This document shows positions 1 to 64,000 of a stretch of 64,000 nucleotides of DNA, one piece after another (the first letter of the stretch is position 1; every line of letters begins with the position of its first letter). Origin of the DNA: an uncultured Planctomycetota bacterium (lineage in GTDB: Bacteria; Planctomycetota; Phycisphaerae; Sedimentisphaerales; UBA12454); assembly GCA_903847315.1 (NCBI GenBank), contig CAINDG010000031.1, positions 31,435 to 95,434 on the forward strand. The letters run 5' to 3'. Made by a program: the position numbers and the translations under genes. The notes beneath the pieces were generated by a model that was given only the letters and a program-made list of their open reading frames with translations, made no database searches and was not told where the DNA came from.

Positions 1-123
1 GACAAAGAAACTAATTTTACAGCGCTCGAAGAAGAAAAGAAACGACTCGAAGAATATGTATCAGCCTGCGGTCCGGCGGCGAAAAAGGCTGTAACTTTTA
101 CCAGAGGACAAATGAGACTGTGA
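1..123 (+). CDS. 3' end of an upstream phage ORF (function unknown; sits just before the portal gene)
   Basis: Frame 1 is open from the window edge (DKETNFTALEEEKKRLEEYVSACGPAAKKAVTFTRGQMRL*). Its TGA overlaps the portal GTG (GTGA). Confidence 0.3.
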   Translation, partial: DKETNFTALEEEKKRLEEYVSACGPAAKKAVTFTRGQMRL

Positions 124-1595
124 GACTGGCAGATAGAAATATTGACAAGGCAAATTACAAGGGTGAATATACCGCACTGGGTTATCGCTCCGCAACAATT
201 GCACGTCGAGAGGGCAGGACACCACAACGGCTCAGCGGCGAAGCACACCAGTTATATGACAGAATCGAACTTATAGGCCAATCTCGAATGTTTATGATGG
301 ACAATGCGATTTATAAAGGCCTTATCGAGAGAGCCGTCAGTTATATTGTCGGCGATGGATTCACTATACAATCGAAATGCGTCAATAAAGATACCCGTCT
401 GCTGGTTGAAAAAAGATGGAAGGCTTTCTGGAAAAAACCTGAAATCACAAATACCATGTCCGGAACGGACTGCGAAAAGATGACCAGCCGTGAAGTTTTG
501 ACCTGTGGCGACACCGGAACATTAAAAACCACTCAAAATAAAATCCAATTATTCGAGGCGGAACAGATTACCAAGTCTGAGCTTGGAGATATTGGAATCG
601 ACAGAGATGCTTACGGCAGACCTGTGGCATTTTATGTTGGCGGGTATAAAAAATATGGATATATAGACAAAAGGACCATTAAGCCATATACCCCGCAACA
701 ATTTTTATTTATATCGACCCCTGAACGGCCAAGCTGCATTCGCTGTGTTCCGCCCTGCCAGGCATCATTCCCAATGTTCCACAGAATCGATGATGTATGC
801 GACAGCGAGGCTATAGCATGGCAACTCCTGGCCAGACTGGCATTATCACAAACGCAGGAACATGGCAGGGAAGTAGCTTTTGCGGAAAGTAAAGAGGATG
901 ATGAAAGTAATAAAGAATTTAAAACACGAATTACCGAATTAGATTACGCCCTGATTTTTCACGGAAAACCCGGCGAAGAGATAAAAGGCATAGAACGTAA
1001 TATCCCCGGAAAGGATTTTTCGGCCTCTTTGAGAATGTTCCTGCGGCTTGCGGGCCTTCCAATTGGTCTGCCGCTTGAAATAATTTTGCTTGATTGGACG
1101 CAGAGTAACTATTCTCAAAGCAGAGCGGTGCTATTGCAGGCATTTCTGGCGTTCCTGGGCTGGCAGGATAAAAACGCAGATTTTTTCCTTTCCCCGATTT
1201 TCGAATGGCAGGTAATAAATGATATTGTCGATGGAATTTACAAAGACCTTGATCAGACAGGCATTTTAGAACACGACTGGATCAAGCCCGCATTTCCGTG
1301 GATTGATCAGCTCAAAGAAGCTCTCGCATGGTGCGCTAAGTTAAACCAGGGGTTAAGTCTGCATGCGACAGTCTTGAAATCTCTCGGTGAAGAAAGAGAA
1401 GATTTCAATAATGAACGTCAAAAGGAAATAGAAGATGCCATTGACAGGTCAAAAGCAATCAAGGAAAAACACGGTGTCGAAGTTCCCTGGCAGATATTTG
1501 CAGGTCTGCTGAGCCCGGATATGGAAAAAATAAATACATCACTTTTACATGACATGGCAAATGCCGATGAAAAAATTCCAAAGGGTGCAAAATGA
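120..1595 (+). CDS. Phage portal protein (lambda-family-like)
   Basis: 491 aa. The segment LDWTQSNYSQSRAVLLQAF resembles the conserved NYS..R core of lambda-type portals. It is the first gene of the head module, and its stop overlaps the next start (ATGA at 1592). Confidence 0.75.
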   Translation: MRLADRNIDKANYKGEYTALGYRSATIARREGRTPQRLSGEAHQLYDRIELIGQSRMFMMDNAIYKGLIERAVSYIVGDGFTIQSKCVNKDTRLLVEKRWKAFWKKPEITNTMSGTDCEKMTSREVLTCGDTGTLKTTQNKIQLFEAEQITKSELGDIGIDRDAYGRPVAFYVGGYKKYGYIDKRTIKPYTPQQFLFISTPERPSCIRCVPPCQASFPMFHRIDDVCDSEAIAWQLLARLALSQTQEHGREVAFAESKEDDESNKEFKTRITELDYALIFHGKPGEEIKGIERNIPGKDFSASLRMFLRLAGLPIGLPLEIILLDWTQSNYSQSRAVLLQAFLAFLGWQDKNADFFLSPIFEWQVINDIVDGIYKDLDQTGILEHDWIKPAFPWIDQLKEALAWCAKLNQGLSLHATVLKSLGEEREDFNNERQKEIEDAIDRSKAIKEKHGVEVPWQIFAGLLSPDMEKINTSLLHDMANADEKIPKGAK

Positions 1596-2926
1596 ACGAA
1601 AAACAAAAAACATCGTTAGCAGTATGGAGTACAGCATTTGTCAATAATCTGCCGGATTCGGCTTTTCTGTATATCGAGCCGGGCGGTAAAAAAGATTCCG
1701 CCGGCAAAACTGTTCCTCGGTCGCTGCGGCATTTTCCGTACAAGGATGCCAGCAGAAAAATTGATCTGCCGCATCTGAGGGACGCAATAGGAAGGATTCC
1801 GCAAAGCAAGCTGCCGGCGAATATTAAAAATGCAGTCCAGGCAAAGGCCCGAAAAATTCTTGCCGGTTTAAATAAAACAAAACAAAACGAAAAAATAGAT
1901 GACCCGTGCGTTTTAACTTTCGATTCGGCCGAGGTTGAAATGTTCGGCGACTCACCGACTTCGCCGAATGCAGAGAAAAATAATATCAGGCTCCATCTTT
2001 ACGATGGTTCAATCATTCAGCATCCGTACTGGGGCAACCTGGCTTTCGAATTATCGACGATGAGTCTGCAAAAACCCGTTGTGCCTATTCTTGTTGACCA
2101 TACCGACCCAATAGCTGTTTCAACGGGAGCTAATTTTCAAAATGAATTTATTCTCACTGGGAAATTTCTGAAAAACAACGCCGAGGCGAAGGTCGTCAAA
2201 TCCAACATGGACGATGGACTGCCTTATGAGGCAAGTCTGCGGTTCGACCCGCGAAAGAGCAAAATGGAAGTGATTCCGGAAGGCGGTAAAGGAAATGTCA
2301 ACGGCATTGAAATCCCAGGCCCGGGCACAATATTCAGAGATACAAAAGTCAAGGAAGGCAGCGTTTGCCTTTTTGGCCAGGCGAATAATTGTAAATCAGA
2401 ATCATTTAATTTTTTAAATGAAAGGAAAGATGTTATGCCAGACGAAAAAGCAGAACTCGATGCATCAGCCATCGGCGCAGAGGCTTTAGCGGCGGAAAGA
2501 ACAAGAATGACCGAAATTAAAAAGGCATTCCCCGACGATGCGGCTTTTGCTCTCGAGCAGATCGAAAAAGGCGATTCGGTTCTCGAAGCAAAGGCAGCTT
2601 ACGGCGATAAGCTGAAAGAAAAACTCGCAGCCTCGGAAAAGAAAAATACCGAACTGCAGGAAAAGGCCGCGGGAAAAGCGAGCGCTGATAAACTGGCCGG
2701 CAACGCAATTAAAGCCGGCGACGACAGCGGCGATGGAAGCCAACAGTCAGCGGCAACCGAAGATTTCATGACATTGTCAAGGCAGTATGTCAAAGACAAT
2801 AAATGCTCGATGACAGATGCGATGAAACATATCGCGGCCGAAAAGTCGGAAGTTCATCAGGCATTCCTCGACAAGGCATCGCAGACGAAAGTAAGAGTTT
2901 CGGGCAAGGCAAAAAGAGTAGCGTAA
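1592..2926 (+). CDS. Putative head maturation protease fused to a scaffold-like coiled-coil C-terminus
   Basis: Lies between portal and capsid. N-terminal LPDSAFLYIEPGG...RHFPYKD...LPHLRDAIGRIPQS motif is common in phage head proteins. PILVDHTD region is protease-like. C-terminal ~150 aa are Ala/Lys/Glu-rich and helical. Confidence 0.5.
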   Translation: MNEKQKTSLAVWSTAFVNNLPDSAFLYIEPGGKKDSAGKTVPRSLRHFPYKDASRKIDLPHLRDAIGRIPQSKLPANIKNAVQAKARKILAGLNKTKQNEKIDDPCVLTFDSAEVEMFGDSPTSPNAEKNNIRLHLYDGSIIQHPYWGNLAFELSTMSLQKPVVPILVDHTDPIAVSTGANFQNEFILTGKFLKNNAEAKVVKSNMDDGLPYEASLRFDPRKSKMEVIPEGGKGNVNGIEIPGPGTIFRDTKVKEGSVCLFGQANNCKSESFNFLNERKDVMPDEKAELDASAIGAEALAAERTRMTEIKKAFPDDAAFALEQIEKGDSVLEAKAAYGDKLKEKLAASEKKNTELQEKAAGKASADKLAGNAIKAGDDSGDGSQQSAATEDFMTLSRQYVKDNKCSMTDAMKHIAAEKSEVHQAFLDKASQTKVRVSGKAKRVA

Positions 2927-2979
2927 TTTTAAAACAGAAATATTTACGAAAAAGCGGCTAAAAAGTTAATTGGAATTTA

Positions 2980-2997
2980 CTCCCTGACGGGAGTTTT
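2980..2997 (+). terminator. Short hairpin CTCCC-TGAC-GGGAG followed by TTTT
   Basis: Pairing checked by hand. Sits between the protease/scaffold and decoration genes. The same TCCCTGACGGGA 12-mer recurs inside the repeat element at 11581-11646. Confidence 0.35.
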
Positions 2998-3029
2998 AAA
3001 AAACTTTGTTTTTTAAAAGGAGTATAAAA

Positions 3030-4193
3030 ATGGGACAAACGAGCAATTCACCTAAAACATTCCTCGCAACTGAGGTACTTGAGGCTGACAGACGAGTCAA
3101 ATTGTCAAGTGCTGCGGGTTATGTCGAATATGCCGACCAAGCGGATAGTTCCGGATGGATAGGTATTACCATTGGAAAGGCCGACGCAATAAATGATACG
3201 GTCGCGGTCGAACTTAAAGACGCTGCCAAAACCCAAAGAGCTGTCGCGGCCGATAGTTTTGCGTACGGAGCGGTTCTTTATGCCGCCAACGATGGCAAGG
3301 TTTCCGACAGTGCTTCGGGCAATGCGATTGGAACGGCTCTTGAAGCCGCCACAGCGCCCGGAGATATCGTAGAGGTTCTCTATGATAAAGGAGCGGCGTC
3401 AATAATAATTGGCAGTTCCGTTCCAGATTCTATGATTTACGTCAGTCCCGATGGAAGCGATACGGCAGGCAACGGGTCAATGATTGGACCTTATGCCACA
3501 ATAACCAAGGCATTGTCGGTGGTAACGGCAAGCCGCAAGACAATTATGGTGTTCCCTGGCGAATACGTCGAAACACTGGCTTTGGTTTGGCCGAATGTTA
3601 CCGGCGTCAGCATTAATGGATTCGGCGGCGATGTGACAATCGTCGGAACGTCAGGCCAGACAGAAGTTGTCCTGATTAACCCGACATTCTCGGCATCAAC
3701 ATTTGAAGCGACGCTCAGTAATTTGACCATATCGGCTCCCGATGGCGTCAAGGGCATTGTATTTAACAATCAGAACACGACAGGCCGAAAATTCAATCTG
3801 TATTTGCATAATGTCGGCATTGACGCCGATACGGATACCGACCAATCGCTTGATGTTGTTCACACAACAACTACCCAGGCGATGCGGGTTTATTGCGACG
3901 GTCAGCGGAATATCATCGAAGGACTGGTTTACATCGCTCCGCAAAATGCCGATGACCGGTTCACGTTTACAAATATGCAGTTTGATGGCGGCATTCAGTT
4001 CGGCACGGCTACCATTGCATCGGTATCTACGTTCAAGAACTGCATTATGAAAGATGCCGGTGGATCCGGCGGTCAGGATACGCAAATACTTAACGTCCTG
4101 AATTGTCACAGCCTGACAGGGACAACCTATGCGATTGCAGCTCTGAACGATTTTGCAGCCAACGCAGCGGAAGTAATACTGCCCGCGGCTTAA
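3030..4193 (+). CDS. Head decoration-type (DUF2190-like) N-domain fused to a right-handed beta-helix-like C-domain
   Basis: ATG 3030 is preceded by AAGGAG (3017-3022); the track ORF starts at TTG 3006. N-terminal ~115 aa (GWIGITIGKA...GDIVEVLY) resemble small capsid decoration proteins found just upstream of the major capsid gene. C-terminal part contains DGSDTAGNGS..GPYATITKAL...IMVFPGEYVE, as in pectate-lyase-fold proteins. Confidence 0.5.
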   Translation: MGQTSNSPKTFLATEVLEADRRVKLSSAAGYVEYADQADSSGWIGITIGKADAINDTVAVELKDAAKTQRAVAADSFAYGAVLYAANDGKVSDSASGNAIGTALEAATAPGDIVEVLYDKGAASIIIGSSVPDSMIYVSPDGSDTAGNGSMIGPYATITKALSVVTASRKTIMVFPGEYVETLALVWPNVTGVSINGFGGDVTIVGTSGQTEVVLINPTFSASTFEATLSNLTISAPDGVKGIVFNNQNTTGRKFNLYLHNVGIDADTDTDQSLDVVHTTTTQAMRVYCDGQRNIIEGLVYIAPQNADDRFTFTNMQFDGGIQFGTATIASVSTFKNCIMKDAGGSGGQDTQILNVLNCHSLTGTTYAIAALNDFAANAAEVILPAA

Positions 4194-4384
4194 GCGAAGT
4201 GATTTCGCAATTTACAAGTAAATAATTTGTAACGGGTTCTCCGAGGCGGATTGCAACCGCCGAGGAGACGAAAGAATAAAAAAAGGCGGCTGTGTAGAGC
4301 TACACCTCTATACGGATCGCCTTTTTTTATTGCCCTGAAAACGAAAATAAAAACAAAAACTTAAATTTTTTTAGGAGACATAAG

Positions 4385-5338
4385 ATGCCAGTACAATATT
4401 CAGGTTATGCTGTGCCGAGAGCTGATTTGGGGGAAGCATTCCACGAATTTCAGCCTGACCAGAACTTCATCGCCGAACAGATTTTTCCGGTTCGAGGCGT
4501 GATGAAAAAGGCGGCTTCACTTTCAGTGATAACCCGCAAAAATTTAAAACGCTCTGACACCAAGCATGCCAACGGGGCAGCTTTTGCGCGTATCGGACTC
4601 GATGCGAAGGATATGGACTACAAGTGCGTGTCCGAAGGTTTGGAGTATCCTCTGACCAATGAAGACCGCGAAAATTATGCCAGCGATTTCGACGCCGAAG
4701 TCGAAGGAGTCCAGGTTCTTAAATTGAAAATGCTGCTCGAGCGGGAATGCCGCGTCAAGGATCTTGTATTCAACACGACTACCTGGACAGGCACTCCTCT
4801 TTACACCGATGTCAGCGGGTCTATACCGTTTGCGACTGCCGGATCGGCCATTATTCCGGTGATTACAGCGGCAAAAGAAAAATCCCGCCTGTTGACGGGT
4901 GTTACACCCGACACTCTCATCCTGGGAGAAGCTTTGGTGCTTCAAATTCTCGCAAATACCACGATAAAAGCCTGCTTCCCAGGCGCCACCCTGATTACAC
5001 AGGAGATGCTCCGCCAGGCACTGCCGGGAATTTTCGACTTAAATCAATTGATCGTAGGAAACGCGGTTTATGATAGTGCCAAAGAAGGTCGGGCATTCAG
5101 CGGTTCGGACATATGGGGTTCAACTTACGCGATGGTTGCCAAGGTGCAAAAAGGCGCAACTAATATAAATGCCGGCCTTGGCCGCTCGATTGTCTGGACG
5201 CCGATGGATAACGGAGTTGATTCGATTATCCAGTATCGCGAAGAGCAGACCGACAGCGATATATTCCGAGGTCAGGGTTTCAGACAGGAAAAAGTTTTTG
5301 ATACAGCCTTCGCCCATTTACTGAAAGTCAACGTCTAA
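4385..5338 (+). CDS. Major capsid protein (lambda gpE / P2-type E-family-like)
   Basis: 317 aa. AGGAG lies upstream of the ATG. Position is after the decoration gene. Size and N-terminus (MPVQYSGYAVPRADLGEAF...) are typical of E-family capsids. A strong hairpin follows. Confidence 0.7.
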   Translation: MPVQYSGYAVPRADLGEAFHEFQPDQNFIAEQIFPVRGVMKKAASLSVITRKNLKRSDTKHANGAAFARIGLDAKDMDYKCVSEGLEYPLTNEDRENYASDFDAEVEGVQVLKLKMLLERECRVKDLVFNTTTWTGTPLYTDVSGSIPFATAGSAIIPVITAAKEKSRLLTGVTPDTLILGEALVLQILANTTIKACFPGATLITQEMLRQALPGIFDLNQLIVGNAVYDSAKEGRAFSGSDIWGSTYAMVAKVQKGATNINAGLGRSIVWTPMDNGVDSIIQYREEQTDSDIFRGQGFRQEKVFDTAFAHLLKVNV

Positions 5339-5366
5339 AGTAAAAATAAATTAAAAGAGAAACTTT

Positions 5367-5405
5367 GCCGACGGCGGGTGACAAAATCATCCGCCGGCGG
5401 ATTTT
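5367..5405 (+). terminator. Intrinsic terminator-like hairpin after the capsid gene
   Basis: CCGACGGCGG (5368-5377) pairs 9/10 with CCGCCGGCGG (5391-5400), followed by ATTTTACTTT. Confidence 0.55.
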
Positions 5406-5593
5406 ACTTTAAGGCGGTTATGGTAGATGACCTAAAAACAGCAGTGCCGGCGGAAATAAAAACGACAGACATGTTGAACAGGCGAGCAAGTGACAGTAGG
5501 GCGCTCTTATAGTCGGCGGATTAACCACAGCGGGTGGAACACCAATCGTTGAAAAACTATGGCAAATTTTTATAGGTAAATAAAGGATTTGTT

Positions 5594-5815
5594 ATGTCTG
5601 AAGTATGTCCCGAACATAGCGGAATGGTGGCGGATATGCACGGACTTAGTGCCTCCATTAATAAATTGGAAGAGGCGGTTAAAATTTTAACCTTAAAACT
5701 GGACATATTACTGCAAAGACCGACATGGATGGTCTGTGTCGCGATTTCAACTATGAGCGGAATAATCGGAGTCTTGGGGACCTTTATTTTATATGTACAT
5801 TTTGCGGTGAAATAA
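5594..5815 (+). CDS. Small membrane protein, XhlA-like architecture (N-terminal coiled coil, C-terminal TM)
   Basis: 73 aa. INKLEEAVKILTLKLDILLQ coiled segment is followed by a hydrophobic WMVCVAISTMSGIIGVLGTFILYV segment. The call rests on architecture only. Confidence 0.3.
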   Translation: MSEVCPEHSGMVADMHGLSASINKLEEAVKILTLKLDILLQRPTWMVCVAISTMSGIIGVLGTFILYVHFAVK

Positions 5816-6043
5816 AACAGTGAAATTAATACCCTCCGTAGTTTCGCCAAGGGCTCAAGGACAAAATGAAATTAAAAATGAAAATTTTTGAGGTTGCTAT
5901 GGTCGCCGAATTTACGGTCGAAACCAATAATCCCGAACAGGCGAAATCAGATGCAAAAGCGACCGCAAAGAATTTTTCACAAACACTGAACTGGCACCTG
6001 CCGGGAAGAATGAGGATTTAATCGTACAGACGGAATAGATAGG

Positions 6044-8098
6044 ATGAATAAAATCAAAAATCAAAAATCAAAAATCGAACGTAAAGACGCACGGCCGTGC
6101 GTCTCTACCATAACCATAATCGCAATTACGATTATGGCGAATATCTGTTTTGCGGAATCGAATCTTGTTGCACACTGGTCAATGAATGACCGGGAAGATA
6201 GCAACGTAGTTGCTGCCACAGTCGGTAGCAATGCTGTCTATTATGGCACTAAACCAAATTATATCGGCACTCATATTTACGGTTACAACTGCAATGTTTA
6301 TACGGCGTGGACTAAATACCCAAGTGATATGAAGATTGCAAACGATACTACCCATACTGAATACGGTGGTGCATCGGTCAAAGCGACTTGTTCAGCAGCC
6401 GCCACGTGGGGCAAGATAACGCATACTATGACAAAGACAGACTTAACCGGAACTCATTTTGCAGTCAGGATGTACATATACAAAGGTGTAAGTGGCGAAC
6501 CGAATTCATATTTAAATCTGAACTCCATCTCTATGAATATTGAGGATGCCAATGGCGATGGTCGCGGCTTTACGTTATGGAGTAATACTACTGGTACATA
6601 CGGCTATTCTGGATATAGCGGCTGGTACTGGTTCACAGGTGATATAAACGAGCCGACGAGCAGTTACGCCGGAAATTTTAAGGGCATAACCAAAATATAT
6701 TTCAATTTTGTAGATGACGATGAGGTGACCTGTACGGCATCTGTGTCAGTTGATAAAATAGTTTTTTACAAGCCCACAAATCCCAAAGCGATGGTTTTGT
6801 TTGAATTAGACGGTGGGCTTACCCGCCAGAAACCAGCCCTCAATTTTTTGCAGAGCAAAGGAATGAGGGGTACTGTTTTTGCCAACTCCTTTACGGCAGG
6901 TACTGCCGGTCACTTGAATATAACAGATTATAAAAATCTCGACGCTAACGGGCATACCATAGGTATTTATGCAACAGACGGCAATATGTGGTATGCGATG
7001 ACCAACGCAAATAAAGAGGCTATGTTTATTAGGGAACAAAACTGGCTGATAAATAATAATTTAAAAAAGGGCATAAGAGTCGCTGCCCAGTCAGGGGTAG
7101 CAGGGGTGAACGATGTAGATATGACCCTGCTACCGATATATTGCGATATGCTACTCGGCGGCATTTGTCCGGCCGCAGCGTATCGGAATAACGCCCTTTG
7201 GAACTTACAGCTTCCGGTTCTTTCTTATTTTGAGGAAGTACAGGATGTTCTAACACCATTAACTAAAGATATAAACAATAAAATGTTAATGGTTTATATT
7301 GCCCACCTTTACGATGATGCAAACGCTTTGCGTTTTAGGAATGACGTAAACACCATTGCAGCAAAAATCGCTGATGGGAACTTGGTATGTATAACACCAA
7401 ATCAACTACTAATCGGAACGACAAGCGATAATAACTCAGTTGGAAAAATCGGCGGGGCGCTGAAATTTAATGGAATAAACGATTATGTTATGGCCGATAA
7501 AACAGGTGCAACTTTAAGGCCGTTCTTTCAACATAGTTTTTCTGTTGGGATGTGGGTCGAACCCAACGATAGTCAGGCGGCTAATTGGTCGGGACTATTT
7601 GGAAACAATGACAGTCAAGCTAAATTAAATTTAGTAATAGAACCAAACGGGGAGATTGATTTTTTTTATCAGTCAGACCAAGATGCAGGAGGTGTCAGTG
7701 CACGTTCTGGTAATGTTAAATTTTCTAATGGGCAAAATAGTTGGCATCATATTGTAGGAACAATTGAAGAAATTGACCCTTGTACCGCGAGGGCAAGACT
7801 TTATTTTGATGGAGTTTTAGTAGGGACAAATCAAAATGTACCTTACGTAGATGAGGGAGAACTATTTGATTATGTTACAATGTCCCATTTTTCAGTGGCA
7901 GTTCCTATCGCCATCGGCAATGGCCTGAATGATGGCGATTTCGACCCCTATACGGTTTACAAAGGCTTAATTGACGATGTAAGAATTTATAACAAGGCGT
8001 TAAGTCCGGTTCAAATTCGGCAATTATATATTCAAGGCAAAGCAGGAAAGTCGTTATCGACTATTCCAGTAAGAATGACGAAAGGTAAGATATTATGA
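6044..8098 (+). CDS. Secreted LamG (concanavalin A-like lectin) domain protein with a possible polysaccharide-deacetylase-like middle region
   Basis: N-terminal hydrophobic signal or anchor (ITIIAITIMANICFA). C-terminus GGALKFNG.NDYV...FSVGMWV...WHHIVGT...LYFDGVLVG...LIDDVRIYNKALS is the Laminin_G_3 pattern. The middle segment FELDGGLTRQ...GTVFANSF is weakly NodB-like. Confidence 0.65.
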   Translation: MNKIKNQKSKIERKDARPCVSTITIIAITIMANICFAESNLVAHWSMNDREDSNVVAATVGSNAVYYGTKPNYIGTHIYGYNCNVYTAWTKYPSDMKIANDTTHTEYGGASVKATCSAAATWGKITHTMTKTDLTGTHFAVRMYIYKGVSGEPNSYLNLNSISMNIEDANGDGRGFTLWSNTTGTYGYSGYSGWYWFTGDINEPTSSYAGNFKGITKIYFNFVDDDEVTCTASVSVDKIVFYKPTNPKAMVLFELDGGLTRQKPALNFLQSKGMRGTVFANSFTAGTAGHLNITDYKNLDANGHTIGIYATDGNMWYAMTNANKEAMFIREQNWLINNNLKKGIRVAAQSGVAGVNDVDMTLLPIYCDMLLGGICPAAAYRNNALWNLQLPVLSYFEEVQDVLTPLTKDINNKMLMVYIAHLYDDANALRFRNDVNTIAAKIADGNLVCITPNQLLIGTTSDNNSVGKIGGALKFNGINDYVMADKTGATLRPFFQHSFSVGMWVEPNDSQAANWSGLFGNNDSQAKLNLVIEPNGEIDFFYQSDQDAGGVSARSGNVKFSNGQNSWHHIVGTIEEIDPCTARARLYFDGVLVGTNQNVPYVDEGELFDYVTMSHFSVAVPIAIGNGLNDGDFDPYTVYKGLIDDVRIYNKALSPVQIRQLYIQGKAGKSLSTIPVRMTKGKIL

Positions 8099-9288
8099 AA
8101 AAATTTAAAATTGTTCTGTCGCTTGTTTTGATATTCGCCGCGATTACTGCCGCCGATGTTTACAAAAGCACTGCCTGCAAACTCGCCGTCTATGCAGTCG
8201 ATATCACTACCGGACTAAGGGATGCTAACGACCCGAATATAACTATCAGGATTTCAAAGGATGGCGGGGCATTGACGACCCTGACGAGCCCGACCGTAAC
8301 GGAAGTAAAGGTTGCCGGTATTCACAGCGGCGTTTATACCTTTAATCTGACGGCGGCGGAAACTGATGCCAATTTGATTGTAATTGAGGCAAACAGTACA
8401 ACCGCAAATATAGGAATAGACCCGTTAATTATTATCACTTCCACAAAGACCAATTATACGCTCCTTGCAGCTTCTATCTCAGCCGGAACATTTGATGGCA
8501 TAACGGCAAAGGCATCCACAAATGACCCGAACGTAGTTGAAATTCAAAGCGGACTGGCGAAAATATCGCAAGTTACTGAGATAAATAATATTATTATGGC
8601 TAAGGCAAATACCCTAAGTACCCCCGCCGATGTAAATAAATATTCGCAATATGCCCTGGGTGTTTTCGGGGCGGCTAAAGAATCAACAGTCAACGAGACA
8701 AACGAAATAATAATCACCGCGATAAATACGAGAAGCAGTCCAAACGATGTAAATGTGATTTTATCCGCGGCAACTGCCAACATTGTTGCCATCAAAAATA
8801 AACAGATTACAAATGATGCGAACCTGTCCGCGGTGGCGGTCAAGGTAGCTGCTATCCAAATCAAACTCGGCACTGAGGATGCGAATCTATCGGCGGTGGC
8901 AGTTAAGGTAGCCGCCATCCAGACCAAACTCGGCACTGAGGATGCGAATTTATCAGCGGCGAGCGCCAAAATTACTGCTATTTATAATAAACTGCCGACA
9001 GGCAAAATAAGCGATTTCAATAATGCCTCCGAAGATGTGAATGTTTCAGATAAGACCGGCTTCAAACTAGCCTCAGATGGTCTCAATACCATAGCCACGA
9101 CAGAGCCGAGCGGCGTTGCCTCTAATTTTAGGGAAATGCTTGTTCAGACTTGGCGGAGATTTTTCAAAAAATGTACACAGGATACTACTACGATAAAAAC
9201 TTACAAAGACAACGGCATTCTGAATACTACCCAAATAATAACAACGGTCGGCGGAGTTACTACGGTTGGAGACGCCAATGGCAGTTGA
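8095..9288 (+). CDS. Signal-peptide/anchor protein with 21-aa tandem repeats (phage structural or surface protein, function unknown)
   Basis: ATGA overlap with the LamG gene. N-terminus MKKFKIVLSLVLIFAAITAA. Repeats DANLSAVAVKVAAIQ.KLGTE occur 2.6 times. Confidence 0.4.
   Translation: MKKFKIVLSLVLIFAAITAADVYKSTACKLAVYAVDITTGLRDANDPNITIRISKDGGALTTLTSPTVTEVKVAGIHSGVYTFNLTAAETDANLIVIEANSTTANIGIDPLIIITSTKTNYTLLAASISAGTFDGITAKASTNDPNVVEIQSGLAKISQVTEINNIIMAKANTLSTPADVNKYSQYALGVFGAAKESTVNETNEIIITAINTRSSPNDVNVILSAATANIVAIKNKQITNDANLSAVAVKVAAIQIKLGTEDANLSAVAVKVAAIQTKLGTEDANLSAASAKITAIYNKLPTGKISDFNNASEDVNVSDKTGFKLASDGLNTIATTEPSGVASNFREMLVQTWRRFFKKCTQDTTTIKTYKDNGILNTTQIITTVGGVTTVGDANGS
8815..8990 (+). 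repeat. 63-bp tandem repeat, about 2.6 copies, in frame inside the CDS
   Basis: Units at 8815-8877 and 8878-8940 are near-identical (a few mostly synonymous changes). The third unit, from 8941, diverges. Confidence 0.9.
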
Positions 9289-9898
9289 TATCACAAAAAT
9301 TGATGAACTTGCACCGCCATTTGTCCTGGGTGATATTGAAACAACGCCGACACCGGTGGCGGCCGCGAATATTCCATCCATCGCCGCGAAAAATGCCCTC
9401 TACGAAATGCTTGCGCAAAGCGAGACCTTTCAGGCTGCACTCGGAATCAGCGGTACTGTAATAGCGAGAATCGCCGCGGCGAAACTTAAAATATTCAAGA
9501 CGGCATATATCAGCGATGCAATGATCCGTCCGTTCGCCGTAATATGCAAAAACCAATCGGATAAACACTCCGCAATCGGAGGCGGGGAAAGCCAGAATTT
9601 TCTGCCATCCGGCGGTCTGGAAGTAAGACTCGAAAGGGCAGTACCCGAGGAGTTTCTTGAAACGCTCGACGGCGGGACACCGGGTGATATCACCGAAGGC
9701 AGCGAAAACGCCGCCGAGGAAGATTTCGAGACGTTTTACGAGGGAATAATCGCGGACATTAACGCTCTCGCCGGCAGGGAAGGTTTTTTGTTTATCCGAA
9801 ACTGGGACGTACTCGAAGGGCCGACCCTGTTCGACTCATCAAATGCGCAAAAAAATATATACGCGATAAAATTATTGTGCAACTGGGGGATAGAATAG
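9278..9898 (+). CDS. Hypothetical phage protein (head-tail region)
   Basis: ATG 9278 is preceded by GGAG and overlaps the upstream stop by 11 nt; the track ORF starts at TTG 9266. No recognisable motif. Confidence 0.4.
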   Translation: MAVDITKIDELAPPFVLGDIETTPTPVAAANIPSIAAKNALYEMLAQSETFQAALGISGTVIARIAAAKLKIFKTAYISDAMIRPFAVICKNQSDKHSAIGGGESQNFLPSGGLEVRLERAVPEEFLETLDGGTPGDITEGSENAAEEDFETFYEGIIADINALAGREGFLFIRNWDVLEGPTLFDSSNAQKNIYAIKLLCNWGIE

Positions 9899-9960
9899 AA
9901 GTACAAAGTTTAAAGTGTAAAGTGCAAAATTAAGGAACCGCCGAAGGCGGGGCAATTTTA

Positions 9961-10335
9961 ATGACGAACATTGACGAAATTATGGCAAATGCGGAGGCGG
10001 CGAACTTCGATATGCTCGGAGCAGTCGCGGCAACGTATAAATACGCCGATGGGACGACGACAGAAATAAAAATTCTGCTCGACGAAATCTCAACCCGCAA
10101 AGAATTCGATGGAACAGGCGAGATCGAGATTGCCGAGACCGATGGCACGATTATGAAAAATACCGCCAATTTCGGAATCGCCGCACCGGCAATCGGGGAA
10201 AAGATAACTATCGGCAGCGATATATGGCTGATAACCGGCAAGACAGGTGAGACTTCGTTCGATACGAAGGTATCCTTAAAATGTGATAAACCGAAAAATA
10301 AACAGCATGAATCGAGATTTAAAAGACTGAAATAA
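9961..10335 (+). CDS. Hypothetical phage protein (possible head-tail joining)
   Basis: 124 aa. Call is by position only. Preceded by the CCGCC-GAA-GGCGG hairpin at 9938-9950. Confidence 0.35.
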   Translation: MTNIDEIMANAEAANFDMLGAVAATYKYADGTTTEIKILLDEISTRKEFDGTGEIEIAETDGTIMKNTANFGIAAPAIGEKITIGSDIWLITGKTGETSFDTKVSLKCDKPKNKQHESRFKRLK

Positions 10336-10350
10336 AAAAGTTGATAACAG

Positions 10351-10418
10351 CTCCCTCTCCCGTATTTTTTTCGCTTCAAGGTGCGAAAAAATCAGGATCG
10401 GGATTGAAAAATCGGGGG
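10351..10418 (+). repeat. Nested-hairpin intergenic element, copy D
   Basis: CTCCCTCTCCC ... TTTTTTCGC-ttcaaggt-GCGAAAAAA ... GGGA/GGGGG. Shares the CTCCCTCT 5' box, the TCAAGG loop and the AATCGGGG 3' box with the other copies. Confidence 0.8.
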
Positions 10419-10451
10419 CAAAAAATTTAAGAAATTTTTTGGAGATAAAAA

Positions 10452-11333
10452 ATGAACCTTTTTACATTAGGCGGCATAAAAATTGGGTCAACGGTAATCA
10501 AGGGAATCCAGGATTCCAATCTGAATAATGCCCTCGAAGAAATACTGCTGGCCGGAGATGGGAACCCGGATCCAACATTTGCGGCGATAGGGAAATTGAA
10601 CCCCGCAATTGATTTTACAACTATGGCCATAAAAATTGCGCTCGGGGCCTGCGGAATAAAAGGATGCACACTGGCCGCGGCGGAAATGAATTTGTGCAGA
10701 CTCGAAAATCTCGCCGTCAGAAAAAGCGGTTCGTTTCAATTCAAAGGAACGGTTGTCGGCGGATTTTTAGTTCCGGTCAGTCTGTCGGTTTCTAAATTTG
10801 GGGCCGCAACATTAAAATATCGCGGCGTATTGCTAAGCGCCGATGGCTCGGCCATGCCGATAGCACTTACGCCGACAGGCGCTGTGCTGAGCGGCGAGGG
10901 TGAAGTGACCGAGGCATATACGCTCGGACCGGTATCTATTAACGGGCAGACACTCGACAATGTCGAAGGATTCGATATTGATTTTGGAATCAAGACGGAA
11001 GAAACGTGGCCGAATGGTTTGATTCTGCCGACAGATAGTTCGATTATGACAAGAACACCCAAAATCACGATTAAAACGACGGATGTTGTCAATACGATTA
11101 CACTGGGAATCGCAGGAGCCGCGCAGTCCGCATCGGATTCGACATTGCAACTGATAGATATTACAAAGGGCGGGGCGAGAGGTTCTTCACCCATTACATT
11201 CTCCATCGATGATGGCAGGATTTCATTTAATAATATAGGGGCAAGCCACGGACAAAAGGCGATGACCGGAATAATCATAACACCGGTGTCGGATATGGTT
11301 AACGATATAATCGCGATTACGGGACTAACGTAG
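10452..11333 (+). CDS. Putative major tail (tube) protein
   Basis: 293 aa. First large gene of the tail block, three genes upstream of the tape measure. Call is by position only. Confidence 0.35.
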   Translation: MNLFTLGGIKIGSTVIKGIQDSNLNNALEEILLAGDGNPDPTFAAIGKLNPAIDFTTMAIKIALGACGIKGCTLAAAEMNLCRLENLAVRKSGSFQFKGTVVGGFLVPVSLSVSKFGAATLKYRGVLLSADGSAMPIALTPTGAVLSGEGEVTEAYTLGPVSINGQTLDNVEGFDIDFGIKTEETWPNGLILPTDSSIMTRTPKITIKTTDVVNTITLGIAGAAQSASDSTLQLIDITKGGARGSSPITFSIDDGRISFNNIGASHGQKAMTGIIITPVSDMVNDIIAITGLT

Positions 11334-11393
11334 TCATTAGTGAATAGTAAATAGTATTTAGTAAATGGTTAAGAGTTATTTTGTGAGATAAAA

Positions 11394-11576
11394 ATGACAA
11401 AAAAAACAGACACTGAGCAGCCGAAAGGCAGCGAGCCGACAGAGGCACAGCTTAAATACGATACGCTCAATAAACAATTCAGAGCGGAAAACGACCCTGT
11501 CAAACGGGCGGAACTTGACAAACAATGCCAGGAAGCGTTCGTTGAAAAACTGAAAAGCAGAGACGTAAAAATTTAA
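11394..11576 (+). CDS. Small charged hypothetical phage protein
   Basis: 60-aa ORF, Lys/Glu-rich and helical. Confidence 0.3.
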   Translation: MTKKTDTEQPKGSEPTEAQLKYDTLNKQFRAENDPVKRAELDKQCQEAFVEKLKSRDVKI

Positions 11577-11580
11577 TCAG

Positions 11581-11646
11581 CCCCTCTCAGTTTTGCTGCA
11601 AGGTCCCTGACGGGATTGGAATGCAAAACTGGTTGATAATACGGGG
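11581..11646 (+). repeat. Nested-hairpin intergenic element, copy E (carries an extra inserted mini-hairpin)
   Basis: CCCCTCT ... GTTTTGC-[tgcaagg TCCC-tgac-GGGA ttggaat]-GCAAAAC ... GATAATACGGGG. Confidence 0.75.
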
Positions 11647-11662
11647 CAATTTGGAGGCCAAA

Positions 11663-12493
11663 TTGCAATTTATTTATTTTATACCATCATCGAACGGTTT
11701 AGGGCAGGCGGGCCTGATTAAAAAAGCGGGACTCGACAATATTCTCGATGATCCGCAGAAGGTGACGAGCAACCAAATATTCAGCGGGCCGGATGGCCTG
11801 GCGGGATTCCTTTTTTCGTTCTGTCAGCCTAAAGAACTTAAATACAAACCTGCCCCGGCTGTTTCTTCCGAAGCGGAAAAAACAAACTGCCAGGGTTTCG
11901 ATAAATCTCAACAGGTCTGGCAAAAGAGTAATTGCGGAAAATATTATATCGGATTTTATTCCGACTCGCCGCCGACTGAAAAAGAACTTGCGCGAGATGT
12001 ACAGATTACAGGACACCCCGTTAAATTGGGACACGGACAAACACAGACTGAAACACAGACAGACACGGATAAATGGATAATTCCACTTGCTCGTATTTTC
12101 CCGGCAGGGACGAAACTGCCGCAATCATTGATACTCGGCTCAAACGGCGAGGTCGTAACCGAGACGCTGCCGAAATTCGTCAGGTTTTCCGCGATGTGCG
12201 AAAAACTCTGGCGTGAATTCGAAATACAAATCGGACTTGCGGCAGGTGAAAAATCAATGACCACGGCGGAAGGGTTCACGCTGGCAACCGAGGCGTTAGC
12301 TATCAACTACCGGATTAATGTAGACGGTATAAATATCCTGAAATTATTCAATACGCAAAATATCGCGCAGATACTACTGGCGGTAATAGACGCACAAACG
12401 GTGCAGGCGAAAATGACAGAACTGGTTGGTTCGTCTCAGGACGAAAAAAAAAAGTTAGAACCGCCTCCGGCGACGGAGCGTTCGGAATCCTGA
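11663..12493 (+). CDS. Hypothetical phage tail-region protein (possible assembly chaperone)
   Basis: Track ORF starts at ATG 11621, inside repeat copy E. In-frame TTG 11663 has GGAGG (11653-11657) 5 nt upstream. Contains a TQTETQTDTD low-complexity linker. Confidence 0.35.
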   Translation: MQFIYFIPSSNGLGQAGLIKKAGLDNILDDPQKVTSNQIFSGPDGLAGFLFSFCQPKELKYKPAPAVSSEAEKTNCQGFDKSQQVWQKSNCGKYYIGFYSDSPPTEKELARDVQITGHPVKLGHGQTQTETQTDTDKWIIPLARIFPAGTKLPQSLILGSNGEVVTETLPKFVRFSAMCEKLWREFEIQIGLAAGEKSMTTAEGFTLATEALAINYRINVDGINILKLFNTQNIAQILLAVIDAQTVQAKMTELVGSSQDEKKKLEPPPATERSES

Positions 12494-12560
12494 GGGCAAT
12501 AAAAATGAACGATTATTTTCCGACTTATGGCGAAATTTTTTTGTTTGAAAAAGGTTTATA

Positions 12561-13046
12561 GTGATATATCAGCAATGCAAAATGACAGTTGAGAAACCGC
12601 CCAATATAGTGCGAGAAAAATTTCCGGAGATAATGCAGGCGGCTTTTCAATTTTTTATGCTTCAATGGCACAACGACACGTTACCCAAGCATTTCACTCG
12701 GGAAGCTCCGGAAAAATGGCATTACGATAAACGCACAAAAATATATCAAAATAGAAAAAATAGAAAAAGCCTGCCGCCACTGGTATGGACTGGCGACTCG
12801 AGACGAAGATTGCTTGCGAGTGTTAGAATTGAATTAAGAGGTAAACACCCGGTAAGAGCGACAGGCAAATTTGATGCGCCGCAATATTTCTGGATGAGAA
12901 AGGAAAACGACCCGGACAAAGGCGGCGAATTTATGAGGATTAATCCGGATGAATGGAATGGAATTGCCGAGAGAATAAATAATTATATTTGGCAAAAAAT
13001 CGACGAAACTGAAATGACGGAATACTACGGTTTTGATTATCATTAA
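12561..13046 (+). CDS. Hypothetical phage protein
   Basis: 161-aa ORF with a GTG start, immediately upstream of the tape measure gene. Confidence 0.35.
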   Translation: MIYQQCKMTVEKPPNIVREKFPEIMQAAFQFFMLQWHNDTLPKHFTREAPEKWHYDKRTKIYQNRKNRKSLPPLVWTGDSRRRLLASVRIELRGKHPVRATGKFDAPQYFWMRKENDPDKGGEFMRINPDEWNGIAERINNYIWQKIDETEMTEYYGFDYH

Positions 13047-13061
13047 TGATAAAAAATAAAA

Positions 13062-14747
13062 GTGCCTGAATCTATAAATAAAACTGTTTGGGAAGGTGAC
13101 GCCGGTAAACTCTTATCGGCAATGTCGAAAATTGTCGAAAAATATAAAGAGGTTAACGGGGAAGTTAAAAATTTTGGCAAACACGGCCAAGAGTCCGGCG
13201 ATATGGTCGATGATGCCTTGGGTAAGGCGGCCAACAGCGCAAAGAATTTTATAATGGGTTTCGCCACGGTAGGAGGCGTCATAGCATCCATAAAGAGTTT
13301 AGTGGATCAAATGAAAGAAATAATTTCACTACGAAATGAGATGTTCCAAACAGCACTGTCCGTCGAGCAAATAGGACTTAAAATAGCAAACCTGCGGGGT
13401 GATGTATCAAAAGCGGGGATGGATAAAGTTGTAAAAGATTTGGAAAATATATCACTGGCGGGCAGAGTATCTCCCAAAATAGTGGGGGGTATAATGGAGT
13501 CGGCGGAAGCAACTTTAGGGCCCGGAACACCGGCGGCGATGGCAGCGTCGATAAATATGGCAAAATTATACGGTCCGGCAGGATTAACTAATGAGGGGGA
13601 CATATTACCGAAGATTTTCAAAACGGCAAATGCCGATACGAGTGAGAAACAATTAAAAATATTAAATGAAATAATCGCCGCCCAAGGCGGCTCGACTGTA
13701 AAACTGGGCGACTTTTTGCAAAATTATGGTTCAGTATTAATAACTGATTTGCGCAAACAATTTACGCTCGAACAATCGCTTGCCAAATACTCAGCGGCAA
13801 TGACTACCTCAGCCACAGCAGGTGAGGCGGCAACAATGGATGAAGAAGTTACCCGTTTATTATCGACTCCGAGTCTAAAAGGTTTTAAGTATTTGAAAAG
13901 TAAAGCCCATCAACAAGGAATGGATTTTATACAAATGGAGTCGCCGGAAAGACTTGCTTTTGCACAACAACTTTATGGACAGTTTCAAACAAAAGAGGAA
14001 AAAGAAAAATTCAGACTGGCAGTAGCACCTCGCGGCGGTTGGAATAGTGTGGAAGGAATGTTCAGCGAAACAGGGCAAGCAGCGGCAGCAGATACCAAAT
14101 CGAGATTGAATAAGGTCATAGATAATTATGTCGAAAATAGAATAAAAAATTTTGAAGAAGTTTTGACAGCAAAAAGTATTGAGTCTGATATAGCAAAAAT
14201 GTTCGATGAAACCAAGGTAACGGGGAAAGTATCGGCGACAGTACTCTTGGAAGCTGCAGTTAAAAATAAATGGAGAACTGAACACGCAGGTGCGGCCTCA
14301 AATGAAGAATTTATAAAAATGTGGGCAAACGTTAAGGAAATTGAACAATTCAGGGAACAGCGGAGCATTCTACGACAGAATCTGGGAATAGCTTACGAAA
14401 AGGCACCGGCAGGTCGAAAAGAATATATTCAAGACTTATATACACGGGCGATGGGAATGGGTTCGGCGACTTTAAATCCCCAACTCATACAGGAAATTTC
14501 AGATGTTACGGGAAATTTTCAACTCCAGAGACAAACAGGCAGGACTATCAATCCTAATTTGTTTCAGAAAGCTGTTATTAATCCGCAGAATTATGAATAT
14601 GGCGCAATTAGTATGGAGGATAGAAAATTATCGGCGGTCGCGGCGGATGATTTAAAGGAAAATACAAAAGCATTGAATAGACTATCAAGAGCAATTGAGG
14701 ATAGTAATTTGTCAAGCATCGGGCCGAATATAGAAATACCGGAGTAA
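13062..14747 (+). CDS. Tail tape measure protein (short, 561 aa)
   Basis: Long, largely helical sequence with a Gly-rich hydrophobic patch (GFATVGGVIASI). Located between the tail-region genes and the distal tail genes. Confidence 0.55.
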   Translation: MPESINKTVWEGDAGKLLSAMSKIVEKYKEVNGEVKNFGKHGQESGDMVDDALGKAANSAKNFIMGFATVGGVIASIKSLVDQMKEIISLRNEMFQTALSVEQIGLKIANLRGDVSKAGMDKVVKDLENISLAGRVSPKIVGGIMESAEATLGPGTPAAMAASINMAKLYGPAGLTNEGDILPKIFKTANADTSEKQLKILNEIIAAQGGSTVKLGDFLQNYGSVLITDLRKQFTLEQSLAKYSAAMTTSATAGEAATMDEEVTRLLSTPSLKGFKYLKSKAHQQGMDFIQMESPERLAFAQQLYGQFQTKEEKEKFRLAVAPRGGWNSVEGMFSETGQAAAADTKSRLNKVIDNYVENRIKNFEEVLTAKSIESDIAKMFDETKVTGKVSATVLLEAAVKNKWRTEHAGAASNEEFIKMWANVKEIEQFREQRSILRQNLGIAYEKAPAGRKEYIQDLYTRAMGMGSATLNPQLIQEISDVTGNFQLQRQTGRTINPNLFQKAVINPQNYEYGAISMEDRKLSAVAADDLKENTKALNRLSRAIEDSNLSSIGPNIEIPE

Positions 14748-14750
14748 AAA

Positions 14751-15155
14751 ATGGGAAAAATAGGCAATTTTAATTTTATTAATATAACGGGTGGCAGGCT
14801 CGCCGGAAACCAGCCCGTTGTTAATCTGATTGACAGGCAGGGGGTTGACGGAAAAGGGTTTCGAATCGAGGCGAGCAAATCCAAAGAAATCACGGTGCAG
14901 ACAAAAGAAAAATGCACGAGTATCGAAATTGCAAATGACAGGGACGAAAATTACGCCCAGTTAATCGGAACAGCGGTCGATGTTACCGATGATATGGGCA
15001 AGATGACAAATAACGTGCTTATATTAGATGTTGGAGTCAATTCTGTGCGTCAAGTCGTTGGAAGCAGCGATATTCACTGCAAGGCGATCGTCGAGGCGGT
15101 TTGGCGATTAATAGTTATGAACCCGGAAGATTTGTTCGGAGGAACATTACCGTAG
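14751..15155 (+). CDS. Minor/distal tail protein (hypothetical)
   Basis: 134 aa. Starts 3 nt after the tape measure stop. Call is by position only. Confidence 0.35.
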   Translation: MGKIGNFNFINITGGRLAGNQPVVNLIDRQGVDGKGFRIEASKSKEITVQTKEKCTSIEIANDRDENYAQLIGTAVDVTDDMGKMTNNVLILDVGVNSVRQVVGSSDIHCKAIVEAVWRLIVMNPEDLFGGTLP

Positions 15156-15180
15156 TCGGATAGTTAAAAGTGAACAATGA

Positions 15181-15232
15181 CCCCCTCTGAGTTTTGCCCT
15201 CAAGGCGGCAAAACTCGCTGATAAATCGGGGG
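15181..15232 (+). repeat. Nested-hairpin intergenic element, copy A
   Basis: CCCCCTCT ga GTTTTGCC-ctcaaggc-GGCAAAAC tcgctGATAAATCGGGGG. Confidence 0.85.
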
Positions 15233-15250
15233 TGAAAAAATTGAATACAG

Positions 15251-15301
15251 CTCCCTCTTAATTTTGCCCTCAAGGTGGCAAAATTAATAAAAACCCGGGA
15301 G
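15251..15301 (+). repeat. Nested-hairpin intergenic element, copy B (in tandem with A)
   Basis: CTCCCTCT ta ATTTTGCC-ctcaaggt-GGCAAAAT taataaaaacCCGGGAG. Confidence 0.85.
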
Positions 15302-15336
15302 TTAAATTTTAAAATTAAAATTTAAGGACTCGAAAT

Positions 15337-16353
15337 ATGGCAATTACAATAAAAAGATATACAGGACTGGCGCCGTTAGTCGCGCAGGTAGATACTTTCA
15401 CACCCGGCGGCACAATCGAGATCGGCGATATATTCATTCTGACGGTTACCGGCCTTGACGGCTCAAAGGCATATATTACCTTTGCCGCAACCGCCGCAAC
15501 CGCGGCAAATGTAGTTGCCGGCCTTACCGCATTATGGAACGCATCGAGCAATCCTCTATGCACTCCGGTAACAGCCAGTGGAACGGACACTTTAATACTA
15601 ACCGCCGATACACCGGGGACTGCGTTCAGCGTCGTTGGAACCACGACAGAGGCGAATGGCGATGCAGCCGATGACCAAACGTTCACGAGGGCGGCTACGG
15701 TTGTCAACAGCGGGCCCAAGGACATATCGCTGGCCGCAAACTGGCAGGATAATGTACTGCCTGGGGCAGTCGCAGACCAGATAGTATTTGTCGAAGATGC
15801 GACTATCCTTTACGGACTGGCATCGCTGGCCTCAATCGCCAACGCTATTACGTTTAATGTTCAGCGAAGCCAGATAAGCTCTAACCCTGCGCCCGGAACT
15901 CCTGTAATATTCCTGCAGGTCAAGGCGACAACAGTCAATATCGGTAAATACGATGGGCCGGGGACTGCGAGCGAAAAGGCGCCAATTAATATAGATACGG
16001 GCAGCCAGGTATCTACCACGACTGTCTATAACGCTGGGTCAAACTCCAACTCGACAATGCCGGCGGTCAGAATAAAATGCAACTCGGCATCTGCCGTTAT
16101 CAATGTTCACAAGGGCAAAGTCGGAATCGGATTCGAGCCGGGAGAAGTGACAGTCGCCGGAACCGTCAATGTATCGTATGCGACAAATATCGCGGGCGAT
16201 GCAGATGTATTTATCGGGTATGGTGTGATACTGACCACCCTGAATATCGACGGCGGCGATACGAATATTCAGAATACGCCGACCACGACAAACCATAATG
16301 CAGGGACTCTGACGAAAAACGGAATCAAATATACGGCGACGAAGGCGGCATAG
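15337..16353 (+). CDS. Hypothetical tail protein
   Basis: 338 aa, Thr/Ala/Gly-rich and beta-type in composition. Lies between the tape measure and the giant tail proteins. Confidence 0.35.
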   Translation: MAITIKRYTGLAPLVAQVDTFTPGGTIEIGDIFILTVTGLDGSKAYITFAATAATAANVVAGLTALWNASSNPLCTPVTASGTDTLILTADTPGTAFSVVGTTTEANGDAADDQTFTRAATVVNSGPKDISLAANWQDNVLPGAVADQIVFVEDATILYGLASLASIANAITFNVQRSQISSNPAPGTPVIFLQVKATTVNIGKYDGPGTASEKAPINIDTGSQVSTTTVYNAGSNSNSTMPAVRIKCNSASAVINVHKGKVGIGFEPGEVTVAGTVNVSYATNIAGDADVFIGYGVILTTLNIDGGDTNIQNTPTTTNHNAGTLTKNGIKYTATKAA

Positions 16354-16375
16354 TTAAAAAATTTTTAAATTTTTA

Positions 16376-19300
16376 ATGCAAATAAAACGATTACATATAC
16401 AGGTTTATTCGAGAATCAAATGGACGGATAACTGGCAGATCGAGCCGCATATCGAGCCGTTAACCGCCGATGTCGTAATGGCACCATCTATCGGAACGGC
16501 CATACTTCGGCTGCGATACGGCAAGGGACAATGGGAAGATTGGACAAGCCTGCTCAGCGGCGCCGAGATGCGAGAGATGAGCCGGATATATATTCAAATC
16601 AGGGTATCATATAATGCCGATATGAGCGAGGCGGGGATTTATTTTACCGGATTCATACCGGCGGAACAATTCGACATACTCGGCGACAATCCTATCGAAA
16701 CAGTAGATTTGGAGGTTATGGCTTACGACCTCGCAAAACTGCTCGAGGTGCCCCTGACTGGGGCGTGGGTTGACCCTGTGGGAGATGATGATACAGCGGC
16801 GGTGTGGATCGATTCACTGCCGAAATTCAATAAAAGATATAAACATGAGTGGGAGGTTGAAGGCAATCGCTCAACGAGCAAATATGTTTCACCCGTAACT
16901 GGCGCCGAAAGTTATGTTTTCAGCGAGGACGGCGAGGTCTGGACAAATGCCGATATTGTCGAATACCTGTTGGCTTATTATCAGCCGAAAGATGGTCCGG
17001 TATTTTCAATGAACTGGCTCAAAGAAAACGACAAGGACATTCTGGAGGCTTTGGGCCAGATAAAAAATATCTACGACCCCAATAATTTACTGCTGATCGA
17101 AATGATAAATACGCTCATTTCCCGCAGCCGCGGACTTACCTGGACTACCACGGCACTTTTGAATGATAATGTCGAAATCGCAATTTTCAGCCTACTCGAT
17201 GCAGACCTGACTATTAATGAGATCAAACTGCCTAAAAATTCGCACCCTCTGAAGGCAAACCTCTGGAAATTACAGATGGACTCGAAAGTAACGGTCGTCA
17301 AAGACAGCCGTAACGTCGCCGATAAGATTACCGTCCGCGGCGCGAAAATGAAGACCTGTTTTACGGCGGAGTTCAGCGATAACACATTAGAAAAGGCATG
17401 GACGGATGCGCTCGAGACGGCGTATAAAAACGCGGCAAAGGATATTACAGGTTACGATGAACTTGACGACGACCGGCAGGCGACGGCAAATGACAGATAC
17501 AGGGGAGCGGACAGATTTCACAGGGTATTTTCGAGTTTCAGACTGCCAAGGACTTTTAACTGGAAAAAAGGTTTGCATAACCTGATCCCCCTGCTGGATC
17601 CGGCGACGGGCGAATTGGATATAAATAAAAACGCAGCGTACTGGAATATCGGCAAACGCATATTGCATACTTTGCCGTTTAAAAAAGGTATAGATTTTTC
17701 GGATGTGGAAGAAGATGATGAAAATCCGCTTGGCAGCGAACCGGAATATAAACCGATACTTGCAATAGTCAAAGGACCTGATGATAAGTATTTTCTGGCC
17801 GAAAAATTCTGTACGGAAATAATGTCGCTGTCGGCGGCGATCAGGCCGATGAGAGCGGAGACGGGAGTGGAGGTAAAATTTTCACCGGCATACCTTGCCG
17901 CAAAAAATCACTGGCCGGTTTCAGCCGAACCCGGGCTGCACGATATTACAGATGAGGATTCGGTTCTGTCCTGCGATTATGAAGATACACTGGTTACGGT
18001 TTTTGTAGAGACCGACCAGTATGTTAAACTGGAATATTCACCGGCAGCGGATACGGCGAAAGATATTACAAATCATAAAATAATCGATATACCGGCTGCC
18101 CAGCTTTGGTACGTAGTACCGGGTACAATAATCGATATAGCGGCGGATGGTACGCTGCTGGCTTACGGGGCCGACAATCCGGCGGTGATAAAAGACGACA
18201 GAGATTTATTAAAAGGAATCCTGGTCGCGGCGGCGGTATGGTACTGCAAACCTAAATATAAAGTTAATATCACCAGCGACAGTCTCGATGCAATGGCGGC
18301 GTTGGGCGATATGCTTATAGACATTGACCCCGAAAAGAAAAACGACCAGTTAGGCTCGGTAATTACACATCTGAGTTTTGATTTTTCGAATCAAAAAACA
18401 ATTATCGATACCGATTTTGGCGAACTGAATTTTGCTGCGATAGCGACCGGCAGGAGAAGGGCGCCTTCGGCGACGAAGACAGGAACCGGTTCAGCAGCGG
18501 AAAAGATAAAACATCTTACCGGAGAAATTGAGGAGATTAAAGAGCAGCTTGGCTCGACGCCGCAAAGATTTGATATTCCGACCGGCAACGGCGGGGGCCA
18601 ACAGATTTATGCAAAGATTATCGAAACACTCTCCGAGCCTGATTACACAGCAGACCCGGAAACAGAATCGCAAAAATACGCCGGCATCGCGGCGTACAAA
18701 TGCAGATTGATAACAGACAAGACCGCCGTATGGGTAATCGATACCCCTTATATAATCGGCAGCAAATGCCTCGGCAGTAATAATTTAAAATATATTTCAA
18801 AGACTGGTGACCTTGAGAATCCAAACACCGGTCACGACCCGGTAGCAGATACCGAGCATACAAACTGGGAAATCGATGAAGAAATCAGGGTTGATTTTGC
18901 TCTCGGCTTTGAAAATATGTGTAAAATATGGAACGGTGATGACACATATCACATAAACGATATTAGAAAATATGCCGTTGACGGCCAACTTTGGAAATCG
19001 AAAAATACCAATTCCAATGTCCCGCCGCCGAGCAGCGAGACGGCGTGGGAGAAAACGTCTCTTCCGTTTTTGATTTGGAACGGTGACGATACTTTTTACG
19101 AAACTAATATCGTTTACAATCCGGGCAATAAATTATTTTACGTTGCCCTGACTACGAGCAGTAATGTCGAGCCGCCGACCAGCTCGACGGCGTGGAAACT
19201 TACGCCGCGACTGGGTGACCTGCGGAATTTCAGCCCGCAAATTGCCGTCGGCGAAGAGGTAATATTAGTCAAGAAAAAATTCGGGGATGAATACAGATAT

Positions 19301-19408
19301 TATATTCAAACGCCGTCTTTGCGATACACAGGCAAACCCGAAGAGGCGTCAATCCGCAATGTTCTTTCGGATGATGGCGGCTATATTGAACAGAGCGTAG
19401 CTATATGA
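16376..19408 (+). CDS. Large tail/baseplate protein with C-terminal CBM5/12-like repeats
   Basis: 1010 aa. Two ~44-aa repeats (IWNGDDT.....I.Y......L......T.SNV.PP.S.TAW) at about 18925-19056 and 19072-19203. Also carries the SKTGDLENPNTGHDPVADTEHTNW motif shared with the next gene. Confidence 0.5.
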   Translation: MQIKRLHIQVYSRIKWTDNWQIEPHIEPLTADVVMAPSIGTAILRLRYGKGQWEDWTSLLSGAEMREMSRIYIQIRVSYNADMSEAGIYFTGFIPAEQFDILGDNPIETVDLEVMAYDLAKLLEVPLTGAWVDPVGDDDTAAVWIDSLPKFNKRYKHEWEVEGNRSTSKYVSPVTGAESYVFSEDGEVWTNADIVEYLLAYYQPKDGPVFSMNWLKENDKDILEALGQIKNIYDPNNLLLIEMINTLISRSRGLTWTTTALLNDNVEIAIFSLLDADLTINEIKLPKNSHPLKANLWKLQMDSKVTVVKDSRNVADKITVRGAKMKTCFTAEFSDNTLEKAWTDALETAYKNAAKDITGYDELDDDRQATANDRYRGADRFHRVFSSFRLPRTFNWKKGLHNLIPLLDPATGELDINKNAAYWNIGKRILHTLPFKKGIDFSDVEEDDENPLGSEPEYKPILAIVKGPDDKYFLAEKFCTEIMSLSAAIRPMRAETGVEVKFSPAYLAAKNHWPVSAEPGLHDITDEDSVLSCDYEDTLVTVFVETDQYVKLEYSPAADTAKDITNHKIIDIPAAQLWYVVPGTIIDIAADGTLLAYGADNPAVIKDDRDLLKGILVAAAVWYCKPKYKVNITSDSLDAMAALGDMLIDIDPEKKNDQLGSVITHLSFDFSNQKTIIDTDFGELNFAAIATGRRRAPSATKTGTGSAAEKIKHLTGEIEEIKEQLGSTPQRFDIPTGNGGGQQIYAKIIETLSEPDYTADPETESQKYAGIAAYKCRLITDKTAVWVIDTPYIIGSKCLGSNNLKYISKTGDLENPNTGHDPVADTEHTNWEIDEEIRVDFALGFENMCKIWNGDDTYHINDIRKYAVDGQLWKSKNTNSNVPPPSSETAWEKTSLPFLIWNGDDTFYETNIVYNPGNKLFYVALTTSSNVEPPTSSTAWKLTPRLGDLRNFSPQIAVGEEVILVKKKFGDEYRYYIQTPSLRYTGKPEEASIRNVLSDDGGYIEQSVAI

Positions 19409-22400
19409 TCATTGCGACAAATCCCCTGAAATGGCGAAAAGCGAACTGGACTGACTTGCGGGCTTATGTAGCCGAATGTGCAGCAGTAACGCTGCATCCC
19501 GAAAATTACCCTGCCAGATATTGGCCTAAAAAAGTTTCGACAAAGGATGCGCTCGAAGACTTGCGAAGATTGGTCTGGCTCAAAGAGCATCCGCAAGCAG
19601 GCCAGATTGACGATTCGATTTTAGAATTTGCCCTGCCGGAACTTGACCCCGGAGAGCCGATTTATAAATATCGAGGCGAGTGGATTGTAACTACTTACGA
19701 TATTTTTTTGAAAAGATGGTTTTGGTGGGTAAACAAAGAAGATAAGACCCGCACTCAGGCAAATATTATGCCTGAGCCGCCATCGTTCGCGAAAATCTGG
19801 CTTGAAACCACAACATATCGTAAAGGGGCTTATGTGATTGACCCTTATGATATGTTCAGTTACCAATCACTCGAAGATAATAACGCAGGTAATTCTCCGC
19901 ACGGAAGTTTGAACAAATGGGTCAAAAAATCAAATTCCATCCATCCAAACGACCTCCCAAACTGGGAAGAAAAACCTTATAACGTAACTGAGGCGTGGTC
20001 ATATAATACGCCTTATGTAATTAATAATGAATCACTTGCGAGCGATGGATATATTTATAGGTCGAAAGTTGGCACGGAAGAAAATCCGAATCTTGACCAC
20101 GACCCGGTTGCAGATACAACCCACACTTACTGGGATTGTGTCGGTACGGAAGAAAACATTGTTTTTTATCCCGACAAGGTAACGATTGACGGCAGGTTAG
20201 GAGAGGCCGAACCTTACGACCCTAAAAAAAGATATTGTATGGGTGATTCGGCACGCGGCAGCGATGGCTTTAAATATGTCTCAAAGGTTGGAACTATCGC
20301 ATCTCCCAATATCGGCAATGACCCCGTGGGCGATACGGTTCACTGGGAAATTCCGTCAATTACCGATGGCGTCGCTTACAAGGCGAAGATTCCAATAACA
20401 GGTGATGATATTCATATCCCGCCGCCGCAAAATAAAACCGGCTGGGAAAAATGGGCAAACTGGTATATCGAAGACGCAAACTGGTACGGAATTCCGAATC
20501 CTAATTTTTACCACGACTTCGATACCAACTCACCGTATTTATTTATCAAACAAGAATTAAACGGCGGCCTTGAGAATCTGATTGACTGTCCACCCCAATG
20601 GTTTTATCCGCCGCAGGATGATGCCCGCAGAATATTTGACCCTGTTCGTTTCGCTGATACAGGTCTAACGCTGTTTCAATATAAAAGCAAGGTCAAAAGT
20701 CCCGAAATTACCGACCCTCAAACACTTGGGCCGGTGTTTGATATATGGGACAGGTTCGCAATTCAGGATGCATATTCAGACCCGCCAGTTCCATACATAG
20801 TTTCCAAACCACCGGGAAAACTTTTATATCGAGGAGCGTATTTAGGCGGGCAATATTCAAATTACGATTCACTTAATCGCAATAGTCCCGGCCTTGATGC
20901 GGGTATGCAGCGAACCGAACCTTACGAATGGAGTTACAATCCCAAGGTAAAAAAATATTCGCCGATGCAAAATAAAATTGAATGTATTTTGTCAGACAAT
21001 TGCTGGCGAATTTTAGCGGATGAAGTTTATAAAGCAAACTGGCGAATCTGGAAAGGACTTGCTGTCGGCGCGGAGGTAACTGAAGAAACAGACTGGCTGG
21101 ATTATGTTTTACTGGTTGACCCGCGACACGGAGATAATGAAAGCGGTTTTGAATGTGCCATGCGGCGATATGGTAAATACGATTGGTATTTTGATTCCGT
21201 TTATCCTTACGTCCCATTTTACGATGCAGCTTCGCCGGCAAAATCTTTCGTCTGCTATCTCAAAAGTCTGTCGGGAGATTTAGAGACTCATAAAACAGAA
21301 TATAATATGCGATTTGCCGGAACATTCAGAAGAACCTGGAAGCACGGGATGGGTCGTAAATCACCATTTATGCGGTCGCTCGAAATGGGTGAGCCAACTC
21401 ATTTGAGAGACACATTCACAAAAGTATCTCCTCTCGACCAAAAAGAATACACGTGGTTCGGAGCACGGACGAATGATTTTCCACCTATCAGCGAGTTTGA
21501 CCCGGAAAATAGTTTTGCGGATATTACGGCAAAACAAACTATCAACAACTGGGTTAATAACACCGAGTATGACAAAGGTACAAAAATCTGCTTTAACATT
21601 ATCAGTGCCGATAATTTTAATTTGAATACCGGATATGTTATCGGCGATGTAGTTAAGGCGTCGAATAATAAATATTATATTTCAAAAGTTGGCACGCAGC
21701 AGAATCCAAACCTCGGTCAGGAACCGGCGACATATCAGGGCTGGGAATGGGTTAAAAATCTTTGCTATCGCGCAAAGGTAGCGATAGAGGGGGCATCCGC
21801 ACTTCTGCCGCCGCCGCTCAATACAGATTGGGAAGTCGTCAGCGACTATAAAATCGAAATTGACGGCGATAAGACAAATATTTTAAAGCCCGGCTGGGTG
21901 ATTCATCTCTGTCAAGAGACCTCTGATTTGATTTCTAATGGTGAATTCTTCTTAAACTGGGCGTACATTATGTCGCTCAAATATAATTCGGAAACATCTC
22001 GAACGGAAATCATTCTGCATTTTCCGGAAGAGACAACGGTCAATTCGAGGGTTCTTGCCTGCACAAAAATCGGCTGGAACGCAAATATCTCAAAGAGGCA
22101 CGATGGAATCGGAATTACAAGAGACAGCAACGGAACTGTTACGCCGTTATATCAACTTACTGCAGAGATGCTTGTCGAGATGTATGATGTTTTGGAATAT
22201 GCAAAATATGTAGATTATATTATGCCCGAACTGGATGTCAATCTTGGCACGTGGCCGAATGACAGGGGGCAAGGCGAAGATGGGGAGTTTTATAAAGCCG
22301 ATTCAGTCGGCGATTATGTTGGCCGTCTCACGAGTAAGATGAGCAGCGAATTCGGCTATGAAATTGAAATTGAAAAAGGTTGGTTTTCCGACGCCGTGGA

Positions 22401-23835
22401 TGTCGGTTCTTTTATTCAGGCAGGCGGTTATACTCCATACGAGTATAACCGCGAGGCTCCCCTCGCAAGGCATAAAATGTTTTCGGGTATGGGTTGGTTT
22501 TCGGCGATGGTCATATCCGGCACGTGGGTGGGATTAAAGAATCCGCCGAAATATATTATCGTACAATTTTTATTACACTCTATAATTGATTACAGCGGCA
22601 ATGGGATGCTCTGCACACCGTGTTCGGCGGGCGGCATATCGGCACCACCATTAATTCAACAGGGTCAACAGGTCAAATATTATCGAAGGCATTTAAGACT
22701 CAATGCAAACGGAGACAAACATTTTTTGATTCCGCCAATGATTCCTCCATACGATGTGTATATAACATCGGTTGAGCAGAATGATTACGATGAAAATGGC
22801 GATTTGTATTTTCCGTACCGACCGAGAACGTGGCTGACCTCTTATCTTGGAGGTTCGACATTACTGGGAATCCAAGCCGTATTGCCGGACTCATTCATTG
22901 AGATAGAAAACATTACTACTCCCGATAGCGTTTTTGAGAATGGATTATTAGTTCATCATATCGACGCCGCGTTAACGCTCGATGAAGATATTAAGCCGCC
23001 GCTGCCGAACCCGCCAATTTTTGAAGAAAAGTCGCAAGTATATTATAAAGTAATTTTGCCTTATGGACCCGGCAAGACTCCTGAGAATCCCGAATTTTGG
23101 AGCGTGTACGGTTTGTATCCGGCAGGCAGTTATGTTTTAGATTCAACACAAAGAATAGTTTTTAATGGCGAGGCATTTTATATTTTATACCACGCTATCA
23201 ATGATGATTATGCGAATAAAGGAATATATGACCCAATGTATTGGGAAAAAATTCCATTCTCATTTGAAAAAAGAATCCGTGCAGAGATCGGTAAATGTGT
23301 GGATGATGAATCGCTCAGCAATCCAGTCCGCTATCGACTTATCGGCGAAGGCGATGCACCGACGGGGGCTTGGACGGAAAATCAGGAAGTCGAAATAACG
23401 ATAGAGGCATTGGCGATCGAAGATGTTATCGGCACAATTATTTTGGATGACACCGTGGTCTCATACCCAGGCGGGACGGTAGTACGGATTCCACTTAATG
23501 CAACGGGGCTTATCGCGGGAATGACGGTCGTATTTATAAACGGTTGGCCTGTGCCGAACAATGTTGTGATAGCGGCGGTTGACCCGAATTTTCAGTGGAT
23601 TGAAATAGACTGGGGATGGAGCGACCCGTACGAGCCGATTCGTTTTCCAAATAATTCAAGAATGCTGTTTGGAAAAATACGAGAGGATAATTGGTCGAGC
23701 GACCCGGCAGCGAATTATAAATTTGCCTGCCAGGCGAAAGATAATGCCACGCCGCAGAATGTCGGACTGCCGAGCGAATTTGCGCAGGTGGCCGCGCCTG
23801 ACGAATGGCCGATGGATATTTGGATTAATCTGTAG
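19405..23835 (+). CDS. Giant tail fibre / receptor-binding protein with repeated aromatic carbohydrate-binding-like modules
   Basis: 1476 aa. ATGA overlap with the upstream gene. Three copies of SKVG....NPN.G.[DE]P...W modules plus several W...Y..G..V...P..W segments. It is the last gene of the late operon. Confidence 0.5.
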   Translation: MIIATNPLKWRKANWTDLRAYVAECAAVTLHPENYPARYWPKKVSTKDALEDLRRLVWLKEHPQAGQIDDSILEFALPELDPGEPIYKYRGEWIVTTYDIFLKRWFWWVNKEDKTRTQANIMPEPPSFAKIWLETTTYRKGAYVIDPYDMFSYQSLEDNNAGNSPHGSLNKWVKKSNSIHPNDLPNWEEKPYNVTEAWSYNTPYVINNESLASDGYIYRSKVGTEENPNLDHDPVADTTHTYWDCVGTEENIVFYPDKVTIDGRLGEAEPYDPKKRYCMGDSARGSDGFKYVSKVGTIASPNIGNDPVGDTVHWEIPSITDGVAYKAKIPITGDDIHIPPPQNKTGWEKWANWYIEDANWYGIPNPNFYHDFDTNSPYLFIKQELNGGLENLIDCPPQWFYPPQDDARRIFDPVRFADTGLTLFQYKSKVKSPEITDPQTLGPVFDIWDRFAIQDAYSDPPVPYIVSKPPGKLLYRGAYLGGQYSNYDSLNRNSPGLDAGMQRTEPYEWSYNPKVKKYSPMQNKIECILSDNCWRILADEVYKANWRIWKGLAVGAEVTEETDWLDYVLLVDPRHGDNESGFECAMRRYGKYDWYFDSVYPYVPFYDAASPAKSFVCYLKSLSGDLETHKTEYNMRFAGTFRRTWKHGMGRKSPFMRSLEMGEPTHLRDTFTKVSPLDQKEYTWFGARTNDFPPISEFDPENSFADITAKQTINNWVNNTEYDKGTKICFNIISADNFNLNTGYVIGDVVKASNNKYYISKVGTQQNPNLGQEPATYQGWEWVKNLCYRAKVAIEGASALLPPPLNTDWEVVSDYKIEIDGDKTNILKPGWVIHLCQETSDLISNGEFFLNWAYIMSLKYNSETSRTEIILHFPEETTVNSRVLACTKIGWNANISKRHDGIGITRDSNGTVTPLYQLTAEMLVEMYDVLEYAKYVDYIMPELDVNLGTWPNDRGQGEDGEFYKADSVGDYVGRLTSKMSSEFGYEIEIEKGWFSDAVDVGSFIQAGGYTPYEYNREAPLARHKMFSGMGWFSAMVISGTWVGLKNPPKYIIVQFLLHSIIDYSGNGMLCTPCSAGGISAPPLIQQGQQVKYYRRHLRLNANGDKHFLIPPMIPPYDVYITSVEQNDYDENGDLYFPYRPRTWLTSYLGGSTLLGIQAVLPDSFIEIENITTPDSVFENGLLVHHIDAALTLDEDIKPPLPNPPIFEEKSQVYYKVILPYGPGKTPENPEFWSVYGLYPAGSYVLDSTQRIVFNGEAFYILYHAINDDYANKGIYDPMYWEKIPFSFEKRIRAEIGKCVDDESLSNPVRYRLIGEGDAPTGAWTENQEVEITIEALAIEDVIGTIILDDTVVSYPGGTVVRIPLNATGLIAGMTVVFINGWPVPNNVVIAAVDPNFQWIEIDWGWSDPYEPIRFPNNSRMLFGKIREDNWSSDPAANYKFACQAKDNATPQNVGLPSEFAQVAAPDEWPMDIWINL

Positions 23836-24109
23836 TCTTAAATTTATTGAGACAGTCGGGACATAAATTTTGGCCGGAATCGAGCGGCTTCATCGCATCT
23901 TTCGGAAAAGATAAACCGCAAATATCACACTTAACCTTTGCCCCTGCGGTAATCACAATTGACTGTTGAATAACGGTTAGAAGTTTATAGATGTTTTGAA
24001 GCGAATCGGCGATGTCGTTTATGCGGAAAATATAACGCGCAAGAGATATTATTAATGCAAAAAAAACAGCGATGCCACCGACAATAATTATGATAAAAAA
24101 ATATGCCAT
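23825..24109 (-). CDS. Membrane-anchored zinc-ribbon protein (accessory/moron gene)
   Basis: 94 aa. N-terminal TM (FFIIIIVGGIAVFFALIISL). C-terminal CDIC...CPDC. Its 3' end overlaps the convergent tail-fibre gene by 11 nt. Confidence 0.45.
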   Translation of the reverse strand: MAYFFIIIIVGGIAVFFALIISLARYIFRINDIADSLQNIYKLLTVIQQSIVITAGAKVKCDICGLSFPKDAMKPLDSGQNLCPDCLNKFKTTD

Positions 24110-24192
24110 CGCCTGATCTGTTTGGGGTTATATTCCAGCAGAAAATACATATTTCTCCTTTCGAGTTATCTTGAACAGGCGAACAGAGAATA

Positions 24193-24834
24193 TTAGGGGT
24201 ATATAGAATCAATACTGAATTTGCAATATGATACTCTTGTGAAAATCCGATAAAATTCTACTTTAAAAGGTTTCATCTGCCCCTTTTCTATTCGGCCAAT
24301 TTGAAAAGAATCAACATTGAGCAATTGATCTTTGTTATCATAAAGACTTACAGAAAAGGAGGCATTTTGATATGTTCGGGTATAATTATTTGTCACTTCA
24401 CCGACAACAGTTACAGTCATGTCGTCAATTCTGCTTATTTGAACATTTTTAAAGCTGAATTTTCCGGGAATATTATCAGTACTATTATTGGAAATGAATT
24501 TTTGTAGATTTTCATTTTTTTCAGTTAATGCATCATTTTCTTCAGCACCTTCTTTTGATATATCTTTCCAGCGTTCAACATCTTTTTTAAGAGAAAGGAT
24601 ATAGTCGGTCGATTCATTAAGCTTAATAGTTGATTTGTTAAGATTGTCAGCGGCCTTATTTAGTAATTGGTTACTTGCCTGTATTTTTTCATCGGCGGCT
24701 TTTTGAATAATTTCAATTTGCTGTTTAACTTTTTCTCTGTCTGTTCGGGTAAGCAAAGTGCCTGCCACAAATCCAGCAACTCCGGCGATTCCAGCGGATA
24801 TAATCACAGCAAGAATCAGGTGTTCTTTTTTCAC
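24193..24834 (-). CDS. Membrane-anchored coiled-coil protein with a C-terminal beta domain (FxLYD-like)
   Basis: 213 aa. N-terminal TM (LILAVIISAGIAGVAGFVAG), then a coiled coil. C-terminus ...VTVVGEVTNNYTRTYQNASFSVSLYDNKDQLL... resembles FxLYD-type domains. Confidence 0.45.
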   Translation of the reverse strand: MKKEHLILAVIISAGIAGVAGFVAGTLLTRTDREKVKQQIEIIQKAADEKIQASNQLLNKAADNLNKSTIKLNESTDYILSLKKDVERWKDISKEGAEENDALTEKNENLQKFISNNSTDNIPGKFSFKNVQISRIDDMTVTVVGEVTNNYTRTYQNASFSVSLYDNKDQLLNVDSFQIGRIEKGQMKPFKVEFYRIFTRVSYCKFSIDSIYP

Positions 24835-24842
24835 GTATTCCT

Positions 24843-25196
24843 CTAAGCTTTTTTGTGATATCGTTTAGGGCCAAACATTTCGACGAAAATCTTTTTTAAT
24901 TGGTCGTATTCATTTGGCAGCACAGTAATTTTTTCAACGCCAGATTCAGACATTAAACGCACTACTGTATTAATTGCTTGTTCTACATTTTCGGTTTGCG
25001 GAGGCGTTTCCTCAACAGATTTATTTGCTTCCTCTACCATTTTTTCACGCTCATCGGACTTCATTTTACTTAAAGCAATGACTCCGGCCGAGAGGAGAAT
25101 GTTGGTTCCTCCAAATTTATTGATTATTTGCTCTGCAACAATCTGCGCATGCGGAGTAAGAAGCTTTTTTATGGTTGATAGTTTTTTCTCGGCCAT
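24843..25196 (-). CDS. Hypothetical protein (first gene of the antisense cluster)
   Basis: Track ORF starts at TTG 25214; ATG 25196 (MAEKKLSTIKK...) is more likely. No recognisable motif. Confidence 0.35.
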   Translation of the reverse strand: MAEKKLSTIKKLLTPHAQIVAEQIINKFGGTNILLSAGVIALSKMKSDEREKMVEEANKSVEETPPQTENVEQAINTVVRLMSESGVEKITVLPNEYDQLKKIFVEMFGPKRYHKKA

Positions 25197-25318
25197 AAAT
25201 CGAATAGTATACAAATTTTAAATCAGTTGTAAATATTTATCATTATTATGGTTACAGGCCGCATAAATCTGATTTTATAAGAAATATCAGAAAAATACGA
25301 AAAAATCTGTTTTTTCAT

Positions 25319-25347
25319 TTGACAAAATATCCCAGCACTCGTAATAT
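25319..25347 (+). promoter_or_regulatory. Near-consensus sigma70-type promoter: TTGACA - 17 nt - TAATAT
   Basis: TTGACA at 25319-25324 and TAATAT at 25342-25347, with the spacer counted as 17 nt. Lies in a 290-bp AT-rich gap, divergent from the antisense cluster. Confidence 0.5.
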
Positions 25348-25505
25348 CGCCGGTGCAATAAGGATTAAGCAAAAAATGGCAAAGAAGAAAAATTAAGAAA
25401 GTCGCCGGAACTCAGCTTTGGCATCCAAACCTCTTATTTTCAATCTTGCCTATTTTAACATTTAAGAATTAAAAGTCAAGTAAAAAGTTCCGCCATAGTT
25501 CGGCT

Positions 25506-25997
25506 ATGGCGAGATCTCGCCCGCCCATCGGGGCAAGGCGGACAAGAAAAATCCGGCCAGCCACGAAGGCACAAAGACACGAAGTTTTTGGGTATTTTAT
25601 GGATGTGATAGCAAAGACGAAAGGGCACCTCGATGAGATAGTTGAAGCAACATCTCACGGGGCAAGACAGGGGATGGGAATAGAGGGATTGCCGGTCTGT
25701 CCGGCGGGGCATCTGGTTCTATGCAAGCCAGTGGTCAAGACCTTCCTGAAATGGCAGTTTCAGCGGTACGAGACGTTCTGCCATCACTGCGACCGCCGGT
25801 ACATCATTTATCGCTGGCGGTGGCTGGGTGATAAGGAATGGACAATCTGGCGATACAAAGCCTTTCCCCCGAATGAGATAGCCGAAGCGACATCTCACGG
25901 GGCAAGCCGGGATGATACGTTTCACATCGCTTACCGTCCACCAGTCGAGGTATTAAATAATATTCTTTTTATGCAGGAAATCGCCACGATGGGATAG
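25506..25997 (+). CDS. Hypothetical Arg-rich zinc-ribbon protein flanked by a repeated EI.EATSHGA motif (coding status uncertain)
   Basis: 163-aa ORF with CPAGHLVLC...CHHC. The region is GC-rich and stop-free on both strands, so it could instead be structured RNA. Confidence 0.3.
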   Translation: MARSRPPIGARRTRKIRPATKAQRHEVFGYFMDVIAKTKGHLDEIVEATSHGARQGMGIEGLPVCPAGHLVLCKPVVKTFLKWQFQRYETFCHHCDRRYIIYRWRWLGDKEWTIWRYKAFPPNEIAEATSHGASRDDTFHIAYRPPVEVLNNILFMQEIATMG

Positions 25998-26032
25998 CCG
26001 CGGGCAGCCCACATGGTAAAGGAGTTTTTAAA

Positions 26033-26479
26033 ATGAGAGCGATAAAATTCAGGGCTTGGGATAAACGCTTAAGCAAAATGCTTGATGCTTTAGGTTTATA
26101 TTTCAGGAGAGACGGTTCGTTAATGGACGTAGGGCTTAGGGACGATAGCGGCACAGTTGTTGATGTCAAAGGTGTAGAGATTATGCAATTTACCGGCTTG
26201 CTCGATAAAAACGGCAAAGAGATTTATGAGGGGGATATAGTAAGAATATTTCATAGAAAATGGTATTTAAATGCCCCGACAGAATGGAAAGTATTTAAAC
26301 TTAAATCCGGCAAAGAACAGTTGGGAGCCGTTTATTTTGACGAGAATGACTATAGATATCGCGCGAAGTGTTTAGAGAATTTTAGTCCGGTATTTGATAA
26401 TTGCGGAGAACACGGAACGAGACATTTTGAAGTAATTGGCAATATTTATGAAAATCCAGAATTGTTAAAATCAACGTAA
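26033..26479 (+). CDS. YopX family phage protein
   Basis: MRAIKFRAWDK...MQFTGLLDKNGKEIYEGDIV...FEVIGNIYENPELL is the classic YopX pattern. AAGGAG lies upstream of the ATG. Confidence 0.85.
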   Translation: MRAIKFRAWDKRLSKMLDALGLYFRRDGSLMDVGLRDDSGTVVDVKGVEIMQFTGLLDKNGKEIYEGDIVRIFHRKWYLNAPTEWKVFKLKSGKEQLGAVYFDENDYRYRAKCLENFSPVFDNCGEHGTRHFEVIGNIYENPELLKST

Positions 26480-26489
26480 TCAGCAAATA

Positions 26490-26541
26490 CTCCCTCTCGA
26501 TTTTGCTTTCAAGGCTGCAAAATCTGGTGATAAATCGGGAG
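26490..26541 (+). repeat. Nested-hairpin intergenic element, copy C
   Basis: CTCCCTCT cg ATTTTGC-tttcaaggct-GCAAAAT ctggtGATAAATCGGGAG, immediately after yopX. Confidence 0.85.
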
Positions 26542-26695
26542 TTCAAAACAAGGTTTTGAAGCTATTTTACAAGTTAATATGAGAGGGATATGGTTCCGAA
26601 GGATTGAATTTACAGCTTGACTTTTAAGGACAAAAGCGGTAAGCTATCGGCATTATGCTGTAGCTTGCGGCTTTTACGGAAGGGAGGATAGTGGT

Positions 26696-27616
26696 ATGAG
26701 AAAAAGCTGTAAGCTGAATCAACTTATTGCAAATTATCTGGCGATTAACAAAAGAATCGCGCCGTCAACGGCAGACCTGAATCAAAGGGCTTTCGATGAA
26801 TTGATAGATTTGGCCGGCGATATTGAGGCAGACAGGGTTTCGGCGGATGATGCCGAACTTTTTCAGGCGTATCTGATTGAAAAAAGACTGTCCAAAACGT
26901 CGGCGAATATTTTAATTTCATCGATAAATCCGGTTTTCAACTGGGCGGTTCGAAAGGGAACAATCGGGAAAAATCCTTTTGCGATTTTGAAAAAGTTTAA
27001 AATCACAAAACGTCCGATTACGATTTTCGAGACCGATGAGATTAAAAGGCTGCTGGAATGCTCGAATGATTTATGGAAGGCGAGGATACTGCTGGGACTG
27101 TCAACTCTGAGGCGAGGCGAAGTGCTGAATCTGACAATCAGGGACATAGATTTTGAAAACATGATTATCAGGGTAACGCCAAAAGACAAGACGGCCTATA
27201 CCTGGGCATGGCAGCCGAAGGATTGCGAGATGAGAATAGTGCCTTTGATTTCGCAGCTTGTTAATGTGTTTTTAAGACTCATCGAGAAGCTGCCGGATGG
27301 ACAGCCTTATGTTTGCTTGCTACCGCAGCGGTATCAATTTTTAAGAAGTAAAAACAACTTGAAATATCGCTGGCGAAGCAATCCGGATAATAATTTCGAG
27401 CGGAATTTCAGATTGATTTGCAAGAGGGCGATGATTAGCGGTAAGGTCTTTCACGATTTGCGAAAGACAGGGCTCACCTTACTGACTGGCGGGTTACGAC
27501 TGCAGGAAGTAAGGGATATTGGCGGTCATTCGAGTATTGAAACGACCGAAAAATATCTGGCGAATCGTAAAGACTGTTTGTCTCGAGCGCGTGAACTGAT
27601 AAGTAATGGCGTCTGA
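26696..27616 (+). CDS. int: Tyrosine recombinase / phage integrase
   Basis: 306 aa. Motifs RRGEVLNLTIRDID (Arg I), HDLRKTG (H-x-x-R) and GHSSIETTEKYL (His...Tyr nucleophile). GGAGG lies upstream. Sits adjacent to the att-type tRNA fragment. Confidence 0.9.
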   Translation: MRKSCKLNQLIANYLAINKRIAPSTADLNQRAFDELIDLAGDIEADRVSADDAELFQAYLIEKRLSKTSANILISSINPVFNWAVRKGTIGKNPFAILKKFKITKRPITIFETDEIKRLLECSNDLWKARILLGLSTLRRGEVLNLTIRDIDFENMIIRVTPKDKTAYTWAWQPKDCEMRIVPLISQLVNVFLRLIEKLPDGQPYVCLLPQRYQFLRSKNNLKYRWRSNPDNNFERNFRLICKRAMISGKVFHDLRKTGLTLLTGGLRLQEVRDIGGHSSIETTEKYLANRKDCLSRARELISNGV

Positions 27617-27632
27617 CGTTTTGTCAGGCGCC
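27608..27632 (+). terminator. 10-bp hairpin spanning the integrase stop codon
   Basis: GGCGTCTGAC-gtttt-GTCAGGCGCC (one G-U pair). It abuts the tRNA-like fragment and could be a terminator or an att arm structure. Confidence 0.4.
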
Positions 27633-27679
27633 CTTGCATGGCATGCAAGAGGTCGTGAGTCCGAGTCTCACTGGCTCCA
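27633..27679 (+). pseudogene. tRNA-Ala(GGC)-like 3' portion (anticodon arm to discriminator) without a 5' half; att site
   Basis: Anticodon arm CTTGC-ATGGCAT-GCAAG (U33, anticodon GGC, A37). Variable loop AGGTC. T arm GTGAG-TCCGAGT-CTCAC. Acceptor 3' strand TGGCTCC (U70 fits the Ala G3:U70 identity pair) plus A73. No matching GGAGCCA/D-arm upstream. The T loop has C where U55 is expected. Confidence 0.55.
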
Positions 27680-27687
27680 TTTGTTTT
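27635..27687 (+). repeat. Direct repeat copy 1 (53 bp, att-type)
   Basis: Hand alignment with 36582-36634 gives 51/53 identical. The only difference is CA (27669-27670) versus GG (36616-36617). Confidence 0.9.
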
Positions 27688-27733
27688 AAGTTCAAAAAAA
27701 AGTTTTTTTTCATTTCTCTATGAAGATTTTTTA

Positions 27734-28141
27734 ATGTCCGAGAAACCATTTCATCTGGCAGTTCGAGCTGTTATATTAGATAAGCAAAATCGATGTCTGC
27801 TGCTTCGACGGTCGAATGCGTGTCGGAGTTTTGTGGGGAAATGGGAATGGCCGGGCGGCAAAATTGATGATGGTGAAACGTTCGATGTGGCTTTACTGCG
27901 TGAGATTAACGAAGAGACTGGGCTGGAAATCGAACTTATAAACGTTATCGGAGCCTATAATATTGAAATGGCCCAGATACGTCTGGTAGTGTTGTGTATG
28001 GAAGCCAGGCTTGTAGGTGGAACGTTCAAGATAAGCGAAGAGCATGACAAGTATTCGTGGGTGTCTTTGACGGATTTGTCGAAATGGGATATGACGGCCG
28101 GGCTCAAGGAATTTGCCGAGTCTTATGCAGCAAAAAAATAA
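27734..28141 (+). CDS. NUDIX hydrolase
   Basis: Complete Nudix box GGKIDDGETFDVALLREINEETGL (G-x5-E-x7-R-E-U-x-E-E-x-G-U). 135 aa. Confidence 0.85.
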   Translation: MSEKPFHLAVRAVILDKQNRCLLLRRSNACRSFVGKWEWPGGKIDDGETFDVALLREINEETGLEIELINVIGAYNIEMAQIRLVVLCMEARLVGGTFKISEEHDKYSWVSLTDLSKWDMTAGLKEFAESYAAKK

Positions 28142-28154
28142 GGAGAAAATAAAC

Positions 28155-30692
28155 ATGGCTGAGAAAGAAGAACTTACGCCGAGTAAGCACAAAAAACAAA
28201 TAAAAGCCTATCGCAAGGTGTTCGACAGCTATAAAACCTACGCTGGGGTACTCAAACGAATTCTGGAAAACGCATGTAAAGTCTCCTTCCCGGATGCGTT
28301 TATACAATCTCGTCCCAAGAGTATTTCCAGCTTCGCCGAGAAAGCGGTGCGCAGATTCGACAAATACCCAGATGCTGTTAATCAGATGACGGATCTCTGT
28401 GGGGCTCGTGTGATAGTGCAGACCACCGAACAGGTCAAGGCCGTCCGCCAGTTCATTGAGGTAAACTTCCGCATCCACGAAAGCGATGAAAAGGGTATGT
28501 TGCTGGGTGAAAATAAGTTTGGTTATCGCGATATGCACTACATCGTCCAGTTACGTCCCGACCGCTGCAATGCTCTCGGGGTAAAGAAGAAAGAATGCAA
28601 ACAGATAGGCAACCGTAAAGCTGAGATACAGGTGCGGACATGGGTGCAACATGCCTGGGCTGATACGCTGCATGACCGCATATATAAGAACAATCTGAAA
28701 ATCCACCCTGATTTGGTGAGAACGGGTAACCTTCTGGCAGCGCTGATGGAAGAGGGAGATTGCACCTTTGACCGTCTCACCAATGAATTAGACGGCTTGA
28801 TTGCAAACTATACTGCATTCGCTACTAAAGAAGAAGTTAAGAAAAAGATAAAAATTCAGAAACTTATTCTTGATAATGAACCTGATAACGATAAGAAACC
28901 AGGATTATCGCTGAAACTTGCCCGTCTTTACGCGGCGTCTGGGAATCATTCTCGTGTAGTAAATCTGTTGGAACCGTACGCAGGTATTCGTGACGCCAAT
29001 CGCTGTGAGCTGCTTTTGATCCTCGGGAATAGTTTCTGCAGACTACATGGCACCTCACCATCATCAATTGAATACAAGCGGGGACTGCGATTTCTTGAAG
29101 AGTCACTGGACATTTGTGGATGCGAGGATGTTCCATTTGTTCCTCATGTTCGCAAACGTGAAAGCCTGTATGCTCGAGCACTGATGCGACTTGGCTGGGC
29201 TTTAGGGCGGATATCGGGTCAGGAACATAAAGCTCGCGAATATTACCATCAGGCGCATGAACACGAGCCTTCAAATCCTTACTATCTCGCAGAAATGCTG
29301 GGTTTTGAGATGCACTGTTTGCCTGCGGTTGATTTGCCGGCGAGCATGCGAACGATGATACGTGAGGCCATCAAGACTTGCAAACAACATGCCCTTGCCG
29401 GCATAGAATTGCCCTATGCATACTTTACGGCAGGGCGTTTGAGTTTATTATTGAAAATGGCTGATGACGCATTGGGCTATTATGCCCGCGGCATCCAGCA
29501 TTGCTTGGTAGGGAAACATTGTGTTCCAGCAGATATTTTCGATATCGAGGTTCAATGGCTGGTGCGGATCCATTTCGGCGTAAAGCCCTCGATTGAGTGC
29601 CAGCGAGTTATCGACCTCTTAACCATTAGCCTGCATGTTATGGCAGGTTCTAAATACAAGGATGCTAAATCATTACTATCACCTCCTATACTTATCATCG
29701 CCGGCGGTGCAGCAAATATCAATGCGGCCGCTGTAAAAAAAGTCCGTCCTCTGATTCGTACGGCATTGACGGATTTCCAAGGCACGGTCATTGCCGGCGG
29801 TACTAATGTAGGTGTGCCGGGTTGTGTCGGGGACGTGGCTCATGAACTTGCCAGGGGAGACAAAAAGCAGTTCAAGCTCATCGGTTATCTGCCCAAAAGA
29901 ATATCGGAATGTAAATACTACGACGAGATTATAAGAGTCGGCGATGCATTCGAGGCCGATCTGATACTCCGTAATTGGTCGGATATTCTCTCAAAAGGTA
30001 TCAAACCTCAGAATGTCCTGCTATTAGGTTTTGGTGGTGGGGCACTCAGTGCAGTCGAATACCGTATCGCTCTGGGGTTAGGTGCATCGGTAGGAGTTGT
30101 CATAGGTACAGGGGGTGCTGTCAAGGAACTGCTGAACGACCCTATGTGGTCAATACTGCCGAACTTCTATCCGTTGCCTTTCGATGCTAAGACCATTCAG
30201 GCCTTTATTCTACCGAGTGAACGAAAGTTTAAAAATCCTAAGTTGGAAGGTATGGCCAAGGAATTTCACGCTCGTTATGTGGCCGACAACACAAAAGACC
30301 TTCCAAGTAATCTCAAGCCTTGGGGTAAACTCAATGATAGCTATAAGAAAGCCAATTTAGAACAAGCTGCTCATGCCATCCAAATTCTTGAAGCCGCAGG
30401 TTTTAATGTTCGCAAAGCAAAAAAGCCGGTTATTTTCGACTATAGGAGATTTACCAAAAAGGAACTTGAGTTAATGGCCGAGTTGGAGCACGGCCGATGG
30501 AATGTCGAACGTCTGCGCGATGGTTGGCGTTACGGAAAACCTCGTGATGATGCAAAGAAAATCCATGATTGTCTTATCCCCTGGAATGAATTGCCAGACG
30601 GCTCTGAGGGTGTTCGTAAATTTGACCGCGATGCTGTACGTGCCTTTCCCGAGATACTCGCCAATGCCGGGTTAGAGATTTATAAAATCTGA
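28155..30692 (+). CDS. RelA/SpoT-homologue synthetase-only domain - TPR-like helical region - SLOG/LSDAT-like domain - RyR-like domain fusion protein
   Basis: ATG 28155 has AGGAG (28141-28145) overlapping the NUDIX stop; the track ORF starts at 28113. Synthetase motifs: SRPKSISSFAEK, TDLCGARVIV, GYRDMHYIV, EIQVRTWVQHAWADTLHDRIYK. No HD hydrolase domain. Gly-rich loops ILIIAGGAAN / VIAGGTNVGVPG / LLGFGGGALS / VIGTGGAV. C-terminus ELEHGRWNVERLRDGWRYG...IHDCLIPWNELP. Confidence 0.8.
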   Translation: MAEKEELTPSKHKKQIKAYRKVFDSYKTYAGVLKRILENACKVSFPDAFIQSRPKSISSFAEKAVRRFDKYPDAVNQMTDLCGARVIVQTTEQVKAVRQFIEVNFRIHESDEKGMLLGENKFGYRDMHYIVQLRPDRCNALGVKKKECKQIGNRKAEIQVRTWVQHAWADTLHDRIYKNNLKIHPDLVRTGNLLAALMEEGDCTFDRLTNELDGLIANYTAFATKEEVKKKIKIQKLILDNEPDNDKKPGLSLKLARLYAASGNHSRVVNLLEPYAGIRDANRCELLLILGNSFCRLHGTSPSSIEYKRGLRFLEESLDICGCEDVPFVPHVRKRESLYARALMRLGWALGRISGQEHKAREYYHQAHEHEPSNPYYLAEMLGFEMHCLPAVDLPASMRTMIREAIKTCKQHALAGIELPYAYFTAGRLSLLLKMADDALGYYARGIQHCLVGKHCVPADIFDIEVQWLVRIHFGVKPSIECQRVIDLLTISLHVMAGSKYKDAKSLLSPPILIIAGGAANINAAAVKKVRPLIRTALTDFQGTVIAGGTNVGVPGCVGDVAHELARGDKKQFKLIGYLPKRISECKYYDEIIRVGDAFEADLILRNWSDILSKGIKPQNVLLLGFGGGALSAVEYRIALGLGASVGVVIGTGGAVKELLNDPMWSILPNFYPLPFDAKTIQAFILPSERKFKNPKLEGMAKEFHARYVADNTKDLPSNLKPWGKLNDSYKKANLEQAAHAIQILEAAGFNVRKAKKPVIFDYRRFTKKELELMAELEHGRWNVERLRDGWRYGKPRDDAKKIHDCLIPWNELPDGSEGVRKFDRDAVRAFPEILANAGLEIYKI

Positions 30693-30871
30693 AATATTGA
30701 GTTATAATAACGCGCCAAATACGCGTCTTTATATCCTCTACTTTTTGCGACATGCAGGCGGAGCAAAAAGACTGAAAGGCGGTTTTTCCTGCATTGGGGA
30801 AATGCTGTTCGCAGGGCATATTCATAGGGTTATTGCCACTGAAATAGCGAAAAGATTTCAGATAATATGTA

Positions 30872-30900
30872 TTTCCTTAAGCGGGATATTCGTGTATAAT
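30872..30900 (+). promoter_or_regulatory. Candidate promoter for the TIR gene (TTTCCT - 17 nt - TATAAT)
   Basis: Perfect TATAAT at 30895-30900 but a weak -35. Lies in the 296-bp gap between the RSH and TIR genes. Confidence 0.3.
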
Positions 30901-30988
30901 ATATAGAGTAAGGTGAGAACTTAAACGGTGACTTTACTTGAGGTGATAGGAAATTGAAGATACCTGTGTGCGTACAAGGATATCATTA

Positions 30989-33361
30989 ATGGCTCATGAT
31001 GTATTCATCAGCTATTGCGAAGCAGATAAATCGACTGCAGAAGCAATTTGTTCTACCTTAGAGGCAAGAAATATACGTTGCTGGATTGCGCCAAGGGATG
31101 TTCCGCCCGGTAAGTGGGGACGGGCGGTTAACGATGCTGTTAGAAGCAGCAAGATTATGGTTCTTGTTTTTTCGTCTCACGCCAATAAATCCACCTATAC
31201 AGAAAAAGAAGTGGCGATAGCGGTCGAAAGCGGCGTGATGATAATTCCATTACGGATAGAAAATGTGCCCCCTCAAGGCGCTCTTGATTATTATTTAGCG
31301 GGCATACACTGGTTGGATGCCTTAACCCCGTCACTGGAAACTCATTTACGAAAGCTGGCGCGCGAAGTTGAGATTTACTTAAAACCGGATGTCGAACCCC
31401 AGCCGGAGAAAACCGGCTCTCCGTCCCCGCCACGAAAACCAAGGACCCGATGGGTTTTTGTGGCACGTCTTCTTGCCGGTTTGATTGTAGCCCTGTGTTT
31501 TTGCATTATTATTGTTGCCGCTTATTTTGGTATTCAGGCGATCATAATCAAGACCCCATTCGGGCATCCAATATTTCCCCCGCCTCCACCACCTGCGGTA
31601 GCTATAGAAAGTAATGTGCTGCCGGTGCAGGTAAATGAAAATCTTGCAAAAGACTGCCTTGAAACGGCAAAAGAATTAGCCAATAACGGTGATTTTTCCG
31701 GGGCGATAAAGGTTGTCGATGATTTTAAGACAAATCATCCTGATATTGTAAAAAATAATGATAGCAATACCCAAAATTTACTTGCCAAAAAGACCGAATG
31801 GGAAAAAGCGGAAGTTCAACAGCAACAGCAACAACAAAAGGAAAAGCTGATAGTAATGTTATTATCGCAGGCCAAAACATTTATGGAGCAAGACCTGCCG
31901 GATAAGGCTCTTGAGTCTGTAGCGGAGGCCTTAAAAATCGACTCTGAAAATGCACAAGCAAAACAGATGCACGATAGGTTGATTGCATTGAACGATAATA
32001 ATAAAGCCAAAGCAGAAACAGAGCAGCGTTTCAAGGCCTGTTCGGAAGCCGGCTTTGATTATGAGGCTCAGCGGAGTTGGCCGAAAGCTATAGAATCCTA
32101 CACCGGAGCACTTGTGATAAAGCCGGATGATAAAGTGATAAAAGATAGACTTGCGACCTGTCAGCACAATCTTTATTTCGCAAAGGCAGAAATCGCAGAG
32201 ACAGGGGGCAGGCTGAATGAGGCAATTGATAATTATGCCACGGCATTATCTTTCAAACAGGTCGCCTCAACGCAGACAAAGCTCGATGCCGCTAAAAAAG
32301 CCCGGCAGATAAAAATTGATGCTGAAAATAGAAAACATGAATATGATAAATGGTTTGCTAAAGCGCAGACTGCAGAAAAAGAAAAGGATTTATCAGCGGC
32401 AGTAACGTTTTATAAAAGGGCTCAGGAATATACTGAGGAATCACTTAAGGAAAAAATAGATTCATTAAACGACCAAATTGCCGACAAGGAAAATCAGGCT
32501 AAAATTGCTAAATTATTAGCTTATGCCAAGGCAAGAGACAATAAAGCGCAGGGCAAGGAAGCGTTAAAAACGCTGAATGAGATTCTTTCTTTGGATTCTG
32601 ATAATTCAGAAGCTATCGCGTTGAAGGATAAGATAAAAGGCTATTACGACATAAATGGCGGCGATGTTATAACTAACTCTATCGGAATGGGGTTTGCTTA
32701 TATCCCGGCCGGTAAATTTACAATGGGCAGCCCACTTAGTGAGGAGCGAAACTCTGATGAAGGTCTTCAGCGTGAAGTTAAAGTTGATAAAGGTTTTTAT
32801 ATGGGAGTATATGAAGTAACGCAGGGACAGTACAAAGCCGTTATGGGTGAAAATCCAAGCTATTTCAAAGGTGATAATTTTCCAGTGGAACAAGTAAGCT
32901 GGAACGATGCGAATGAATTTTGCAGGAAGTTAAGTCAAAAGGAAGGCAAAATTTACAGATTACCGACAGAAAAAGAATGGGAATACGCCTGCAGGGCCAA
33001 AACAGAAACTGCATTTAATAATGGTCAGAACGAATTAACAACAGTGCGGCAGATTTGCTGGTGCAGTTACGACGGGAAGTTGGGCAGTGCCAGACAGACG
33101 AAACCTGTCGGCAGTTGCGACAAAAATGCCTGGGGATTATACGATATGCATGGCAATGTCTGGGAGTGGTGCGGCGATTTATATACTATGTATCCCAATG
33201 GCACAGTAACAGATTTGCAAGGGACCGACAGCGGGCAGTGCCGTGTCATTCGCGGCGGCTCATGGTACGATATACCGAAAGACTGCAGGTCCGCAACTCG
33301 CAGCAAGATGAAACCTGATGGCAACAGTAATAAAATAGGATTTAGGGTTGTTTGTTTTTGA
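30989..33361 (+). CDS. TIR domain - single TM - coiled-coil/TPR-like region - FGE-sulfatase (SUMF1-like) domain protein
   Basis: ATG 30989 (MAHDVFISYCEADK...); the track ORF starts at GTG 30968. TIR about 30989-31330. TM WVFVARLLAGLIVALCFCIIIVAAYF (31451-31549), preceded by PRKPRTR. C-terminus (about 32665-33358) IPAGKFTMGSP...YEVTQGQY...VSWNDANEFC...LPTEKEWEYACRA...HGNVWEWC...RGGSW...GFRVV. Confidence 0.85.
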   Translation: MAHDVFISYCEADKSTAEAICSTLEARNIRCWIAPRDVPPGKWGRAVNDAVRSSKIMVLVFSSHANKSTYTEKEVAIAVESGVMIIPLRIENVPPQGALDYYLAGIHWLDALTPSLETHLRKLAREVEIYLKPDVEPQPEKTGSPSPPRKPRTRWVFVARLLAGLIVALCFCIIIVAAYFGIQAIIIKTPFGHPIFPPPPPPAVAIESNVLPVQVNENLAKDCLETAKELANNGDFSGAIKVVDDFKTNHPDIVKNNDSNTQNLLAKKTEWEKAEVQQQQQQQKEKLIVMLLSQAKTFMEQDLPDKALESVAEALKIDSENAQAKQMHDRLIALNDNNKAKAETEQRFKACSEAGFDYEAQRSWPKAIESYTGALVIKPDDKVIKDRLATCQHNLYFAKAEIAETGGRLNEAIDNYATALSFKQVASTQTKLDAAKKARQIKIDAENRKHEYDKWFAKAQTAEKEKDLSAAVTFYKRAQEYTEESLKEKIDSLNDQIADKENQAKIAKLLAYAKARDNKAQGKEALKTLNEILSLDSDNSEAIALKDKIKGYYDINGGDVITNSIGMGFAYIPAGKFTMGSPLSEERNSDEGLQREVKVDKGFYMGVYEVTQGQYKAVMGENPSYFKGDNFPVEQVSWNDANEFCRKLSQKEGKIYRLPTEKEWEYACRAKTETAFNNGQNELTTVRQICWCSYDGKLGSARQTKPVGSCDKNAWGLYDMHGNVWEWCGDLYTMYPNGTVTDLQGTDSGQCRVIRGGSWYDIPKDCRSATRSKMKPDGNSNKIGFRVVCF

Positions 33362-33427
33362 GACGGATTAAACCAAGACCGACAATAATGAACAGGAATA
33401 TTCGTTAATTTTTTAAGGGAATATTTT

Positions 33428-35254
33428 ATGAAGAGGATTTTTTTACTGACTATATGTTTTTTTATTGGTCTATCCCTTTTCGGCTGCGAGGCGCCGCAAA
33501 TGTGTCCACAGGCCGATGTATTCAAAAAACAGGGGAAATTAGAACAGGCAATTGGCGAATGTGAACAATGTCTAAAGGCGTCAACATCGAAAAGTAAGCA
33601 GCAGCAGATACAAAAGGATATTGACTCGCTGAAAGCCGAGATCGTTTCAAAAAGTCTTGAAGAAGCGGCATCGGTATTTAAGGGTGAGCAAACAATAGCT
33701 AACTATGAAAAAGCGATTCGTATTCTCAATGCCCAAAAGCAATATGACCAGGGGAGTGGCATTTCAGCACGTCTTGCCGACTATCGCAGGCAGATAGAAA
33801 ATCTGCGGGAACAAATAAACAAATTTCTGGAAACAGCCAAATTGGAGACGGCAAAAGCACAGTGGAGGGATGCTGTTCAGTCTGTCGGTCAGGCCCTGAA
33901 GTTAGATCCGGATGACAGTAGTATTGCATCACGGTTCGCAGGACTTATTGAAGAGCGTAACGAGTACTATAAACTGCGGATTAAAAGTGAATGTGATAAA
34001 AGAGACTATGTGGAGGCGTCTAAAGTATTAAAAAGCTTCGGCCAGGAGCAGCCGGCTCCTTCCGACCTGGTTTTGAAATCAATAGAGTCTCTGGTAAATG
34101 AAACTAAGGGACAAGCAGTACGAAGCGAGGTTGAGAAATTAATAGCAGATAAGAAATACTTTACCGCTTACAGCCGGATTCAAGAAACAGAAGTAAAAAA
34201 CTGTAAAGACTTACTTGAAGATGTCCGGCTTAAAGGAAGCGAATTTTATAAGAATTTGGCCTACAAGGAGAAAACCAATGTTAATAATTTTCACGCGTAT
34301 ATAGCGGCAGTCAAGGCTAAAATACTTAGTCCCGATAATAATGAAATTTTCATCCTGCATCGAGATATGACGGATATAGTCGATGATTCCATCTGGGTTA
34401 AAATTGGTATCGCTGAATTTAAAGCACCGACAGCAGAACTGGGAGCCGGAAGGGAATTTACCGGAATGCTCGTCAGTCATTTGGGGAAATTATTGCCGTA
34501 TGGAGTAAGAATCGACGAGCCGGAAAAAATAAAGTTTTCAGAAAATCGCGGAGCCCAGGAAGGCGAAGTCATTGTGCAGCTGGGTCAAAAACTTGGTATA
34601 TTCGGCGATGTTTCTACTTTAGAGGTCAACACACGCCGGGAGGAGTCGGAAAATACTATTATTGTTCCGTTAGGAGAAGAAGAATCGCCCAATCCGCAAT
34701 ATCAGCAGATGATGATGCTCTACGGTCGTGATACCAGCAAATGGCCATCGATACCGCCTGCGACCCTCAAGAAATCTACCACTACACTTGCAAAATACAA
34801 ACGCGGGAAACAGTTGATGGAAGGAAGAATGGTTGTTTCAGTTAGGCTTTATTCTGCTGCGTCAAATGCCTCTATTGGAAACGAAACCCTGTCGGCTCAG
34901 CTTGACTGTTCCGATACTTTCCAGGAAGGCGTCCAGGGCACCGATATTAAGGAAGATCCCCTTGAGATGCCCAAGACCGAGCTTCAGATGAAACAGGAAT
35001 TGAAGCAGAACATGGTCGAAAAAACATCAAAATGGATACTTGAACGCGACCTTGCCCTTAACCTTGGTTTTTTCCAATTGCGTCAGAAACATTATTATAA
35101 ACAGGCAGAAGACATAATAGGACGTCGAGAATATAACGAGGCAGTTAAGGTATTAGCACAGGGCTATCTGTATTGTCTTCGGGATAACATTCCTGAAAAT
35201 GATGAGTGGTTTCAGAAAATTCGCCAAAAGGTACTATATGAATTAACAGAATAG
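33428..35254 (+). CDS. Lipoprotein with N-terminal TPR-like helices and a C-terminal CsgG/LpoB-like beta region (function unknown)
   Basis: Signal peptide plus lipobox LSLFG-C (Cys codon 33485-33487). 66-nt gap after the TIR gene. The segment KIGIAEFKAPTAELGAGREFTGMLVSHL resembles periplasmic lipoprotein scaffold domains. Confidence 0.55.
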   Translation: MKRIFLLTICFFIGLSLFGCEAPQMCPQADVFKKQGKLEQAIGECEQCLKASTSKSKQQQIQKDIDSLKAEIVSKSLEEAASVFKGEQTIANYEKAIRILNAQKQYDQGSGISARLADYRRQIENLREQINKFLETAKLETAKAQWRDAVQSVGQALKLDPDDSSIASRFAGLIEERNEYYKLRIKSECDKRDYVEASKVLKSFGQEQPAPSDLVLKSIESLVNETKGQAVRSEVEKLIADKKYFTAYSRIQETEVKNCKDLLEDVRLKGSEFYKNLAYKEKTNVNNFHAYIAAVKAKILSPDNNEIFILHRDMTDIVDDSIWVKIGIAEFKAPTAELGAGREFTGMLVSHLGKLLPYGVRIDEPEKIKFSENRGAQEGEVIVQLGQKLGIFGDVSTLEVNTRREESENTIIVPLGEEESPNPQYQQMMMLYGRDTSKWPSIPPATLKKSTTTLAKYKRGKQLMEGRMVVSVRLYSAASNASIGNETLSAQLDCSDTFQEGVQGTDIKEDPLEMPKTELQMKQELKQNMVEKTSKWILERDLALNLGFFQLRQKHYYKQAEDIIGRREYNEAVKVLAQGYLYCLRDNIPENDEWFQKIRQKVLYELTE

Positions 35255-35360
35255 TGTAAGTAATACTTGCGCCATAGCCGGCTGAGCTAACAGCTTGAAA
35301 AAATTAAGATTGTGTTTTTAAACGGTGATTGTCAAGCACAAAGGGAGCTCTCGGTGATAC

Positions 35361-35389
35361 TTGCTTCCTGGTGCTGATATTGATATAAT
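35361..35389 (+). promoter_or_regulatory. Extended -10 promoter: TTGCTT - 17 nt (ending TGa) - TATAAT
   Basis: TTGCTT at 35361-35366. TGATATAAT at 35381-35389 matches TGnTATAAT. The track ORF TTG start coincides with the -35, which argues for the downstream ATG. Confidence 0.55.
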
Positions 35390-35477
35390 ACGAGCAACTG
35401 GAGAAAACAGTGTTGATGGAACGAGGCAATGGCTGGGCAAAGAGTTGGTAATCAAAGATGTAGGAGAGAAACCTTTT

Positions 35478-36524
35478 ATGAGTAATGAAGGCAATATTAA
35501 ATTACCATACGATTACGATATGCATGACAATGATGCGGAGATTCCATCGGCTGAGCCGCTTAAAGAAGCTCTTGTGTACTGCAAAGATAATATCTTGGAA
35601 GCCTATCGCAAATATGACAGTTCGGCTCTACTTAATCAGAAATACCATCGGTTACTTGCCGTTATCGCATCTGTGTGTGGTACAATTGCAGTATTGTTTG
35701 CAATAATGCAACTCTCAGGTTTTTTCCTGACTTCATGGCCGATGTGGGTCGAGATAGGAGCTGCCACAATAGCTTTTTTAGCTGTGATGGCAGGATTAAT
35801 TTGGTCTCAACAAGCTAAATGGCTTTTGAATCGTCACAAAGCTGAGCGATATAGAATGCTCAAGTTTCTTTCGATTATTCATCCTGATTTGTGGATGAAT
35901 AATATAGGCCGATGGAAAGATAAATTTACACACAAAATAAAAGAAATCGAACAAATGACACCACGATTGCTTCGCGACTGGGCCGAAGGGGATCGATTGT
36001 CCGAAATGCCACTATTGGAAAAATGTGTATTCGATGAAACTACAATTCGTGCCTTGGTTGATTATTACTTGGATAAACGTCTCGAAATTCAGAAAACTTA
36101 TTTTAAAAGCCGAGAAATGCGGAACGAAAAACTGGATCATTACACGCGAAATCTGCCATATTTACTTTATTTTTTAAGCGTAATGGCTGTTTTTTGGCAT
36201 TTTATAGTGGATATTTTTTCCAGCCACAGTCATGGGATGCATTCTGCCAGTGTGATGCTTATCATTCTTGCAGCTTCGTTTCCTGTATTGGCAGCGGGGA
36301 TTCGTACTCTCCGATCTACCTATGAGTTTGCTCGCAGTGCCGCTCTTTTTCAGGCAAAATATGCGGCACTAGACCGTATGTTTGTAACGATTACAGATGA
36401 AATTAAACAGTTGCCAATCAACAAAGAGACAATACTAACTAACTTGTGGCAATGTGAGCAATTTCTCAAGGCGGAGCATCGAGAGTGGTTGCGTTTGATG
36501 ATGGAAGCAGATTGGTTTATTTAA
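35478..36524 (+). CDS. Tandem 2TM membrane protein, SLATT/DUF4231-like (candidate pore-forming effector)
   Basis: ATG 35478, with AGGAG at 35462-35466. Two modules, each an amphipathic helix plus two TM helices plus a basic helix. Module 1: YHRLLAVIASVCGTIAVLFAIM / VEIGAATIAFLAVMAGLIW / QQAKWLLNRHKAERYRMLKF. Module 2: LPYLLYFLSVMAVFWHFIV / ASVMLIILAASFPVLAAGI / RTLRSTYEFARSAALFQAKY. Confidence 0.5.
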   Translation: MSNEGNIKLPYDYDMHDNDAEIPSAEPLKEALVYCKDNILEAYRKYDSSALLNQKYHRLLAVIASVCGTIAVLFAIMQLSGFFLTSWPMWVEIGAATIAFLAVMAGLIWSQQAKWLLNRHKAERYRMLKFLSIIHPDLWMNNIGRWKDKFTHKIKEIEQMTPRLLRDWAEGDRLSEMPLLEKCVFDETTIRALVDYYLDKRLEIQKTYFKSREMRNEKLDHYTRNLPYLLYFLSVMAVFWHFIVDIFSSHSHGMHSASVMLIILAASFPVLAAGIRTLRSTYEFARSAALFQAKYAALDRMFVTITDEIKQLPINKETILTNLWQCEQFLKAEHREWLRLMMEADWFI

Positions 36525-36581
36525 ATCTGGTATTCAATATAAGTAAAAAATTGAAATGACAACTAATATAGAGTAAGTTGA

Positions 36582-36634
36582 TGCATGGCATGCAAGAGGT
36601 CGTGAGTCCGAGTCTGGCTGGCTCCATTTGTTTT
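36582..36634 (+). repeat. Direct repeat copy 2 (53 bp, att-type; T-stem pairing disrupted)
   Basis: 51/53 identical to 27635-27687. The upstream sequence (GTTGA) does not complete the anticodon stem, so identity starts at the repeat boundary. Confidence 0.9.
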
Positions 36635-36746
36635 GTTGTAATTCAATCTCATACTGCACTTGCAAAAATTCTCTTCTGAAAGATATAGTAAATTCAGGAA
36701 ATATCATTTATATTATAATTGTAATTTTTTATGGAAATCACAAAAA

Positions 36747-38459
36747 ATGAATGATTTTAGCAGACAAAAATTTGCAAAATTGGGGGTTTTTCCCGCACTT
36801 TTATTTATTGGTTTCTTATTAATGACAGGTTCTATTTTGTCCGGCGGTACAAAACAGAACACAGCAGCTGTAACCGATTTGCCGTTTGTTGTGCCGGATA
36901 TAAAGGAACCAAAATTTCCGGACAAAACTTTCCGCATCACAGATTATGGCGCTATAGGCGATGGTCATACAAAAAACACCCAAGCCTTCGCCAGGACAAT
37001 CAAGGCTTGTACAGATGCCGGCGGGGGAACCGTGTTGGTGCCCGCAGGACTGTGGCTGACCGGCCCAATCCAGCTTAAGAGCAATCTGAATCTGCATCTG
37101 GAAAAAGGAGCGGTTATCCTATTCAGCGGCGATTTTGAGGATTACCCTTTAATCAAAAGGATATGGGAAGGCTCGGCGGCGGTGCGCTGTATATCGCCGC
37201 TGTTCGGCGAAAATCTTAAAAATATCGCTATAACAGGCGCCGGAATTATTGACGGCAGCGGGCAGGCGTGGCGGCCCGTTAAAAAATACAAAATGACAGA
37301 GAACCAATGGAAAAATCTGCTTGCGTCCGGCGGAGTGACGGACAGTGCAGGAGGAGTCTGGTATCCATCGAAGGAAGCGATGAATGGGCTAAGAACCGTT
37401 GCCGAACTTGATAAGCGGGGCGCAGATGTTAATGAATACGCTGCTGCTCGCCAGTTTTTGCGTCCGGTTATGGTTGGGTTCGTTCAGTGCAAAAACGTGC
37501 TGCTTGACGGACCGACTTTTCAGAATTCGCCCGCGTGGAATATTCATCCGCTGATGTGCGAGGATGTGATTATCCGCAATATCAACATCAGAAATCCCTG
37601 GTATGCTCAAAACGGAGACGGGCTGGATGTGGAATCCTGTCGTAATGTTATCGTTAATGACTGCCGGTTCGATGTCGGCGATGACGCTATATGTATGAAA
37701 TCTGGCAAGGATAAATACGGCCGAATGAGAGGCAAGCCTACTGAGAATATTGCTATTTCAGATTGCGTTGTCTATCACGGGCACGGCGGCTTTACCGTCG
37801 GCAGCGAAATGTCCGGCGGGGTTCGCAATATTTACGTTCGCAATTGCGATTTTCTCGGCACTGATGTCGGACTTAGGTTCAAAACCACCCGCGGACGCGG
37901 CGGCATCGTGGAAAATATTTTTATCCGGGATATTTATATGAAAGATATTCCCACTGACGTCATTCAGTTTAGTATGTATTATGGAGGCAAAACTCCCGTT
38001 CTTGATGAAGATGATGCGACAGACAGCAATTCCATACAGGCTGTTCCTGCCGTAACCGAAGAAACCCCGAAGTTTCAGAATATTTATATGAGAAATATTG
38101 TCTGCGATGGCGCCAACAGGGCTGTTTATATGCAGGGGCTGCCTGAAATGCCGATTCAGAAGATAAATTTGGATGATGTTGTAATTTCTGCCGCGAATGG
38201 CGTAACCTGCATAGACGCCAATGATATAAAATTCAAAAATGTCAAAATAATAACCGCTAAATCTCCTGTCTTTGAATTATATAACAGCAGAAACTTTGTT
38301 TTCGAAGGCGTAAATCTTCTTGACTCCAATGGAGTTTTCATAAAACTGGACGGCAGCAAAACAAAAGCAATCCATTTAAAAGGCGTTGATAAATCTCAAG
38401 TCGATAAAAAGATTCAGCTCGGCAAAAATGTCAAATCAGACACTATTATAGCAGAATAA
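36747..38459 (+). CDS. Glycoside hydrolase family 28 (polygalacturonase / exo-galacturonosidase-like)
   Basis: Likely start ATG 36747 (MNDFSRQKF... followed by a signal/anchor). Motifs ITDYGAIGDGHTKNTQAF, NGDGLD, DVGDDAICMKSG, GHGGFTVGSE, LRFKTTRGRGG. Confidence 0.9.
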   Translation: MNDFSRQKFAKLGVFPALLFIGFLLMTGSILSGGTKQNTAAVTDLPFVVPDIKEPKFPDKTFRITDYGAIGDGHTKNTQAFARTIKACTDAGGGTVLVPAGLWLTGPIQLKSNLNLHLEKGAVILFSGDFEDYPLIKRIWEGSAAVRCISPLFGENLKNIAITGAGIIDGSGQAWRPVKKYKMTENQWKNLLASGGVTDSAGGVWYPSKEAMNGLRTVAELDKRGADVNEYAAARQFLRPVMVGFVQCKNVLLDGPTFQNSPAWNIHPLMCEDVIIRNINIRNPWYAQNGDGLDVESCRNVIVNDCRFDVGDDAICMKSGKDKYGRMRGKPTENIAISDCVVYHGHGGFTVGSEMSGGVRNIYVRNCDFLGTDVGLRFKTTRGRGGIVENIFIRDIYMKDIPTDVIQFSMYYGGKTPVLDEDDATDSNSIQAVPAVTEETPKFQNIYMRNIVCDGANRAVYMQGLPEMPIQKINLDDVVISAANGVTCIDANDIKFKNVKIITAKSPVFELYNSRNFVFEGVNLLDSNGVFIKLDGSKTKAIHLKGVDKSQVDKKIQLGKNVKSDTIIAE

Positions 38460-38461
38460 TC

Positions 38462-40426
38462 TTATTTTTTATTTTGTTCCAGTCCCTCGACTGTTGCGTT
38501 TGTCTCCAGAATTACCGGTGGGCCTTTTTCAGCTTCTATTTTTACGTTTGTAAACTTAACTTTGGCATTGCGAACTGTCAGGCCTTTGGGGGCGGTGATT
38601 TTTACGTTTTCCAACACAACATCCGAAACCGCACATTCCGGCAGGCCGACGATGACACCGGCATTTTTCGGACTGGTGGCCGTAACGTTCGAGATGCGGA
38701 TATTGCGATAAGTCGGCGTAGAGGCTGTGACGGGCTGTGCCGCATCATCGCCGTCTTTGGGGATTTTTGGATAATAGGTTGTGATGTTGATGGGGATTTT
38801 TACGTTTTTCATTATAAGGTCGCTATAAGAGACATTTTCCACCAGTCCGCCTCTCTCGCGGGATGATTTAATTCTGATGCCGCTTTCGGTATTTTCGAAG
38901 GTACAGTTCTTAACGGTGAGATTTCGCACACCGCCGAACGTTTCGCTTCCGATGGACATCCCATGGCCGTGAAGGAACGTACAGCCGGTAACGGTAATAT
39001 ATTCACAGGCGGCGTTTGGATGGACGGTATCAGGATGGCCGGACTTGATTGCGATATTATCATCGCCGACGTCAATGACGCAATCGGAAATGAGAACATA
39101 TCGCGATGCGCTGGGGTCGATAGCGTCTGTGTTGGGCGAATCTTCCGGAGCGCGAATAGTAACTCTTAAGATGTCCACCCCCTCGCAATCCTTTGGGACA
39201 AGATGAAAACTTGGCGAGTTAATCAGAGTAATATCCTTGATTAGCACATTGACACATTTATCCAAAAGCACCAATCGCGGCCGGCGTCTCGGCTCAGGCT
39301 GTTTGTTTTCTTTAGCTTGCCTTGCCGGTCCCCACCAGCGGGCACCTGACCCGTCAATAGTACCTTTGCCTGCGATAGTTATGTTGGTAAGGCCGCTGCC
39401 GTTTATAAAGGCGATTACGTCACCTGATTTTTCAGGATTTGCAAAATCGTTTGGGTCGTCAGTGGCTTTGAGAGTCGCACCTTCGTCAAGCTGGAGCGTG
39501 GTATTGCTTCGCAAAGAGATTGGTTTGCTTAGGTAAGTGCCTGCCGTAAGGCGGACGGTACCGTTGCCGGTCTTGCCGCATTCATCAATCGCCTTTTGAA
39601 TTGCTTCGGTGTCGAGCGTTTTGCCGTCGCCTTTAGCGCTGAATTGACGGACATCAAAGATTTTTTCCGCTGCTGTATTGGTGTCTCCGGCAGGTTCCTT
39701 ACGAAAGCAGGGCTTGAGTTTCGGTACTGCACGGACGAGTTCCTCAACGACAAGGCGGGCAAACATCGGACTGCCCTTGGCGTTGAGATGTGTGTTGTCA
39801 GACTGATTATTATCTTTAATAGGGCTGAATTCCAAACATTTTTCTTTGCCTAATTGTTCGCACAGCTCTTTACTGCGAGCGTGGAGGTCAACAAGCGGAA
39901 CATTTTTTTCCTTTGCGATTTGCTTGACCACTTCGACATAAGGTGTCAGGCTGGAGTTGATTTTGCCGCTGCCAGATTTGTCCCATTGACGCCGGACAAG
40001 CGATGTAACCAGAACAGGTTTTGCGCCGATTGCACGGGCCTCGTCAATATATTGTGTCATAAATTTGCGGTAAGTGGTATTGGGTTCTGTCGAGCGTTCG
40101 GCTTTGCCGGGCTCATCGTTATGGCCGAACTGGATTAAATAATAATCGCCTTTGAGTTCCAAAGCCTTGGCCCAGCGTCCCTCGTTGATAAAGCTTTTGG
40201 AGCTTCTGCCGCCTGCGGCTGTGTTAATGCACTCTGCGCGGTCTGTCAGGAATTGTTTAAAACCGACTCCCCAGCCCTGTTTCTCTGTAACCGTAGAATC
40301 GCCCACAAGAACGATGCGAATTTTGCGGTCAGGTTCGGATGTCTGGGTTTTCTTCAGTGCGCTTTCGTTGCATCCGGCTAAGAAAATGCAAATTGTCAGG
40401 ACAAATCCTGTAATTTTTTTGAACAT
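38462..40426 (-). CDS. Lipoprotein fusion: SGNH/GDSL esterase (rhamnogalacturonan acetylesterase-like) + GH28 domain
   Basis: Lipobox FLAGC. Esterase motifs LVGDSTV, GGRSSKSF, FGHND, DNTHLN. GH28 motifs NTDAIDP, DVGDDNIAIKSG, GHGMSIGSE, IRIKSSRERGG. Confidence 0.85.
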   Translation of the reverse strand: MFKKITGFVLTICIFLAGCNESALKKTQTSEPDRKIRIVLVGDSTVTEKQGWGVGFKQFLTDRAECINTAAGGRSSKSFINEGRWAKALELKGDYYLIQFGHNDEPGKAERSTEPNTTYRKFMTQYIDEARAIGAKPVLVTSLVRRQWDKSGSGKINSSLTPYVEVVKQIAKEKNVPLVDLHARSKELCEQLGKEKCLEFSPIKDNNQSDNTHLNAKGSPMFARLVVEELVRAVPKLKPCFRKEPAGDTNTAAEKIFDVRQFSAKGDGKTLDTEAIQKAIDECGKTGNGTVRLTAGTYLSKPISLRSNTTLQLDEGATLKATDDPNDFANPEKSGDVIAFINGSGLTNITIAGKGTIDGSGARWWGPARQAKENKQPEPRRRPRLVLLDKCVNVLIKDITLINSPSFHLVPKDCEGVDILRVTIRAPEDSPNTDAIDPSASRYVLISDCVIDVGDDNIAIKSGHPDTVHPNAACEYITVTGCTFLHGHGMSIGSETFGGVRNLTVKNCTFENTESGIRIKSSRERGGLVENVSYSDLIMKNVKIPINITTYYPKIPKDGDDAAQPVTASTPTYRNIRISNVTATSPKNAGVIVGLPECAVSDVVLENVKITAPKGLTVRNAKVKFTNVKIEAEKGPPVILETNATVEGLEQNKK

Positions 40427-40449
40427 AAATATTATTCCTTATAGTTTTA

Positions 40450-41694
40450 TTAAATTTCTACAGGTTTAATTTTTGGTACAATCAGGTGGAAGATAAGCCA
40501 TGCGACGATATATGCGCTTCCGCAAATCGGCATAATTTTGTCATACGTTCCGGCACCTTGCAAAATATGTCCTACCATCCAGGCAAAGCCCATCGAAGCT
40601 ACGGCAGCGATTGTGCCGGCAAGTCCGACAACTGAAGCGACGGCTTTTTTGGGAAACATATCCGAGACGACGGTGTACATCGTAGCCGACCAGCCCTGAT
40701 GGGCGGCGGCGGCAAGTGCGAAGAAACCTGTCGCCAGCCAAACATATTCGGTACGAGTCGAGAAAATAACCGGCAGCGTGCAGCAGGCGCAGACGAATGA
40801 GGCGGTTTTTCTGGCGGCGTTAAGCGACCAGCCGCGATGCAAAAACCACGCCGACAGCCAGCCGCCTCCGATACTGCCCAGGCAGGTTATCGAATAGACA
40901 GCGACAAGCGGCAGGCCAAAGGTTCTGAGATTTAAGCCGAACTGCTTGCTGAAAAAGTCCGGAAGCCAGAAAAGATAAAACCACCAGACAGGCCCGACAA
41001 AAATGCCGGTTGCCACATAAGCCCATGTTTGCCGATAGGAAATCACTTTGAGCCAGGGGATTTTTTCTGACTCGGACTTCATATCGCTGCTTTGAATGTA
41101 GGTCAGCTCCTGGGATTTGAGCAGATGCGATTTTTCCGGCGAATCGTAAAGGATAAACCAGAATATCAGCCAGACAAATCCGCTCAGACCCAAAGCGACA
41201 AAGGCCGCCCGCCAGCCGAATTGGAAAGTCAGCCACGGAACCAGAAGCGGTGCAACGACGGCGCCGATATTCGAGCCGGTATTGAAAATGCCCGTGGCGA
41301 TGGAACGTTCCTTTTGCGGGAACCATTCAGCGACGGTTTTGATGGCTGCCGGGAAGTTTCCCGACTCGCCAAGGCCGAGGGCAAATCGTGCACAGCCAAA
41401 GCCGAAAGCCGTTCTCATTAAAGCGTGAGACATTGCCGCAAAACTCCAGAATACAATCGAAAATGCGTAGGCGCTTTTTGTGCCAAGCCAGGCGATAAAC
41501 GGTCCGAACAAAACCTGTCCGATTGCATAAGCCGCCTGGAAAGCTATGACGATGTTGCCATAATCCTGCTCGCTCCAGTGGAATATTTTGGCAAGGTCAG
41601 GCTTGAGCAGACCGAGAATCTGACGGTCCATATAGTTGATAAGCGTTGCAGCAAACAATAGCGCGCAAATAACCCAGCGAAATTTGCCCCGCAT
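40450..41694 (-). CDS. MFS transporter, hexuronate (ExuT/ACS family)-like
   Basis: 414 aa, multi-TM. N-terminus RWVICALLFAATLINYMDRQILG and EWFPQKERSIATGIFNTGSNIG are as in the ExuT family. Confidence 0.8.
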   Translation of the reverse strand: MRGKFRWVICALLFAATLINYMDRQILGLLKPDLAKIFHWSEQDYGNIVIAFQAAYAIGQVLFGPFIAWLGTKSAYAFSIVFWSFAAMSHALMRTAFGFGCARFALGLGESGNFPAAIKTVAEWFPQKERSIATGIFNTGSNIGAVVAPLLVPWLTFQFGWRAAFVALGLSGFVWLIFWFILYDSPEKSHLLKSQELTYIQSSDMKSESEKIPWLKVISYRQTWAYVATGIFVGPVWWFYLFWLPDFFSKQFGLNLRTFGLPLVAVYSITCLGSIGGGWLSAWFLHRGWSLNAARKTASFVCACCTLPVIFSTRTEYVWLATGFFALAAAAHQGWSATMYTVVSDMFPKKAVASVVGLAGTIAAVASMGFAWMVGHILQGAGTYDKIMPICGSAYIVAWLIFHLIVPKIKPVEI

Positions 41695-42045
41695 AAAACG
41701 ATTCCTTTTGATTTATTCAAAAACCGTAAGCAAAGTAAACGGGCTATTATAATAAGTTTTCCCCGTATAGCCAGATGAGGGATTATTCTGTGCCATATCA
41801 ATCGCTGTCGATAAGGTTATTTGCTTGTTGATTGTTTACGGGTTTTATTTTGCACCGGAATAGTATCGTAACCACTTATTTGATAAGGAATTACAGCGTA
41901 AATAGCGGACTGTAAATTTGAATATCAAGGCGGTAAATTTCATTGAGTTCGCCATCGCAGAAAATTGATTATTACAAGAATAAAATGGATAATACGGTCG
42001 TTTTTGATAAAGTCTTTAAAGTTTTGCAGATGAAGGGATTATCAT

Positions 42046-43323
42046 ATGATAAAAATTAAAGGACTTCGATGGTACATCGCAACCCTGCTGATGATAGTAA
42101 CTATAATCAACTATATTGACCGCACAAGCATATCTGTAGCTGCTCCATTTTTTAAAGAACAGCTTAAAATCAATGACCAGCAGTTTTCTTATATTATTAT
42201 ATGTTTTCAATTTTGTTATATGATTATGCAGCCTATAAGCGGCCGCATTATTGACTTTCTCGGTCTCAGACGGGGCTTTTCTCTGGCTGCTGCGTGGTGG
42301 TCGGTAGCCAATATTCTTCACGCTTTTGCCCGCAGTCCGCTCACGTTTGGAATTTTTCGCGGATTACTTGGCGTCGGCGAAGCGGGCAACTTCCCCGGCA
42401 TTGCAAAGACTGGCGCCGAATGGTTCCCCCCCAGAGAGCGCACAATGGCAACCGGCATCGCAAATATTGGTTCAGGCACAGGGGCTCTTATTGCAACGCC
42501 GCTTGTAGCGTGGATTATATATAAATGGGGCTGGCAGGAAGCTTTTGTCATTACCGGCGCTATAGGATTTTTCTGGGTTATTTTATGGGCAATATTTTAC
42601 CGTTCTCCCGAAAATCATCCTATGATAACACCCGAAGAACTTGCACATATTCAACAAGGTCAGCAGGAACTGAATGTCGAAGAGACAACAAACGAAAAAG
42701 GCGTTTGGAAAGTCGTGCTTAAACAGCGGAATTTTTTAGGCATCGCAATCGCAAGATTCTTTTCCGAACCGGGATGGCAGTTCTTTTCGTACTTTATTCC
42801 ATCATATCTGGTGGAACAGAGAGGAATGAATATTAAAGAAATTGGAATGTTCGCCTGGATTCCATTTCTGGCCGCTGATTTAGGAAGTTTTGTCGGCGGG
42901 ATTCTTTCGCCGTTCTATCAAAAATTAGGTTTGGGCGTTCTTAACGCCCGCAGAGCCTCGATGACTACGGCGGCATTATTAATGCCTTTTGTGCTCCTGA
43001 TTGTAAAGGCTCCGAGCGGCGGCTGGGCAATATTCTGGTTCTGTTTCGGCACATTCGGACATAACTGTATTTCAGCTACACTGCTTACCCTGCCGGCGGA
43101 TTTGTTTCCGAAACGCACTGTAGCGACGGCCAACGGAATGTCGGGCAGCATAGGATATTTGGGCGGAATGATTTTTACCGGTACAGTTGGTAAGCTGCTG
43201 GTGACGAATGTCGGTTACACGCCCATTTTTACTATGATTGCCTTTTTTGATATTATTGGCGCAATCGCATTGTGGTCGCTGCTGCGGGTGCCGAATGCAC
43301 AGCCGAGCGAACAGGCAGTATAA
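42046..43323 (+). CDS. exuT: MFS hexuronate transporter ExuT-like
   Basis: N-terminus MIKIKGLRWYIATLL... closely recalls E. coli ExuT (MRKIKGLRWYM...). Also EWFPPRERTMATGIANIGSGTG. 425 aa. Confidence 0.75.
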   Translation: MIKIKGLRWYIATLLMIVTIINYIDRTSISVAAPFFKEQLKINDQQFSYIIICFQFCYMIMQPISGRIIDFLGLRRGFSLAAAWWSVANILHAFARSPLTFGIFRGLLGVGEAGNFPGIAKTGAEWFPPRERTMATGIANIGSGTGALIATPLVAWIIYKWGWQEAFVITGAIGFFWVILWAIFYRSPENHPMITPEELAHIQQGQQELNVEETTNEKGVWKVVLKQRNFLGIAIARFFSEPGWQFFSYFIPSYLVEQRGMNIKEIGMFAWIPFLAADLGSFVGGILSPFYQKLGLGVLNARRASMTTAALLMPFVLLIVKAPSGGWAIFWFCFGTFGHNCISATLLTLPADLFPKRTVATANGMSGSIGYLGGMIFTGTVGKLLVTNVGYTPIFTMIAFFDIIGAIALWSLLRVPNAQPSEQAV

Positions 43324-43376
43324 TATAAAACTGACATCAGGCTTTCATCAGTGCTGTCATAAATTGAGGGTTCACC

Positions 43377-44678
43377 ATGTTGGGATATGAACTAATAATA
43401 ATAGTCGCTATGCTGTTTATTAACGCGGTATTTGCCGCCTATGAAATGGGGCTTGCTTCAATATCTCCGGCCAGACTTCAGGTATTGCTGAACGAAAAGA
43501 GAAAAGGCGCATCCGACGCGGTATATATGAAAAGCAGGATGGAAGCGAGTTTGGCAATTGTTCAGCTTGGGATGACACTTTCAAGCGCCTTTGCCGCGGC
43601 TGTAGGCGGCGTTGGAATCGAGGAAAGATTAGGGCCTTTCCTTATGGAAAGTTTGAAAATTCCAGATTTTCTTGCTGAGATAATAGCCCTTATCTTTTTG
43701 ATTGTACCTTTTTCACTCATCATTATCGTGTTCAGCGAGCTTGTTCCCAAAATGCTGGCATTGAATAACAATGAGTGGATTGTGCTGAAGCTTTCTCCGG
43801 TAATGAAGATTCTTTCGGTATTCGCCAATCCTGTTGTTTCAGTTATCGAGACGGTTGTCAAATGGCTGGTAGGAATTATTACAAGATTACGCCCGGCAGA
43901 GAGCAAAAACAGGGTACATGGGTTCAGCGATTTCAGGGCGGCAGTTTCGCTTGCCCGTGCTTCAAAACTTCTTAGTGCCAGAGAAGAAAAAATTGTATTG
44001 TCGAGCGCTCTTCTGGCTACACGGCCGGTAAAGGACATAATTATTCCCGCTCAGGATATCACGATGATTTGGCTGGAGAGCAGTTTGATGGATGCTCTTG
44101 TAAAGGCGCATCTTGATATGCATACGAGGTTTCCCGTCAGCCGAAAACTGAACGACCCTCAGACAATCGAAGGATACATCAATTTCAAGGATATTGTTTA
44201 TACGCTCAAGGCCAATCCTTCCGAACCGTCGTTAAAGGGAATAATAAGGTCGATAGAAAAGATTGATGCAGCCACGTCCATATCCAAAACTCTGGAAATG
44301 ATGATACAGAAGAAACTTCACATTGCGGTTGTTGTGTCCGGCGATGGAATGATTTTAGGAACGGTAACTTTGGAAGATATCCTTGAAGAGCTTGTCGGCG
44401 AAATAGAAGATGAGTTTGATTATCTTCCCACGCATATTCAGCCCTGCGGCAGCGCCTGGATTATGGGAGGGGGATTGCCGATGACGAAGGTTTTCTCTGC
44501 CATCGGTCGTAAAGATGAAGGTAAATTTAAAGATGCCAGGGTGCCCACGCTTAGTGAATGGTGCGTACAGAATGCCAAGCGACCGCTGGAAGGAGGAGAA
44601 GTAATTGAGGCTGATAATATACGGGTGGTAGTTCGCAAGTTCCGGAGGAAGAAAGTGTCCGAGGTATTGGTAGGTTAG
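43377..44678 (+). CDS. CNNM/DUF21 - CBS pair - CorC_HlyC family protein (hemolysin-family / putative divalent cation efflux)
   Basis: N-terminal 4-TM DUF21 pattern (INAVFAAYEMGLASIS...), then the CBS region. C-terminus LEDILEELVGEIEDEFD plus a CorC-type tail. Confidence 0.85.
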   Translation: MLGYELIIIVAMLFINAVFAAYEMGLASISPARLQVLLNEKRKGASDAVYMKSRMEASLAIVQLGMTLSSAFAAAVGGVGIEERLGPFLMESLKIPDFLAEIIALIFLIVPFSLIIIVFSELVPKMLALNNNEWIVLKLSPVMKILSVFANPVVSVIETVVKWLVGIITRLRPAESKNRVHGFSDFRAAVSLARASKLLSAREEKIVLSSALLATRPVKDIIIPAQDITMIWLESSLMDALVKAHLDMHTRFPVSRKLNDPQTIEGYINFKDIVYTLKANPSEPSLKGIIRSIEKIDAATSISKTLEMMIQKKLHIAVVVSGDGMILGTVTLEDILEELVGEIEDEFDYLPTHIQPCGSAWIMGGGLPMTKVFSAIGRKDEGKFKDARVPTLSEWCVQNAKRPLEGGEVIEADNIRVVVRKFRRKKVSEVLVG

Positions 44679-44736
44679 TTAACCCGGCTGATATAACAGC
44701 GGCGGTATAGGGAAAACATAATTTATAGGATGAGAT

Positions 44737-45357
44737 ATGGAACAATCCGAAAAATATTTATTAAGAAACGATACCCTGCTTTCCATAAGAAATCGGCGAA
44801 GTATGAGGGTATTTATCGACAAACCGATTAACGATGACGACCTTTGGACCATTCTCCGTGCGGCAAACCAGGCCCCCTCGGCTCACAATCAGCAATCATG
44901 GCGATTTGTTATTTTAAGAGGCCAAAAGAAAATTGATTTGGCGAACTTTGTCAGTTCCAAAGCTCACAATTTTTCCAGACCATCTTCGACATTGCTTCGT
45001 ATGGCGGCTCGCAGTATTGTCAGTGCGCCGATTGTAATTGCCGTTGCAAATTCCGGAGAGCTTATCAGCAGGGGAACTGAATTGTTTAAAGTGGACAAGA
45101 ATTCCGCTTATGATTTTTTCCGCATTATGGAAATACAAAGCTCCGCGGCCGCGGTTCAAAATTTATTGATTGCCGCCACATCAATAGGCCTGGCTACGGT
45201 CTGGCTCGGAATACTTGTTCTTATTAAAAATGACGTATTGCGTTTTATCGGCGAACCGGAAGGCGAATTTATGGCGGTTGTTCCCGTAGGATATGCCGGA
45301 CAAATAAGCACCGAACCTGGTAAAAAATCGCTGGAAGCGGTAGTCAGGTACCTTTGA
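44737..45357 (+). CDS. Nitroreductase family protein
   Basis: IRNRRSMRVF...ILRAANQAPSAHNQQSWRFVIL is the nitroreductase N-terminal signature. 206 aa. Confidence 0.75.
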   Translation: MEQSEKYLLRNDTLLSIRNRRSMRVFIDKPINDDDLWTILRAANQAPSAHNQQSWRFVILRGQKKIDLANFVSSKAHNFSRPSSTLLRMAARSIVSAPIVIAVANSGELISRGTELFKVDKNSAYDFFRIMEIQSSAAAVQNLLIAATSIGLATVWLGILVLIKNDVLRFIGEPEGEFMAVVPVGYAGQISTEPGKKSLEAVVRYL

Positions 45358-45497
45358 GAAATAAGAAATCGCAAAAGAAATTGTCATAAATAAGGAGCAT
45401 TTTCAATGAAGAGATTGACTCTAATTATATTTGCGGCTTTCCTGACCGGCAAACCTTATATGGCTTTGAGAATTCGCCGAATTAAGTAACTGCAATA

Positions 45498-46961
45498 TCA
45501 TCGAAGAGATGAAAAAAGATAACTTAGTACAAATGTTGTTACCGTACCCAACACTATCAGCCAACTCCAGGCAAGATTAATATAACCCAAATGCGATAAA
45601 ATCAGCAGAACTGTCATAGATACGGCGCTGATAATCATTGAGGCGACATTGCCGGCGTTAATTTTTCTTTTTGTAAGCACGCCGAAAAGAAAAACGCCCA
45701 GCGTTGCACCGCCGGTAAGAGAGATTATCTCAAATGCAAACCATAAAATATTTTCTACCGGCTGACAAGCCAGGGCGATTAACGCCAAAATCAAACCGAA
45801 AGTGATTACCCCTATCCGCGAGATAATTAAATAGTGTTTTTCCGCGGCGTTCTTCCTAATGAGCGGCCGATAAATATCCGTAACAAACGATGAACTGAGC
45901 GAACTGAGCGGCGAATCGATACTGGCCAATATTATCGCCGAAAGAATCAATCCTTTTAATCCTGTCGGCAGAAAATTTGCCGTAAAGTAAGATAGAACTT
46001 CTTTGGCCTTGTCCGGCGCCGGTATATCCGGATTTTGCCGGAAGAATACATAAAACAAAGTGCCGATTGCAAGATATGTGCAGAGAATAGGAAGAGCTGC
46101 CGCTATCGTCATAAAAATCGCGTTTTGACTTTTTCTTCTGGTTTTAACGGTAAGCAATCGCTGCATAAGTTCCTGGTCGGTGCCGAAGACAGCTAAACCG
46201 ATGAAAAACGCATTGGTGGTGCCTGCCCAAAAAGTTGTTGGGTCATTTAGATTAAAATCGAATTTGAATATGTTTAATCGTCCTGCCTGGCTCGCTATTT
46301 GCCATGCGGCGGATAAGCCACCGTTGATATGCAAAAAAAGATAAATCAATAATGCTATGCCTGCGGAGAAGAAAACAATCGTTTGATATGCGCCGGCCCA
46401 GACGACGGCTTTTACGCCGCCAAATGCGATAAAAATAATGCTTACAACTGTAAAGACCATCAGCGTTTGCGCAAGATTCCAGCCTAAAATAATCCCGATG
46501 CCCAGACAGGCGGCATATAATCTGACGCCGGACGCTATTAAACGCGTGATAAAGAAAAAAATCGAACCTGCGTATTGAGTCTCGGGCCCAAAACGATGTC
46601 TTAAAAATTCATAAATGCTTGTGCAGTTATATTTATAGAATACGGGTATAAATAAAAACGCCACCAGAATACGTGCCGCCGCTGAGCCGATGAAAAACTG
46701 CAGATATTCCCAATTTTCGCTGTAGGCAATTGCTGGCACGCCGACAATCGTAAGCGCGCTTACTTCGGTTGCGACAAAAGATAGGCAGGCTATAATCGAA
46801 GGGACTTTTCGGCCGCCGAGGAAAAAATCGTTTGTGTCTTTTTCTTTGCGTCCAAAAATATATGAAATGACAAAAAGAAAAGAAACGGCCAGACCGACTA
46901 TTATTAAATCAATTCCGCCAAGATGTCCTGATAAGTATTGTACCGGAGCGACTTCGTTCAT
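45498..46961 (-). CDS. Sodium:solute symporter family transporter
   Basis: 487 aa, about 13 TM segments. Contains FFLGGRKVPS, typical of the SSF family. Overlaps the murQ stop by 4 nt. Confidence 0.8.
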   Translation of the reverse strand: MNEVAPVQYLSGHLGGIDLIIVGLAVSFLFVISYIFGRKEKDTNDFFLGGRKVPSIIACLSFVATEVSALTIVGVPAIAYSENWEYLQFFIGSAAARILVAFLFIPVFYKYNCTSIYEFLRHRFGPETQYAGSIFFFITRLIASGVRLYAACLGIGIILGWNLAQTLMVFTVVSIIFIAFGGVKAVVWAGAYQTIVFFSAGIALLIYLFLHINGGLSAAWQIASQAGRLNIFKFDFNLNDPTTFWAGTTNAFFIGLAVFGTDQELMQRLLTVKTRRKSQNAIFMTIAAALPILCTYLAIGTLFYVFFRQNPDIPAPDKAKEVLSYFTANFLPTGLKGLILSAIILASIDSPLSSLSSSFVTDIYRPLIRKNAAEKHYLIISRIGVITFGLILALIALACQPVENILWFAFEIISLTGGATLGVFLFGVLTKRKINAGNVASMIISAVSMTVLLILSHLGYINLAWSWLIVLGTVTTFVLSYLFSSLR

Positions 46962-47857
46962 TTATCTATGGCCTTTCTCAGAAGTTGTCCGCATTTATCA
47001 AGAATATCTTCAGCCTGTTTTGAATCGACATTACGGAAATGCATTACAATAGCGGTTTTGACTTTTCCGTTTGCTTTTTTCAGCAAACTTGCGGCCTTTG
47101 ATTTTGACAAACCGGTCATTTCTGAAACAATTCTGACTGACCTGTCGCGCAATTTATTATTTGTCGCTTTCAGGTCAACCATCAGATTGCCATAGACTTT
47201 GCCCATTTTAATCATAGCGGTTGTTGTCAGGAGATTAAGCACAAGTTTTGTCGCGGTTCCCGCCTTCATACGGGTCGAGCCGGTAACGACCTCCGGCCCG
47301 ACGACAGGATTTATAACTATTTTTGCAGGAATACCTTTGACCGTCTCCGGTGCGCAGGTGATAAAAATTGTGCCTGCCCCTTTTTTCATTGCTTCTTTTA
47401 ATGCTGCCCTGACAAAAGGCGTCAGGCCGCAGGCCGCAATTCCGACGACTACATCTTTTGTGGAGATTTTGTGTTTTCTTACGGCTTTTATTCCATCGTT
47501 GATTTTGTCTTCAGCGCCTTCGACAGCTCTTACTATCGCTCGTTTCCCGCCTGCGATGATTCCCTGTACCAGCAGGGGGCTTACGCCGAATGTCGGCGGA
47601 CATTCAGAAGCGTCGAGGACGCCGAGCCTGCCGCTTGTGCCGGCCCCGACATAAAATAATCGGCCGTTTTGTTTGAAATGTTTCACTATCATATCGACGG
47701 CAGAGGCGATTTGTTTGCTCTCTTTGCCTACTGCCGATGCTACGAGCATATCTTCAGAATTAATCAGTTTAACTATCTGGAGAGTGGATAGCCGGTCGAT
47801 ATTTTCGCTTCTGCGATTACGTTTTTCTGTGAGCGGAAGTAATTTGTGTTTTTTCAT
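46958..47857 (-). CDS. murQ: N-acetylmuramic acid 6-phosphate etherase
   Basis: SIS-domain motifs RLFYVGAGTSGRLGVLDASECPPTFG and GSTRMKAGTATKLVLN. 299 aa. Confidence 0.9.
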   Translation of the reverse strand: MKKHKLLPLTEKRNRRSENIDRLSTLQIVKLINSEDMLVASAVGKESKQIASAVDMIVKHFKQNGRLFYVGAGTSGRLGVLDASECPPTFGVSPLLVQGIIAGGKRAIVRAVEGAEDKINDGIKAVRKHKISTKDVVVGIAACGLTPFVRAALKEAMKKGAGTIFITCAPETVKGIPAKIVINPVVGPEVVTGSTRMKAGTATKLVLNLLTTTAMIKMGKVYGNLMVDLKATNNKLRDRSVRIVSEMTGLSKSKAASLLKKANGKVKTAIVMHFRNVDSKQAEDILDKCGQLLRKAIDK

Positions 47858-48951
47858 TGTGCAGGTATCACTTTTCCTAAAATTACAGCTTTTTTAGCTC
47901 CGGTGGCACTGGGGACGTTATTTGCGATTCCTTTGATTGTCGCATAAGCCAGTATTGCGAAAGAAACCGCTTCTTTGGCGTCGCTGTTTATGCCGAAATC
48001 GTCGGTAAAAAGTATTTTGCTTTTTATATTCTGCCGAAGCATTTTAACTAATGTTTTGTTTCTCGCTCCGCCTCCGCAGAGGATTATTTCATCTGGCAGT
48101 CTTGGCAAAAATCTTTTATAAGACTGTGCAATACTTATCGCGGTCAAAGCAGTTGCTGTTGCTATAGTATCTTCGTTGGATAATTTTTTATAAAACGCAT
48201 CAGCATATTCTCTGCCGAACATTTCCCGGCCGGTAGTTTTTGGCGGTTTTCTATGAAAATATGGATGTGCCATCATTTCGTTCAGCAGTTTTATATTGAC
48301 TGTACCTTTAGCGGCAATTTTTCCATCCCTGTCGAAATTCTGTTTACCTTTGGTTGCCAGATAAACCAATCTGTCTATTATCATATTTCCCGGCCCTGTA
48401 TCGAAAGCGATAATATCCTTTGGTTTACAGTTCGCCGGAAGGTATGTTACATTGGTGATTCCGCCGATATTCTGAACGGCACGATTTAGTTTTTTATCTT
48501 TGAGTAGAAAATAATCGGCAAAAGGAACTAAAGGCGCACCCTGACCGCCTGCCGCGATGTCTTTCGGTCGAAAGTCCGCGACAGTTGTAATGCCTGTCCT
48601 GTAAGCAATTACAGACGGCTCTCCAATTTGAAGAGTGTTACAGGCAGGCTTATGATAGATAGTCTGTCCGTGTGAGCCGATTAAATCGATTGTCTTTAAA
48701 TTGATTTTATTTTTCTTACAAAGTTTTATGGCCGCATCGGCAAAGACCTCGCCGATTAGAAAATTTAGATTAGATATATCGGCTGGCTGGCAGGTTTTTT
48801 GTTCGCCAAGTTCGAGAATATTTTTGCGCAGTGTTTTAGAATAAGCAAATGTGTCGAATGCAAGCAATCCGACTTTGTTGTTTTTAATGTCAACAACTGC
48901 CGCATCGACGCCATCAGCGCTTGTGCCGGACATTAGACCGACTATTCGCAT
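47854..48951 (-). CDS. anmK: Anhydro-N-acetylmuramic acid kinase
   Basis: N-terminus MRIVGLMSGTSADGVDAAVVDI and size (365 aa) are typical of AnmK. Overlaps murQ by 4 nt. Confidence 0.9.
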   Translation of the reverse strand: MRIVGLMSGTSADGVDAAVVDIKNNKVGLLAFDTFAYSKTLRKNILELGEQKTCQPADISNLNFLIGEVFADAAIKLCKKNKINLKTIDLIGSHGQTIYHKPACNTLQIGEPSVIAYRTGITTVADFRPKDIAAGGQGAPLVPFADYFLLKDKKLNRAVQNIGGITNVTYLPANCKPKDIIAFDTGPGNMIIDRLVYLATKGKQNFDRDGKIAAKGTVNIKLLNEMMAHPYFHRKPPKTTGREMFGREYADAFYKKLSNEDTIATATALTAISIAQSYKRFLPRLPDEIILCGGGARNKTLVKMLRQNIKSKILFTDDFGINSDAKEAVSFAILAYATIKGIANNVPSATGAKKAVILGKVIPAQ

Positions 48952-50720
48952 TTTTTTAATCCTTTGCCAGCCTGTTGAAATAATCGCAAATTATCTTTTA
49001 ATCGTGAAACCTTATTTCGCAATAGCCATAATTTTTTAAAATCTTTTGCAATATTCTGCATTTGTTTATTTATCTGTTGTAATTCTTTTGTTTTTACATT
49101 TTTACCTGTTCTGTTTTTTTTTATCGCAAGCGCCCATCTTGCGGACAGGCAATCCATTCGTGCGGCCAGTTTCAATTCTTCGAAAGCGGTTTTTTCAAAT
49201 TTTCCTATCGATTTCGACAACTTCGGCCAGATAGATTCATCTGAAAATTGCCTGACTATTTTCCGCAAACCCCTGGCATTCATCAAGTCAATTGCGCTAT
49301 CTGACTGATTATTTTTCACAGGTTCAACGAGTGCGAAATACAGCCAGTTTTTGTTCGGCACGTTAGTTCCGCAGGTTATATAAGTGTTGCCCAGCAAACG
49401 AATTACATCGGCTAGTCGCCCAGTGTGTTTGCCGAAAAAGCGGGAGCAGAAATTGTCAGTAAATTTTTTATTATCGACTTTTTTACCGTTCCAACTATGA
49501 GCGGCTCCGTGTGCGAAACTATGAAGACTGACTCCGAGAAGATTGCGATGGCCGTTATCGCCCCAGTCGGTGTTAAGCAGGCCTTCGGCGCCGAATTTTC
49601 GGCCTTGTGCCGCAAAGTTAGTTACATTTGCCATCGAGTTGGGCAGTCGCGAGCCGTGAGTCAGCCAGCCGCTTGTGCCGGGGCAAACCATAAAAGGAAT
49701 TTTTGCTTTTGCTATTTCTTTGGTTCGATAAATATTTTTGCCGTTCTGTTCGTATTCCCAATTGAGCAGGACGATATCTTTCGGTAGTTTGCTCAGCAGT
49801 TCAGGATGCTGCAGCACGATATCTGCCCATACGTTCATTCGTTTACCATACTTTCGGCATAAACGATGAATTTCCAGAAGATAATTCAGATATAATCGAC
49901 CTGTGCCGATACGGTCTGCGAGTTTTCTACTTCGGCCTTTGCCCAGTTCCCACGTTTCATCGCAACAAACGTTGAAATCCTCTGCTTCAAAAAGCGGGAC
50001 AAATTCGCTGTAAAGTTCGCTGATTAGTTTGATTGAGCCGGCATCGGCAGGGCAGAGCGTTGTGCCGCCCGGGAAACCGCGAAAGCCCGACAACTCGCCG
50101 AGATGTTGGTATTTCGGCAAAGAAAGGATTTTTTCAAAATGGCCGAAACTTGCCAATGAGCCAACTAATCTTACGTGATGTAGTTTACAAAAATCCTGAA
50201 GGTCGAGAATCTCATCGGGCGTAAATGGGCTGTAACCTTTGCCGATATCGGGATGTTTTTTAAATGTGAAGACGTTTTCGATGTATAATTGCAGTTCATT
50301 TATCTTCCAGTGAGCCAGATGTGCAACTAAATCTTTTAATGTACTTAATTTCGGCACTTTTCCGCGAGAGCAATCCAGATAGACGCCTCGTCTTTTGAAA
50401 TCCGGCTCGTCTTCTATCAGGCAGACGAGCAGTTTGTTTTCATAAATCGCCGCGAGGTCTTTTAAAGTTTGTATTGCGTAGTATGTTCCGGCATCAGTTG
50501 CCGCAAAAATTTCAACACCCTTGGCCAGGATTTTTATTTTATAGCCTTCATTGTTTTTGATGGTTTTATCGCGATGAGTTTTTGGCTTGGATGAATCGGT
50601 AAGCTGAAAAAAACCTTTTTGAAAGGTTACTTTCTTTACCGGTATCAGTAATTTTTCAAACTGTTTCTCATCCTTGATAGTCATTGGGATTAGTATAACA
50701 TAGTTAACGGCACAAGACAA
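48942..50720 (-). CDS. Glycoside hydrolase family 20-like (beta-N-acetylhexosaminidase-like)
   Basis: IEDEPDFKRRGVYLDCSRGKVPKLSTLKDLVAHLAHWKINELQLY and NVCCDE resemble the GH20 catalytic-domain pattern. Overlaps anmK by 10 nt. Confidence 0.6.
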   Translation of the reverse strand: MSCAVNYVILIPMTIKDEKQFEKLLIPVKKVTFQKGFFQLTDSSKPKTHRDKTIKNNEGYKIKILAKGVEIFAATDAGTYYAIQTLKDLAAIYENKLLVCLIEDEPDFKRRGVYLDCSRGKVPKLSTLKDLVAHLAHWKINELQLYIENVFTFKKHPDIGKGYSPFTPDEILDLQDFCKLHHVRLVGSLASFGHFEKILSLPKYQHLGELSGFRGFPGGTTLCPADAGSIKLISELYSEFVPLFEAEDFNVCCDETWELGKGRSRKLADRIGTGRLYLNYLLEIHRLCRKYGKRMNVWADIVLQHPELLSKLPKDIVLLNWEYEQNGKNIYRTKEIAKAKIPFMVCPGTSGWLTHGSRLPNSMANVTNFAAQGRKFGAEGLLNTDWGDNGHRNLLGVSLHSFAHGAAHSWNGKKVDNKKFTDNFCSRFFGKHTGRLADVIRLLGNTYITCGTNVPNKNWLYFALVEPVKNNQSDSAIDLMNARGLRKIVRQFSDESIWPKLSKSIGKFEKTAFEELKLAARMDCLSARWALAIKKNRTGKNVKTKELQQINKQMQNIAKDFKKLWLLRNKVSRLKDNLRLFQQAGKGLKKCE

Positions 50721-50723
50721 CAG

Positions 50724-52019
50724 CTACTCGTGTCTTAGGGCGATAATGGGGTCGACCTTTGCCGCGTTTATCGCGGGGTACAAGCCGAAGACTATGCCGA
50801 TTCCGATACTGATGAACAAAGGCAGTATAATACTTTGTAATGTTATAACGGTCGGCATTGAAGAAAAATAAGTAATGATAATAGGAATGATAATTCCCAT
50901 TGCAAGTCCTACAATTCCTCCGATAGTCGAAAGCACGACAGTTTCTATAAGAAACTGGACAATAATTTGGCTGCGTTTGGCTCCGATTGCCCTGCGGATT
51001 CCGATTTCACGTGTTCTTTCTGTAACCGAGGCAAGCATAATATTCATAATACCGATGCCGCCGACGAGCAGACTGATACTTGCGATCGAGCCGAGCACAA
51101 TATTGAAGGTTCGCTTGGTGGCTTCGGCTTGTTTTAACAGTGTCAGAGGTACGCTTACTTCGTAGTCTTTTTTCTTATGGAAGTTCTGCAGCATTCTTTC
51201 AATTCCTGCAGCAGTTGATTCTACGTTTTCCGTATTATCAACCTGTACGATAATCTGGTGCAATTCGACTAATTCACGTATGCTGCCGCCGGAAGTTCTT
51301 TTAGTGAATACGTCCCCAAAGTACTTGCGAATAGTGATGAGCGGTATATATGCATCGACTTGCTGGTCGGGTATCTGGATGTTTCCCGCCTGACCAGATT
51401 CGGTTTTAATTATTCCAATAACCTCAAAGGAATCTCCGCCTATTCGAACAATCTGGCCGATGGTATTCTTAGTTGCCAGTAATTTTCTTGCTCCGTATTC
51501 GGTCAGTACCGCCACAGCGGAAAGGTCATCGACATCTTTTTTCTCGAAGACTCTTCCGGCAAGTATCTGTCGCGGCACAAGTTCAAACCATTCGCTTGTA
51601 GTACCGACTATCCTGAGTTCCAGCGTATTTGAGCCGACTCTCGATTCCTTGCGTATCAATTTAGCCGGTGCACTCTTGTGGATACAAGGAAAGCTTTCGT
51701 TTATTCGCTGATAGTCAAGGTAAGTCAAACCGTACATACTCATACGGGAACGTTGTTGGGTAGAGGTCTCTTCTTGGAGGGATTTGATTGAATTAATGAT
51801 TATGTTATTGCTGCCGAGTTTCTGAATCTGCCGCAGGGCTTCCTTGCTGGCGCCTTCTCCCACTGCCAGCATAGCGACGACACTTCCAACGCCAAAAACA
51901 ACTCCAAGCATCGTAAGAAATGAACGGAGCTTATGCAGGAGCAGGTTTTCAATGCCAAGCCATATATTTCTGACAAGTCTTGACTGATGCATAAAATCAG
52001 TTTCCCTCAATTCTTTCAA
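50724..52019 (-). CDS. ABC transporter permease, MacB/FtsX type
   Basis: N-terminal TM, large periplasmic domain, and a C-terminal FtsX-type 3-TM bundle ([16 protein letters not shown]). An alternative start is M10 at 51992. Confidence 0.8.
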
Positions 52020-52677
52020 CTAATCCGTCTTTCATATGTAATCTGTTGCGAGCAAAGGCAGCGATATCAGCCTCATGTGTTACCATAATAATAGTCGTTC
52101 CTTCCTTGTTAAGGCTCGCAAGAAGCTCCATAATCTGGTTTCCGGTATGGCTGTCCAGATTGCCTGTTGGTTCATCGGCCAGAATAATATGCGGCTCGGC
52201 AGCCAAAGCGCGGGCGACAGCTACCCTCTGCATTTGTCCGCCGGAGAGCTCTGCGGGACGATGATTCAATCTTGTTTCAAGCCCGACTTTCTCAGCAAGC
52301 TCCTTTGCTCTTTCAGCGCTTTTGTGCGCATCCCATCCGAGATAATAAAGAGGCAGTTCGATATTTTTTTGAACCGTCAACTGCGGAATCAAGTTAAAAC
52401 TTTGAAAGATAAATCCTATATATCTGAGTCTGATATCGCTTAGCGCATCATCATTTAGTGTGCTTACATCTTTATCTTCGAGAAAGTAACGTCCGGAAGT
52501 AGGGCGGTCAAGGCATCCGAGTATGTTCATCATTGTACTTTTACCTGAACCGCTGGGCCCCATAATAGCCCAGAAACTTCCCTTCTGAAATGCCACACTT
52601 ATACCATCAATGGCCTTTACAGGTTCAGCACCCATTTCATATATTTTGTAAATATTGTTAAATCTTACGATATCCAT
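51997..52677 (-). CDS. ABC transporter ATP-binding protein (MacB/LolD-like)
   Basis: Walker [10 protein letters not shown], signature [15 protein letters not shown], Walker [12 protein letters not shown]. Start taken at MDIVRF (52677); the track ORF starts at 52734. Confidence 0.9.
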
Positions 52678-52690
52678 AGTTTTGCACTGC

Positions 52691-54376
52691 TTATTGTTTT
52701 CCTTCTTTCTTGCCCTGACTTTCAGATCCTTCATGTTTTTTTCTGTCGTGCGTTTGATGTGTTTTTTCTTTTATATCCTGCATATTCTGAGATTTGTTAG
52801 TTGATAGTTGATTGGTGTCTGCGGCAGGCAGGTTTGCTTCGAGGTTTTTCAATTTTTCGGAGATTTTCCTATTCAGTTCTTTTTTATTTTCTTCGTTTAG
52901 ACTATTTCGGTTCTCCAAGTCTGCTGCGGCCGATTTTAATGGCGGATTTAACAGGACAATGTCCCCGTCTTTGAGACCTTCTATGATGTGAATTACTTTA
53001 TTGTTATCAAGCCCGATTTTTACTTTTCTGGGCTCAAATGACTTTCCGGATTTTACATAAACATTAAAATCTGTTCCCATTTTTATGACCGTCTGAAGAG
53101 GAACATAGATAGCATCTTTGTATTGCTGAATAATTATTTCAGCCTGGCAGCTCATTCCGGTTCTCAGTGTTGGGTCGTTACCGTCAATATAGATTTCAGT
53201 GGTATAAACTTTCAGGTCCGGGTTCATCCACATACTGCGGGCATCCGGCAGAGGGGCAATGGATTCTACTGTGCCGTAGAAGATAGTTCCTGGTACGGCA
53301 TCAATAGTGATAATTACCGGCATGCCCTTGCTGGTTTTTTTCAGATTTGATTCGTGTATAGTGACTTCAGCTTTAGATGAATTGCCAGTAGGAAGATAGA
53401 TTAACTCCTCTTTTTCCTCAATTTGCGTTCCTTCTGCCAAAGGTTCATTACGCCACCACTCTCCTTTTGCGCTAGTTGCGTATATAGCGAGCCCGTCTGT
53501 TGGGGCATAAATTTTAGTTTTTGAAATCTGGTCTTTCACTTTCGCAAGTTTATCTTTCTGGCGTTCGTATTCGGATTGTTTTGCCTTTAATTGGGCCTGT
53601 GATTGGATTACATCGGCTTTAGCCTTGCGTTCAGTTCGCTCCATTGCCATTTCGGCCTGGTTAACATCGCTTTGGAACTTGGCAAGGTTGCGCTTATAGG
53701 TGTATTCTATAAGCAGGTCTTTGCTTTTGTTGGCTAATTTAACGGCTAATTCTTTTTCATCCTTTGAAAGCTTATCCGCCTCCATTTCTGTTTTTGAGAT
53801 GTAGTTTTGCTCAAAAAGCTTCTCCGACCATTTTAGAGTTTCATCTGCCCTTGTCAATTGTTCCTCGGCGAGTGTAATATCGGCATTTGCCTTATCGAGT
53901 TCGTATGGATGTTCGCCTTTTATATATTTATCAAGGTCCTGCCTTGCGAAATCGAGGGTTAGTTTCGCCAGGTCAACATCGCTTTTTGCCTGATTTTCAA
54001 CGACAGCAAGACTTTCCTTGGCCCCGATATATTCCGCCTCCGTATTCTGGACGGCTATGTCCCTGTCGATTTTCTGGTCTTGCAGAGTACTGGCGTCAAG
54101 TTCGATGAGCAAGTCGCCTTTTTTTACCCGCGTTCCTTCGGGTATAATGGATATGATGGAAGTTTTACCCTCGACTTCATTTTTGATGATGGTTTGTTCT
54201 CTTGCCTTGATGGTGCCTGATTCGACAAAGCTTATAGTCAACGGACCGTGTTTTACCGTGTATGTCGGGCCGGTCAGGTCTGAATTGTCCTTGGTTTTCA
54301 GAAACTGTCCCGACAACAGAATAACTATCGCAACAACGGCGACAGTACTAATCAGGTATATTTTCTTTTTTGACAT
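52691..54376 (-). CDS. Efflux periplasmic adaptor (HlyD/MacA family)
   Basis: N-terminal TM, long coiled-coil hairpin, and beta-barrel C-terminus. Start MSKKKIY at 54376 has GGAG 9 nt upstream. Confidence 0.8.
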   Translation of the reverse strand: MSKKKIYLISTVAVVAIVILLSGQFLKTKDNSDLTGPTYTVKHGPLTISFVESGTIKAREQTIIKNEVEGKTSIISIIPEGTRVKKGDLLIELDASTLQDQKIDRDIAVQNTEAEYIGAKESLAVVENQAKSDVDLAKLTLDFARQDLDKYIKGEHPYELDKANADITLAEEQLTRADETLKWSEKLFEQNYISKTEMEADKLSKDEKELAVKLANKSKDLLIEYTYKRNLAKFQSDVNQAEMAMERTERKAKADVIQSQAQLKAKQSEYERQKDKLAKVKDQISKTKIYAPTDGLAIYATSAKGEWWRNEPLAEGTQIEEKEELIYLPTGNSSKAEVTIHESNLKKTSKGMPVIITIDAVPGTIFYGTVESIAPLPDARSMWMNPDLKVYTTEIYIDGNDPTLRTGMSCQAEIIIQQYKDAIYVPLQTVIKMGTDFNVYVKSGKSFEPRKVKIGLDNNKVIHIIEGLKDGDIVLLNPPLKSAAADLENRNSLNEENKKELNRKISEKLKNLEANLPAADTNQLSTNKSQNMQDIKEKTHQTHDRKKHEGSESQGKKEGKQ

Positions 54377-56282
54377 TTTGATTTTCTCCGGAATAGTACT
54401 CTTTCCACAATCCTTTTTCATCTATTTCCAAAACGCCCATATCACGCTGGATAGCCAATTCTGCAATCCGGTATTTAACAACCGCTGCGGTCAGAGCATT
54501 TTGTGCCGACAAAAGTGCGTCCTGGGCTTCCAGAAGATAACGCAGCTCTACTCTGCCGGCTTCAAGGAGCATATTAACGCTCTTGACCTGTTTATTGGCT
54601 ACAACGACGGCCTGTGCCTGTATATACATACTTTCTCTTGCTTCGAGCAGGTCCCGCAGTGTATTTCTAATATCTGTTTTTATGCTGTCTTCGAGCACTT
54701 GAACATTCCTGACAGCCTGTTCAAGACTGATAAGGCTGTTTCGGTAGTTGATGCTTTCCGCTGTCCTTTCGATTGGAAGGTTAAGAGTAATCAGCGACGA
54801 AAAAATTCCCTCGTTGATTTTAAATCGGGTATCGGGACTCGTAGCGCTGCTGATATTCCGACTTGAGCCGATGCTCTCGGCTTTTCCCAGAAGCGTAAGC
54901 TCCGCTCCTAAAGCATCCGCTGCGACAACAACTTTCCGCTGCGCGTCATAGACTTTCCCGTCTGCTACTTTTAAGTCAAAACGGTTATTAAATGCCAGTT
55001 GTACTGCGTTGGACTCCTGGATTTCATAAGGTCCTGCGTTTTTATAGTCGGGCTCAGTCAATTCGATTAGAGCATTGGCTTCAGTAGTTTCTATGTCGGC
55101 CTGCGGTTTTTTGGCTTCGTCGTTGATTTGGGTAATAATCTGTTTCGTCGGACTGGTTAGCAACTCAAGTTCGTTCGGGTCCAGCTCAATAAATGCGTCC
55201 GGCGGGAGTCCCAGAAATGTCTTAAATGAGTCGAGCCCCTGTTTATATGATTGTGTCGCGGCTATCCATCTCTGGCGTGCGCTCAATTCATTCTGAACAG
55301 CCTGGTCAACTTCGATTTCCTGCATTCTCCCCGCGTCAGCCAGTCTTCTGCTTCTTTTGGCCGAGACTATTCGGCTGCGGTAGTCGGCCTCGCTGTTCTT
55401 GATTGAGTCTAATTGCTGAAGAACTGCCAGATAATTGCTTGCCGTATCTACCGCGAATTGCTTTTTGAATTTTTCAAATTCCCAGATTGCGTAAACAACA
55501 TTTCTTTCAGCCTGTGTTAAAGGTTCAGCGACAATATGGCTGCCGGAACCTCTTAACAGCGGTATTGAAATGCTCGCATCGCCGATAAGTCCCATCGAAG
55601 ATGCTCCGCCCCCTGTGAGCAGGTTTGCGAAGTCGATGGCCAGCGAAGAGCTTACTTCAGCACCGGACTGAAATTTTCTCGTAACGCCCAGACTGCCGCT
55701 GGTTACTGTACCGCTTACCGCTCGTTCGCCTCGCGTATCTGTGCTGAGAAGATTTTGCACCTGCGCGACAAAAATATTTCTGAATGTATTGCGTTCCAGG
55801 TCGAGCGATAATGCCGATTGGAAAACTGTTTCTTTCTGGTTTTGATATTCGAAGCTGTTGCGAGCGCCGATTTGCAGCGCCTGAACGAGCGAAATTTTCA
55901 ATGGCTTATTAACTTCGTTTATTTCAGCAACATTTCCCCCGGTAGTAGCGGCTGGATAATTTTTCTCAGGCCAGTGTTTAATCTTTTTTAACTTATCGCT
56001 GCCTAATGAAGCCGGCCCTGAAGTTTGAAGATTCTGACCTTCAAGAAGCCTCCTTCGCAGGATATCGCTTGGCCTTTCAATGCTGAATGGGCTGGTTTTG
56101 CCAGTTGCCTGAAGCTGCTTTTCGGAAATTATTTTTCCCATTGCCTTGTCAGTATTAGTTCGATACTTTGTCTCACTATTGCATCCGGTTTGTAGAATTA
56201 GAGCGGAGAATAACAAAATTAAAGCGGCGTTTGTACGCTTTAAATGGCTGTATTTTAATAAGTTATAACCGCCTGATACCAT
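54348..56282 (-). CDS. TolC-family outer membrane efflux lipoprotein
   Basis: Likely start at 56282 (MVSGGYNLL...LILQTGC lipobox). Two repeated helical/beta halves as in OEP-family proteins. Confidence 0.7.
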   Translation of the reverse strand: MVSGGYNLLKYSHLKRTNAALILLFSALILQTGCNSETKYRTNTDKAMGKIISEKQLQATGKTSPFSIERPSDILRRRLLEGQNLQTSGPASLGSDKLKKIKHWPEKNYPAATTGGNVAEINEVNKPLKISLVQALQIGARNSFEYQNQKETVFQSALSLDLERNTFRNIFVAQVQNLLSTDTRGERAVSGTVTSGSLGVTRKFQSGAEVSSSLAIDFANLLTGGGASSMGLIGDASISIPLLRGSGSHIVAEPLTQAERNVVYAIWEFEKFKKQFAVDTASNYLAVLQQLDSIKNSEADYRSRIVSAKRSRRLADAGRMQEIEVDQAVQNELSARQRWIAATQSYKQGLDSFKTFLGLPPDAFIELDPNELELLTSPTKQIITQINDEAKKPQADIETTEANALIELTEPDYKNAGPYEIQESNAVQLAFNNRFDLKVADGKVYDAQRKVVVAADALGAELTLLGKAESIGSSRNISSATSPDTRFKINEGIFSSLITLNLPIERTAESINYRNSLISLEQAVRNVQVLEDSIKTDIRNTLRDLLEARESMYIQAQAVVVANKQVKSVNMLLEAGRVELRYLLEAQDALLSAQNALTAAVVKYRIAELAIQRDMGVLEIDEKGLWKEYYSGENQNVKKENIPD

Positions 56283-56427
56283 TCTTCTTCCATACATATA
56301 GAGACTCAGCCTGCTATTATACCATCGTAATAGTAGTGAACAAAGAGGTAGGCTGGGTAACATAGAAAATCTGGTTATTTCTATGTATTTTCAGAATAAT
56401 AAGCTGTTTTTATCGGAACTGAGGCGA

Positions 56428-56838
56428 TTAATTTTTTGGTTTTTTGTGCTTGTCCCGCATAGCCTGAAAATCCTTATTCCAGCGTTCAAACTGCTGCCCA
56501 GTAAGAACCGAATTCATATCTGCTATTAATGTTTGAATGTCAGCCTCATGTCTTTTGTCTTCCTCTGCGTCATATATTTTTTTCTGCTGGAACGCCTTAT
56601 TGATAATTTGTCCTACTTGTGTTGTTTGTTGTGAATTCAAATCGTACTTTTCGCTTATTTCTTTTGCGATATCATTAGCGTCTTTATGCGGATGACTTAC
56701 CCCTATCCATATAACTCTTTGCTTTATAAGCATTATGGTTCCGCCGGCACCGATGGCGATGCCGGAAATAAAAATTATAAGCCACAGGAGTATTTTTTTA
56801 AGACGGTAATTTTTTATAATGTTTTCTTCTGTTACCAT
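56428..56838 (-). CDS. Membrane-anchored periplasmic LTxxQ-motif protein (Spy/CpxP-like)
   Basis: N-terminal TM. C-terminal helical region contains LTGQQFERW (LTxxQ motif). Confidence 0.4.
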   Translation of the reverse strand: MVTEENIIKNYRLKKILLWLIIFISGIAIGAGGTIMLIKQRVIWIGVSHPHKDANDIAKEISEKYDLNSQQTTQVGQIINKAFQQKKIYDAEEDKRHEADIQTLIADMNSVLTGQQFERWNKDFQAMRDKHKKPKN

Positions 56839-57095
56839 AATGAGACTCCCTGATATGGTACAAATAACTGAAATAACGGGTTAACTATATATTGCCAAGC
56901 CTGGATTGAGAAGAAAGTAACAATAGAAGCAGCGACTGCGGTAATTCCAGCGAAGAGTTCGAGCGGCAAAAGCCCGACTTTTTCCTGCTGCAGAAGGTTT
57001 ATTTGAGCCATTACGTTGTCTGAAACGTCAAATTGCGTGATTGGCTCATTTCTCGCTGTTTTAGCTAATTTTTCGATAATTTTTATTACATCCAT
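56832..57095 (-). CDS. Putative anti-sigma factor (small single-TM protein)
   Basis: 87 aa. Start overlaps the ECF sigma gene stop by 10 nt. Has one TM (LFAGITAVAASIVTFFSI). Confidence 0.4.
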   Translation of the reverse strand: MDVIKIIEKLAKTARNEPITQFDVSDNVMAQINLLQQEKVGLLPLELFAGITAVAASIVTFFSIQAWQYIVNPLFQLFVPYQGVSLW

Positions 57096-57643
57096 TCGAA
57101 TTTCTCCGAAAATTTTTCTTTTTCCGCGATTTTTTTCAGTTTTCCGCGAGCCCTCATCGCACGCATTTTAGTTCCCGCTTTCGTCCAGCCCATTCTTTTG
57201 GCGATTTCCTCAATCGAACATTCCTCAAAGTACATCAATGTAAGTACAAGCCGGTCATCACGATGCAGCCGATTAAACAAAGAATGCAAAACATCAGCGG
57301 CCTGAGATGCGTCAATCGTTTCATTTTCACTTTTGGTAATGGTATCGAAATCTTCTATCGGCACAAACAGCCTTGCTTTGTCACGCTCTTTCCAAAACCT
57401 GTAGCCGACGCGAGTTGCGATAATGTTTAGCCAATGAATAAAAGGACCTGTGCCTTTATAGCTTTTAAGGCTAAAGTACGCATCGACAAAGACATCCTGC
57501 ACAAGCCTTTCACATTCAGTCCTATCGCGGGTAAACCGCCACATAAGCCTGACTATCTGCGACTCATACCTTTGTACAAGCCGGCGGTAGGCATCGTCAT
57601 CGCCATCAAGACAAGCCTGAATGTCATTTAAGTCCGTTTCCAT
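57086..57643 (-). CDS. ECF-type RNA polymerase sigma factor
   Basis: 185 aa. Region 2 (YRRLVQRYESQIVRLMWRFTRDRTECERLVQDVFV) and a region 4 HTH (CSIEEIAKRMGWTKAGTKMRAMRARGKLKK). Confidence 0.85.
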   Translation of the reverse strand: METDLNDIQACLDGDDDAYRRLVQRYESQIVRLMWRFTRDRTECERLVQDVFVDAYFSLKSYKGTGPFIHWLNIIATRVGYRFWKERDKARLFVPIEDFDTITKSENETIDASQAADVLHSLFNRLHRDDRLVLTLMYFEECSIEEIAKRMGWTKAGTKMRAMRARGKLKKIAEKEKFSEKFEWM

Positions 57644-57760
57644 AAACGTATTATAATGAAAAAGAGCAAATAAGCAATTACTGCCGGATTATCCGGGCAG
57701 TCTTTACCGCTTAGTTAGTGGATGGTTCTGTTGGCAGGTAACAGAAAAAATACAGGAGTT

Positions 57761-57788
57761 TTGCCCAAATTGAGTTTGTTTGTATAAT
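57761..57788 (+). promoter_or_regulatory. Candidate sigma70-type promoter upstream of htrA (TTGCCC - 16 nt - TATAAT)
   Basis: TATAAT at 57783-57788 and TTGCCC at 57761-57766. A possible ECF-type GAAC (57793-57796) - 17 nt - CGTA (57814-57817) lies just downstream. Confidence 0.3.
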
Positions 57789-57908
57789 AACTGAACAAAT
57801 TTATGTTTATATCCGTAAATAGCAAAATAAACTTTACAGAGCAATTCAAAGCTGTTTTTTAATAGCTTCAAGATTTTATATTTCTAAGTTATTGAAAGGA
57901 AAGAAGTT

Positions 57909-59378
57909 ATGAAGCACAAGAAAGTCCTCGCACTGGTTTCAGTTCTTGCAATTATTTTTTTACTAACCCCTATTTGTCCGGCGGACCCCGACAAAAAATC
58001 CGATATTGAAACTTTGCGTAATACCGGCGAAGCCTTTGCCGATATTGCCGCCAAGGTCTCTCCTGCCGTAGTTTTCGTAAGCGTTAAGCAGGAATATACC
58101 CAGAGGGTTCCAGATATGTTTTTCGGGGACCCGTTTGAACAGTTTCAGGATGACGAATTTTTCCAGAGATTTTTCGGACAGCAATTCCGTCAGCGGCACC
58201 AGCAGCAGCAACAGCAGCCAAGGGAAAGAAAGCAAGTCCGCAAAGGTCAGGGTTCGGGCTTTATTATCACGGCCGATGGTTATATCCTGACCAACAATCA
58301 CGTTGTCAGGGATGCCAATGAAATAATCGTAAAACTTTCCGATAACAAAGAATTTCCCGCCAAAGTAATCGGCACCGACCCTGATACCGATGTGGCAGTC
58401 ATCAAGATTGACGCTAAAAATCTGCCGACAGCGGAATTGGGCGACTCCGACCAGCTCAAAGTCGGCCAGTGGGTTCTCGCAATCGGCAATCCATTCGGTC
58501 TTAGCCATACCGTAACGGCAGGTATTGTCTCCGCCAAGGGCAGGAGCAAAATCGGCCTTGCGGAGTACGAGGATTTCATACAGACCGATGCCGCCATAAA
58601 TTTCGGCAATTCAGGCGGACCTTTGATTAACATCGACGGAAAAGTTATAGGCATCAATTCGGCAATCTACAGCCAAAGCGGCGGCTATTCGGGTATTGGT
58701 TTTGCCATACCTATCAATATGGCAAAATATGTTTATGACCAGCTCGTCAGCGGCGGCAAGGTTACAAGAGGTTATATCGGCGTCTATGGCGAAGATGTTA
58801 CCCCTGAAATGGCTGAACTGCTCGGCGCCAAAGGAATCAAGGGCATAATTGTTCACAAAATCGCCAAGGACAGCCCTGCGGAAAAAGCAGGACTGCAGAA
58901 GGGCGATATAGTTATCAAAAAAGATTCGAAGGCGATTGAAAGCTGGGATAATTTCAGGAACGACGTAGCCAAGATACCGCCCGGCAAAAAGATAACGCTT
59001 ACTGTTATGAGAGACGGCAAGGAAAAAGATTTTGAAATCGAGCTTGCAACCAGAGAGTCAAAAGTGGCTTCCGCAGATGAGCAGGAAAAGTCCGCACACA
59101 AGCTCGGCATAACCGTGCAGAATTTGACGCCGGAACTTGCGCAGCAATTCGGCTATAAGGACGAACAGTCCGGCGTTATTGTAACCGAAGTGGAATCCGG
59201 TTCACCCGCCGAAACCGCGAACATAGCGGTCGGTACTTTGATAATGGAAGTCAACCGCCAAAAGGTCAAGGATGCGGACAATTTCTGGGAACTGGTTAAC
59301 AAGACCAAGGGCTCTTTGCTGCTTTATATGCGGCAGGGCGAGTATTCAAAATATGTTGTTATCAAACTTGCTGAATAA
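57909..59378 (+). CDS. htrA: Do/DegP/HtrA-family periplasmic serine endoprotease with two PDZ domains
   Basis: Catalytic triad contexts TNNHVV, DVAVIKI and GNSGGPL. Signal peptide present. Two PDZ-like regions (GI.V..I...[14 protein letters not shown] and [14 protein letters not shown]). Confidence 0.95.
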
Positions 59379-59402
59379 GTAGAATATAATTGAGTGATTT
59401 TT

Positions 59403-59434
59403 AAACGGGACGTTTCTTTGAAAGCGTCCCGTTT
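59403..59434. terminator. Bidirectional terminator hairpin between convergent htrA and the aminotransferase gene
   Basis: AAACGGGACG (59403-59412) pairs perfectly with CGTCCCGTTT (59425-59434). Confidence 0.65.
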
Positions 59435-59441
59435 GCATAGA

Positions 59442-60581
59442 TTAGGCAAGTTTGTTTAAAATCTCGATGCCTTTTTTAATCTTGTCGTTGGTCGTCGTAT
59501 AGCAGAGTCTGAAATGTGTGTCTTTTTCGCTGAAGACGCAGCCGGGGATAATCAGCACATTATTTTTAATCGCCTTTTCGACAAATTCAGTTCCTGTACC
59601 TTTTGGAGATTTTACAAAGGCGTAAAATGCGCCGGCAGGTTTTATCAACTCGAACTTATCCTTTAAGCCTTCATACAAAAGGTCTCGTCTGGTTTTGTAA
59701 TCGGCTATAAGGTCGCTTACGTCGTAATCCAAAGCCGCCAGGGCCGCCTGCTGGAACGGAGACGGCGCACAGACAAAGGTGTATTGCTGAATTTTTGTCA
59801 TTTCCTCGATTATCGGTTTTAAATGCTGCGGAACCGCTACATAGGCAAGCCGCCAGCCGGTCATCGCGTAGGATTTGCTGAATCCCTTCATAAGAATTGT
59901 ATTAGGATAAATCGATGCGATGCTCGGGAAGGGGGCATCATAACAGTATTTGTCGTAAATCTCGTCGGACAAGATAAGAATTTCTCTTTTTGCCGCGATT
60001 TCAGCAAGGACTTTAAGCTCGCTTGTCGAATAAACCGCGCCGGTAGGATTGCAGGGCGAATTTACGATGATTATTTTTGCTTTGTCCGTGATTTTATCCG
60101 CGATTTTTTCAGGGTGCAGACCGAAGTCGGGATAAGTGTCAACGAAGACGCATTTCCCGCCGAGCAGATTTACAAGATGCTTGTACATTACAAAGTAGGG
60201 GTCTGGGATTATTACCTCGTCGCCCGGATTGATAAGGCTCATAAAACTCAGCAGCAGTGCGCCGCTTACGCCGCTTGCGAAAAGGACGGATGGATTTTTC
60301 CAGCTTGCCGCGGCGGAGCAATGCGAAGACGGGCCGAACTGAGCGGTGATTTTCTCGGCGATTTTTGCACAGAGCGCCGGTTCGCCCGCCGTGATGGTAT
60401 ATTTATTTTTGCCCTGTTTTATGGCATCAATCGCGACTTGCTTGAGTGGCTGCGGTACATCGAAATCCGGCTGACCGATTGAGAAGTTAATCGGGTCTTT
60501 CATTGAAGCGGCAAGATTAAAAATTTTTCTTATGCCACTTGCGTCAATAAGAGCCGTTCTGTCGGCGAGATATTTCTTCAC
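59442..60581 (-). CDS. Pyridoxal-phosphate-dependent aminotransferase (class I/II)
   Basis: 379 aa. Contains NPCNPTG and the PLP-lysine motif GFSKSYAMTGWRLAY. Confidence 0.9.
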   Translation of the reverse strand: MKKYLADRTALIDASGIRKIFNLAASMKDPINFSIGQPDFDVPQPLKQVAIDAIKQGKNKYTITAGEPALCAKIAEKITAQFGPSSHCSAAASWKNPSVLFASGVSGALLLSFMSLINPGDEVIIPDPYFVMYKHLVNLLGGKCVFVDTYPDFGLHPEKIADKITDKAKIIIVNSPCNPTGAVYSTSELKVLAEIAAKREILILSDEIYDKYCYDAPFPSIASIYPNTILMKGFSKSYAMTGWRLAYVAVPQHLKPIIEEMTKIQQYTFVCAPSPFQQAALAALDYDVSDLIADYKTRRDLLYEGLKDKFELIKPAGAFYAFVKSPKGTGTEFVEKAIKNNVLIIPGCVFSEKDTHFRLCYTTTNDKIKKGIEILNKLA

Positions 60582-60593
60582 CGCTGAGTCATC

Positions 60594-61001
60594 CTATCTT
60601 CTGCCGCCGCCACCGCCCGGTTTACCCTGGCCGGTAGATTTGGCTGCCGGAGCGGTTTTAGCAGGGGCGATTTTTGCGCCTGCCGGTGACTTAGATGCTG
60701 CAGGGGCTTTTCCGGCAGGTGCGCCGGCCTTACCGGCGGCTGGTGCTCCAGCTTTGCCGGCAGGAGCAACTGCGCCCGGTGCGCCTGGAACGCCTGCTAC
60801 TTCGCCTTCTACTGCGGCTTTAGCTTCTTTCTTCTTGGAGACAGTGACCTTTCTATTGGCTACTTTGGGCAGACCGAAGAGACTGTTGCCCTCTTCCCAT
60901 TTCTCTTCGTCTTTTAGCCGTTTAAGTCTCTCTGCACGTGTAAGTACGTTACGGTGCCGCACAAGGGCGCCTTTAAGTTTCAGCGAACGATCAATTGACA
61001 T
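60594..61001 (-). CDS. Small basic protein-like N-terminus with an Ala/Pro/Gly/Lys-rich tail
   Basis: MSIDRSLKLKGALVRHRNVLTRAERLKRLKDEEKW... resembles the 'small basic protein' family of PVC-group bacteria. The C-terminal ~70 aa are low-complexity. Confidence 0.5.
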   Translation of the reverse strand: MSIDRSLKLKGALVRHRNVLTRAERLKRLKDEEKWEEGNSLFGLPKVANRKVTVSKKKEAKAAVEGEVAGVPGAPGAVAPAGKAGAPAAGKAGAPAGKAPAASKSPAGAKIAPAKTAPAAKSTGQGKPGGGGGRR

Positions 61002-61020
61002 AGAAAAAACTCCTGAAAAA

Positions 61021-61848
61021 CTAATTTGCTTTCATACCATAAACGTCCTGGAACGGCTTTGTTCCGAAGGACTCAAAACCCGAACCTGCCGGCGACTTAT
61101 AATTTGCCCCGACAGATATAATTTTCTTTTTCATCTCATAACCATCGGTGCCGGGCTTGTCGATATTATTAAAACGGTTCTGCGTTACCAGCAGGTAACG
61201 AGGACCTCTTTTTATTATCTCTGTCGCGATGCCATACTGGGCGAAATACTGTTTTACCGGCTCAAGATGCGAACTCAAATCATAGCTCGTAATAACAATG
61301 ACATTCTCGCCCATCGGCTCAACCATTTTGGGCGGGTTTTGCGCCGTTACTCTTTTTTCAGCGACCGCCGGTTTTGCCGATTCAGGTATAACGGATTGTA
61401 CCGGTATCGCCGGCTTTACAACTTTTGCCGTCTGTGCCTTTTTTGTCGCACTATTCTGTCCCAGTCTGAAGAACATCAGCAATATCGCCAAAATAACCAA
61501 ACCCGTTATCGCGGCAACCTGCCACGTAAGACACAGCTCTATCCGGTCCGGATAAACTCTTACCGGTTTTTGTCTGCCGCTCCATACAACTTCAGGCCTG
61601 GCTGTCCTGACAGTATTTGTTTTAGCAACTTCCGGCTGAACCTGCGGTTGCGCAGGGGCAGGTGTTTGTACCTGCGGAACAGCTTCCTGTTTTTCTCCCG
61701 GATGTTTAGCGGCGTCGATTCTCAAACTGACGTCGGCCAACGCTTTGAGCTGTGCGTTTTTAAATCGCGTCTTATTTATCAGCTCATAAAGTGCTGCTTG
61801 TCTCGGATTTCTTGCCATATTTCCAGCCTTTACCGGCTTAACAACCAT
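61021..61848 (-). CDS. Single-TM protein with a possible SPOR-like C-terminal domain
   Basis: TM WQVAAITGLVILAILLMFF. Pro/Gln-rich linker. C-terminus VIVITSYDLSSHLEPVKQYFAQYGIATEIIKRGPRYLLV is weakly SPOR-like. Confidence 0.35.
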   Translation of the reverse strand: MVVKPVKAGNMARNPRQAALYELINKTRFKNAQLKALADVSLRIDAAKHPGEKQEAVPQVQTPAPAQPQVQPEVAKTNTVRTARPEVVWSGRQKPVRVYPDRIELCLTWQVAAITGLVILAILLMFFRLGQNSATKKAQTAKVVKPAIPVQSVIPESAKPAVAEKRVTAQNPPKMVEPMGENVIVITSYDLSSHLEPVKQYFAQYGIATEIIKRGPRYLLVTQNRFNNIDKPGTDGYEMKKKIISVGANYKSPAGSGFESFGTKPFQDVYGMKAN

Positions 61849-61962
61849 TCTGTTAGAATTAATAGGAAACAGAAAGATAACCTATTTTCCTGTATCTTTC
61901 AACAGGAAAAATCTGCTTTAGACGCTAAATCCGGCAGATAAACTGGAATTTTTGAAATTTTC

Positions 61963-61991
61963 TTGACAATAACTCCAATCTAAACTATTAA
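61963..61991 (+). promoter_or_regulatory. Candidate promoter for rpmF-plsX-fabH (TTGACA - 17 nt - TATTAA)
   Basis: TTGACA at 61963-61968 and TATTAA at 61986-61991. This would give a leader of about 165 nt. Confidence 0.4.
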
Positions 61992-62158
61992 AACCTCTCC
62001 AGAATTTGATTTAGTTGGCGTTTTTTTTGCCGCAAAGGGCGATTTTACTCGCCTAATTATTTATACAAAGAGCGATTTCACCGCAATTATCGGTTCAACA
62101 GGGCTGATAGATGGAGTTGGTCTTTGTTGTTTTTTTATCCTTAACTGGAGAAAATTAG

Positions 62159-62350
62159 ATGTTACCAGCAAAAAAGAAAAGTAGAACGAGAACGAGAACG
62201 CATAGAAGCCATCATCGAATAAAGGCTGTACACTTCTCGGTATGCAAAAAATGCAACAGTCCTAAATTGCCTCATGCTGCCTGTGACAACTGCGGATATG
62301 TCAATTCAAAAATTACCCTCAAGCTCGCCAAAAAAGAGGAGGCTAGCTGA
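62159..62350 (+). CDS. rpmF: 50S ribosomal protein L32
   Basis: 63 aa. Basic N-terminus (KKKSRTRTRTHRSHH) and zinc-ribbon CKKC...CDNC. Conserved rpmF-plsX-fabH synteny. Confidence 0.9.
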   Translation: MLPAKKKSRTRTRTHRSHHRIKAVHFSVCKKCNSPKLPHAACDNCGYVNSKITLKLAKKEEAS

Positions 62351-62352
62351 CA

Positions 62353-63372
62353 ATGAGGATAGCCCTTGACGCCATGGGGGGCGATTTCGCACCTGATGAA
62401 ATTCTTAATGGTGCTCTTGAGTCGATACCACATCTCGACAAGGATGATACTTTGATTCTTGTCGGACCGGCTGAACTTATTGAATCCAAACTGAGCGCCA
62501 AAAATCTCAGCAAATTTGCTGATGCCATAAAGATAGTCAATGCCACTGAAGTTATCGGGATGGACGAATCGCCCATCGATGCTATTCGAAAAAAACGAGA
62601 CAGCTCCATATCCGTTATGACAAAACTGGCCGCAGATGGCCAGGCTGACGGTGTTATCTCGGCGGGAAACACGGGAGCGTGCGTTGCCGCTTGTCAGATG
62701 AGAATGAGAAACATTGAAGGCGTAAACAGGCCGGGCATCGCCGTTGTATTTCCTACTTTCGAAGGGCCTGTTACTATGTGCGATGTCGGTGCAAACATCG
62801 CGTGCAAACCGATTAACTTTTATCAGTATGCTGTAATGTCGTGTTTGTATTCTAAAAATCTTCTCGGTATCGCAAATCCGCGTGTCGGAATTATGAGTAT
62901 CGGGGAAGAAGATGCCAAGGGGAACGAAACTGTAAAAAAAGCGAGGGAGCTTATTAAAAGCGACCCGAAAATAAACTTTATCGGCAATATTGAAGGCCGC
63001 GATATATTCAAGGGCAAGTGCGATGTCGCAATTTGCGACGGCTTTGTCGGGAATGTCGTGCTTAAGCTTACCGAAGGTCTGGTTGACGGACTTTTCAAGT
63101 TAATTAAACATGAGATTATGCAGGAATCGTGGTTCCTTGCCTGGAAATTCAAGCCGATTGTGATGCGTATGTACCGAAAGTATGATTATAATGAATACGG
63201 CGGCGCACTGCTTATGGGCGTAAACGGAACATGTGTTATCTGTCATGGTTCCAGCAAGAGCAGAACGATAAAAAATGCCATTACGGCCTGCCGGAAATTT
63301 CACAATTTGGGGATAAACGGGCAGATAAAAGAATATCTGGCCGCATCTGCTATCAGGGGTGCCGATGAGTAG
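62353..63372 (+). CDS. plsX: Phosphate acyltransferase PlsX
   Basis: MRIALDAMGGDFAP N-terminus, GNTGA and HGSS motifs. 339 aa. Confidence 0.95.
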   Translation: MRIALDAMGGDFAPDEILNGALESIPHLDKDDTLILVGPAELIESKLSAKNLSKFADAIKIVNATEVIGMDESPIDAIRKKRDSSISVMTKLAADGQADGVISAGNTGACVAACQMRMRNIEGVNRPGIAVVFPTFEGPVTMCDVGANIACKPINFYQYAVMSCLYSKNLLGIANPRVGIMSIGEEDAKGNETVKKARELIKSDPKINFIGNIEGRDIFKGKCDVAICDGFVGNVVLKLTEGLVDGLFKLIKHEIMQESWFLAWKFKPIVMRMYRKYDYNEYGGALLMGVNGTCVICHGSSKSRTIKNAITACRKFHNLGINGQIKEYLAASAIRGADE

Positions 63373-64000
63373 CACAAAGACAAGTTCGGATAGTGCTTTT
63401 CGGGCTGTTATCGCGGGCACAGGCTCGTACGCGCCTGACAAGCAGCTTACAAATGAAGACCTTACTAAAATGATCGAGACCAGCGATGAGTGGATTACCA
63501 CCAGAACAGGTATAAAGGTCCGCCATATAGCCGCTGAGAATCAGACGACTGCTATGCTGGCGACCGAAGCCGCGAAAAGAGCGATTCAGCAGGCGAATAT
63601 TTCCGCTGAAGATATCGAATTGATTATTACCGCGACGATAACGCCCGAAATGGTATTTCCTTCAACGGCCTGTTTTGTTCAGGATATGCTCGGCGCGAAA
63701 AAAGCATGGGCTTTCGACATTTCCGCCGCGTGCAGCGGATTTGTTTATGCCCTGAGCATCGCACAGAATTTCGTGATAAACGGCAGATACGACAACGTCC
63801 TGGTCATAGGCGCTGAAGCCCTGAGCAAAATCGTAGATTACAAGGACAGGAAAAGCTGCATCCTTTTCGGCGATGGAGCGGGCGCCGCTGTCATAAAAAG
63901 AGGCGATAAAAAAGGCCCCAGAGGGGTCTTTTACAGTACTTCCGGCTCGGATGGTTCAGGCTGGCCGGCGATTCATTGTCCCGCTTACGGCAGCAGATAC
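63365..64000 (+). CDS. fabH: 3-oxoacyl-ACP synthase III (FabH), 5' part; runs off the window
   Basis: ATG 63365 overlaps the plsX stop by 8 nt. Contains TSDEWITTRTGIK and the active-site context FDISAACSGFVYAL. The frame stays open to position 64000. Confidence 0.9.
   Translation, partial: MSSTKTSSDSAFRAVIAGTGSYAPDKQLTNEDLTKMIETSDEWITTRTGIKVRHIAAENQTTAMLATEAAKRAIQQANISAEDIELIITATITPEMVFPSTACFVQDMLGAKKAWAFDISAACSGFVYALSIAQNFVINGRYDNVLVIGAEALSKIVDYKDRKSCILFGDGAGAAVIKRGDKKGPRGVFYSTSGSDGSGWPAIHCPAYGSRY

Follow-up and report, generated by a model that had tools for sequence, protein, structure and literature searches.

Short structured repeats placed between genes are known from several systems in phages and bacteria. 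A T7-type RNase III site comprises about two turns of near-continuous double-stranded RNA and is cleaved in or near its internal loop, and the T7 sites leave protective hairpins on mRNA segments. The PeSL cassettes of T4-type phages and the SAS/ESAS repeats of cluster K mycobacteriophages are short intergenic repeats, with or without stem-loops, that lie just upstream of gene starts at module junctions and for which both a regulatory role and mobility or recombination have been proposed; PeSLs contain an early promoter, while SAS, a linear motif of 13 nt, overlaps the ribosome-binding site. The put RNA of HK022, situated in a phage transcript just downstream of a promoter, consists of two adjacent stem-loops of ~70-90 nt and mediates read-through of downstream terminators through its structure and a few unpaired bases. 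Among bacterial repeats, tagged REPs occur in tens to hundreds per genome, often as inverted dimers, small dispersed stem-loop repeats within mRNAs are known to alter stability, and IS200/IS605-derived elements carry subterminal hairpins at both ends, depend on a Y1 transposase and insert 3' of a fixed tetra- or pentanucleotide. To our knowledge, almost nothing is known of gene regulation and mobile DNA in Phycisphaerae and their phages.

The window analysed here, a 64-kb stretch of DNA from an uncultured Planctomycetota bacterium, contains a prophage in which a ~90-base double-hairpin element occurs in five complete copies and one reduced copy amid its tail and head genes. The five copies that the original prediction had placed at 10351, 11581, 15181, 15251 and 26490 are all present at those positions, on the + strand and in intergenic sequence. 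A search of both strands of the window with the regular expression CCCTC..CAAGG..(C/A)GGG(A/G) returned, on the + strand, these five copies and one unrelated 85-nt match (44156-44240) that lies within a gene and has no stems, with zero matches on the - strand. A covariance model, the kind of check that the original prediction had proposed, behaved likewise: model R1, trained solely on 15179-15234, 15249-15304 and 26488-26544, independently retrieved the remaining two copies in a 64-kb scan (11578-11648, 38.0 bits, E 6e-9; 10356-10406, 25.3 bits, E 4e-5) and nothing more, the best score beyond the five being 14.3 bits (E 0.08). The minimal sixth copy at 2980-3018 scored 13.7 bits (E 0.12). The repeat family is thus genuine and structurally conserved. 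The units are longer than first described, reaching ~90 nt with a 3' hairpin (P3) that had been missed, as had the sixth copy and a semi-conserved A-rich 5' flank. The letters given to the copies earlier do not follow coordinate order, 'copy B' being 15251-15301 and 'copy E' 11581-11646.

Each unit begins with the unpaired A-rich flank, about AAAAAGTTGAWAACAG, and continues into a nested hairpin. The outer stem P1 (CYCCC/GGGRG, 5-7 bp) is separated from the inner stem P2 (8-11 bp) by an asymmetric internal loop, UCU facing N(0-3)UGAUAAAUC, and P2 is capped by a conserved YUCAAGGN loop. P3 is a perfect AT-rich hairpin of 8-11 bp with a 3-4 nt loop and free sequence, starting 0-1 nt after the nested unit in every copy except 15181. 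The 64 kb contain 11 perfect hairpins with stems of 8 bp or more, five of which begin 0-1 nt past P1, and the copies found in a related metagenome-assembled genome (MAG) likewise bear P3; P3 therefore belongs to the unit. The end of P3 stands 10-11 nt upstream of the ATG in three copies, and a fourth holds both the Shine-Dalgarno (SD) sequence and the start codon inside P3. The shared 5' and 3' boxes and inner loop of the original prediction hold for the family generally, with the 11581 copy departing from both boxes (GCCCCTCT) and from the loop consensus.

The individual copies, all on the + strand, vary around this plan. The minimal copy (2980..3018) retains only P1, the previously noted lone mini-hairpin CTCCC-TGAC-GGGAG at 2980-2993, followed by P3 at 2994-3018 (TTTTAAAAAAC-TTT-GTTTTTTAAAA), an SD GGAG at 3019 and the ATG of a decoration-like gene at 3030. 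The copy at 10351 (10336..10441) has the A-rich flank AAAAGTTGATAACAG, the loop TTCAAGGT, P2 at 10366-10374/10383-10391 and a doubled outer stem, in which GCTCCC/GGGGGC (P1, 10350-10355/10414-10419) encloses the additional inner stem TCCCG/CGGGA (10358-10362/10399-10403). Its P3 (10419-10441) adjoins an SD GGAG at 10441 and an ATG at 10452 that opens a probable tail tube gene, an assignment resting on a PF18906 match in 6 of 52 homologues. In the 11581 copy (11563..11666), P1 (11580-11584/11643-11647) and P2 (11588-11596/11623-11631) enclose a TGCAAGG loop with an inserted mini-hairpin, TCCC-TGAC-GGGA (11604-11615); P3 (11646-11666) displays an SD GGAGG in its loop and a TTG start (11663) in its 3' arm, which aligns with the ATG of the homologue in a syntenic phage relative, L090. 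The copy at 15181 (15165..15232; flank AAAAGTGAACAATGAC) forms P1 at 15181-15185/15228-15232 and P2 at 15189-15198/15207-15216, with the cap CTCAAGGC and the 3' internal loop GCTGATAAATC; it has no P3, and the flank of the next copy comes straight after. That neighbour, at 15251 (15235..15325; flank AAAAAATTGAATACAG, loop CTCAAGGT), has P1 at 15251-15255/15297-15301, P2 at 15258-15268/15277-15287 and P3 at 15302-15325, followed by an SD AAGGA at 15324 and an ATG at 15337. The copy at 26490 (26480..26560), flanked by a YopX-like gene and an integrase with no gene start immediately 3', has P1 at 26490-26494/26537-26541, P2 at 26499-26506/26517-26524 and P3 at 26542-26560, with the cap TTTCAAGGCT and the 3' internal loop TGGTGATAAATC.

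Each copy folds as a nested hairpin with a z-score of -2.8 to -3.8 relative to shuffles, the - strand scoring equally well. In an alignment of nine rows (five window and four metagenome copies), which was fitted to the model and in which four rows are near-identical, 98.3% of cells pair, versus 82.2 +/- 2.0% in shuffles, and 8 of 14 pairs show changes on both sides, versus 3.7 +/- 1.3, a count of 8 being reached in 0 of 500 shuffles; slid controls gave 33-60% paired with at most 2 pairs changed on both sides. The compensatory changes affect both P1 and P2, bearing out the covarying stems of the original prediction, and P2 and P3 are perfectly paired in the phage copies despite their differing sequences. 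A genuine repeat family with covarying stems argues that a single-stranded structure has been selected. G-T wobble pairs arise on the + strand only, at p4 in the 10351 copy and at p6 in the 15251 and MAG copies.

All six copies are sense-oriented in spacers of the co-directional late (head and tail) operon, with P3 adjoining the ribosome-binding site of the next gene except at 15181, which lacks P3, and at 26490. A scan and manual inspection of the flanks found no consistent promoter beside the copies. Canonical hairpin-plus-T terminators occur in this prophage at ~4270-4330 and ~5365-5415, both within the late region downstream of the minimal copy, whereas a T-rich run follows P3 in the 11581 copy alone, which the terminator scan flagged; the earlier statement that these are not standard terminators therefore stands.

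Taken together, this arrangement leads us to favour, tentatively, a role as a module of the late mRNA that serves processing, stability or the start of translation. The units would be transcribed together with the late genes in one long message and exert their effect as RNA, with endonuclease entry or cleavage likely at the unpaired A-rich flank. The stable double hairpin would then cap either the downstream cistron at its 5' end or the upstream cistron at its 3' end, conferring segment-specific mRNA stability, while P3 would place the SD just outside a defined helix, or in its own loop in the 11581 copy, so that translation of the downstream gene might begin de novo rather than by coupling. 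This role is favoured because six sense copies occupy co-directional operon spacers, because P3 stands 10-11 nt from the ATG or holds the SD and start, because the G-T wobbles are confined to the + strand, because U-tracts are absent while canonical terminators lie nearby, and because the downstream genes include those of abundant virion proteins, the decoration-like and probable tail tube proteins. It is weakened by the equal z-scores of the - strand and by the ability of G-T wobbles to form in single-stranded DNA as well, by the 26490 and 15181 copies, which lack a following gene start and P3, respectively, and by the distribution described next. In addition, the covariation could be the outcome of selection among element lineages for transposition competence and not of a phage function.

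Relatives of the element are narrowly distributed. Searches of phage, plasmid and IMG/VR collections and of the GTDB species representatives gave no match, and the only related sequences detected, four copies that are nearly identical to one another, come from the MAG of another member of the Phycisphaerae, Planctomycetes bacterium GWF2_41_51. These form blocks of ~120-130 nt with unrelated flanks on four contigs, lying in variable regions of non-phage chromosome in either orientation relative to neighbouring genes, which include IS481 and RAYT-like transposase genes, CheW and topA; they are not beside gene starts. Such chromosomal copies rule out a phage-specific family, and no protein common to the phage and MAG loci was found. 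One copy (L076) is antisense to both neighbouring genes, so the family needs no sense mRNA context to persist, and the recently spread chromosomal copies show uncompensated defects, namely a P2 deletion (L063) and a decayed P3 (L066). An island with one copy is missing from a relative whose topA is 90% identical. The 36 kb of host DNA that flank the prophage within the window are free of copies, as are ~65 kb of unselected chromosomal sequence of related Phycisphaerae (L083, L085, L086); the element is accordingly not a generic REP spread through the host, with zero copies in ~100 kb of unselected chromosome. On the phage side, L090 has six consecutive homologous genes in common with the window, and at the two junctions that in the window hold the 10351 and 11581 copies, with lengths of 116 nt and 86 nt, it has 21 nt and an overlapping TAATG. 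Because these junctions are empty, the elements are insertions rather than part of an ancestral phage regulatory plan, and they are dispensable for this kind of phage. The element is thus a structured repeat of insertion type and low copy number that belongs to one bacterial lineage and is concentrated in this prophage.

These observations make selfish DNA a strong rival to the mRNA module, and it is possible, if somewhat doubtful, that the phage copies are only tolerated insertions of a non-autonomous REP-, MITE- or PATE-like mobile repeat, whose single-stranded DNA hairpins would be recognised by a transposase or HUH-type enzyme with requirements that conserve the stems. The empty L090 sites, the near-identical blocks beside transposase genes, the missing island and the antisense copy all agree with this, and the uniform phage orientation could stem from strand-specific insertion relative to replication. 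The usual REP and MITE hallmarks, however, are lacking. Tagged REPs are palindromes of 20-40 bp with an unpaired tetranucleotide, GTAG or CGTC, at one end (PMC3733652). By these criteria the element has no tag, terminal inverted repeats or target-site duplication: the window copies have CAG, GAC, ATA or TTA 5' of P1, with GACG, the complement of CGTC, only in the MAG copies. A tagged REP is rejected, the copy number in the sequence scanned also being low and the only adjacent pair, 15181/15251, a direct tandem rather than an inverted dimer. A REP/RAYT system, in which copies of one repeat flank the RAYT gene, is likewise rejected: the RAYT-like gene of one MAG locus (L072; NF047646, 69 bits, below the cut-off of 80), the sole Y1 transposase nearby, has on either side an inverted repeat of 26 nt, GGAAATCCGGGGACACCATACTAATT, that is unrelated to the element, and it has no homologue in the window. 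In the four MAG copies the two ends of the conserved block (..TTTACCCGCTCC / GCGGCTCTGA..) do not form inverted repeats, nor can a duplicated flank be seen, which excludes a MITE. With regard to IS200/IS605-derived elements, three of the four MAG copies start just after TTAC and P3 lies ~12 nt from the right end; on the other hand, the two hairpins are dissimilar, the window copies are without the MAG terminal segments, and no cognate transposase was found. Moreover, simple copy-and-paste fails to predict a P3 that is variable in sequence yet always perfect and at a fixed distance from starts.

A bolder form of the mRNA module is unlikely, namely that the element represents a new class of cis-acting two-hairpin RNA that punctuates long operons of Planctomycete phages, and occasionally of their hosts, as a dedicated processing or antitermination signal, with an invariant UCAAGG loop and the UGAUAAAUC bulge recognised by a conserved host factor, spreading by intercistronic insertion and bringing its own translation-start context. 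It is slightly less likely still that the units are operators at which an RNA-binding or single-strand-binding regulator of phage or host, recognising the unpaired UCAAGG loop and the UGAUAA of the internal loop and 5' flank beside P3 and the SD, represses or times translation of downstream late genes. Unpaired nucleotides are indeed better conserved than the stems, most copies have TGAWAA twice, once ahead of P1 and once in the 3' internal loop, and units lie directly upstream of translation starts; however, TGAWAA is frequent in the window (1.7 per kb), the MAG and 26490 copies lie away from gene starts, no candidate RNA-binding protein was found, and the phage and MAG loci have no protein in common. 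Put-like processive antitermination or attenuation, in which adjacent nascent-RNA hairpins would let polymerase pass the late-operon terminators, is very unlikely: two stem-loops 0-1 nt apart may recall HK022 put, and canonical terminators do follow the minimal copy, but the syntenic relative manages without elements, chromosomal copies sit in unrelated contexts, and half of the structure is missing in the minimal and 15181 copies. Unusual factor-independent or factor-dependent terminators or pause sites separating transcription units are the least probable, the stable GC-rich intergenic hairpins and the T-rich run at 11581 being outweighed by the absence of a U-tract in five of six units, the canonical terminators that the phage uses, loop and bulge sequences in common that terminators would not be expected to have, and the loss of essential gene expression that would follow if transcription stopped immediately ahead of the tube and distal tail genes.

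The locus offers a clean case: the helices covary, the unpaired bases are conserved, a syntenic relative has the sites empty, and the distance to ribosome-binding sites is fixed. If the mRNA module is real, a temperate phage would use a portable intercistronic expression module to tune how much of each abundant virion protein is made, relative to the others, from a single long transcript; if the repeat is selfish, it would be a new small structured repeat that lacks the usual REP or MITE hallmarks and spreads into phage genomes. Under both readings the element could become a new RNA or repeat family entry, of limited general importance for now given its known distribution in one phage lineage and one MAG.

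Compared with described systems, the element is neither a generic REP nor a terminator, corresponds to no known RNA, and was previously uncatalogued. Rfam 15 at gathering thresholds gave zero matches in the 64-kb window, a permissive scan of 15100-15340 reached at most 18.6 bits against thresholds of at least 43, and the window copies have no GTTRRRY or RYYYAAC core of an integron attC, a site built on R''/L''...L'/R' inverted repeats. The element resembles no antitermination RNA, HK022 put included, in sequence or by Rfam model, and its six copies lie inside an operon, not singly after a promoter, with others in a bacterial chromosome. Unlike PeSL and SAS, its conserved part is a covarying double hairpin with no consistent promoter. 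It resembles REP/BIME, GTAG/CGTC-tagged REPs, Correia, ERIC and BOX in being short, intergenic, hairpin-forming and dispersed among unrelated flanks in one lineage, and, like REP/BIME-type repeats, is probably transcribed within mRNAs; the RAYT-like gene in one neighbouring locus also recalls REP, though with its own repeats. It differs from REP/BIME in being larger and bipartite, a nested plus a second hairpin, with a conserved loop and bulge, and in its concentration in a prophage. Although the T7 RNase III sites (R0.3, R1.1 and others) are unrelated in sequence, and the element has a lower stem of only 5-7 bp, an extra abutting hairpin and copies in a bacterial chromosome while being absent from a syntenic phage, as a candidate processing site it shares with them irregular hairpins in which an asymmetric internal loop separates a lower from an upper stem (P1 and P2 together giving 15-18 bp broken by a 3/9-12 nt loop), placed in sense between cistrons of long phage transcripts and free of U-tracts.

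The hairpin units form a real family under structural constraint, inserted in intercistronic spacers of the prophage and with relatives in a related host chromosome. Sequence inspection confirms the five copies of the original prediction, which begin at window positions 10351, 11581, 15181, 15251 and 26490, and a loose regular expression run over both strands of the window returns these five and, as its sole other match, an unrelated stemless stretch of 85 nt at 44156. Each of the five folds as a nested hairpin (z -2.8 to -3.8). The outer stem, P1, has the consensus CYCCC/GGGRG over 5 bp and can lengthen to 6–7 bp, and it is doubled in copy 10351. A UCU 5′ internal loop leads into the inner stem, P2, which comprises 8–11 bp around a UUUU/AAAA core and closes on an 8-nt loop, YUCAAGGN; this loop has 10 nt in copy 26490 and reads TGCAAGG in copy 11581, where a TCCC-TGAC-GGGA hairpin is inserted. 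The 3′ internal loop follows N(0-3)UGAUAAAUC and is diverged in copy 15251. Additionally, the unit includes a third helix, P3, that the original prediction did not describe: a perfect AT-rich hairpin of 8–11 bp with a 3–4 nt loop, located 0–1 nt after every copy except 15181 and wholly different in sequence between copies. Only 11 perfect hairpins of this kind occur in the whole window, and five of them abut a P1. Likewise absent from that description are the ~16 nt 5′ of the units, which are A-rich and semi-conserved. The mini-hairpin at 2980–2993 had been taken to occur alone; it is present, but as part of a stripped-down sixth copy in which P1 closes on TGAC and P3 follows at 2994–3018. Most copies contain two TGAWAA-type motifs, one a few nt 5′ of P1 and one within the 3′ internal loop (for example at 10341–10347 and 10404–10410, and at 15170–15176 and 15218–15224), and the paired motifs, of a type common in the window sequence (1.7 per kb), may be direct-repeat recognition sites.

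R1, a covariance model of the kind that the original prediction had proposed, was trained on copies 15181, 15251 and 26490 only and run unfiltered over the 64-kb window. It recovers both left-out copies far beyond chance, copy 11581 at 38.0 bits (E 6e-9) and copy 10351 at 25.3 bits (E 4e-5). After these, the best-scoring match in the 64 kb is a weak one at 30730–30788 (14.3 bits, E 0.08), an unrelated hairpin. The proposed covariation of the stems is borne out by a model-based alignment of nine copies, which is fitted to the structure and includes four near-identical rows: base-paired cells amount to 98.3% versus 82.2 ± 2.0% in shuffles, pairs changed on both sides to 8 of 14 versus 3.7 ± 1.3, and none of 500 shuffles reaches the observed covariation values. 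Slid-register controls give 33–60% pairing and at most two pairs changed on both sides. Compensatory changes occur in both helices, with C-G/U-A at P1 position 4, C-G/G-C at P1 position 5, and G-C/A-U/C-G and C-G/U-A/G-C exchanges in P2. Wobbles occur only as G-T on the + strand, a weak indication that this is the acting strand, since the - strand folds about equally well.

The units lie in the right part of a siphovirus-type prophage (window 1–27.7 kb) whose structural genes are all on the + strand, including a lambda-family portal gene (120–1595), a decoration-like gene (3030–4193) and the major head protein gene (4385–5338); the phage copies are in sense orientation in every case. GC-rich large hairpins flank the major head gene on both sides (4194–4384 and 5339–5593), with a canonical bidirectional terminator-like hairpin carrying A- and T-tracts at ~4270–4330 and, downstream of the gene, a hairpin with a T-run at ~5365–5415, and this most abundant head gene is bracketed by strong structures unlike the repeat units. 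Towards the right end stand a YopX-like gene (26033–26479) and a tyrosine integrase gene (26696–27616), directly followed at ~27640–27680 by GGTCGTGAGTCCGAGTCTCACTGGCTCCA, which resembles the 3′ end (T-arm and acceptor) of a tRNA gene. No whole tRNA was found in the window, and the tRNA-like fragment is probably the attR core at the right end of the prophage. Just beyond this end, a Nudix-family protein (27734–28141) has a PADLOC match to PDC-S07, a candidate defence family (E 1e-24). The prophage resides in a Phycisphaerae-type Planctomycete; the HtrA of this host shows 78% identity with a protein from a 'Phycisphaerae bacterium' and 69% with its counterpart in Planctomycetes bacterium GWF2_41_51.

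Comparison with L090, a 2.6-kb contig of a syntenic phage relative, reveals sites without the element. This contig carries six consecutive homologues of the window genes at 9266–13046, in the same order and at 37–60% identity, and an R1 scan of it finds no element. The junction before the tube gene measures 21 nt in L090 versus 116 nt, copy included, in the window, and where the 55-aa and 245-aa genes overlap in L090 (TAATG) the window has 86 nt that include a copy. The elements are therefore insertions into compact, partly translationally coupled junctions. P3 is fixed in place against translation starts: in the minimal copy (2980–3018) and in copies 10351 and 15251 its 3′ end precedes the ATG by 10–11 nt, with the SD beginning at the P3 foot, and in copy 11581 the SD, GGAGG, lies inside the P3 loop and a TTG start, which lines up with the ATG of the L090 homologue, inside the P3 3′ arm. 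As judged from sequence matches, the 293-aa gene 3′ of copy 10351 probably encodes the tail tube, with PF18906 matched by 6 of 52 homologues (best E 8e-5); a profile search of the PDB with this protein gave no match, single-sequence AlphaFold gave no usable model (pLDDT 31), and no tube-gene relatives were found in IMG/VR. Directly downstream of the tandem copies 15181 and 15251, a 338-aa tail-region protein (15337–16353) is encoded by the sole gene common to several otherwise unrelated siphovirus contigs (37–60% identity), and the comparison points to mosaic exchange of this gene alone.

Beyond the window, Rfam gives no match at gathering thresholds or in a permissive scan, and BLAST finds no relative of the 6.5-kb region in GenBank phage records, nor of the MAG block in plasmids and phages. 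Four pattern scans of IMG/VR return chance matches only, none of which folds, and the 5′ half as query against 185,579 GTDB species representatives gives 44 chance matches, none with the 3′ half. Public samples in which this phage is present are ENA ERZ1426509, ERZ1426815, ERZ18623725 and ERZ27313047 and Logan ERR4193244. Near-identical phage contigs (99.9–100%) carry identical elements and thus no covariation information; L001, L002 and L052–L056 contain no element and are uninformative because they have only the 338-aa gene, or this gene and the integrase, in common with the phage. Among 17 matches from one scan of JGI metagenomes, four are genuine copies; they lie on contigs of 24–239 kb from sample Ga0209417 and score 40–50 bits with R1. 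These belong to Planctomycetes bacterium GWF2_41_51 (GCA_001825665.1), whose lineage is shared with the window host. The four MAG copies are near-identical over ~120–130 nt with unrelated flanks, and their inner stem, UUUUAU/AUAAAA versus UUUUGC/GCAAAA in the window, differs by two compensatory changes; they also carry a P3, GATTTTTAC-ACA-GTAAAAATC. Uncompensated defects comprise a deletion in P2 (L063) and a decayed P3 (L066).

The MAG contexts are chromosomal and not phage-like. The L063 copy lies beside an IS481-type transposase gene and the L066 copy between a LanC-like gene and cheW, and a RAYT-like Y1 transposase gene with unrelated inverted repeats of its own is found ~370 nt from the L072 copy. 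The L076 copy runs antisense to the two genes that enclose it, a 651-aa gene and topA, and lies on an island absent from L083, a relative with a 90% identical TopA. The RAYT-like gene (L072 360–1210, 229 aa; NF047646 at 69 bits, under cut-off) is flanked by GGAAATCCGGGGACACCATACTAATT, two copies upstream and one inverted downstream, a 'TIR-associated' arrangement of the kind described in PMC3733652. In ~100 kb of unselected chromosomal DNA (window 27.7–64 kb, L083, L085 and L086) no copies were found, versus six units in 24 kb of prophage, so chromosomal copies are few and the family is heavily concentrated in the prophage. A second nested-hairpin family, GAGATTGC-(variable inner hairpin)-ACTCCGCGCAATGAC, is clustered beside the element in the MAG (L076 3188–3233, 3572–3623 and 3782–3827; L063 1171–1214) and absent from the window; it contains AAGATTG heptads similar to the 5′ flank of the element. 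About 110 nt from a MAG copy, a long nested perfect hairpin, CCCCGTCATC..TTTGCC-GATA-GGCAAA..GATGACGGGG (L080 13086–13134, equivalent to L076 3294–3342), has the TTTGCC/GGCAAA inner stem of window copies but neither the boxes nor the conserved loop (15 bits, E 0.04).

Several candidate identities were rejected. The TTGA-type flank and TGATAA box have no consistent -10 at 16–18 nt across copies, as a promoter would; a small ORF has its ATG only in the MAG copies and copy 15181, with unconserved peptides; pseudoknots of the loop with flank or bulge reach at most 3 bp and are unconserved. GGA is unconserved in the loop (CsrA site), U54 is unconserved (tRNA-like T-loop), GA positions are inconsistent (K-turn) and attC cores are missing.

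The original prediction is thus confirmed and extended as an observation, and its interpretation is supported in part. Tentatively, the phage units would act within late mRNA as an intercistronic module for processing, stability and translation start, and would not be inert DNA, because an unpaired A-rich flank precedes a very stable double hairpin, P3 is precisely positioned against the SD, and P2 and P3 are kept perfect despite sequence turnover. The main rival, a selfish single-stranded-DNA repeat that would keep its structure for its own mobilisation, is only somewhat less likely: the empty sites in L090, the dispersed near-identical MAG copies and the one antisense copy (L076) speak for it, but the element has no REP tags, terminal inverted repeats, target-site duplications or cognate transposase, and this reading leaves unexplained why P3 is perfect throughout, varies in sequence from copy to copy and keeps a set position against start codons. 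An operator for a regulatory protein is improbable, and put-like antitermination still more so. Least probable are terminators, the units lacking U-tracts although the same operon has canonical terminators, as the original prediction held for standard ones. With a narrow known distribution and a mechanism that we infer, the units are a new family within a known general kind, small structured intergenic repeats, and the closest functional analogues of the proposed late-mRNA module are T7 RNase III sites and REP-type mRNA stabilisers.

What the first reader, a model, noticed from the sequence alone, without database searches (positions are those of the whole stretch)
27608..36634. Duplicated tRNA-Ala-like att sequence brackets an integrase-less island next to the prophage
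Immediately after the integrase stop and hairpin lies a 47-nt sequence that folds as the 3' two-thirds of a tRNA-Ala(GGC). It has an anticodon arm, an AGGTC variable loop, a T arm, and an acceptor 3' strand with U70 and A73. It has no 5' half.

A 53-bp block that starts inside this fragment's anticodon stem and runs 8 nt past its 3' end (27635-27687) recurs at 36582-36634, with only one dinucleotide change that breaks the T stem.

This is the signature of site-specific integration into a tRNA 3' end occurring twice, giving tRNA - prophage - DR - island - DR. The alternative is a prophage cargo region retained between an old and a new att.

The island has no recombinase, so it may depend on the neighbouring phage integrase, as a satellite or piggy-back element would. 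An A8-G-T8 tract (27694-27710) follows copy 1 directly.
Basis: partly seen in the sequence, partly recalled or inferred. Interest (0 to 1): 0.65.

Follow-up and report, generated by a model that had tools for sequence, protein, structure and literature searches.

The report
Prophage attR plus decayed tRNA-Ala island
A temperate phage of a lake Phycisphaerae bacterium sits in a tRNA-Ala gene next to an older 8.9-kb recombinase-free insertion at the same site that carries predicted anti-phage genes; this is a familiar "tandem insertion at a tRNA" layout, not a new kind of element.

Summary
A 53-bp direct repeat (27635-27687 / 36582-36634, 51/53 identical, none expected by chance) brackets an 8.9-kb segment. 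It is part of a 47-nt copy of the 3' two-thirds of tRNA-Ala(GGC), with no 5' half anywhere in the window.

New here: integrase relatives at 87% and 68% identity carry the same layout (int stop, hairpin, tRNA-Ala 3' part) in the unintegrated attP form, followed by phage early genes. Copy 1 is therefore the prophage's attR. This Xer-like integrase lineage targets tRNA-Ala(GGC) from the anticodon stem onward.

The island has five co-directional genes and no recombinase:
- NUDIX
- RelA/SpoT-SLOG-RyR
- TIR-TPR-FGE
- a lipoprotein
- a SLATT-like membrane protein

None of them occurs in the related phages.

Most likely an older element inserted at the same tRNA and decayed (CIME-like), and the phage arrived later. 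I found no evidence for dependence on the phage integrase: no circular junction and no satellite genes.

The one contig that seemed to show "tRNA-island without phage" is an assembly chimera with a Burkholderiales gltX. The intact tRNA and third repeat (about 15.5 kb left of the window) could not be reached. This is an ordinary architecture in an under-studied phylum.

The parts
1..27632 (+). Right-hand ~27.6 kb of a temperate phage: lambda-type portal 120-1595, structural and tail genes including 1010-aa and 1476-aa proteins, YopX 26033-26479, integrase, P arm. The prophage continues left of the window.
   Evidence: Pfam. Gene order large tail protein / minus-strand small genes / int is conserved in L027-L030. 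A 17.8-kb contig of the same phage extends ~15.5 kb left of the window with ParB, methylase and GpA terminase.
26696..27616 (+). 306-aa Xer-like tyrosine integrase with a SAM-like N-terminal domain and a catalytic domain. No separate arm-binding domain was detected.
   Evidence: PF00589 / PF13102. phrog_1 integrase, E 7e-42. Catalytic R139, K163, H253, R256, H278, Y287 are present in the alignment with 6 homologues.
27608..27632 (+). Hairpin GGCGTCTGAC-GTTTT-GTCAGGCGCC overlapping the int stop codon. It is the phage-side (P) arm next to the core.
   Evidence: Fold. Conserved in L027-L032 (GGGCGTCTGACCGTTTGTAAGGCGCC) and partly in L026.
27633..27679 (+). 47-nt 3' two-thirds of tRNA-Ala(GGC), from the anticodon stem to discriminator A73. 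This is the core of the prophage attR.
   Evidence: The same segment follows int in attP of related phages.
27635..27687 (+). Direct repeat copy 1 (T stem intact). It runs 8 nt past the tRNA end (TTTGTTTT).
27694..27710 (.). A8-G-T8 tract at the island's left edge. Contig L006 departs from the window just left of it: its homology begins at 27692.
27688..36581 (+). 8.9-kb island between the repeats: five co-directional genes and no recombinase.
27734..28141 (+). NUDIX hydrolase (135 aa).
   Evidence: PF00293, E 1e-23. PADLOC candidate PDC-S07, E 1e-24.
28155..30692 (+). 845-aa protein with a RelA/SpoT-type nucleotide pyrophosphokinase domain, a SLOG domain and a RyR domain.
   Evidence: Pfam. 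PADLOC PDC-S33. PDB hits to small alarmone synthetases RelQ/YjbM and to RyR repeats, weak hit to CapRel 7ztb.
30989..33361 (+). 790-aa TIR-TPR-FGE-sulfatase (FGS) protein. The longest ORF starts at 30968.
   Evidence: Pfam. PDB. Gene call.
33428..35254 (+). 608-aa predicted lipoprotein (MKRIFLLTICFFIGLSLFGC...). It has no family match and is not a recombinase.
35361..36524 (+). 387-aa membrane protein with a SLATT-like domain.
   Evidence: NCBIfam SLATT_1, E 7.5e-7, below cutoff. Weak DUF4231. TM segments visible in the translation.
36582..36634 (+). Direct repeat copy 2: a decayed tRNA-Ala 3' fragment in which CA->GG breaks the T stem. Inferred attR of the island.
36747..41694 (.). Host flank: two GH28 pectinase genes and a hexuronate-type MFS transporter. 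Syntenic with another Phycisphaerae MAG.
   Evidence: L019 positions 9934-14856 match window 41760-36850 at 78% nt identity.

Best explanation
Two separate insertions lie in the same tRNA-Ala(GGC) gene of a freshwater Phycisphaerae (Planctomycetota) bacterium.

(1) Shown. The window holds the right 27.6 kb of a temperate phage of about 43 kb. Its 306-aa Xer-like tyrosine integrase has its attP immediately 3' of the int stop. The attP is a hairpin followed by a copy of tRNA-Ala(GGC) from the anticodon stem to the discriminator base.

Inferred. Strand exchange occurs in or next to the anticodon loop, which is flanked by the 7-bp inverted repeat CTTGCAT/ATGCAAG. Integration rebuilds the tRNA at the far (left) prophage end with the phage-borne 3' part. 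The displaced host 3' part is left next to int. That displaced part is repeat copy 1, the prophage attR.

(2) Inferred. The 8.9 kb between the repeats already lay downstream of the tRNA. It came from an older site-specific insertion whose displaced tRNA 3' end is copy 2. Copy 2 is no longer under selection and has decayed: two substitutions break the T stem. That element now has no recombinase, either through decay or because it always relied on one supplied in trans. It matches the definition of a CIME-like remnant.

Its cargo is a co-directional set of predicted nucleotide-signalling conflict or defence genes: NUDIX, RelA/SpoT-SLOG-RyR, TIR-TPR-FGS, a lipoprotein and a SLATT-like membrane protein. 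These are expected to act in abortive-infection-type immunity, not in mobility.
For: - The repeat is real and non-random.
- The fragment is a genuine tRNA-Ala 3' part.
- Int relatives at 87% (L026) and 68% (L027-L032) carry int-stop / hairpin / CTTGCATGGCATGCAAGAGGTCGCAAGTTCGAATC[C/T]TGTTGGCTCCA. A conserved P' arm and early genes (ParB, DNA methylase) follow.
- The same early-gene set lies left of the window in a 17.8-kb contig of this phage. Contig arithmetic puts that contig's left end ~43.1 kb from copy 1. Related contigs are 43.5 and 42.8 kb long.
- Int has all catalytic residues.
- T stems of the window copy and of the phage attPs differ by compensatory changes (GTGAG/CTCAC versus GCAAG/CTTGT). 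The window T arm therefore derives from a structurally constrained tRNA and is not this phage lineage's attP copy.
- Copy 2 begins at TGCATGG, 2 nt inside the phage core start CTTGCATGG.
- No island gene has a homologue in the phage relatives.
- The island has no recombinase.
- A MAG at 78% nt identity shares the GH28-GH28-MFS flank but lacks the island and repeat.
- Weak support for a phage-free state: L012 comes from a sample with no int or portal contig listed, and it starts with the tRNA-type bases GAGCGC instead of the phage P-arm GCGCCC.
- Tandem arrays with decayed, integrase-less members are described as common (PMC5704250, read).
Against: - The intact tRNA-Ala and third repeat at the left prophage end were not seen. 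They lie outside the window and all routes to that DNA failed.
- No empty-site, phage-only or clean island-only genome was found.
- The island is not compositionally foreign. Its tetranucleotide correlation with the host flank is 0.90-0.93, and its GC is 43.5% against 45.0%.
- The related MAG has no tRNA at the corresponding place, so it is not a true empty site.
- Contig L006 (sample ERZ27229617) joins the island from 27692 onward, at 99.97% identity over 3.3 kb, to 128 nt of unrelated sequence with no repeat. This is unexplained.
- Both repeat copies have C55 in the T loop, which is unusual for a working tRNA.
Confidence: 0.6

Rival explanations
1. Cis-mobilisable or satellite reading. The island keeps functional att sites and is excised or moved by the neighbouring phage's integrase. 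It would move either alone (copy 1 x copy 2) or together with the phage (left att x copy 2).
For: - Both repeats keep the anticodon-arm palindrome plus the whole 3' part of the core.
- The integrase is a short Xer-like enzyme with no detected arm-binding domain, so it might need only core sites.
- Accretion and cis-mobilisation of integrase-less elements are documented for ICE/CIME tandems (PMC5704250).
Against: - No contig shows an island circle junction (36581-repeat-27688) or a phage-plus-island junction.
- There are no satellite hallmark genes: no primase or replicase, no packaging or capsid-redirecting genes.
- The island side of copy 2 has no similarity to the conserved P-arm hairpin and lacks the first two core bases.
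- Copy 2 has already diverged.
Confidence: 0.12
2. One composite prophage. The island is phage cargo (a moron or defence region), the true right end is copy 2, and copy 1 is an internal relic of an earlier att.
For: - The island is physically contiguous with int in every int-carrying contig recovered.
- Island composition resembles the phage as much as the host.
- Prophages often carry defence genes near att sites (general knowledge).
Against: - In three related phage lineages (L026, L027-L032, L046) attP lies immediately after int and is followed by early genes.
- None of the island genes occurs in L026-L032, the only relatives searched for them.
- A prophage of ~43 kb ending at copy 1 matches the relatives' contig sizes.
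Confidence: 0.1
3. The island is native chromosome (a variable defence locus downstream of tRNA-Ala). Copy 2 would be a stray tRNA fragment from an unrelated duplication or an aborted phage event, not the end of an inserted element.
For: - Composition is host-like.
- L006 shows the NUDIX-RelA cassette with a different left neighbour.
- A homologue of the SLOG-RyR part sits in a different conflict-gene neighbourhood (NACHT-TPR, beta-CASP) in L033, as expected for shuffling defence loci.
Against: - Copy 2 is truncated in the anticodon stem, 2 nt from where the integrase-type core begins. It also shares 8 nt beyond the tRNA end with copy 1. This is hard to get without site-specific recombination.
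- The island is absent next to the conserved GH28 flank in the related MAG.
Confidence: 0.1

Closest known systems
Temperate phages and islands that integrate into tRNA genes at the anticodon-arm sublocation, with attP carrying the tRNA's 3' part (Williams 2002 classification; cited from my own knowledge)
   Same: A tyrosine integrase sits next to attP. attP holds the tRNA sequence from the anticodon stem to the 3' end. A displaced 3' fragment is left as a direct repeat. IMG/VR contig UViG_3300036790_000178 shows the textbook form: an intact tRNA-Ala(GGC) (L038) plus a 5'-truncated fragment (L040).
   Different: The integrase is a short 306-aa Xer-like protein whose gene ends inside the P-arm hairpin. 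The host is a Phycisphaerae. The intact tRNA end was not seen here.
CIME (cis-mobilisable element) in tandem accretion with a functional integrative element, as described for Streptococcus ICESt1/ICESt3 (PMC5704250)
   Same: An element that has lost, or lacks, integration and transfer genes but keeps attL and attR. It lies in tandem at the 3' end of a tRNA gene with a functional element of similar site specificity.
   Different: The partner is a phage, not an ICE or IME. Nothing shows that the island derives from an ICE or IME. Cis-mobilisation is untested. The att copy is partly decayed.
Phage satellites (P4-like, PICI, cfPICI, PLE)
   Same: A small element next to or near a helper prophage that carries defence-type cargo.
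   Different: It has no integrase, replication, regulatory or packaging-hijack genes. It fails the defining features.
Nucleotide-signalling conflict systems with RelA/SpoT, NUDIX, SLOG, TIR and SLATT domains (Burroughs et al. 2015 as cited in PMC7159879); toxSAS/CapRel-type RelA-SpoT toxins
   Same: The same domain vocabulary is present: a nucleotide synthetase, a NUDIX hydrolase, a TIR domain, and a SLATT protein of the kind predicted to form a pore. FGS domains are noted in planctomycete systems. There are PADLOC candidate hits PDC-S07 and PDC-S33.
   Different: There is no match to an experimentally defined system. The RelA/SpoT domain is closer to small alarmone synthetases than to CapRel. 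The five-gene set was not found as a unit elsewhere.

Membership tests
tRNA-targeting temperate phage (tyrosine integrase, anticodon-arm att) | A tyrosine recombinase with intact catalytic residues next to the att site | tested here: met
   PF00589 and phrog_1. R139/K163/H253/R256/H278/Y287 are conserved. The int stop lies 17 nt before the core.
tRNA-targeting temperate phage (tyrosine integrase, anticodon-arm att) | attP of the phage lineage contains the tRNA 3' part | tested here: met
   L026 (int 87%) and L027-L032 (int 68%) have int-hairpin-tRNA-Ala 3' part-P' arm-early genes. This was shown for relatives, not for this phage's own circle.
tRNA-targeting temperate phage (tyrosine integrase, anticodon-arm att) | An intact tRNA gene plus a repeat copy at the opposite prophage end | not testable with these tools
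   The left end is ~15.5 kb outside the window. The contigs that cover it have no DNA on file. The genome, metagenome and viral scans gave nothing usable.
tRNA-linked genomic island | Flanked by direct repeats derived from the tRNA 3' end | tested here: met
tRNA-linked genomic island | Encodes its own integrase | tested here: not met
   Pfam, NCBIfam, PADLOC and PHROGs scans of all five proteins find no recombinase or transposase. The only unassigned protein is a lipoprotein. ORFs fill the island, leaving no room for a pseudogene.
tRNA-linked genomic island | Absent from the same site in related genomes | tested here: inconclusive
   L019 (78% nt identity) shares the GH28 flank and lacks the island and repeat. 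It also has no tRNA there, and its contig ends 1 kb further on.
tRNA-linked genomic island | Composition differs from the host | tested here: not met
   Tetranucleotide correlation with the host is 0.90-0.93. GC is 43.5% against 45.0%.
CIME (cis-mobilisable element) | Retains attL and attR but lacks integration and transfer genes | tested here: met
   Definition taken from PMC5704250.
CIME (cis-mobilisable element) | Excised or mobilised in cis by the adjacent element's integrase | not testable with these tools
   This needs induction plus junction PCR or read-level data. No circular or composite junction appears among the contigs recovered.
Phage satellite (P4-like / PICI / PLE) | Own integrase, replication module and helper-exploitation genes | tested here: not met
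   None of these functions is found in the five island genes.
Defined anti-phage defence system | Matches the gene set of a validated system | tested here: inconclusive
   There are only candidate single-gene PADLOC models (PDC-S07, PDC-S33) and a weak TIR hit. SLATT_1 is below its cutoff.

The most novel reading that the evidence does not exclude
The 8.9-kb recombinase-free defence island is a functional hitch-hiker. Its two tRNA-Ala att copies would still be substrates for the neighbouring phage's small Xer-like integrase. The island would then excise with, or be moved by, the phage. That would make it a phage-driven counterpart of ICE/CIME accretion-mobilisation, spreading a RelA/SpoT-NUDIX-TIR-SLATT immunity cassette in Planctomycetota.
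Probability: 0.1. Interest if true: 0.55.

Novelty: new member of a known kind. Interest (0 to 1): 0.3.

Why it matters
The main value is for annotation. The analysis fixes the right boundary of a ~43-kb Phycisphaerae prophage at 27687. It identifies the attachment site of a small, poorly sampled integrase lineage, with about 22 homologues in 5.8 billion proteins, as tRNA-Ala(GGC). It also marks an adjacent 8.9-kb predicted defence island as a separate, older insertion.

Temperate phages and mobile islands of Planctomycetota are little studied. The cargo is a RelA/SpoT-SLOG-RyR protein with NUDIX, TIR-TPR-FGS and SLATT partners, and it is a reasonable candidate for testing as an anti-phage system.

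The architecture itself is well known. The work also carries a practical warning: short metagenome contigs that join across conserved tRNA sequence can fake "island-only" states.

Tried and rejected
1. The genome-collection scan for the repeat's T-arm gave one hit, L005: gltX, an "intact" tRNA-Ala, then the island. It first looked like the phage-free state. I rejected it as a cross-organism assembly chimera for these reasons:
- Its GltX is Burkholderiales: 99% to P0001 and ~76% to Limnohabitans.
- GC is 50% against 45% for the window.
- Tetranucleotide correlation with the window is 0.36, against at least 0.89 among window parts.
- A 206-kb contig of that organism stops inside the tRNA anticodon arm.
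- The acceptor stem of the L005 "tRNA" has a G5xG68 clash.

2. Scans for the repeat found nothing in JGI metagenomes or in IMG/VR. An IMG/VR search for the integrase also found nothing.

3. Exact-protein look-ups around the portal, integrase, NUDIX, SLATT-like and GH28 genes returned only contigs colinear with the window, or contigs broken at the repeat. The long contigs had no DNA on file. The 845-aa protein is not on record in exactly this sequence.

4. I tried to reach the left att by fishing for the window phage's left-end genes with concatenated early proteins of L026. It returned one irrelevant hit.

5. The 128-nt head of L006 matched nothing in the window, the loci or IMG/VR.

6. I looked for a conserved P'-arm motif of related phages inside the window, as a sign of an old prophage remnant. 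There were no matches.

7. A 45%-identical integrase (L046) has a different tRNA-like att. Site specificity is therefore not uniform across the wider family.

8. The idea that the unassigned 608-aa protein is a hidden recombinase was rejected. It has a lipoprotein signal peptide and no family or PDB match.


Full report
**Observation**

- Positions 27635-27687 and 36582-36634 form a 53-bp direct repeat with 51/53 identity. The single difference is CA->GG.
- A 33-nt core occurs exactly twice, with none expected in shuffled sequence.
- Sensitive searches find no third copy and no tRNA 5' half in the 64 kb.
- The 47 nt at 27633-27679 read as anticodon arm, variable loop, T arm and acceptor 3' strand of tRNA-Ala(GGC).
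- Genuine tRNA-Ala(GGC) genes with the complementary 5' strand GGGGCCA and an identical anticodon arm exist in IMG/VR loci.
- Joining that 5' half to copy 1 gives a perfect cloverleaf with G3:U70. Copy 2 has a damaged T stem.
- On its own the fragment scores only 18.8 bits with the Rfam tRNA model (gathering score 29).
- Both copies have C instead of U at T-loop position 55.

**Organism and setting**

- A 90%-identity cluster of the neighbouring MFS transporter contains a protein named Phycisphaerae bacterium.
- All near-identical contigs come from stratified-lake metagenomes.
- Left of the repeat is phage DNA: a lambda-type portal, long tail proteins, YopX and a 306-aa tyrosine integrase with all catalytic residues.
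- Right of copy 2 are pectin-utilisation genes that are syntenic, at 78% nucleotide identity, with another Phycisphaerae MAG.

**What copy 1 is**

The integrase has few relatives, 22 at E<=1e-20. For two lineages I fetched the DNA: L026 at 87% identity and L027-L032 at 68%. In each, the integrase stop is followed by three things:
- a hairpin homologous to 27608-27632;
- the sequence CTTGCATGGCATGCAAGAGGTCGCAAGTTCGAATC[C/T]TGTTGGCTCCA, which is the same tRNA-Ala(GGC) 3' part with a canonical T loop;
- a conserved arm and phage early genes such as ParB and a DNA methylase.

That is the unintegrated attP arrangement. A 17.8-kb contig of the window's own phage shows the same early genes (ParB, methylase, GpA terminase) to the left of the portal.

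The geometry is therefore: tRNA 5' half-core-P' arm-early genes-late genes-int-P arm-core-host. Copy 1 is the prophage attR.

By contig arithmetic the 17.8-kb contig ends about 43.1 kb from copy 1. Related contigs are 43.5 and 42.8 kb long. This suggests, by inference only, that the contig breaks at the left att.

The anticodon stem supplies a 7-bp inverted repeat around the loop. I take that to be the core binding and exchange region (inference). The window's T stem differs from the relatives' by compensatory changes, so it comes from a structurally constrained tRNA and is not the phage lineage's attP copy.

**What the island is**

The 8.9 kb between the repeats holds five co-directional genes:
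- a NUDIX hydrolase;
- an 845-aa RelA/SpoT-SLOG-RyR protein;
- a TIR-TPR-FGE-sulfatase protein;
- a 608-aa lipoprotein with no family match;
- a SLATT-like membrane protein.

No recombinase, transposase, replication or packaging function is present, and the ORFs leave no space for a pseudogene. None of the five has a homologue in the related phages.

A relative of the SLOG-RyR part sits beside a NACHT-TPR protein and a beta-CASP nuclease in another metagenome contig. This fits the shuffling "conflict system" neighbourhoods described for these domains (PMC7159879). The cargo is therefore best read as candidate anti-phage immunity genes. That is inference from domain content. PADLOC gives only candidate-model hits.

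**How the repeat pair arose**

Copy 2 starts at TGCATGG, 2 nt inside the point where the phage core starts. It shares with copy 1 all of the tRNA 3' part plus 8 nt beyond it. Truncation at that point is the footprint of an integrase crossover in the anticodon arm.

The simplest history has three steps:
1. An older element inserted into tRNA-Ala and displaced the original 3' end to 36582-36634.
2. The element lost, or never had, its recombinase.
3. The phage inserted into the rebuilt tRNA and displaced a second 3' end to 27633-27687.

The opposite order, with the island inserting into the phage's attR, gives the same map and cannot be excluded. Such tandems with a decayed member are described as the usual case for tRNA-targeting elements. 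An integrase-less member that keeps attL and attR is called a CIME (PMC5704250).

**Evidence on population states, and a trap**

The only genome-collection hit to the repeat, L005, shows gltX, an "intact" tRNA-Ala and then the island. It is a chimera:
- The gltX part is Burkholderiales.
- It has a different GC and tetranucleotide signature.
- The true 206-kb contig of that organism stops in the anticodon arm.
- The acceptor stem of the hybrid does not pair.

Weak hints of a phage-free strain remain. L012 begins with six tRNA-type bases rather than the phage P arm. It comes from a sample with no integrase or portal contig among those listed.

L006 comes from another such sample. It joins the island from 27692, just before the A8-G-T8 tract, to 128 nt of unmatched sequence with no repeat. 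The right junction in that sample is normal. I cannot explain L006. It could be another chimera, an insertion or a deletion variant.

No contig shows an island circle, a phage-only state or an empty site.

**Verdict**

The structural interpretation, two insertions at one tRNA-Ala, is the best-supported reading (about 0.6). Its phage half is now well grounded. The island half rests on the repeat geometry.

The dependence of the island on the phage integrase is unsupported (about 0.1). The decisive piece, the intact tRNA plus third repeat left of the window, could not be examined.

The architecture is a known kind in a little-studied phylum, so interest is modest.

Noticed in passing
window 15175-15239, 15245-15309, 26484-26548: A ~65-nt structured repeat occurs three times in the prophage: twice in tandem between structural genes and once just upstream of int. 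The outer stem (ACCCCC/GGGGGU versus CUCCC/GGGAG) and the inner stem (GAGUUUUGCC/GGCAAAACUC versus UAAUUUUGCC/GGCAAAAUUA versus GAUUUUGC/GCAAAAUC) change in a compensatory way around a conserved loop CUCAAGG. Fold z-scores are -3.4, -3.6 and -1.7. There is no Rfam match. It may be a phage regulatory RNA or a protein-binding site.
   Followed up: partly
L006 1-128, joined to window 27692 onward: This contig from sample ERZ27229617 is 99.97% identical to the island over 3.3 kb. Left of the A8-G-T8 tract it has 128 nt of sequence that matches nothing. On the minus strand, ATG plus the A8GT8 tract would start a signal-peptide-like 33-aa ORF (MKKNFFLILLLIFPLVCFG...). It is unexplained: a chimera, an insertion or an alternative left boundary of the cassette.
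   Followed up: partly
L005 (CAIPII010000209.1) and L015 1-299: Short public metagenome or MAG contigs are chimeric. L005 fuses Burkholderiales gltX and a tRNA-Ala 5' half to this Phycisphaerae island through the conserved tRNA sequence, and it sits in a deposited Burkholderiales MAG. L015 joins 299 nt of unrelated glycosyltransferase / ABC-like sequence to window 40898.
   Followed up: yes
L046 10900-10990: A 45%-identical integrase in a 42.8-kb phage contig has the same int-att-early-gene layout. The sequence after int looks like part of a different tRNA (GGGGCGTGGCGCAGTTTGGATAGCGCGCGTGACTGGGGGTCA). Target choice therefore appears to shift within this integrase family.
   Followed up: no
window 20055-20107, 20274-20326, 21675-21727 and 25633-25671 / 25873-25911: There are diverged internal repeats inside the 1476-aa tail protein gene and inside the 163-aa ORF 25506-25997 (families D2 and D4). 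They are probably repeated protein modules.
   Followed up: no
L033 1-7526: A 54%-identical relative of the SLOG-RyR part of the island protein is followed by a 1425-aa DUF4062-NACHT-TPR STAND protein and a beta-CASP metallo-beta-lactamase nuclease. This is a different predicted conflict-system neighbourhood.
   Followed up: partly

Follow-up and report, generated by a model that had tools for sequence, protein, structure and literature searches.

What does a bacterial membrane protein gain from carrying the same helical hairpin module twice, and which of its gene neighbours does it work with? SLATT effectors, to which such modules belong, are widespread. A candidate double-module protein is encoded in the window, the stretch of 64,000 nucleotides from an uncultured Planctomycetota bacterium that was analysed here. 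A sequence-only reading of the window had given this protein the layout of SLATT/DUF4231 effectors, described as companions of SLOG, SMODS and TIR genes that are predicted to permeabilise the membrane, and had proposed that its gene is expressed from a promoter of its own. We examined the gene and its product, the genomic island in which it lies and the neighbourhoods of its relatives in other genomes.

Gene start and upstream region

Direct reading of the sequence placed the open reading frame where it had been put before, from TTG 35361 to 36524 on the plus strand. A public gene call uses this longest-ORF start. Conservation, homologue length and a Shine-Dalgarno-like sequence all favour ATG 35478, the downstream codon preferred in the sequence-only reading, as the probable start. 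In the alignment of homologues, conservation sets in at a D-Y-D-M-x-D motif 12 residues past this codon, and the closest homologue (P0002, 60% identity) is 348 aa long. The features of this region are as follows.

35361..35389, plus strand: promoter-like element (-35 TTGCTT, 17-nt spacer, TGn, -10 TATAAT)
35463..35468, plus strand: Shine-Dalgarno-like GGAGAG, 9 nt 5' of ATG 35478
35478..36524, plus strand: tandem-SLATT gene, 348 aa and stop, preferred start ATG 35478

The promoter motif is present as it had been claimed, with TTGCTT at 35361-35366, N17, TG at 35381-35382 (TGn 35381-35383) and TATAAT at 35384-35389. A promoter scan did not list it because its -35 hexamer agrees with the consensus at only three of six positions. 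The pattern TGNTATAAT shows no enrichment in the window (3 observed versus 3.0 expected), and it is only the place of the motif, in the 223-nt gap 5' of the gene, that is suggestive. The locus of P0002 has an independent TTGACT-N17-TATAAT (11 of 12 positions), 68 nt before the SLATT gene. No alignment was obtained between the regions upstream of the window gene and of the SLATT gene at locus L001, and therefore conservation of the promoter could not be demonstrated. From its sequence, an independent extended -10 promoter is plausible and may serve the tandem-SLATT gene.

Architecture and family membership of the protein

Kyte-Doolittle hydropathy resolved two pairs of hydrophobic segments, four in all, and the loop within each pair is about eight residues long (58-80/88-110 and 226-248/256-277); a K/R-rich segment follows each hairpin. 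An AlphaFold2 model based on 55 homologues was all-helical and confident (pLDDT 91.1, pTM 0.86). Both methods agree with the earlier description of one module occurring twice, in that each half has first a long helix, then a 2TM hairpin and then a conserved basic helix. The two basic-helix peptides quoted earlier were recovered at residues 109-130 (WSQQAKWLLNRHKAERYRMLKF) and 275-301 (IRTLRSTYEFARSAALFQAKYAALDRM), numbered from ATG 35478. The predicted modules are laid out as follows.

35529..35987, plus strand: SLATT module 1, residues 18-170, with pre-TM helix 28-57, TM1 58-80, TM2 88-110 and basic helix 113-134 (WLLNRHKAERYRMLKF)
36024..36521, plus strand: SLATT module 2, residues 183-348, with helix 187-224, TM3 226-248, TM4 256-277, basic helix from 275 (RTLRSTYEFAR) and a conserved C-terminal helix ending in ...EHREWLRLMMEADWF

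As part of the overall explanation favoured below, and with the same probability, the product would be an inner-membrane protein with two 2TM hairpins and all of its soluble helices in the cytoplasm, including those that carry the invariant arginines R119, R201, R276 and R286.

The expected SLATT/DUF4231 similarity was found in both halves by profile searches (DUF4231, SLATT_3 and NCBIfam SLATT_1 in the N-terminal half, Pfam SLATT_1 in the C-terminal half), but the window protein itself stayed sub-threshold. Searched alone, it scored below every curated SLATT/DUF4231 cut-off in Pfam and NCBIfam: DUF4231 with E 6e-4 and 20.6 bits against a cut-off of 24.7 (residues 42-124), Pfam SLATT_1 with E 5e-3 and 17.3 bits against 26.3 (residues 197-337, whole profile 1-122), and NCBIfam SLATT_1 with E 3e-7 and 30.4 bits against 41 (residues 34-134). 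The consensus of the N-terminal halves of the 55 homologues exceeded the cut-offs for DUF4231 (37.3 versus 24.7 bits), SLATT_3 (34.5 versus 26.3 bits) and NCBIfam SLATT_1 (41.5 versus 41 bits), and the consensus of the C-terminal halves exceeded that for Pfam SLATT_1 (28.0 versus 26.3 bits, profile 1-122). Among 21 homologues, 18 matched DUF4231, 16 SLATT_1 and 14 SLATT_3, and the homologues P0024 and P0026 passed cut-offs in both halves. Since the cut-offs are passed by both consensus halves and by several homologues, the profile evidence identifies each half as a SLATT module.

The families concerned (SLATT_1, PF18181; SLATT_3, PF18184; DUF4231, PF14015) were reportedly defined by Burroughs et al. 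in 2015. The tandem protein resembles them in its helix-flanked 2TM hairpin, its association with SLOG, TIR and nucleotide-enzyme genes and its predicted role as a pore-forming effector, whereas it differs in having two modules per chain, each similar to a different SLATT subfamily. Its halves are colinear over 131 columns with weak similarity (hhalign E 0.0018, probability 15%); the modules are alike in kind, and a recent internal duplication was rejected since the halves align so weakly. When the model was compared with the PDB by Foldseek, no hit had an E-value under 0.09, TM-scores did not exceed 0.28, and a likeness to ClyA-type alpha-pore toxins (AhlB, SmhB) was faint and not significant. 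PADLOC has no model for the tandem-SLATT protein.

The product could, alternatively, be an ordinary four-TM protein without conflict function, with weak SLATT scores that are noise from hydrophobic helices. The window protein's own matches are all sub-threshold, as this would predict, and DUF2207_C and DUF2157, both TM families, score similarly weakly. We nevertheless regard this as barely credible: the matches take in the soluble helices on either side of the hairpins, extend over entire profiles and rise above the cut-offs at the family level, full-length conservation extends across 470 representative clusters (E<=1e-30), and the gene is linked to RyR and TIR genes in the census of 81 loci and shares its island with TIR, SLOG, NUDIX and RelA/SpoT genes, as described below.

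The island and its flanking repeats

The tandem-SLATT gene is the last of five genes on an 8.9-kb island between 53-nt direct repeats, with intergenic gaps of 66-275 nt.

26696..27616, plus strand: tyrosine integrase (Phage_integrase 2.6e-15; phrog_1 integrase 6.7e-42)
27635..27687, plus strand: left direct repeat, 53 nt, the 3' two-thirds of tRNA-Ala(GGC) (anticodon arm, variable loop, T arm, acceptor 3' strand)
27734..28141, plus strand: NUDIX hydrolase (E 1.3e-23), complete Nudix box GKIDDGETFDVALLREINEETGL
28113..30692, plus strand: RelA/SpoT-TPR-SLOG (LSDAT_prok)-RyR protein, 859 aa, by Pfam profile matches
about 30465-30677, plus strand: RyR domain of the 859-aa protein, matching ryanodine-receptor repeats in the PDB
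30968..33361, plus strand: TIR-TM-TPR-FGE protein, 797 aa (TIR_2 4e-23, FGE-sulfatase 3.5e-51)
33428..35254, plus strand: predicted lipoprotein, 608 aa, signal peptide ...LSLFGC, weak TPR-like matches
36582..36634, plus strand: right direct repeat, 53 nt, 58 nt past the SLATT stop, right end of the island

The two repeats, which are the only copies, are identical at 51 of 53 positions, and an identical T arm occurs in a genuine tRNA of locus L088. The tRNA score at the left repeat is weak (17 bits), and searches of the window with ARAGORN, and with Rfam at gathering thresholds, returned no intact tRNA or tmRNA for the repeat. The integrase lies outside the island and ends 19 nt before the left repeat; the region to the left was not called a prophage because, apart from the integrase, PHROGs matched just one phage family there.

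In the 859-aa protein, RelA_SpoT (1.2e-17) and RyR (1.7e-13) were well matched and LSDAT_prok scored at its cut-off; against PF02026, the C-terminus reached 51 bits (cut-off 27.4). The 797-aa protein consists of a TIR domain (residues 12-128), a single TM segment (162-190), TPR repeats and an FGE-sulfatase-like domain (578-795), and the glutamate in its ...STYTEKEV... is presumably at the catalytic position expected of TIR NADases. The island NUDIX corresponds to the PADLOC candidate PDC-S07. Its Nudix box is complete and the RelA/SpoT catalytic motifs are intact, and from these motifs both enzymes look active. Searched against the related loci, the 608-aa predicted lipoprotein matched only itself.

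Gene neighbourhoods of related loci

Neighbours within 6 kb were surveyed at 81 tandem-SLATT loci, with the best-scoring SLATT ORF taken from each; a few loci also have a paralogous SLATT ORF. De novo neighbour clusters were discarded, being mostly antisense shadow ORFs of GC-rich genomes, and matches that were sampled were confirmed with Pfam (RyR 107-123 bits, TIR_2 50-79 bits). The sequence-only reading had overlooked the partnership with RyR domains as well as the tRNA-flanked island.

An RyR-domain gene was found within 6 kb of the tandem-SLATT gene at 71 of the 81 loci and was absent at ten. At 61 loci it was adjacent or fused, i.e., adjacent upstream at 49, truly fused at eight and adjacent downstream at four; in the fusions, of which a 459-aa protein at L016 is an example, the RyR domain forms the cytoplasmic N-terminus of the SLATT protein. 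TIR genes occurred at 50 loci, 45 of which also had RyR, and were absent at 31. Most related loci consist of three genes (TIR, RyR and SLATT2, in minimal form at L034, L052 and L084), and some, that of Methanoperedens among them, have RyR and SLATT only, among housekeeping genes. In the window, 4.7 kb and two genes separate the SLATT gene from the RyR domain, which is upstream in a different protein. The set of SLATT2, RelA_SpoT-SLOG-RyR, NUDIX and TIR recurs in differing gene orders at L001, L002 and L003, adjoining QatABCD at the last of these. We found no mention of an RyR-SLATT association in the searchable literature, a body of text that does not take in Burroughs et al. 2015.

The SLOG and TIR company attributed to SLATT effectors is borne out, as both are present in the island and both recur in related loci (SLOG within 6 kb at 10 of 81); no SMODS gene was seen.

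The composition of these loci bears on the possibility that the RelA/SpoT enzyme makes the SLATT ligand, e.g., a pyrophosphorylated adenine nucleotide or an ADPR derivative, and that TIR, SLOG and RyR only control this enzyme, in a cascade of two signalling steps. The intact catalytic motifs are in keeping with such a role, as are L010, L017 and L046, where the RelA/SpoT-SLOG-RyR gene adjoins or overlaps the SLATT gene, and other loci where a TPR-S and SLOG-like protein has a nucleotide cyclase head instead of RelA/SpoT, a swap that suggests a second-messenger-producing position. We consider it quite improbable, however, because a RelA/SpoT protein is present at only 8 of 81 loci, so that SLATT cannot generally depend on its product; the common core is RyR and SLATT, to which TIR may be added. 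In defence systems, moreover, domains of the RelA/SpoT type usually act as toxic effectors (toxSAS, CapRel).

RyR ligand residues and alternative N-terminal domains

The 94-aa RyR partner proteins conserve H31, W34, H56 and D73. This spacing of His, Trp (+3), His (+25) and Asp (+42) is the same as that of H75, W78, H100 and D117 in RyDEP, the residues that contact 3'cADPR (PMC13232231). The window domain has H793, W796, H818 and D838, with a three-residue insertion before the Asp. Two 2026 preprints describe phage RyR domains that bind or cleave 2'/3'cADPR (PMC13232231; 10.64898/2026.06.04.730250). RyDEP is an anti-Thoeris RyR-domain protein of phages and a cADPR glycosidase with a His/Asp dyad, and most of the phage RyR homologues that were tested bind the signal without cleaving it (PMC13232231). 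RyR Tad, likewise a phage protein, has a Kd of 43 nM for 3'cADPR, and 2'cADPR and cADPR are further ligands (10.64898/2026.06.04.730250).

In some relatives (P0034, P0137 and paralogues at L015, L035 and L053), an alpha/beta N-terminal domain of about 200 aa takes the place where RyR sits elsewhere. It gave weak SLOG-superfamily scores only, and sequence searches of Pfam, NCBIfam and the PDB returned nothing or YAcAr (E 0.005) and DprA (E 0.075). Its AlphaFold2 model from three sequences was poor (pLDDT 57), with a Rossmann-like strand-helix pattern and no fold match, and the domain is possibly SLOG-like.

The host RyR partners also retain the catalytic His/Asp dyad of RyDEP, and therefore they might degrade a signal rather than transmit it. 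In that case, the tandem SLATT would sense the TIR-made nucleotide directly and RyR would be a host brake, as sponge or glycosidase, acting alongside NUDIX against self-killing. Direct sensing has been proposed for ThsH, the SLATT effector of type VII Thoeris, where basic pockets between the SLATT protomers are the predicted binding sites of cADPR (10.64898/2025.12.03.692087), and the four invariant cytoplasmic arginines could make such a pocket within one chain; it would also suit the ten loci without an RyR gene within 6 kb. We still judge this arrangement unlikely, as the eight independent RyR-SLATT fusions and the 49 tightly coupled upstream RyR genes favour a stoichiometric sensor subunit, binding without cleavage prevails among the tested phage homologues, and an alternative alpha/beta domain in the place of RyR is a pattern typical of swapped sensors.

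Relation to known systems

A TIR protein together with a SLATT protein is an experimentally active defence in type VII Thoeris, where the signal is cADPR, a cyclisation product of ADPR (10.64898/2025.12.03.692087). Both that system (ThsB TIR and ThsH SLATT) and the island pair a TIR gene with a SLATT membrane effector, and the assemblies predicted for ThsH span the membrane and have basic pockets on the cytoplasmic side (10.64898/2025.12.03.692087). Type VII is a two-gene operon, however, whereas the window island has five genes, and its effector is annotated as plain SLATT whereas that of the window is tandem (4-TM), the two being likened by description. The window system goes beyond type VII with NUDIX and RyR, the latter being standalone, fused or on the RelA/SpoT-SLOG protein in relatives, and its TIR protein is, unlike that of type VII, transmembrane and receptor-like. 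In candidate TIR systems of the 'SLOG and 4TM' kind, which gave no defence in E. coli, a four-TM effector with an N-terminal nucleotide sensor lies next to TIR (Table S2 of 10.64898/2025.12.03.692087), and in this they resemble the P0034-type relatives, by description.

The island RyR shares the family PF02026 and the His/Trp/His/Asp ligand residues with RyDEP and RyR Tad. These two serve phages in counter-defence as a soluble sponge or glycosidase, whereas the RyR domains of the island and its relatives are encoded by the host, are linked to TIR genes and are coupled with a membrane effector or fused to it, which suggests that host-encoded RyR is the receptor side of the signalling that the phage proteins counter. 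As an analogy only, animal TRPM2 and ryanodine receptors likewise combine SLOG, NUDIX and RyR with a membrane-permeability device and ADPR or cADPR ligands; their membrane parts are not homologous, being a six-TM channel versus the SLATT 2TM hairpin.

Proposed mechanism

Taken as a whole, the tandem SLATT probably acts at the membrane as the effector of a Thoeris-like conflict system that uses TIR-based nucleotide signalling and is carried on an island at a tRNA-Ala site, and it is likely the cell-killing arm of this NAD-signal (TIR) anti-phage island. In such a system, the TIR-TM-TPR-FGE protein would sense infection or an envelope perturbation, upon which its cytoplasmic TIR domain would convert NAD+ to an ADP-ribose-derived signal, putatively a cADPR isomer. 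The RyR domain of the RelA/SpoT-TPR-SLOG-RyR protein, probably together with SLOG, would read this signal as a receptor rather than as an off-switch, and liganded RyR would engage the tandem SLATT, whose opening or oligomerisation would make the membrane barrier fail, as in abortive infection. A second arrest, alarmone- or tRNA-directed, may come from the RelA/SpoT head, and NUDIX would set the activation threshold by hydrolysing ADPR-type molecules. Several observations speak against this account: the sub-threshold scores of the window protein, the lack of a PADLOC model and of a similar solved structure, the distance between RyR and SLATT in the window, the 31 loci with no TIR gene within 6 kb, the His/Asp dyad retained by the RyR partners and the failure of 'SLOG and 4TM' candidates to defend E. 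coli. More tentatively, and with slightly less than an even chance of being right, the host RyR (R12) domain would serve as the receptor subunit for cADPR isomers in a membrane effector that is made of RyR and tandem SLATT, either split or fused, and would gate permeability of the membrane when TIR makes its ADPR signal; such effectors would define a widespread bacterial and archaeal Thoeris-like class.

Conclusions

The tandem family offers the SLATT module as a single-chain "pseudo-dimer" with a high-confidence model, which makes it a good subject for studying SLATT gating. The window island brings TIR, SLOG, RyR, NUDIX, a RelA/SpoT enzyme and a predicted periplasmic FGE-like sensor together in a compact construct for heterologous tests. 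As of mid-2026, binding or degradation of Thoeris signals by RyR domains is described only for phage counter-defence proteins, and the host-side linkage (71 of 81 loci, eight fusions, usually with TIR) suggests the host receptor role of RyR that has been missing, one that is directly testable. The linkage also gives an evolutionary context for the effects of cADPR on animal ryanodine receptors. If the receptor role is true, phage RyDEP and RyR-Tad sponges would be decoys of a host RyR receptor, and the animal cADPR-RyR connection would have a prokaryotic immune antecedent.

A tandem SLATT protein

The gene at 35478-36524 encodes a protein that, judged at the level of its family, is a member of the SLATT superfamily, as the sequence-only reading had proposed. 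The window protein alone stays below the cut-off of every SLATT/DUF4231 profile (DUF4231, residues 42-124, 20.6 bits, cut-off 24.7; Pfam SLATT_1, whole profile, residues 197-337, 17.3 bits, cut-off 26.3; NCBIfam SLATT_1, residues 34-134, 30.4 bits, cut-off 41), but the Pfam scores of both halves of the family consensus exceed the gathering scores, with 37.3 bits to DUF4231, 34.5 bits to SLATT_3 and 41.5 bits to NCBIfam SLATT_1 for the N half and 28.0 bits to the full Pfam SLATT_1 profile for the C half. As far as profiles go, it is the family that settles the SLATT question, not the protein's own scores. Any name given to its 61 homologues is "hypothetical protein"; among the 21 scanned, 18 match DUF4231, 16 SLATT_1 and 14 SLATT_3. 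The homologues P0024 and P0026 pass the cut-offs in both halves. When 1.84 billion representatives were searched with a profile, 470 clusters reached E ≤ 1e-30 and 1391 reached E ≤ 1e-10, the top matches spanning the full tandem. Among the PADLOC models there is none for this protein.

The same module was said to occur twice, and this is correct. Both peptides quoted in support are found in the ORF translation, and a hydropathy scan of the 348-aa form (from ATG 35478) finds hydrophobic segments at 58-80/88-110 and 226-248/256-277, four in all and closely paired, with uncharged loops of ~8 residues, each pair followed by a K/R-rich stretch. These features indicate two predicted membrane hairpins, with both termini and every soluble helix in the cytoplasm. 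The AlphaFold2 model (55 homologues; pLDDT 91.1, pTM 0.86) is helical throughout, with a long helix before each hairpin and further helices after it, and resembles no solved structure in the PDB. A recent internal duplication is ruled out, as the halves align colinearly but only weakly (hhalign E 0.0018, probability 15%); by this comparison the protein is an old pairing of two diverged SLATT modules. Residue 241 (36195-36197, ...VFWHFIVD...) is His in the window, near-invariant across the family, and Gln in the public protein P0001, which is listed as 100% identical.

Start codon and promoter

The longest ORF form opens at TTG 35361 and has its stop at 36524 (+), and the same TTG is the start in the public gene call P0001. 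We favour ATG 35478, in line with the earlier proposal: the conserved region of the family opens with D-Y-D-M-x-D at residues 12-17 after this ATG, no conservation lies upstream of that motif among the homologues, P0002, which of the homologues is the closest in sequence (60% identity), is likewise 348 aa, and GGAGAG stands 9 nt upstream. The sequence does contain the promoter-like element that had been described (TTGCTT, 17 nt, TGaTATAAT), and a promoter scanner passed over it because the -35 matches only 3/6 consensus positions. The window holds 3 occurrences of TGNTATAAT, where 3.0 are expected, and the only in-window argument for a promoter is location in a 223-nt gap. Modest independent support comes from the P0002 locus, where TTGACT-N17-TATAAT (11/12) ends 68 nt upstream of the SLATT gene; the two upstream regions do not align. 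No convincing terminator was found between the preceding lipoprotein gene and the tandem-SLATT gene. Together these observations make independent expression plausible only, and the proposed promoter remains a motif; the rest of the sequence-only reading holds wherever it could be put to a test.

An island between tRNA-derived repeats

The tandem-SLATT gene is the fifth and last of five + strand genes, which are exactly enclosed by the two copies of a 53-nt direct repeat.

Features of the 8.9-kb island
27635-27687: 53-nt direct repeat, left copy
27734-28141, +: NUDIX, Nudix box complete
28113-30692, +: RelA/SpoT - TPR - SLOG (LSDAT_prok) - RyR protein, 859 aa, catalytic motifs DLCGARV, YRDMH and EIQVRT intact
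30968-33361, +: TIR - single TM - TPR - FGE-sulfatase-like protein, 797 aa, receptor-like layout
33428-35254, +: predicted lipoprotein, 608 aa, between the TIR and SLATT genes
35478-36524, +: tandem SLATT
36582-36634: 53-nt direct repeat, right copy (51/53 positions identical)

The tandem SLATT is here an uncharacterised tandem variant within a multi-component TIR system. None of the 87 related loci has a counterpart of the lipoprotein, which may act together with the TPR-FGE portion of the TIR protein in the periplasm. Between the RelA/SpoT and TIR genes, a 275-nt gap contains a promoter-like TTTATA-N18-TATAAT (10/12) with a GC hairpin directly after it (30679-30726), and the island may be transcribed as two or more units.

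At the RNA level the repeat, of which the window holds no further copy, corresponds to the 3' two-thirds of tRNA-Ala(GGC), comprising an anticodon arm (CTTGC-ATGGCAT-GCAAG), a variable loop (AGGTC), a T arm (GTGAG-TCCGAGT-CTCAC) and an acceptor strand (TGGCTCC, then A). U55 of the tRNA T loop is near-universal, and the T loop here (TCCGAGT, within 27656-27672) has C at that position; an unrelated metagenome contig carries an identical T arm in a genuine tRNA-Pro(CGG) called by ARAGORN (L088, 1093-1167). No intact tRNA was found in the window. To the left lies a tyrosine integrase gene, whose end is 19 nt from the left copy. On the simplest reading, insertions occurred in tandem at a single tRNA-Ala site and the SLATT system occupies an integrase-less island; GC content does not distinguish this island. 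Left of the island, a long series of + strand genes (1-26000), including those for proteins of 1010 and 1476 aa, may form a mobile element or phage that has escaped recognition; the only PHROGs matches there are the integrase and a phrog_98 protein (26033-26479). Within ORF 25506-25997, a 39-nt direct repeat (25633-25671 and 25873-25911, 87% identical) encodes a repeated peptide, EIVEATSHGARQG / EIAEATSHGASRD.

RyR domains as partners of tandem SLATT

A scan of one genome per species gave 80 loci, spread over Acidobacteriota, Planctomycetota, Verrucomicrobiota, Nitrospirota, Chloroflexota, Gemmatimonadota, Myxococcota and Methanoperedens-type archaea. On three long contigs RelA_SpoT-SLOG-RyR, NUDIX and TIR again lie beside tandem SLATT in varying orders, and in three further contigs a small RyR-domain gene stands immediately upstream, with TIR downstream or absent. 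For a census, ORFs were called and searched with profiles whose seeds were the domains present in the window; in a Pfam check, sampled matches scored 107-123 bits (RyR) and 50-79 bits (TIR_2).

Domains near tandem SLATT in the census (n=81 loci)
RyR ≤6 kb: 71/81
RyR adjoining upstream, same strand: 49/81
RyR fused to the SLATT N-terminus: 8/81
RyR adjoining downstream: 4/81
TIR ≤6 kb: 50/81
TIR ≤400 nt: 35/81
RyR and TIR both: 45/81
SLOG: 10/81
RelA/SpoT: 8/81
NUDIX: 6/81
FGE: 5/81

The SLOG and TIR company that the sequence-only reading expected is thus found both in the island and in the census. Where RyR adjoins upstream, a ~94-aa RyR gene abuts or overlaps the SLATT start. The fusions (L016, L018, L025, L033, L039, L043, L045 and L061) are genuine single ORFs of 429-461 aa with RyR at ~25-95 and the tandem SLATT from ~100. 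The same N-terminal position is taken by a ~200-aa alpha/beta domain (GxTGHR...GAD...WDG...GGT), weakly SLOG-like, in a paralogous branch (P0034, P0137; L015 8159-9901, L035 970-2484, L037 874-2388, L053 6869-8371). Its counterparts may be the candidate Thoeris effectors of the "SLOG and 4TM" kind, which gave no defence in E. coli (10.64898/2025.12.03.692087).

A TPR-S + SLOG-like + adenylate/guanylate-cyclase protein lies near tandem SLATT in eight loci (L059 7787-9784 and 7 others), in the place held in the window by the RelA/SpoT-headed protein, and L001 (2845-4587) and L002 (11089-12903) encode ~600-aa TrkA_N (NAD-binding) + RyR proteins additional to the RelA/SpoT-SLOG-RyR protein. In L003, QatABCD (KAP NTPase, QatB, QueC-like, TatD; 4226-9090) directly adjoins the SLATT, RelA_SpoT-RyR, NUDIX and TIR locus, a defence-island context. 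In the archaeon Candidatus Methanoperedens (L006 / L012, 9604-11062), the genes surrounding RyR and tandem SLATT are housekeeping ones and TIR is missing from the 10 kb around them, so the pair can occur with no signal generator nearby.

A proposed Thoeris-like pathway

Type VII Thoeris comprises TIR + SLATT pairs that are active defences with a cADPR signal, and basic nucleotide pockets are predicted between its SLATT protomers (10.64898/2025.12.03.692087, 2025 preprint); RyR is not mentioned in that paper or its supplements. Phage RyDEP cleaves 2'/3'cADPR, and its relatives bind it at nanomolar affinity via His75/Trp78/His100/Asp117 (PMC13232231, 2026 preprint), while phage RyR Tad binds 3'cADPR with a Kd of 43 nM, and 2'cADPR and cADPR too (10.64898/2026.06.04.730250, 2026 preprint). 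The RyR partners of tandem SLATT keep the RyDEP residues at equal spacing (H31/W34/H56/D73). In the window, the RyR domain on the RelA/SpoT protein keeps them too (H793/W796/H818/D838), with a 3-residue insertion before the Asp. Unlike the phage proteins, these RyR domains are host-encoded.

To the observed domain identities, topology features, linkage, fusions and conserved ligand residues, the best-supported reading, a Thoeris-like pathway, adds a ligand, a direction of RyR action, pore formation and an anti-phage function that we infer. The TIR protein would make an ADPR-derived signal that RyR domains, and probably SLOG domains too, would read; the tandem SLATT would be the effector breaching the membrane, NUDIX would limit the signal, and the RelA/SpoT head could impose a second arrest. 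In the main rival reading RyR acts as a brake, either a sponge or a glycosidase, and ligand sensing falls to the SLATT protein; the His/Asp dyad retained in the RyR partners allows this. The RyR-SLATT fusions speak against it, as does the apparent exchange of the domain at the N-terminus of tandem SLATT. The window's own RyR domain is on a separate protein 4.7 kb upstream, so any RyR-SLATT coupling there must act in trans.

No paper in the searchable literature, a scope outside which the founding SLATT paper, Burroughs et al. 2015, lies, brings "SLATT" and "RyR" together. Of all the results of this analysis, the partnership with RyR holds the most interest, and it is open to direct test.
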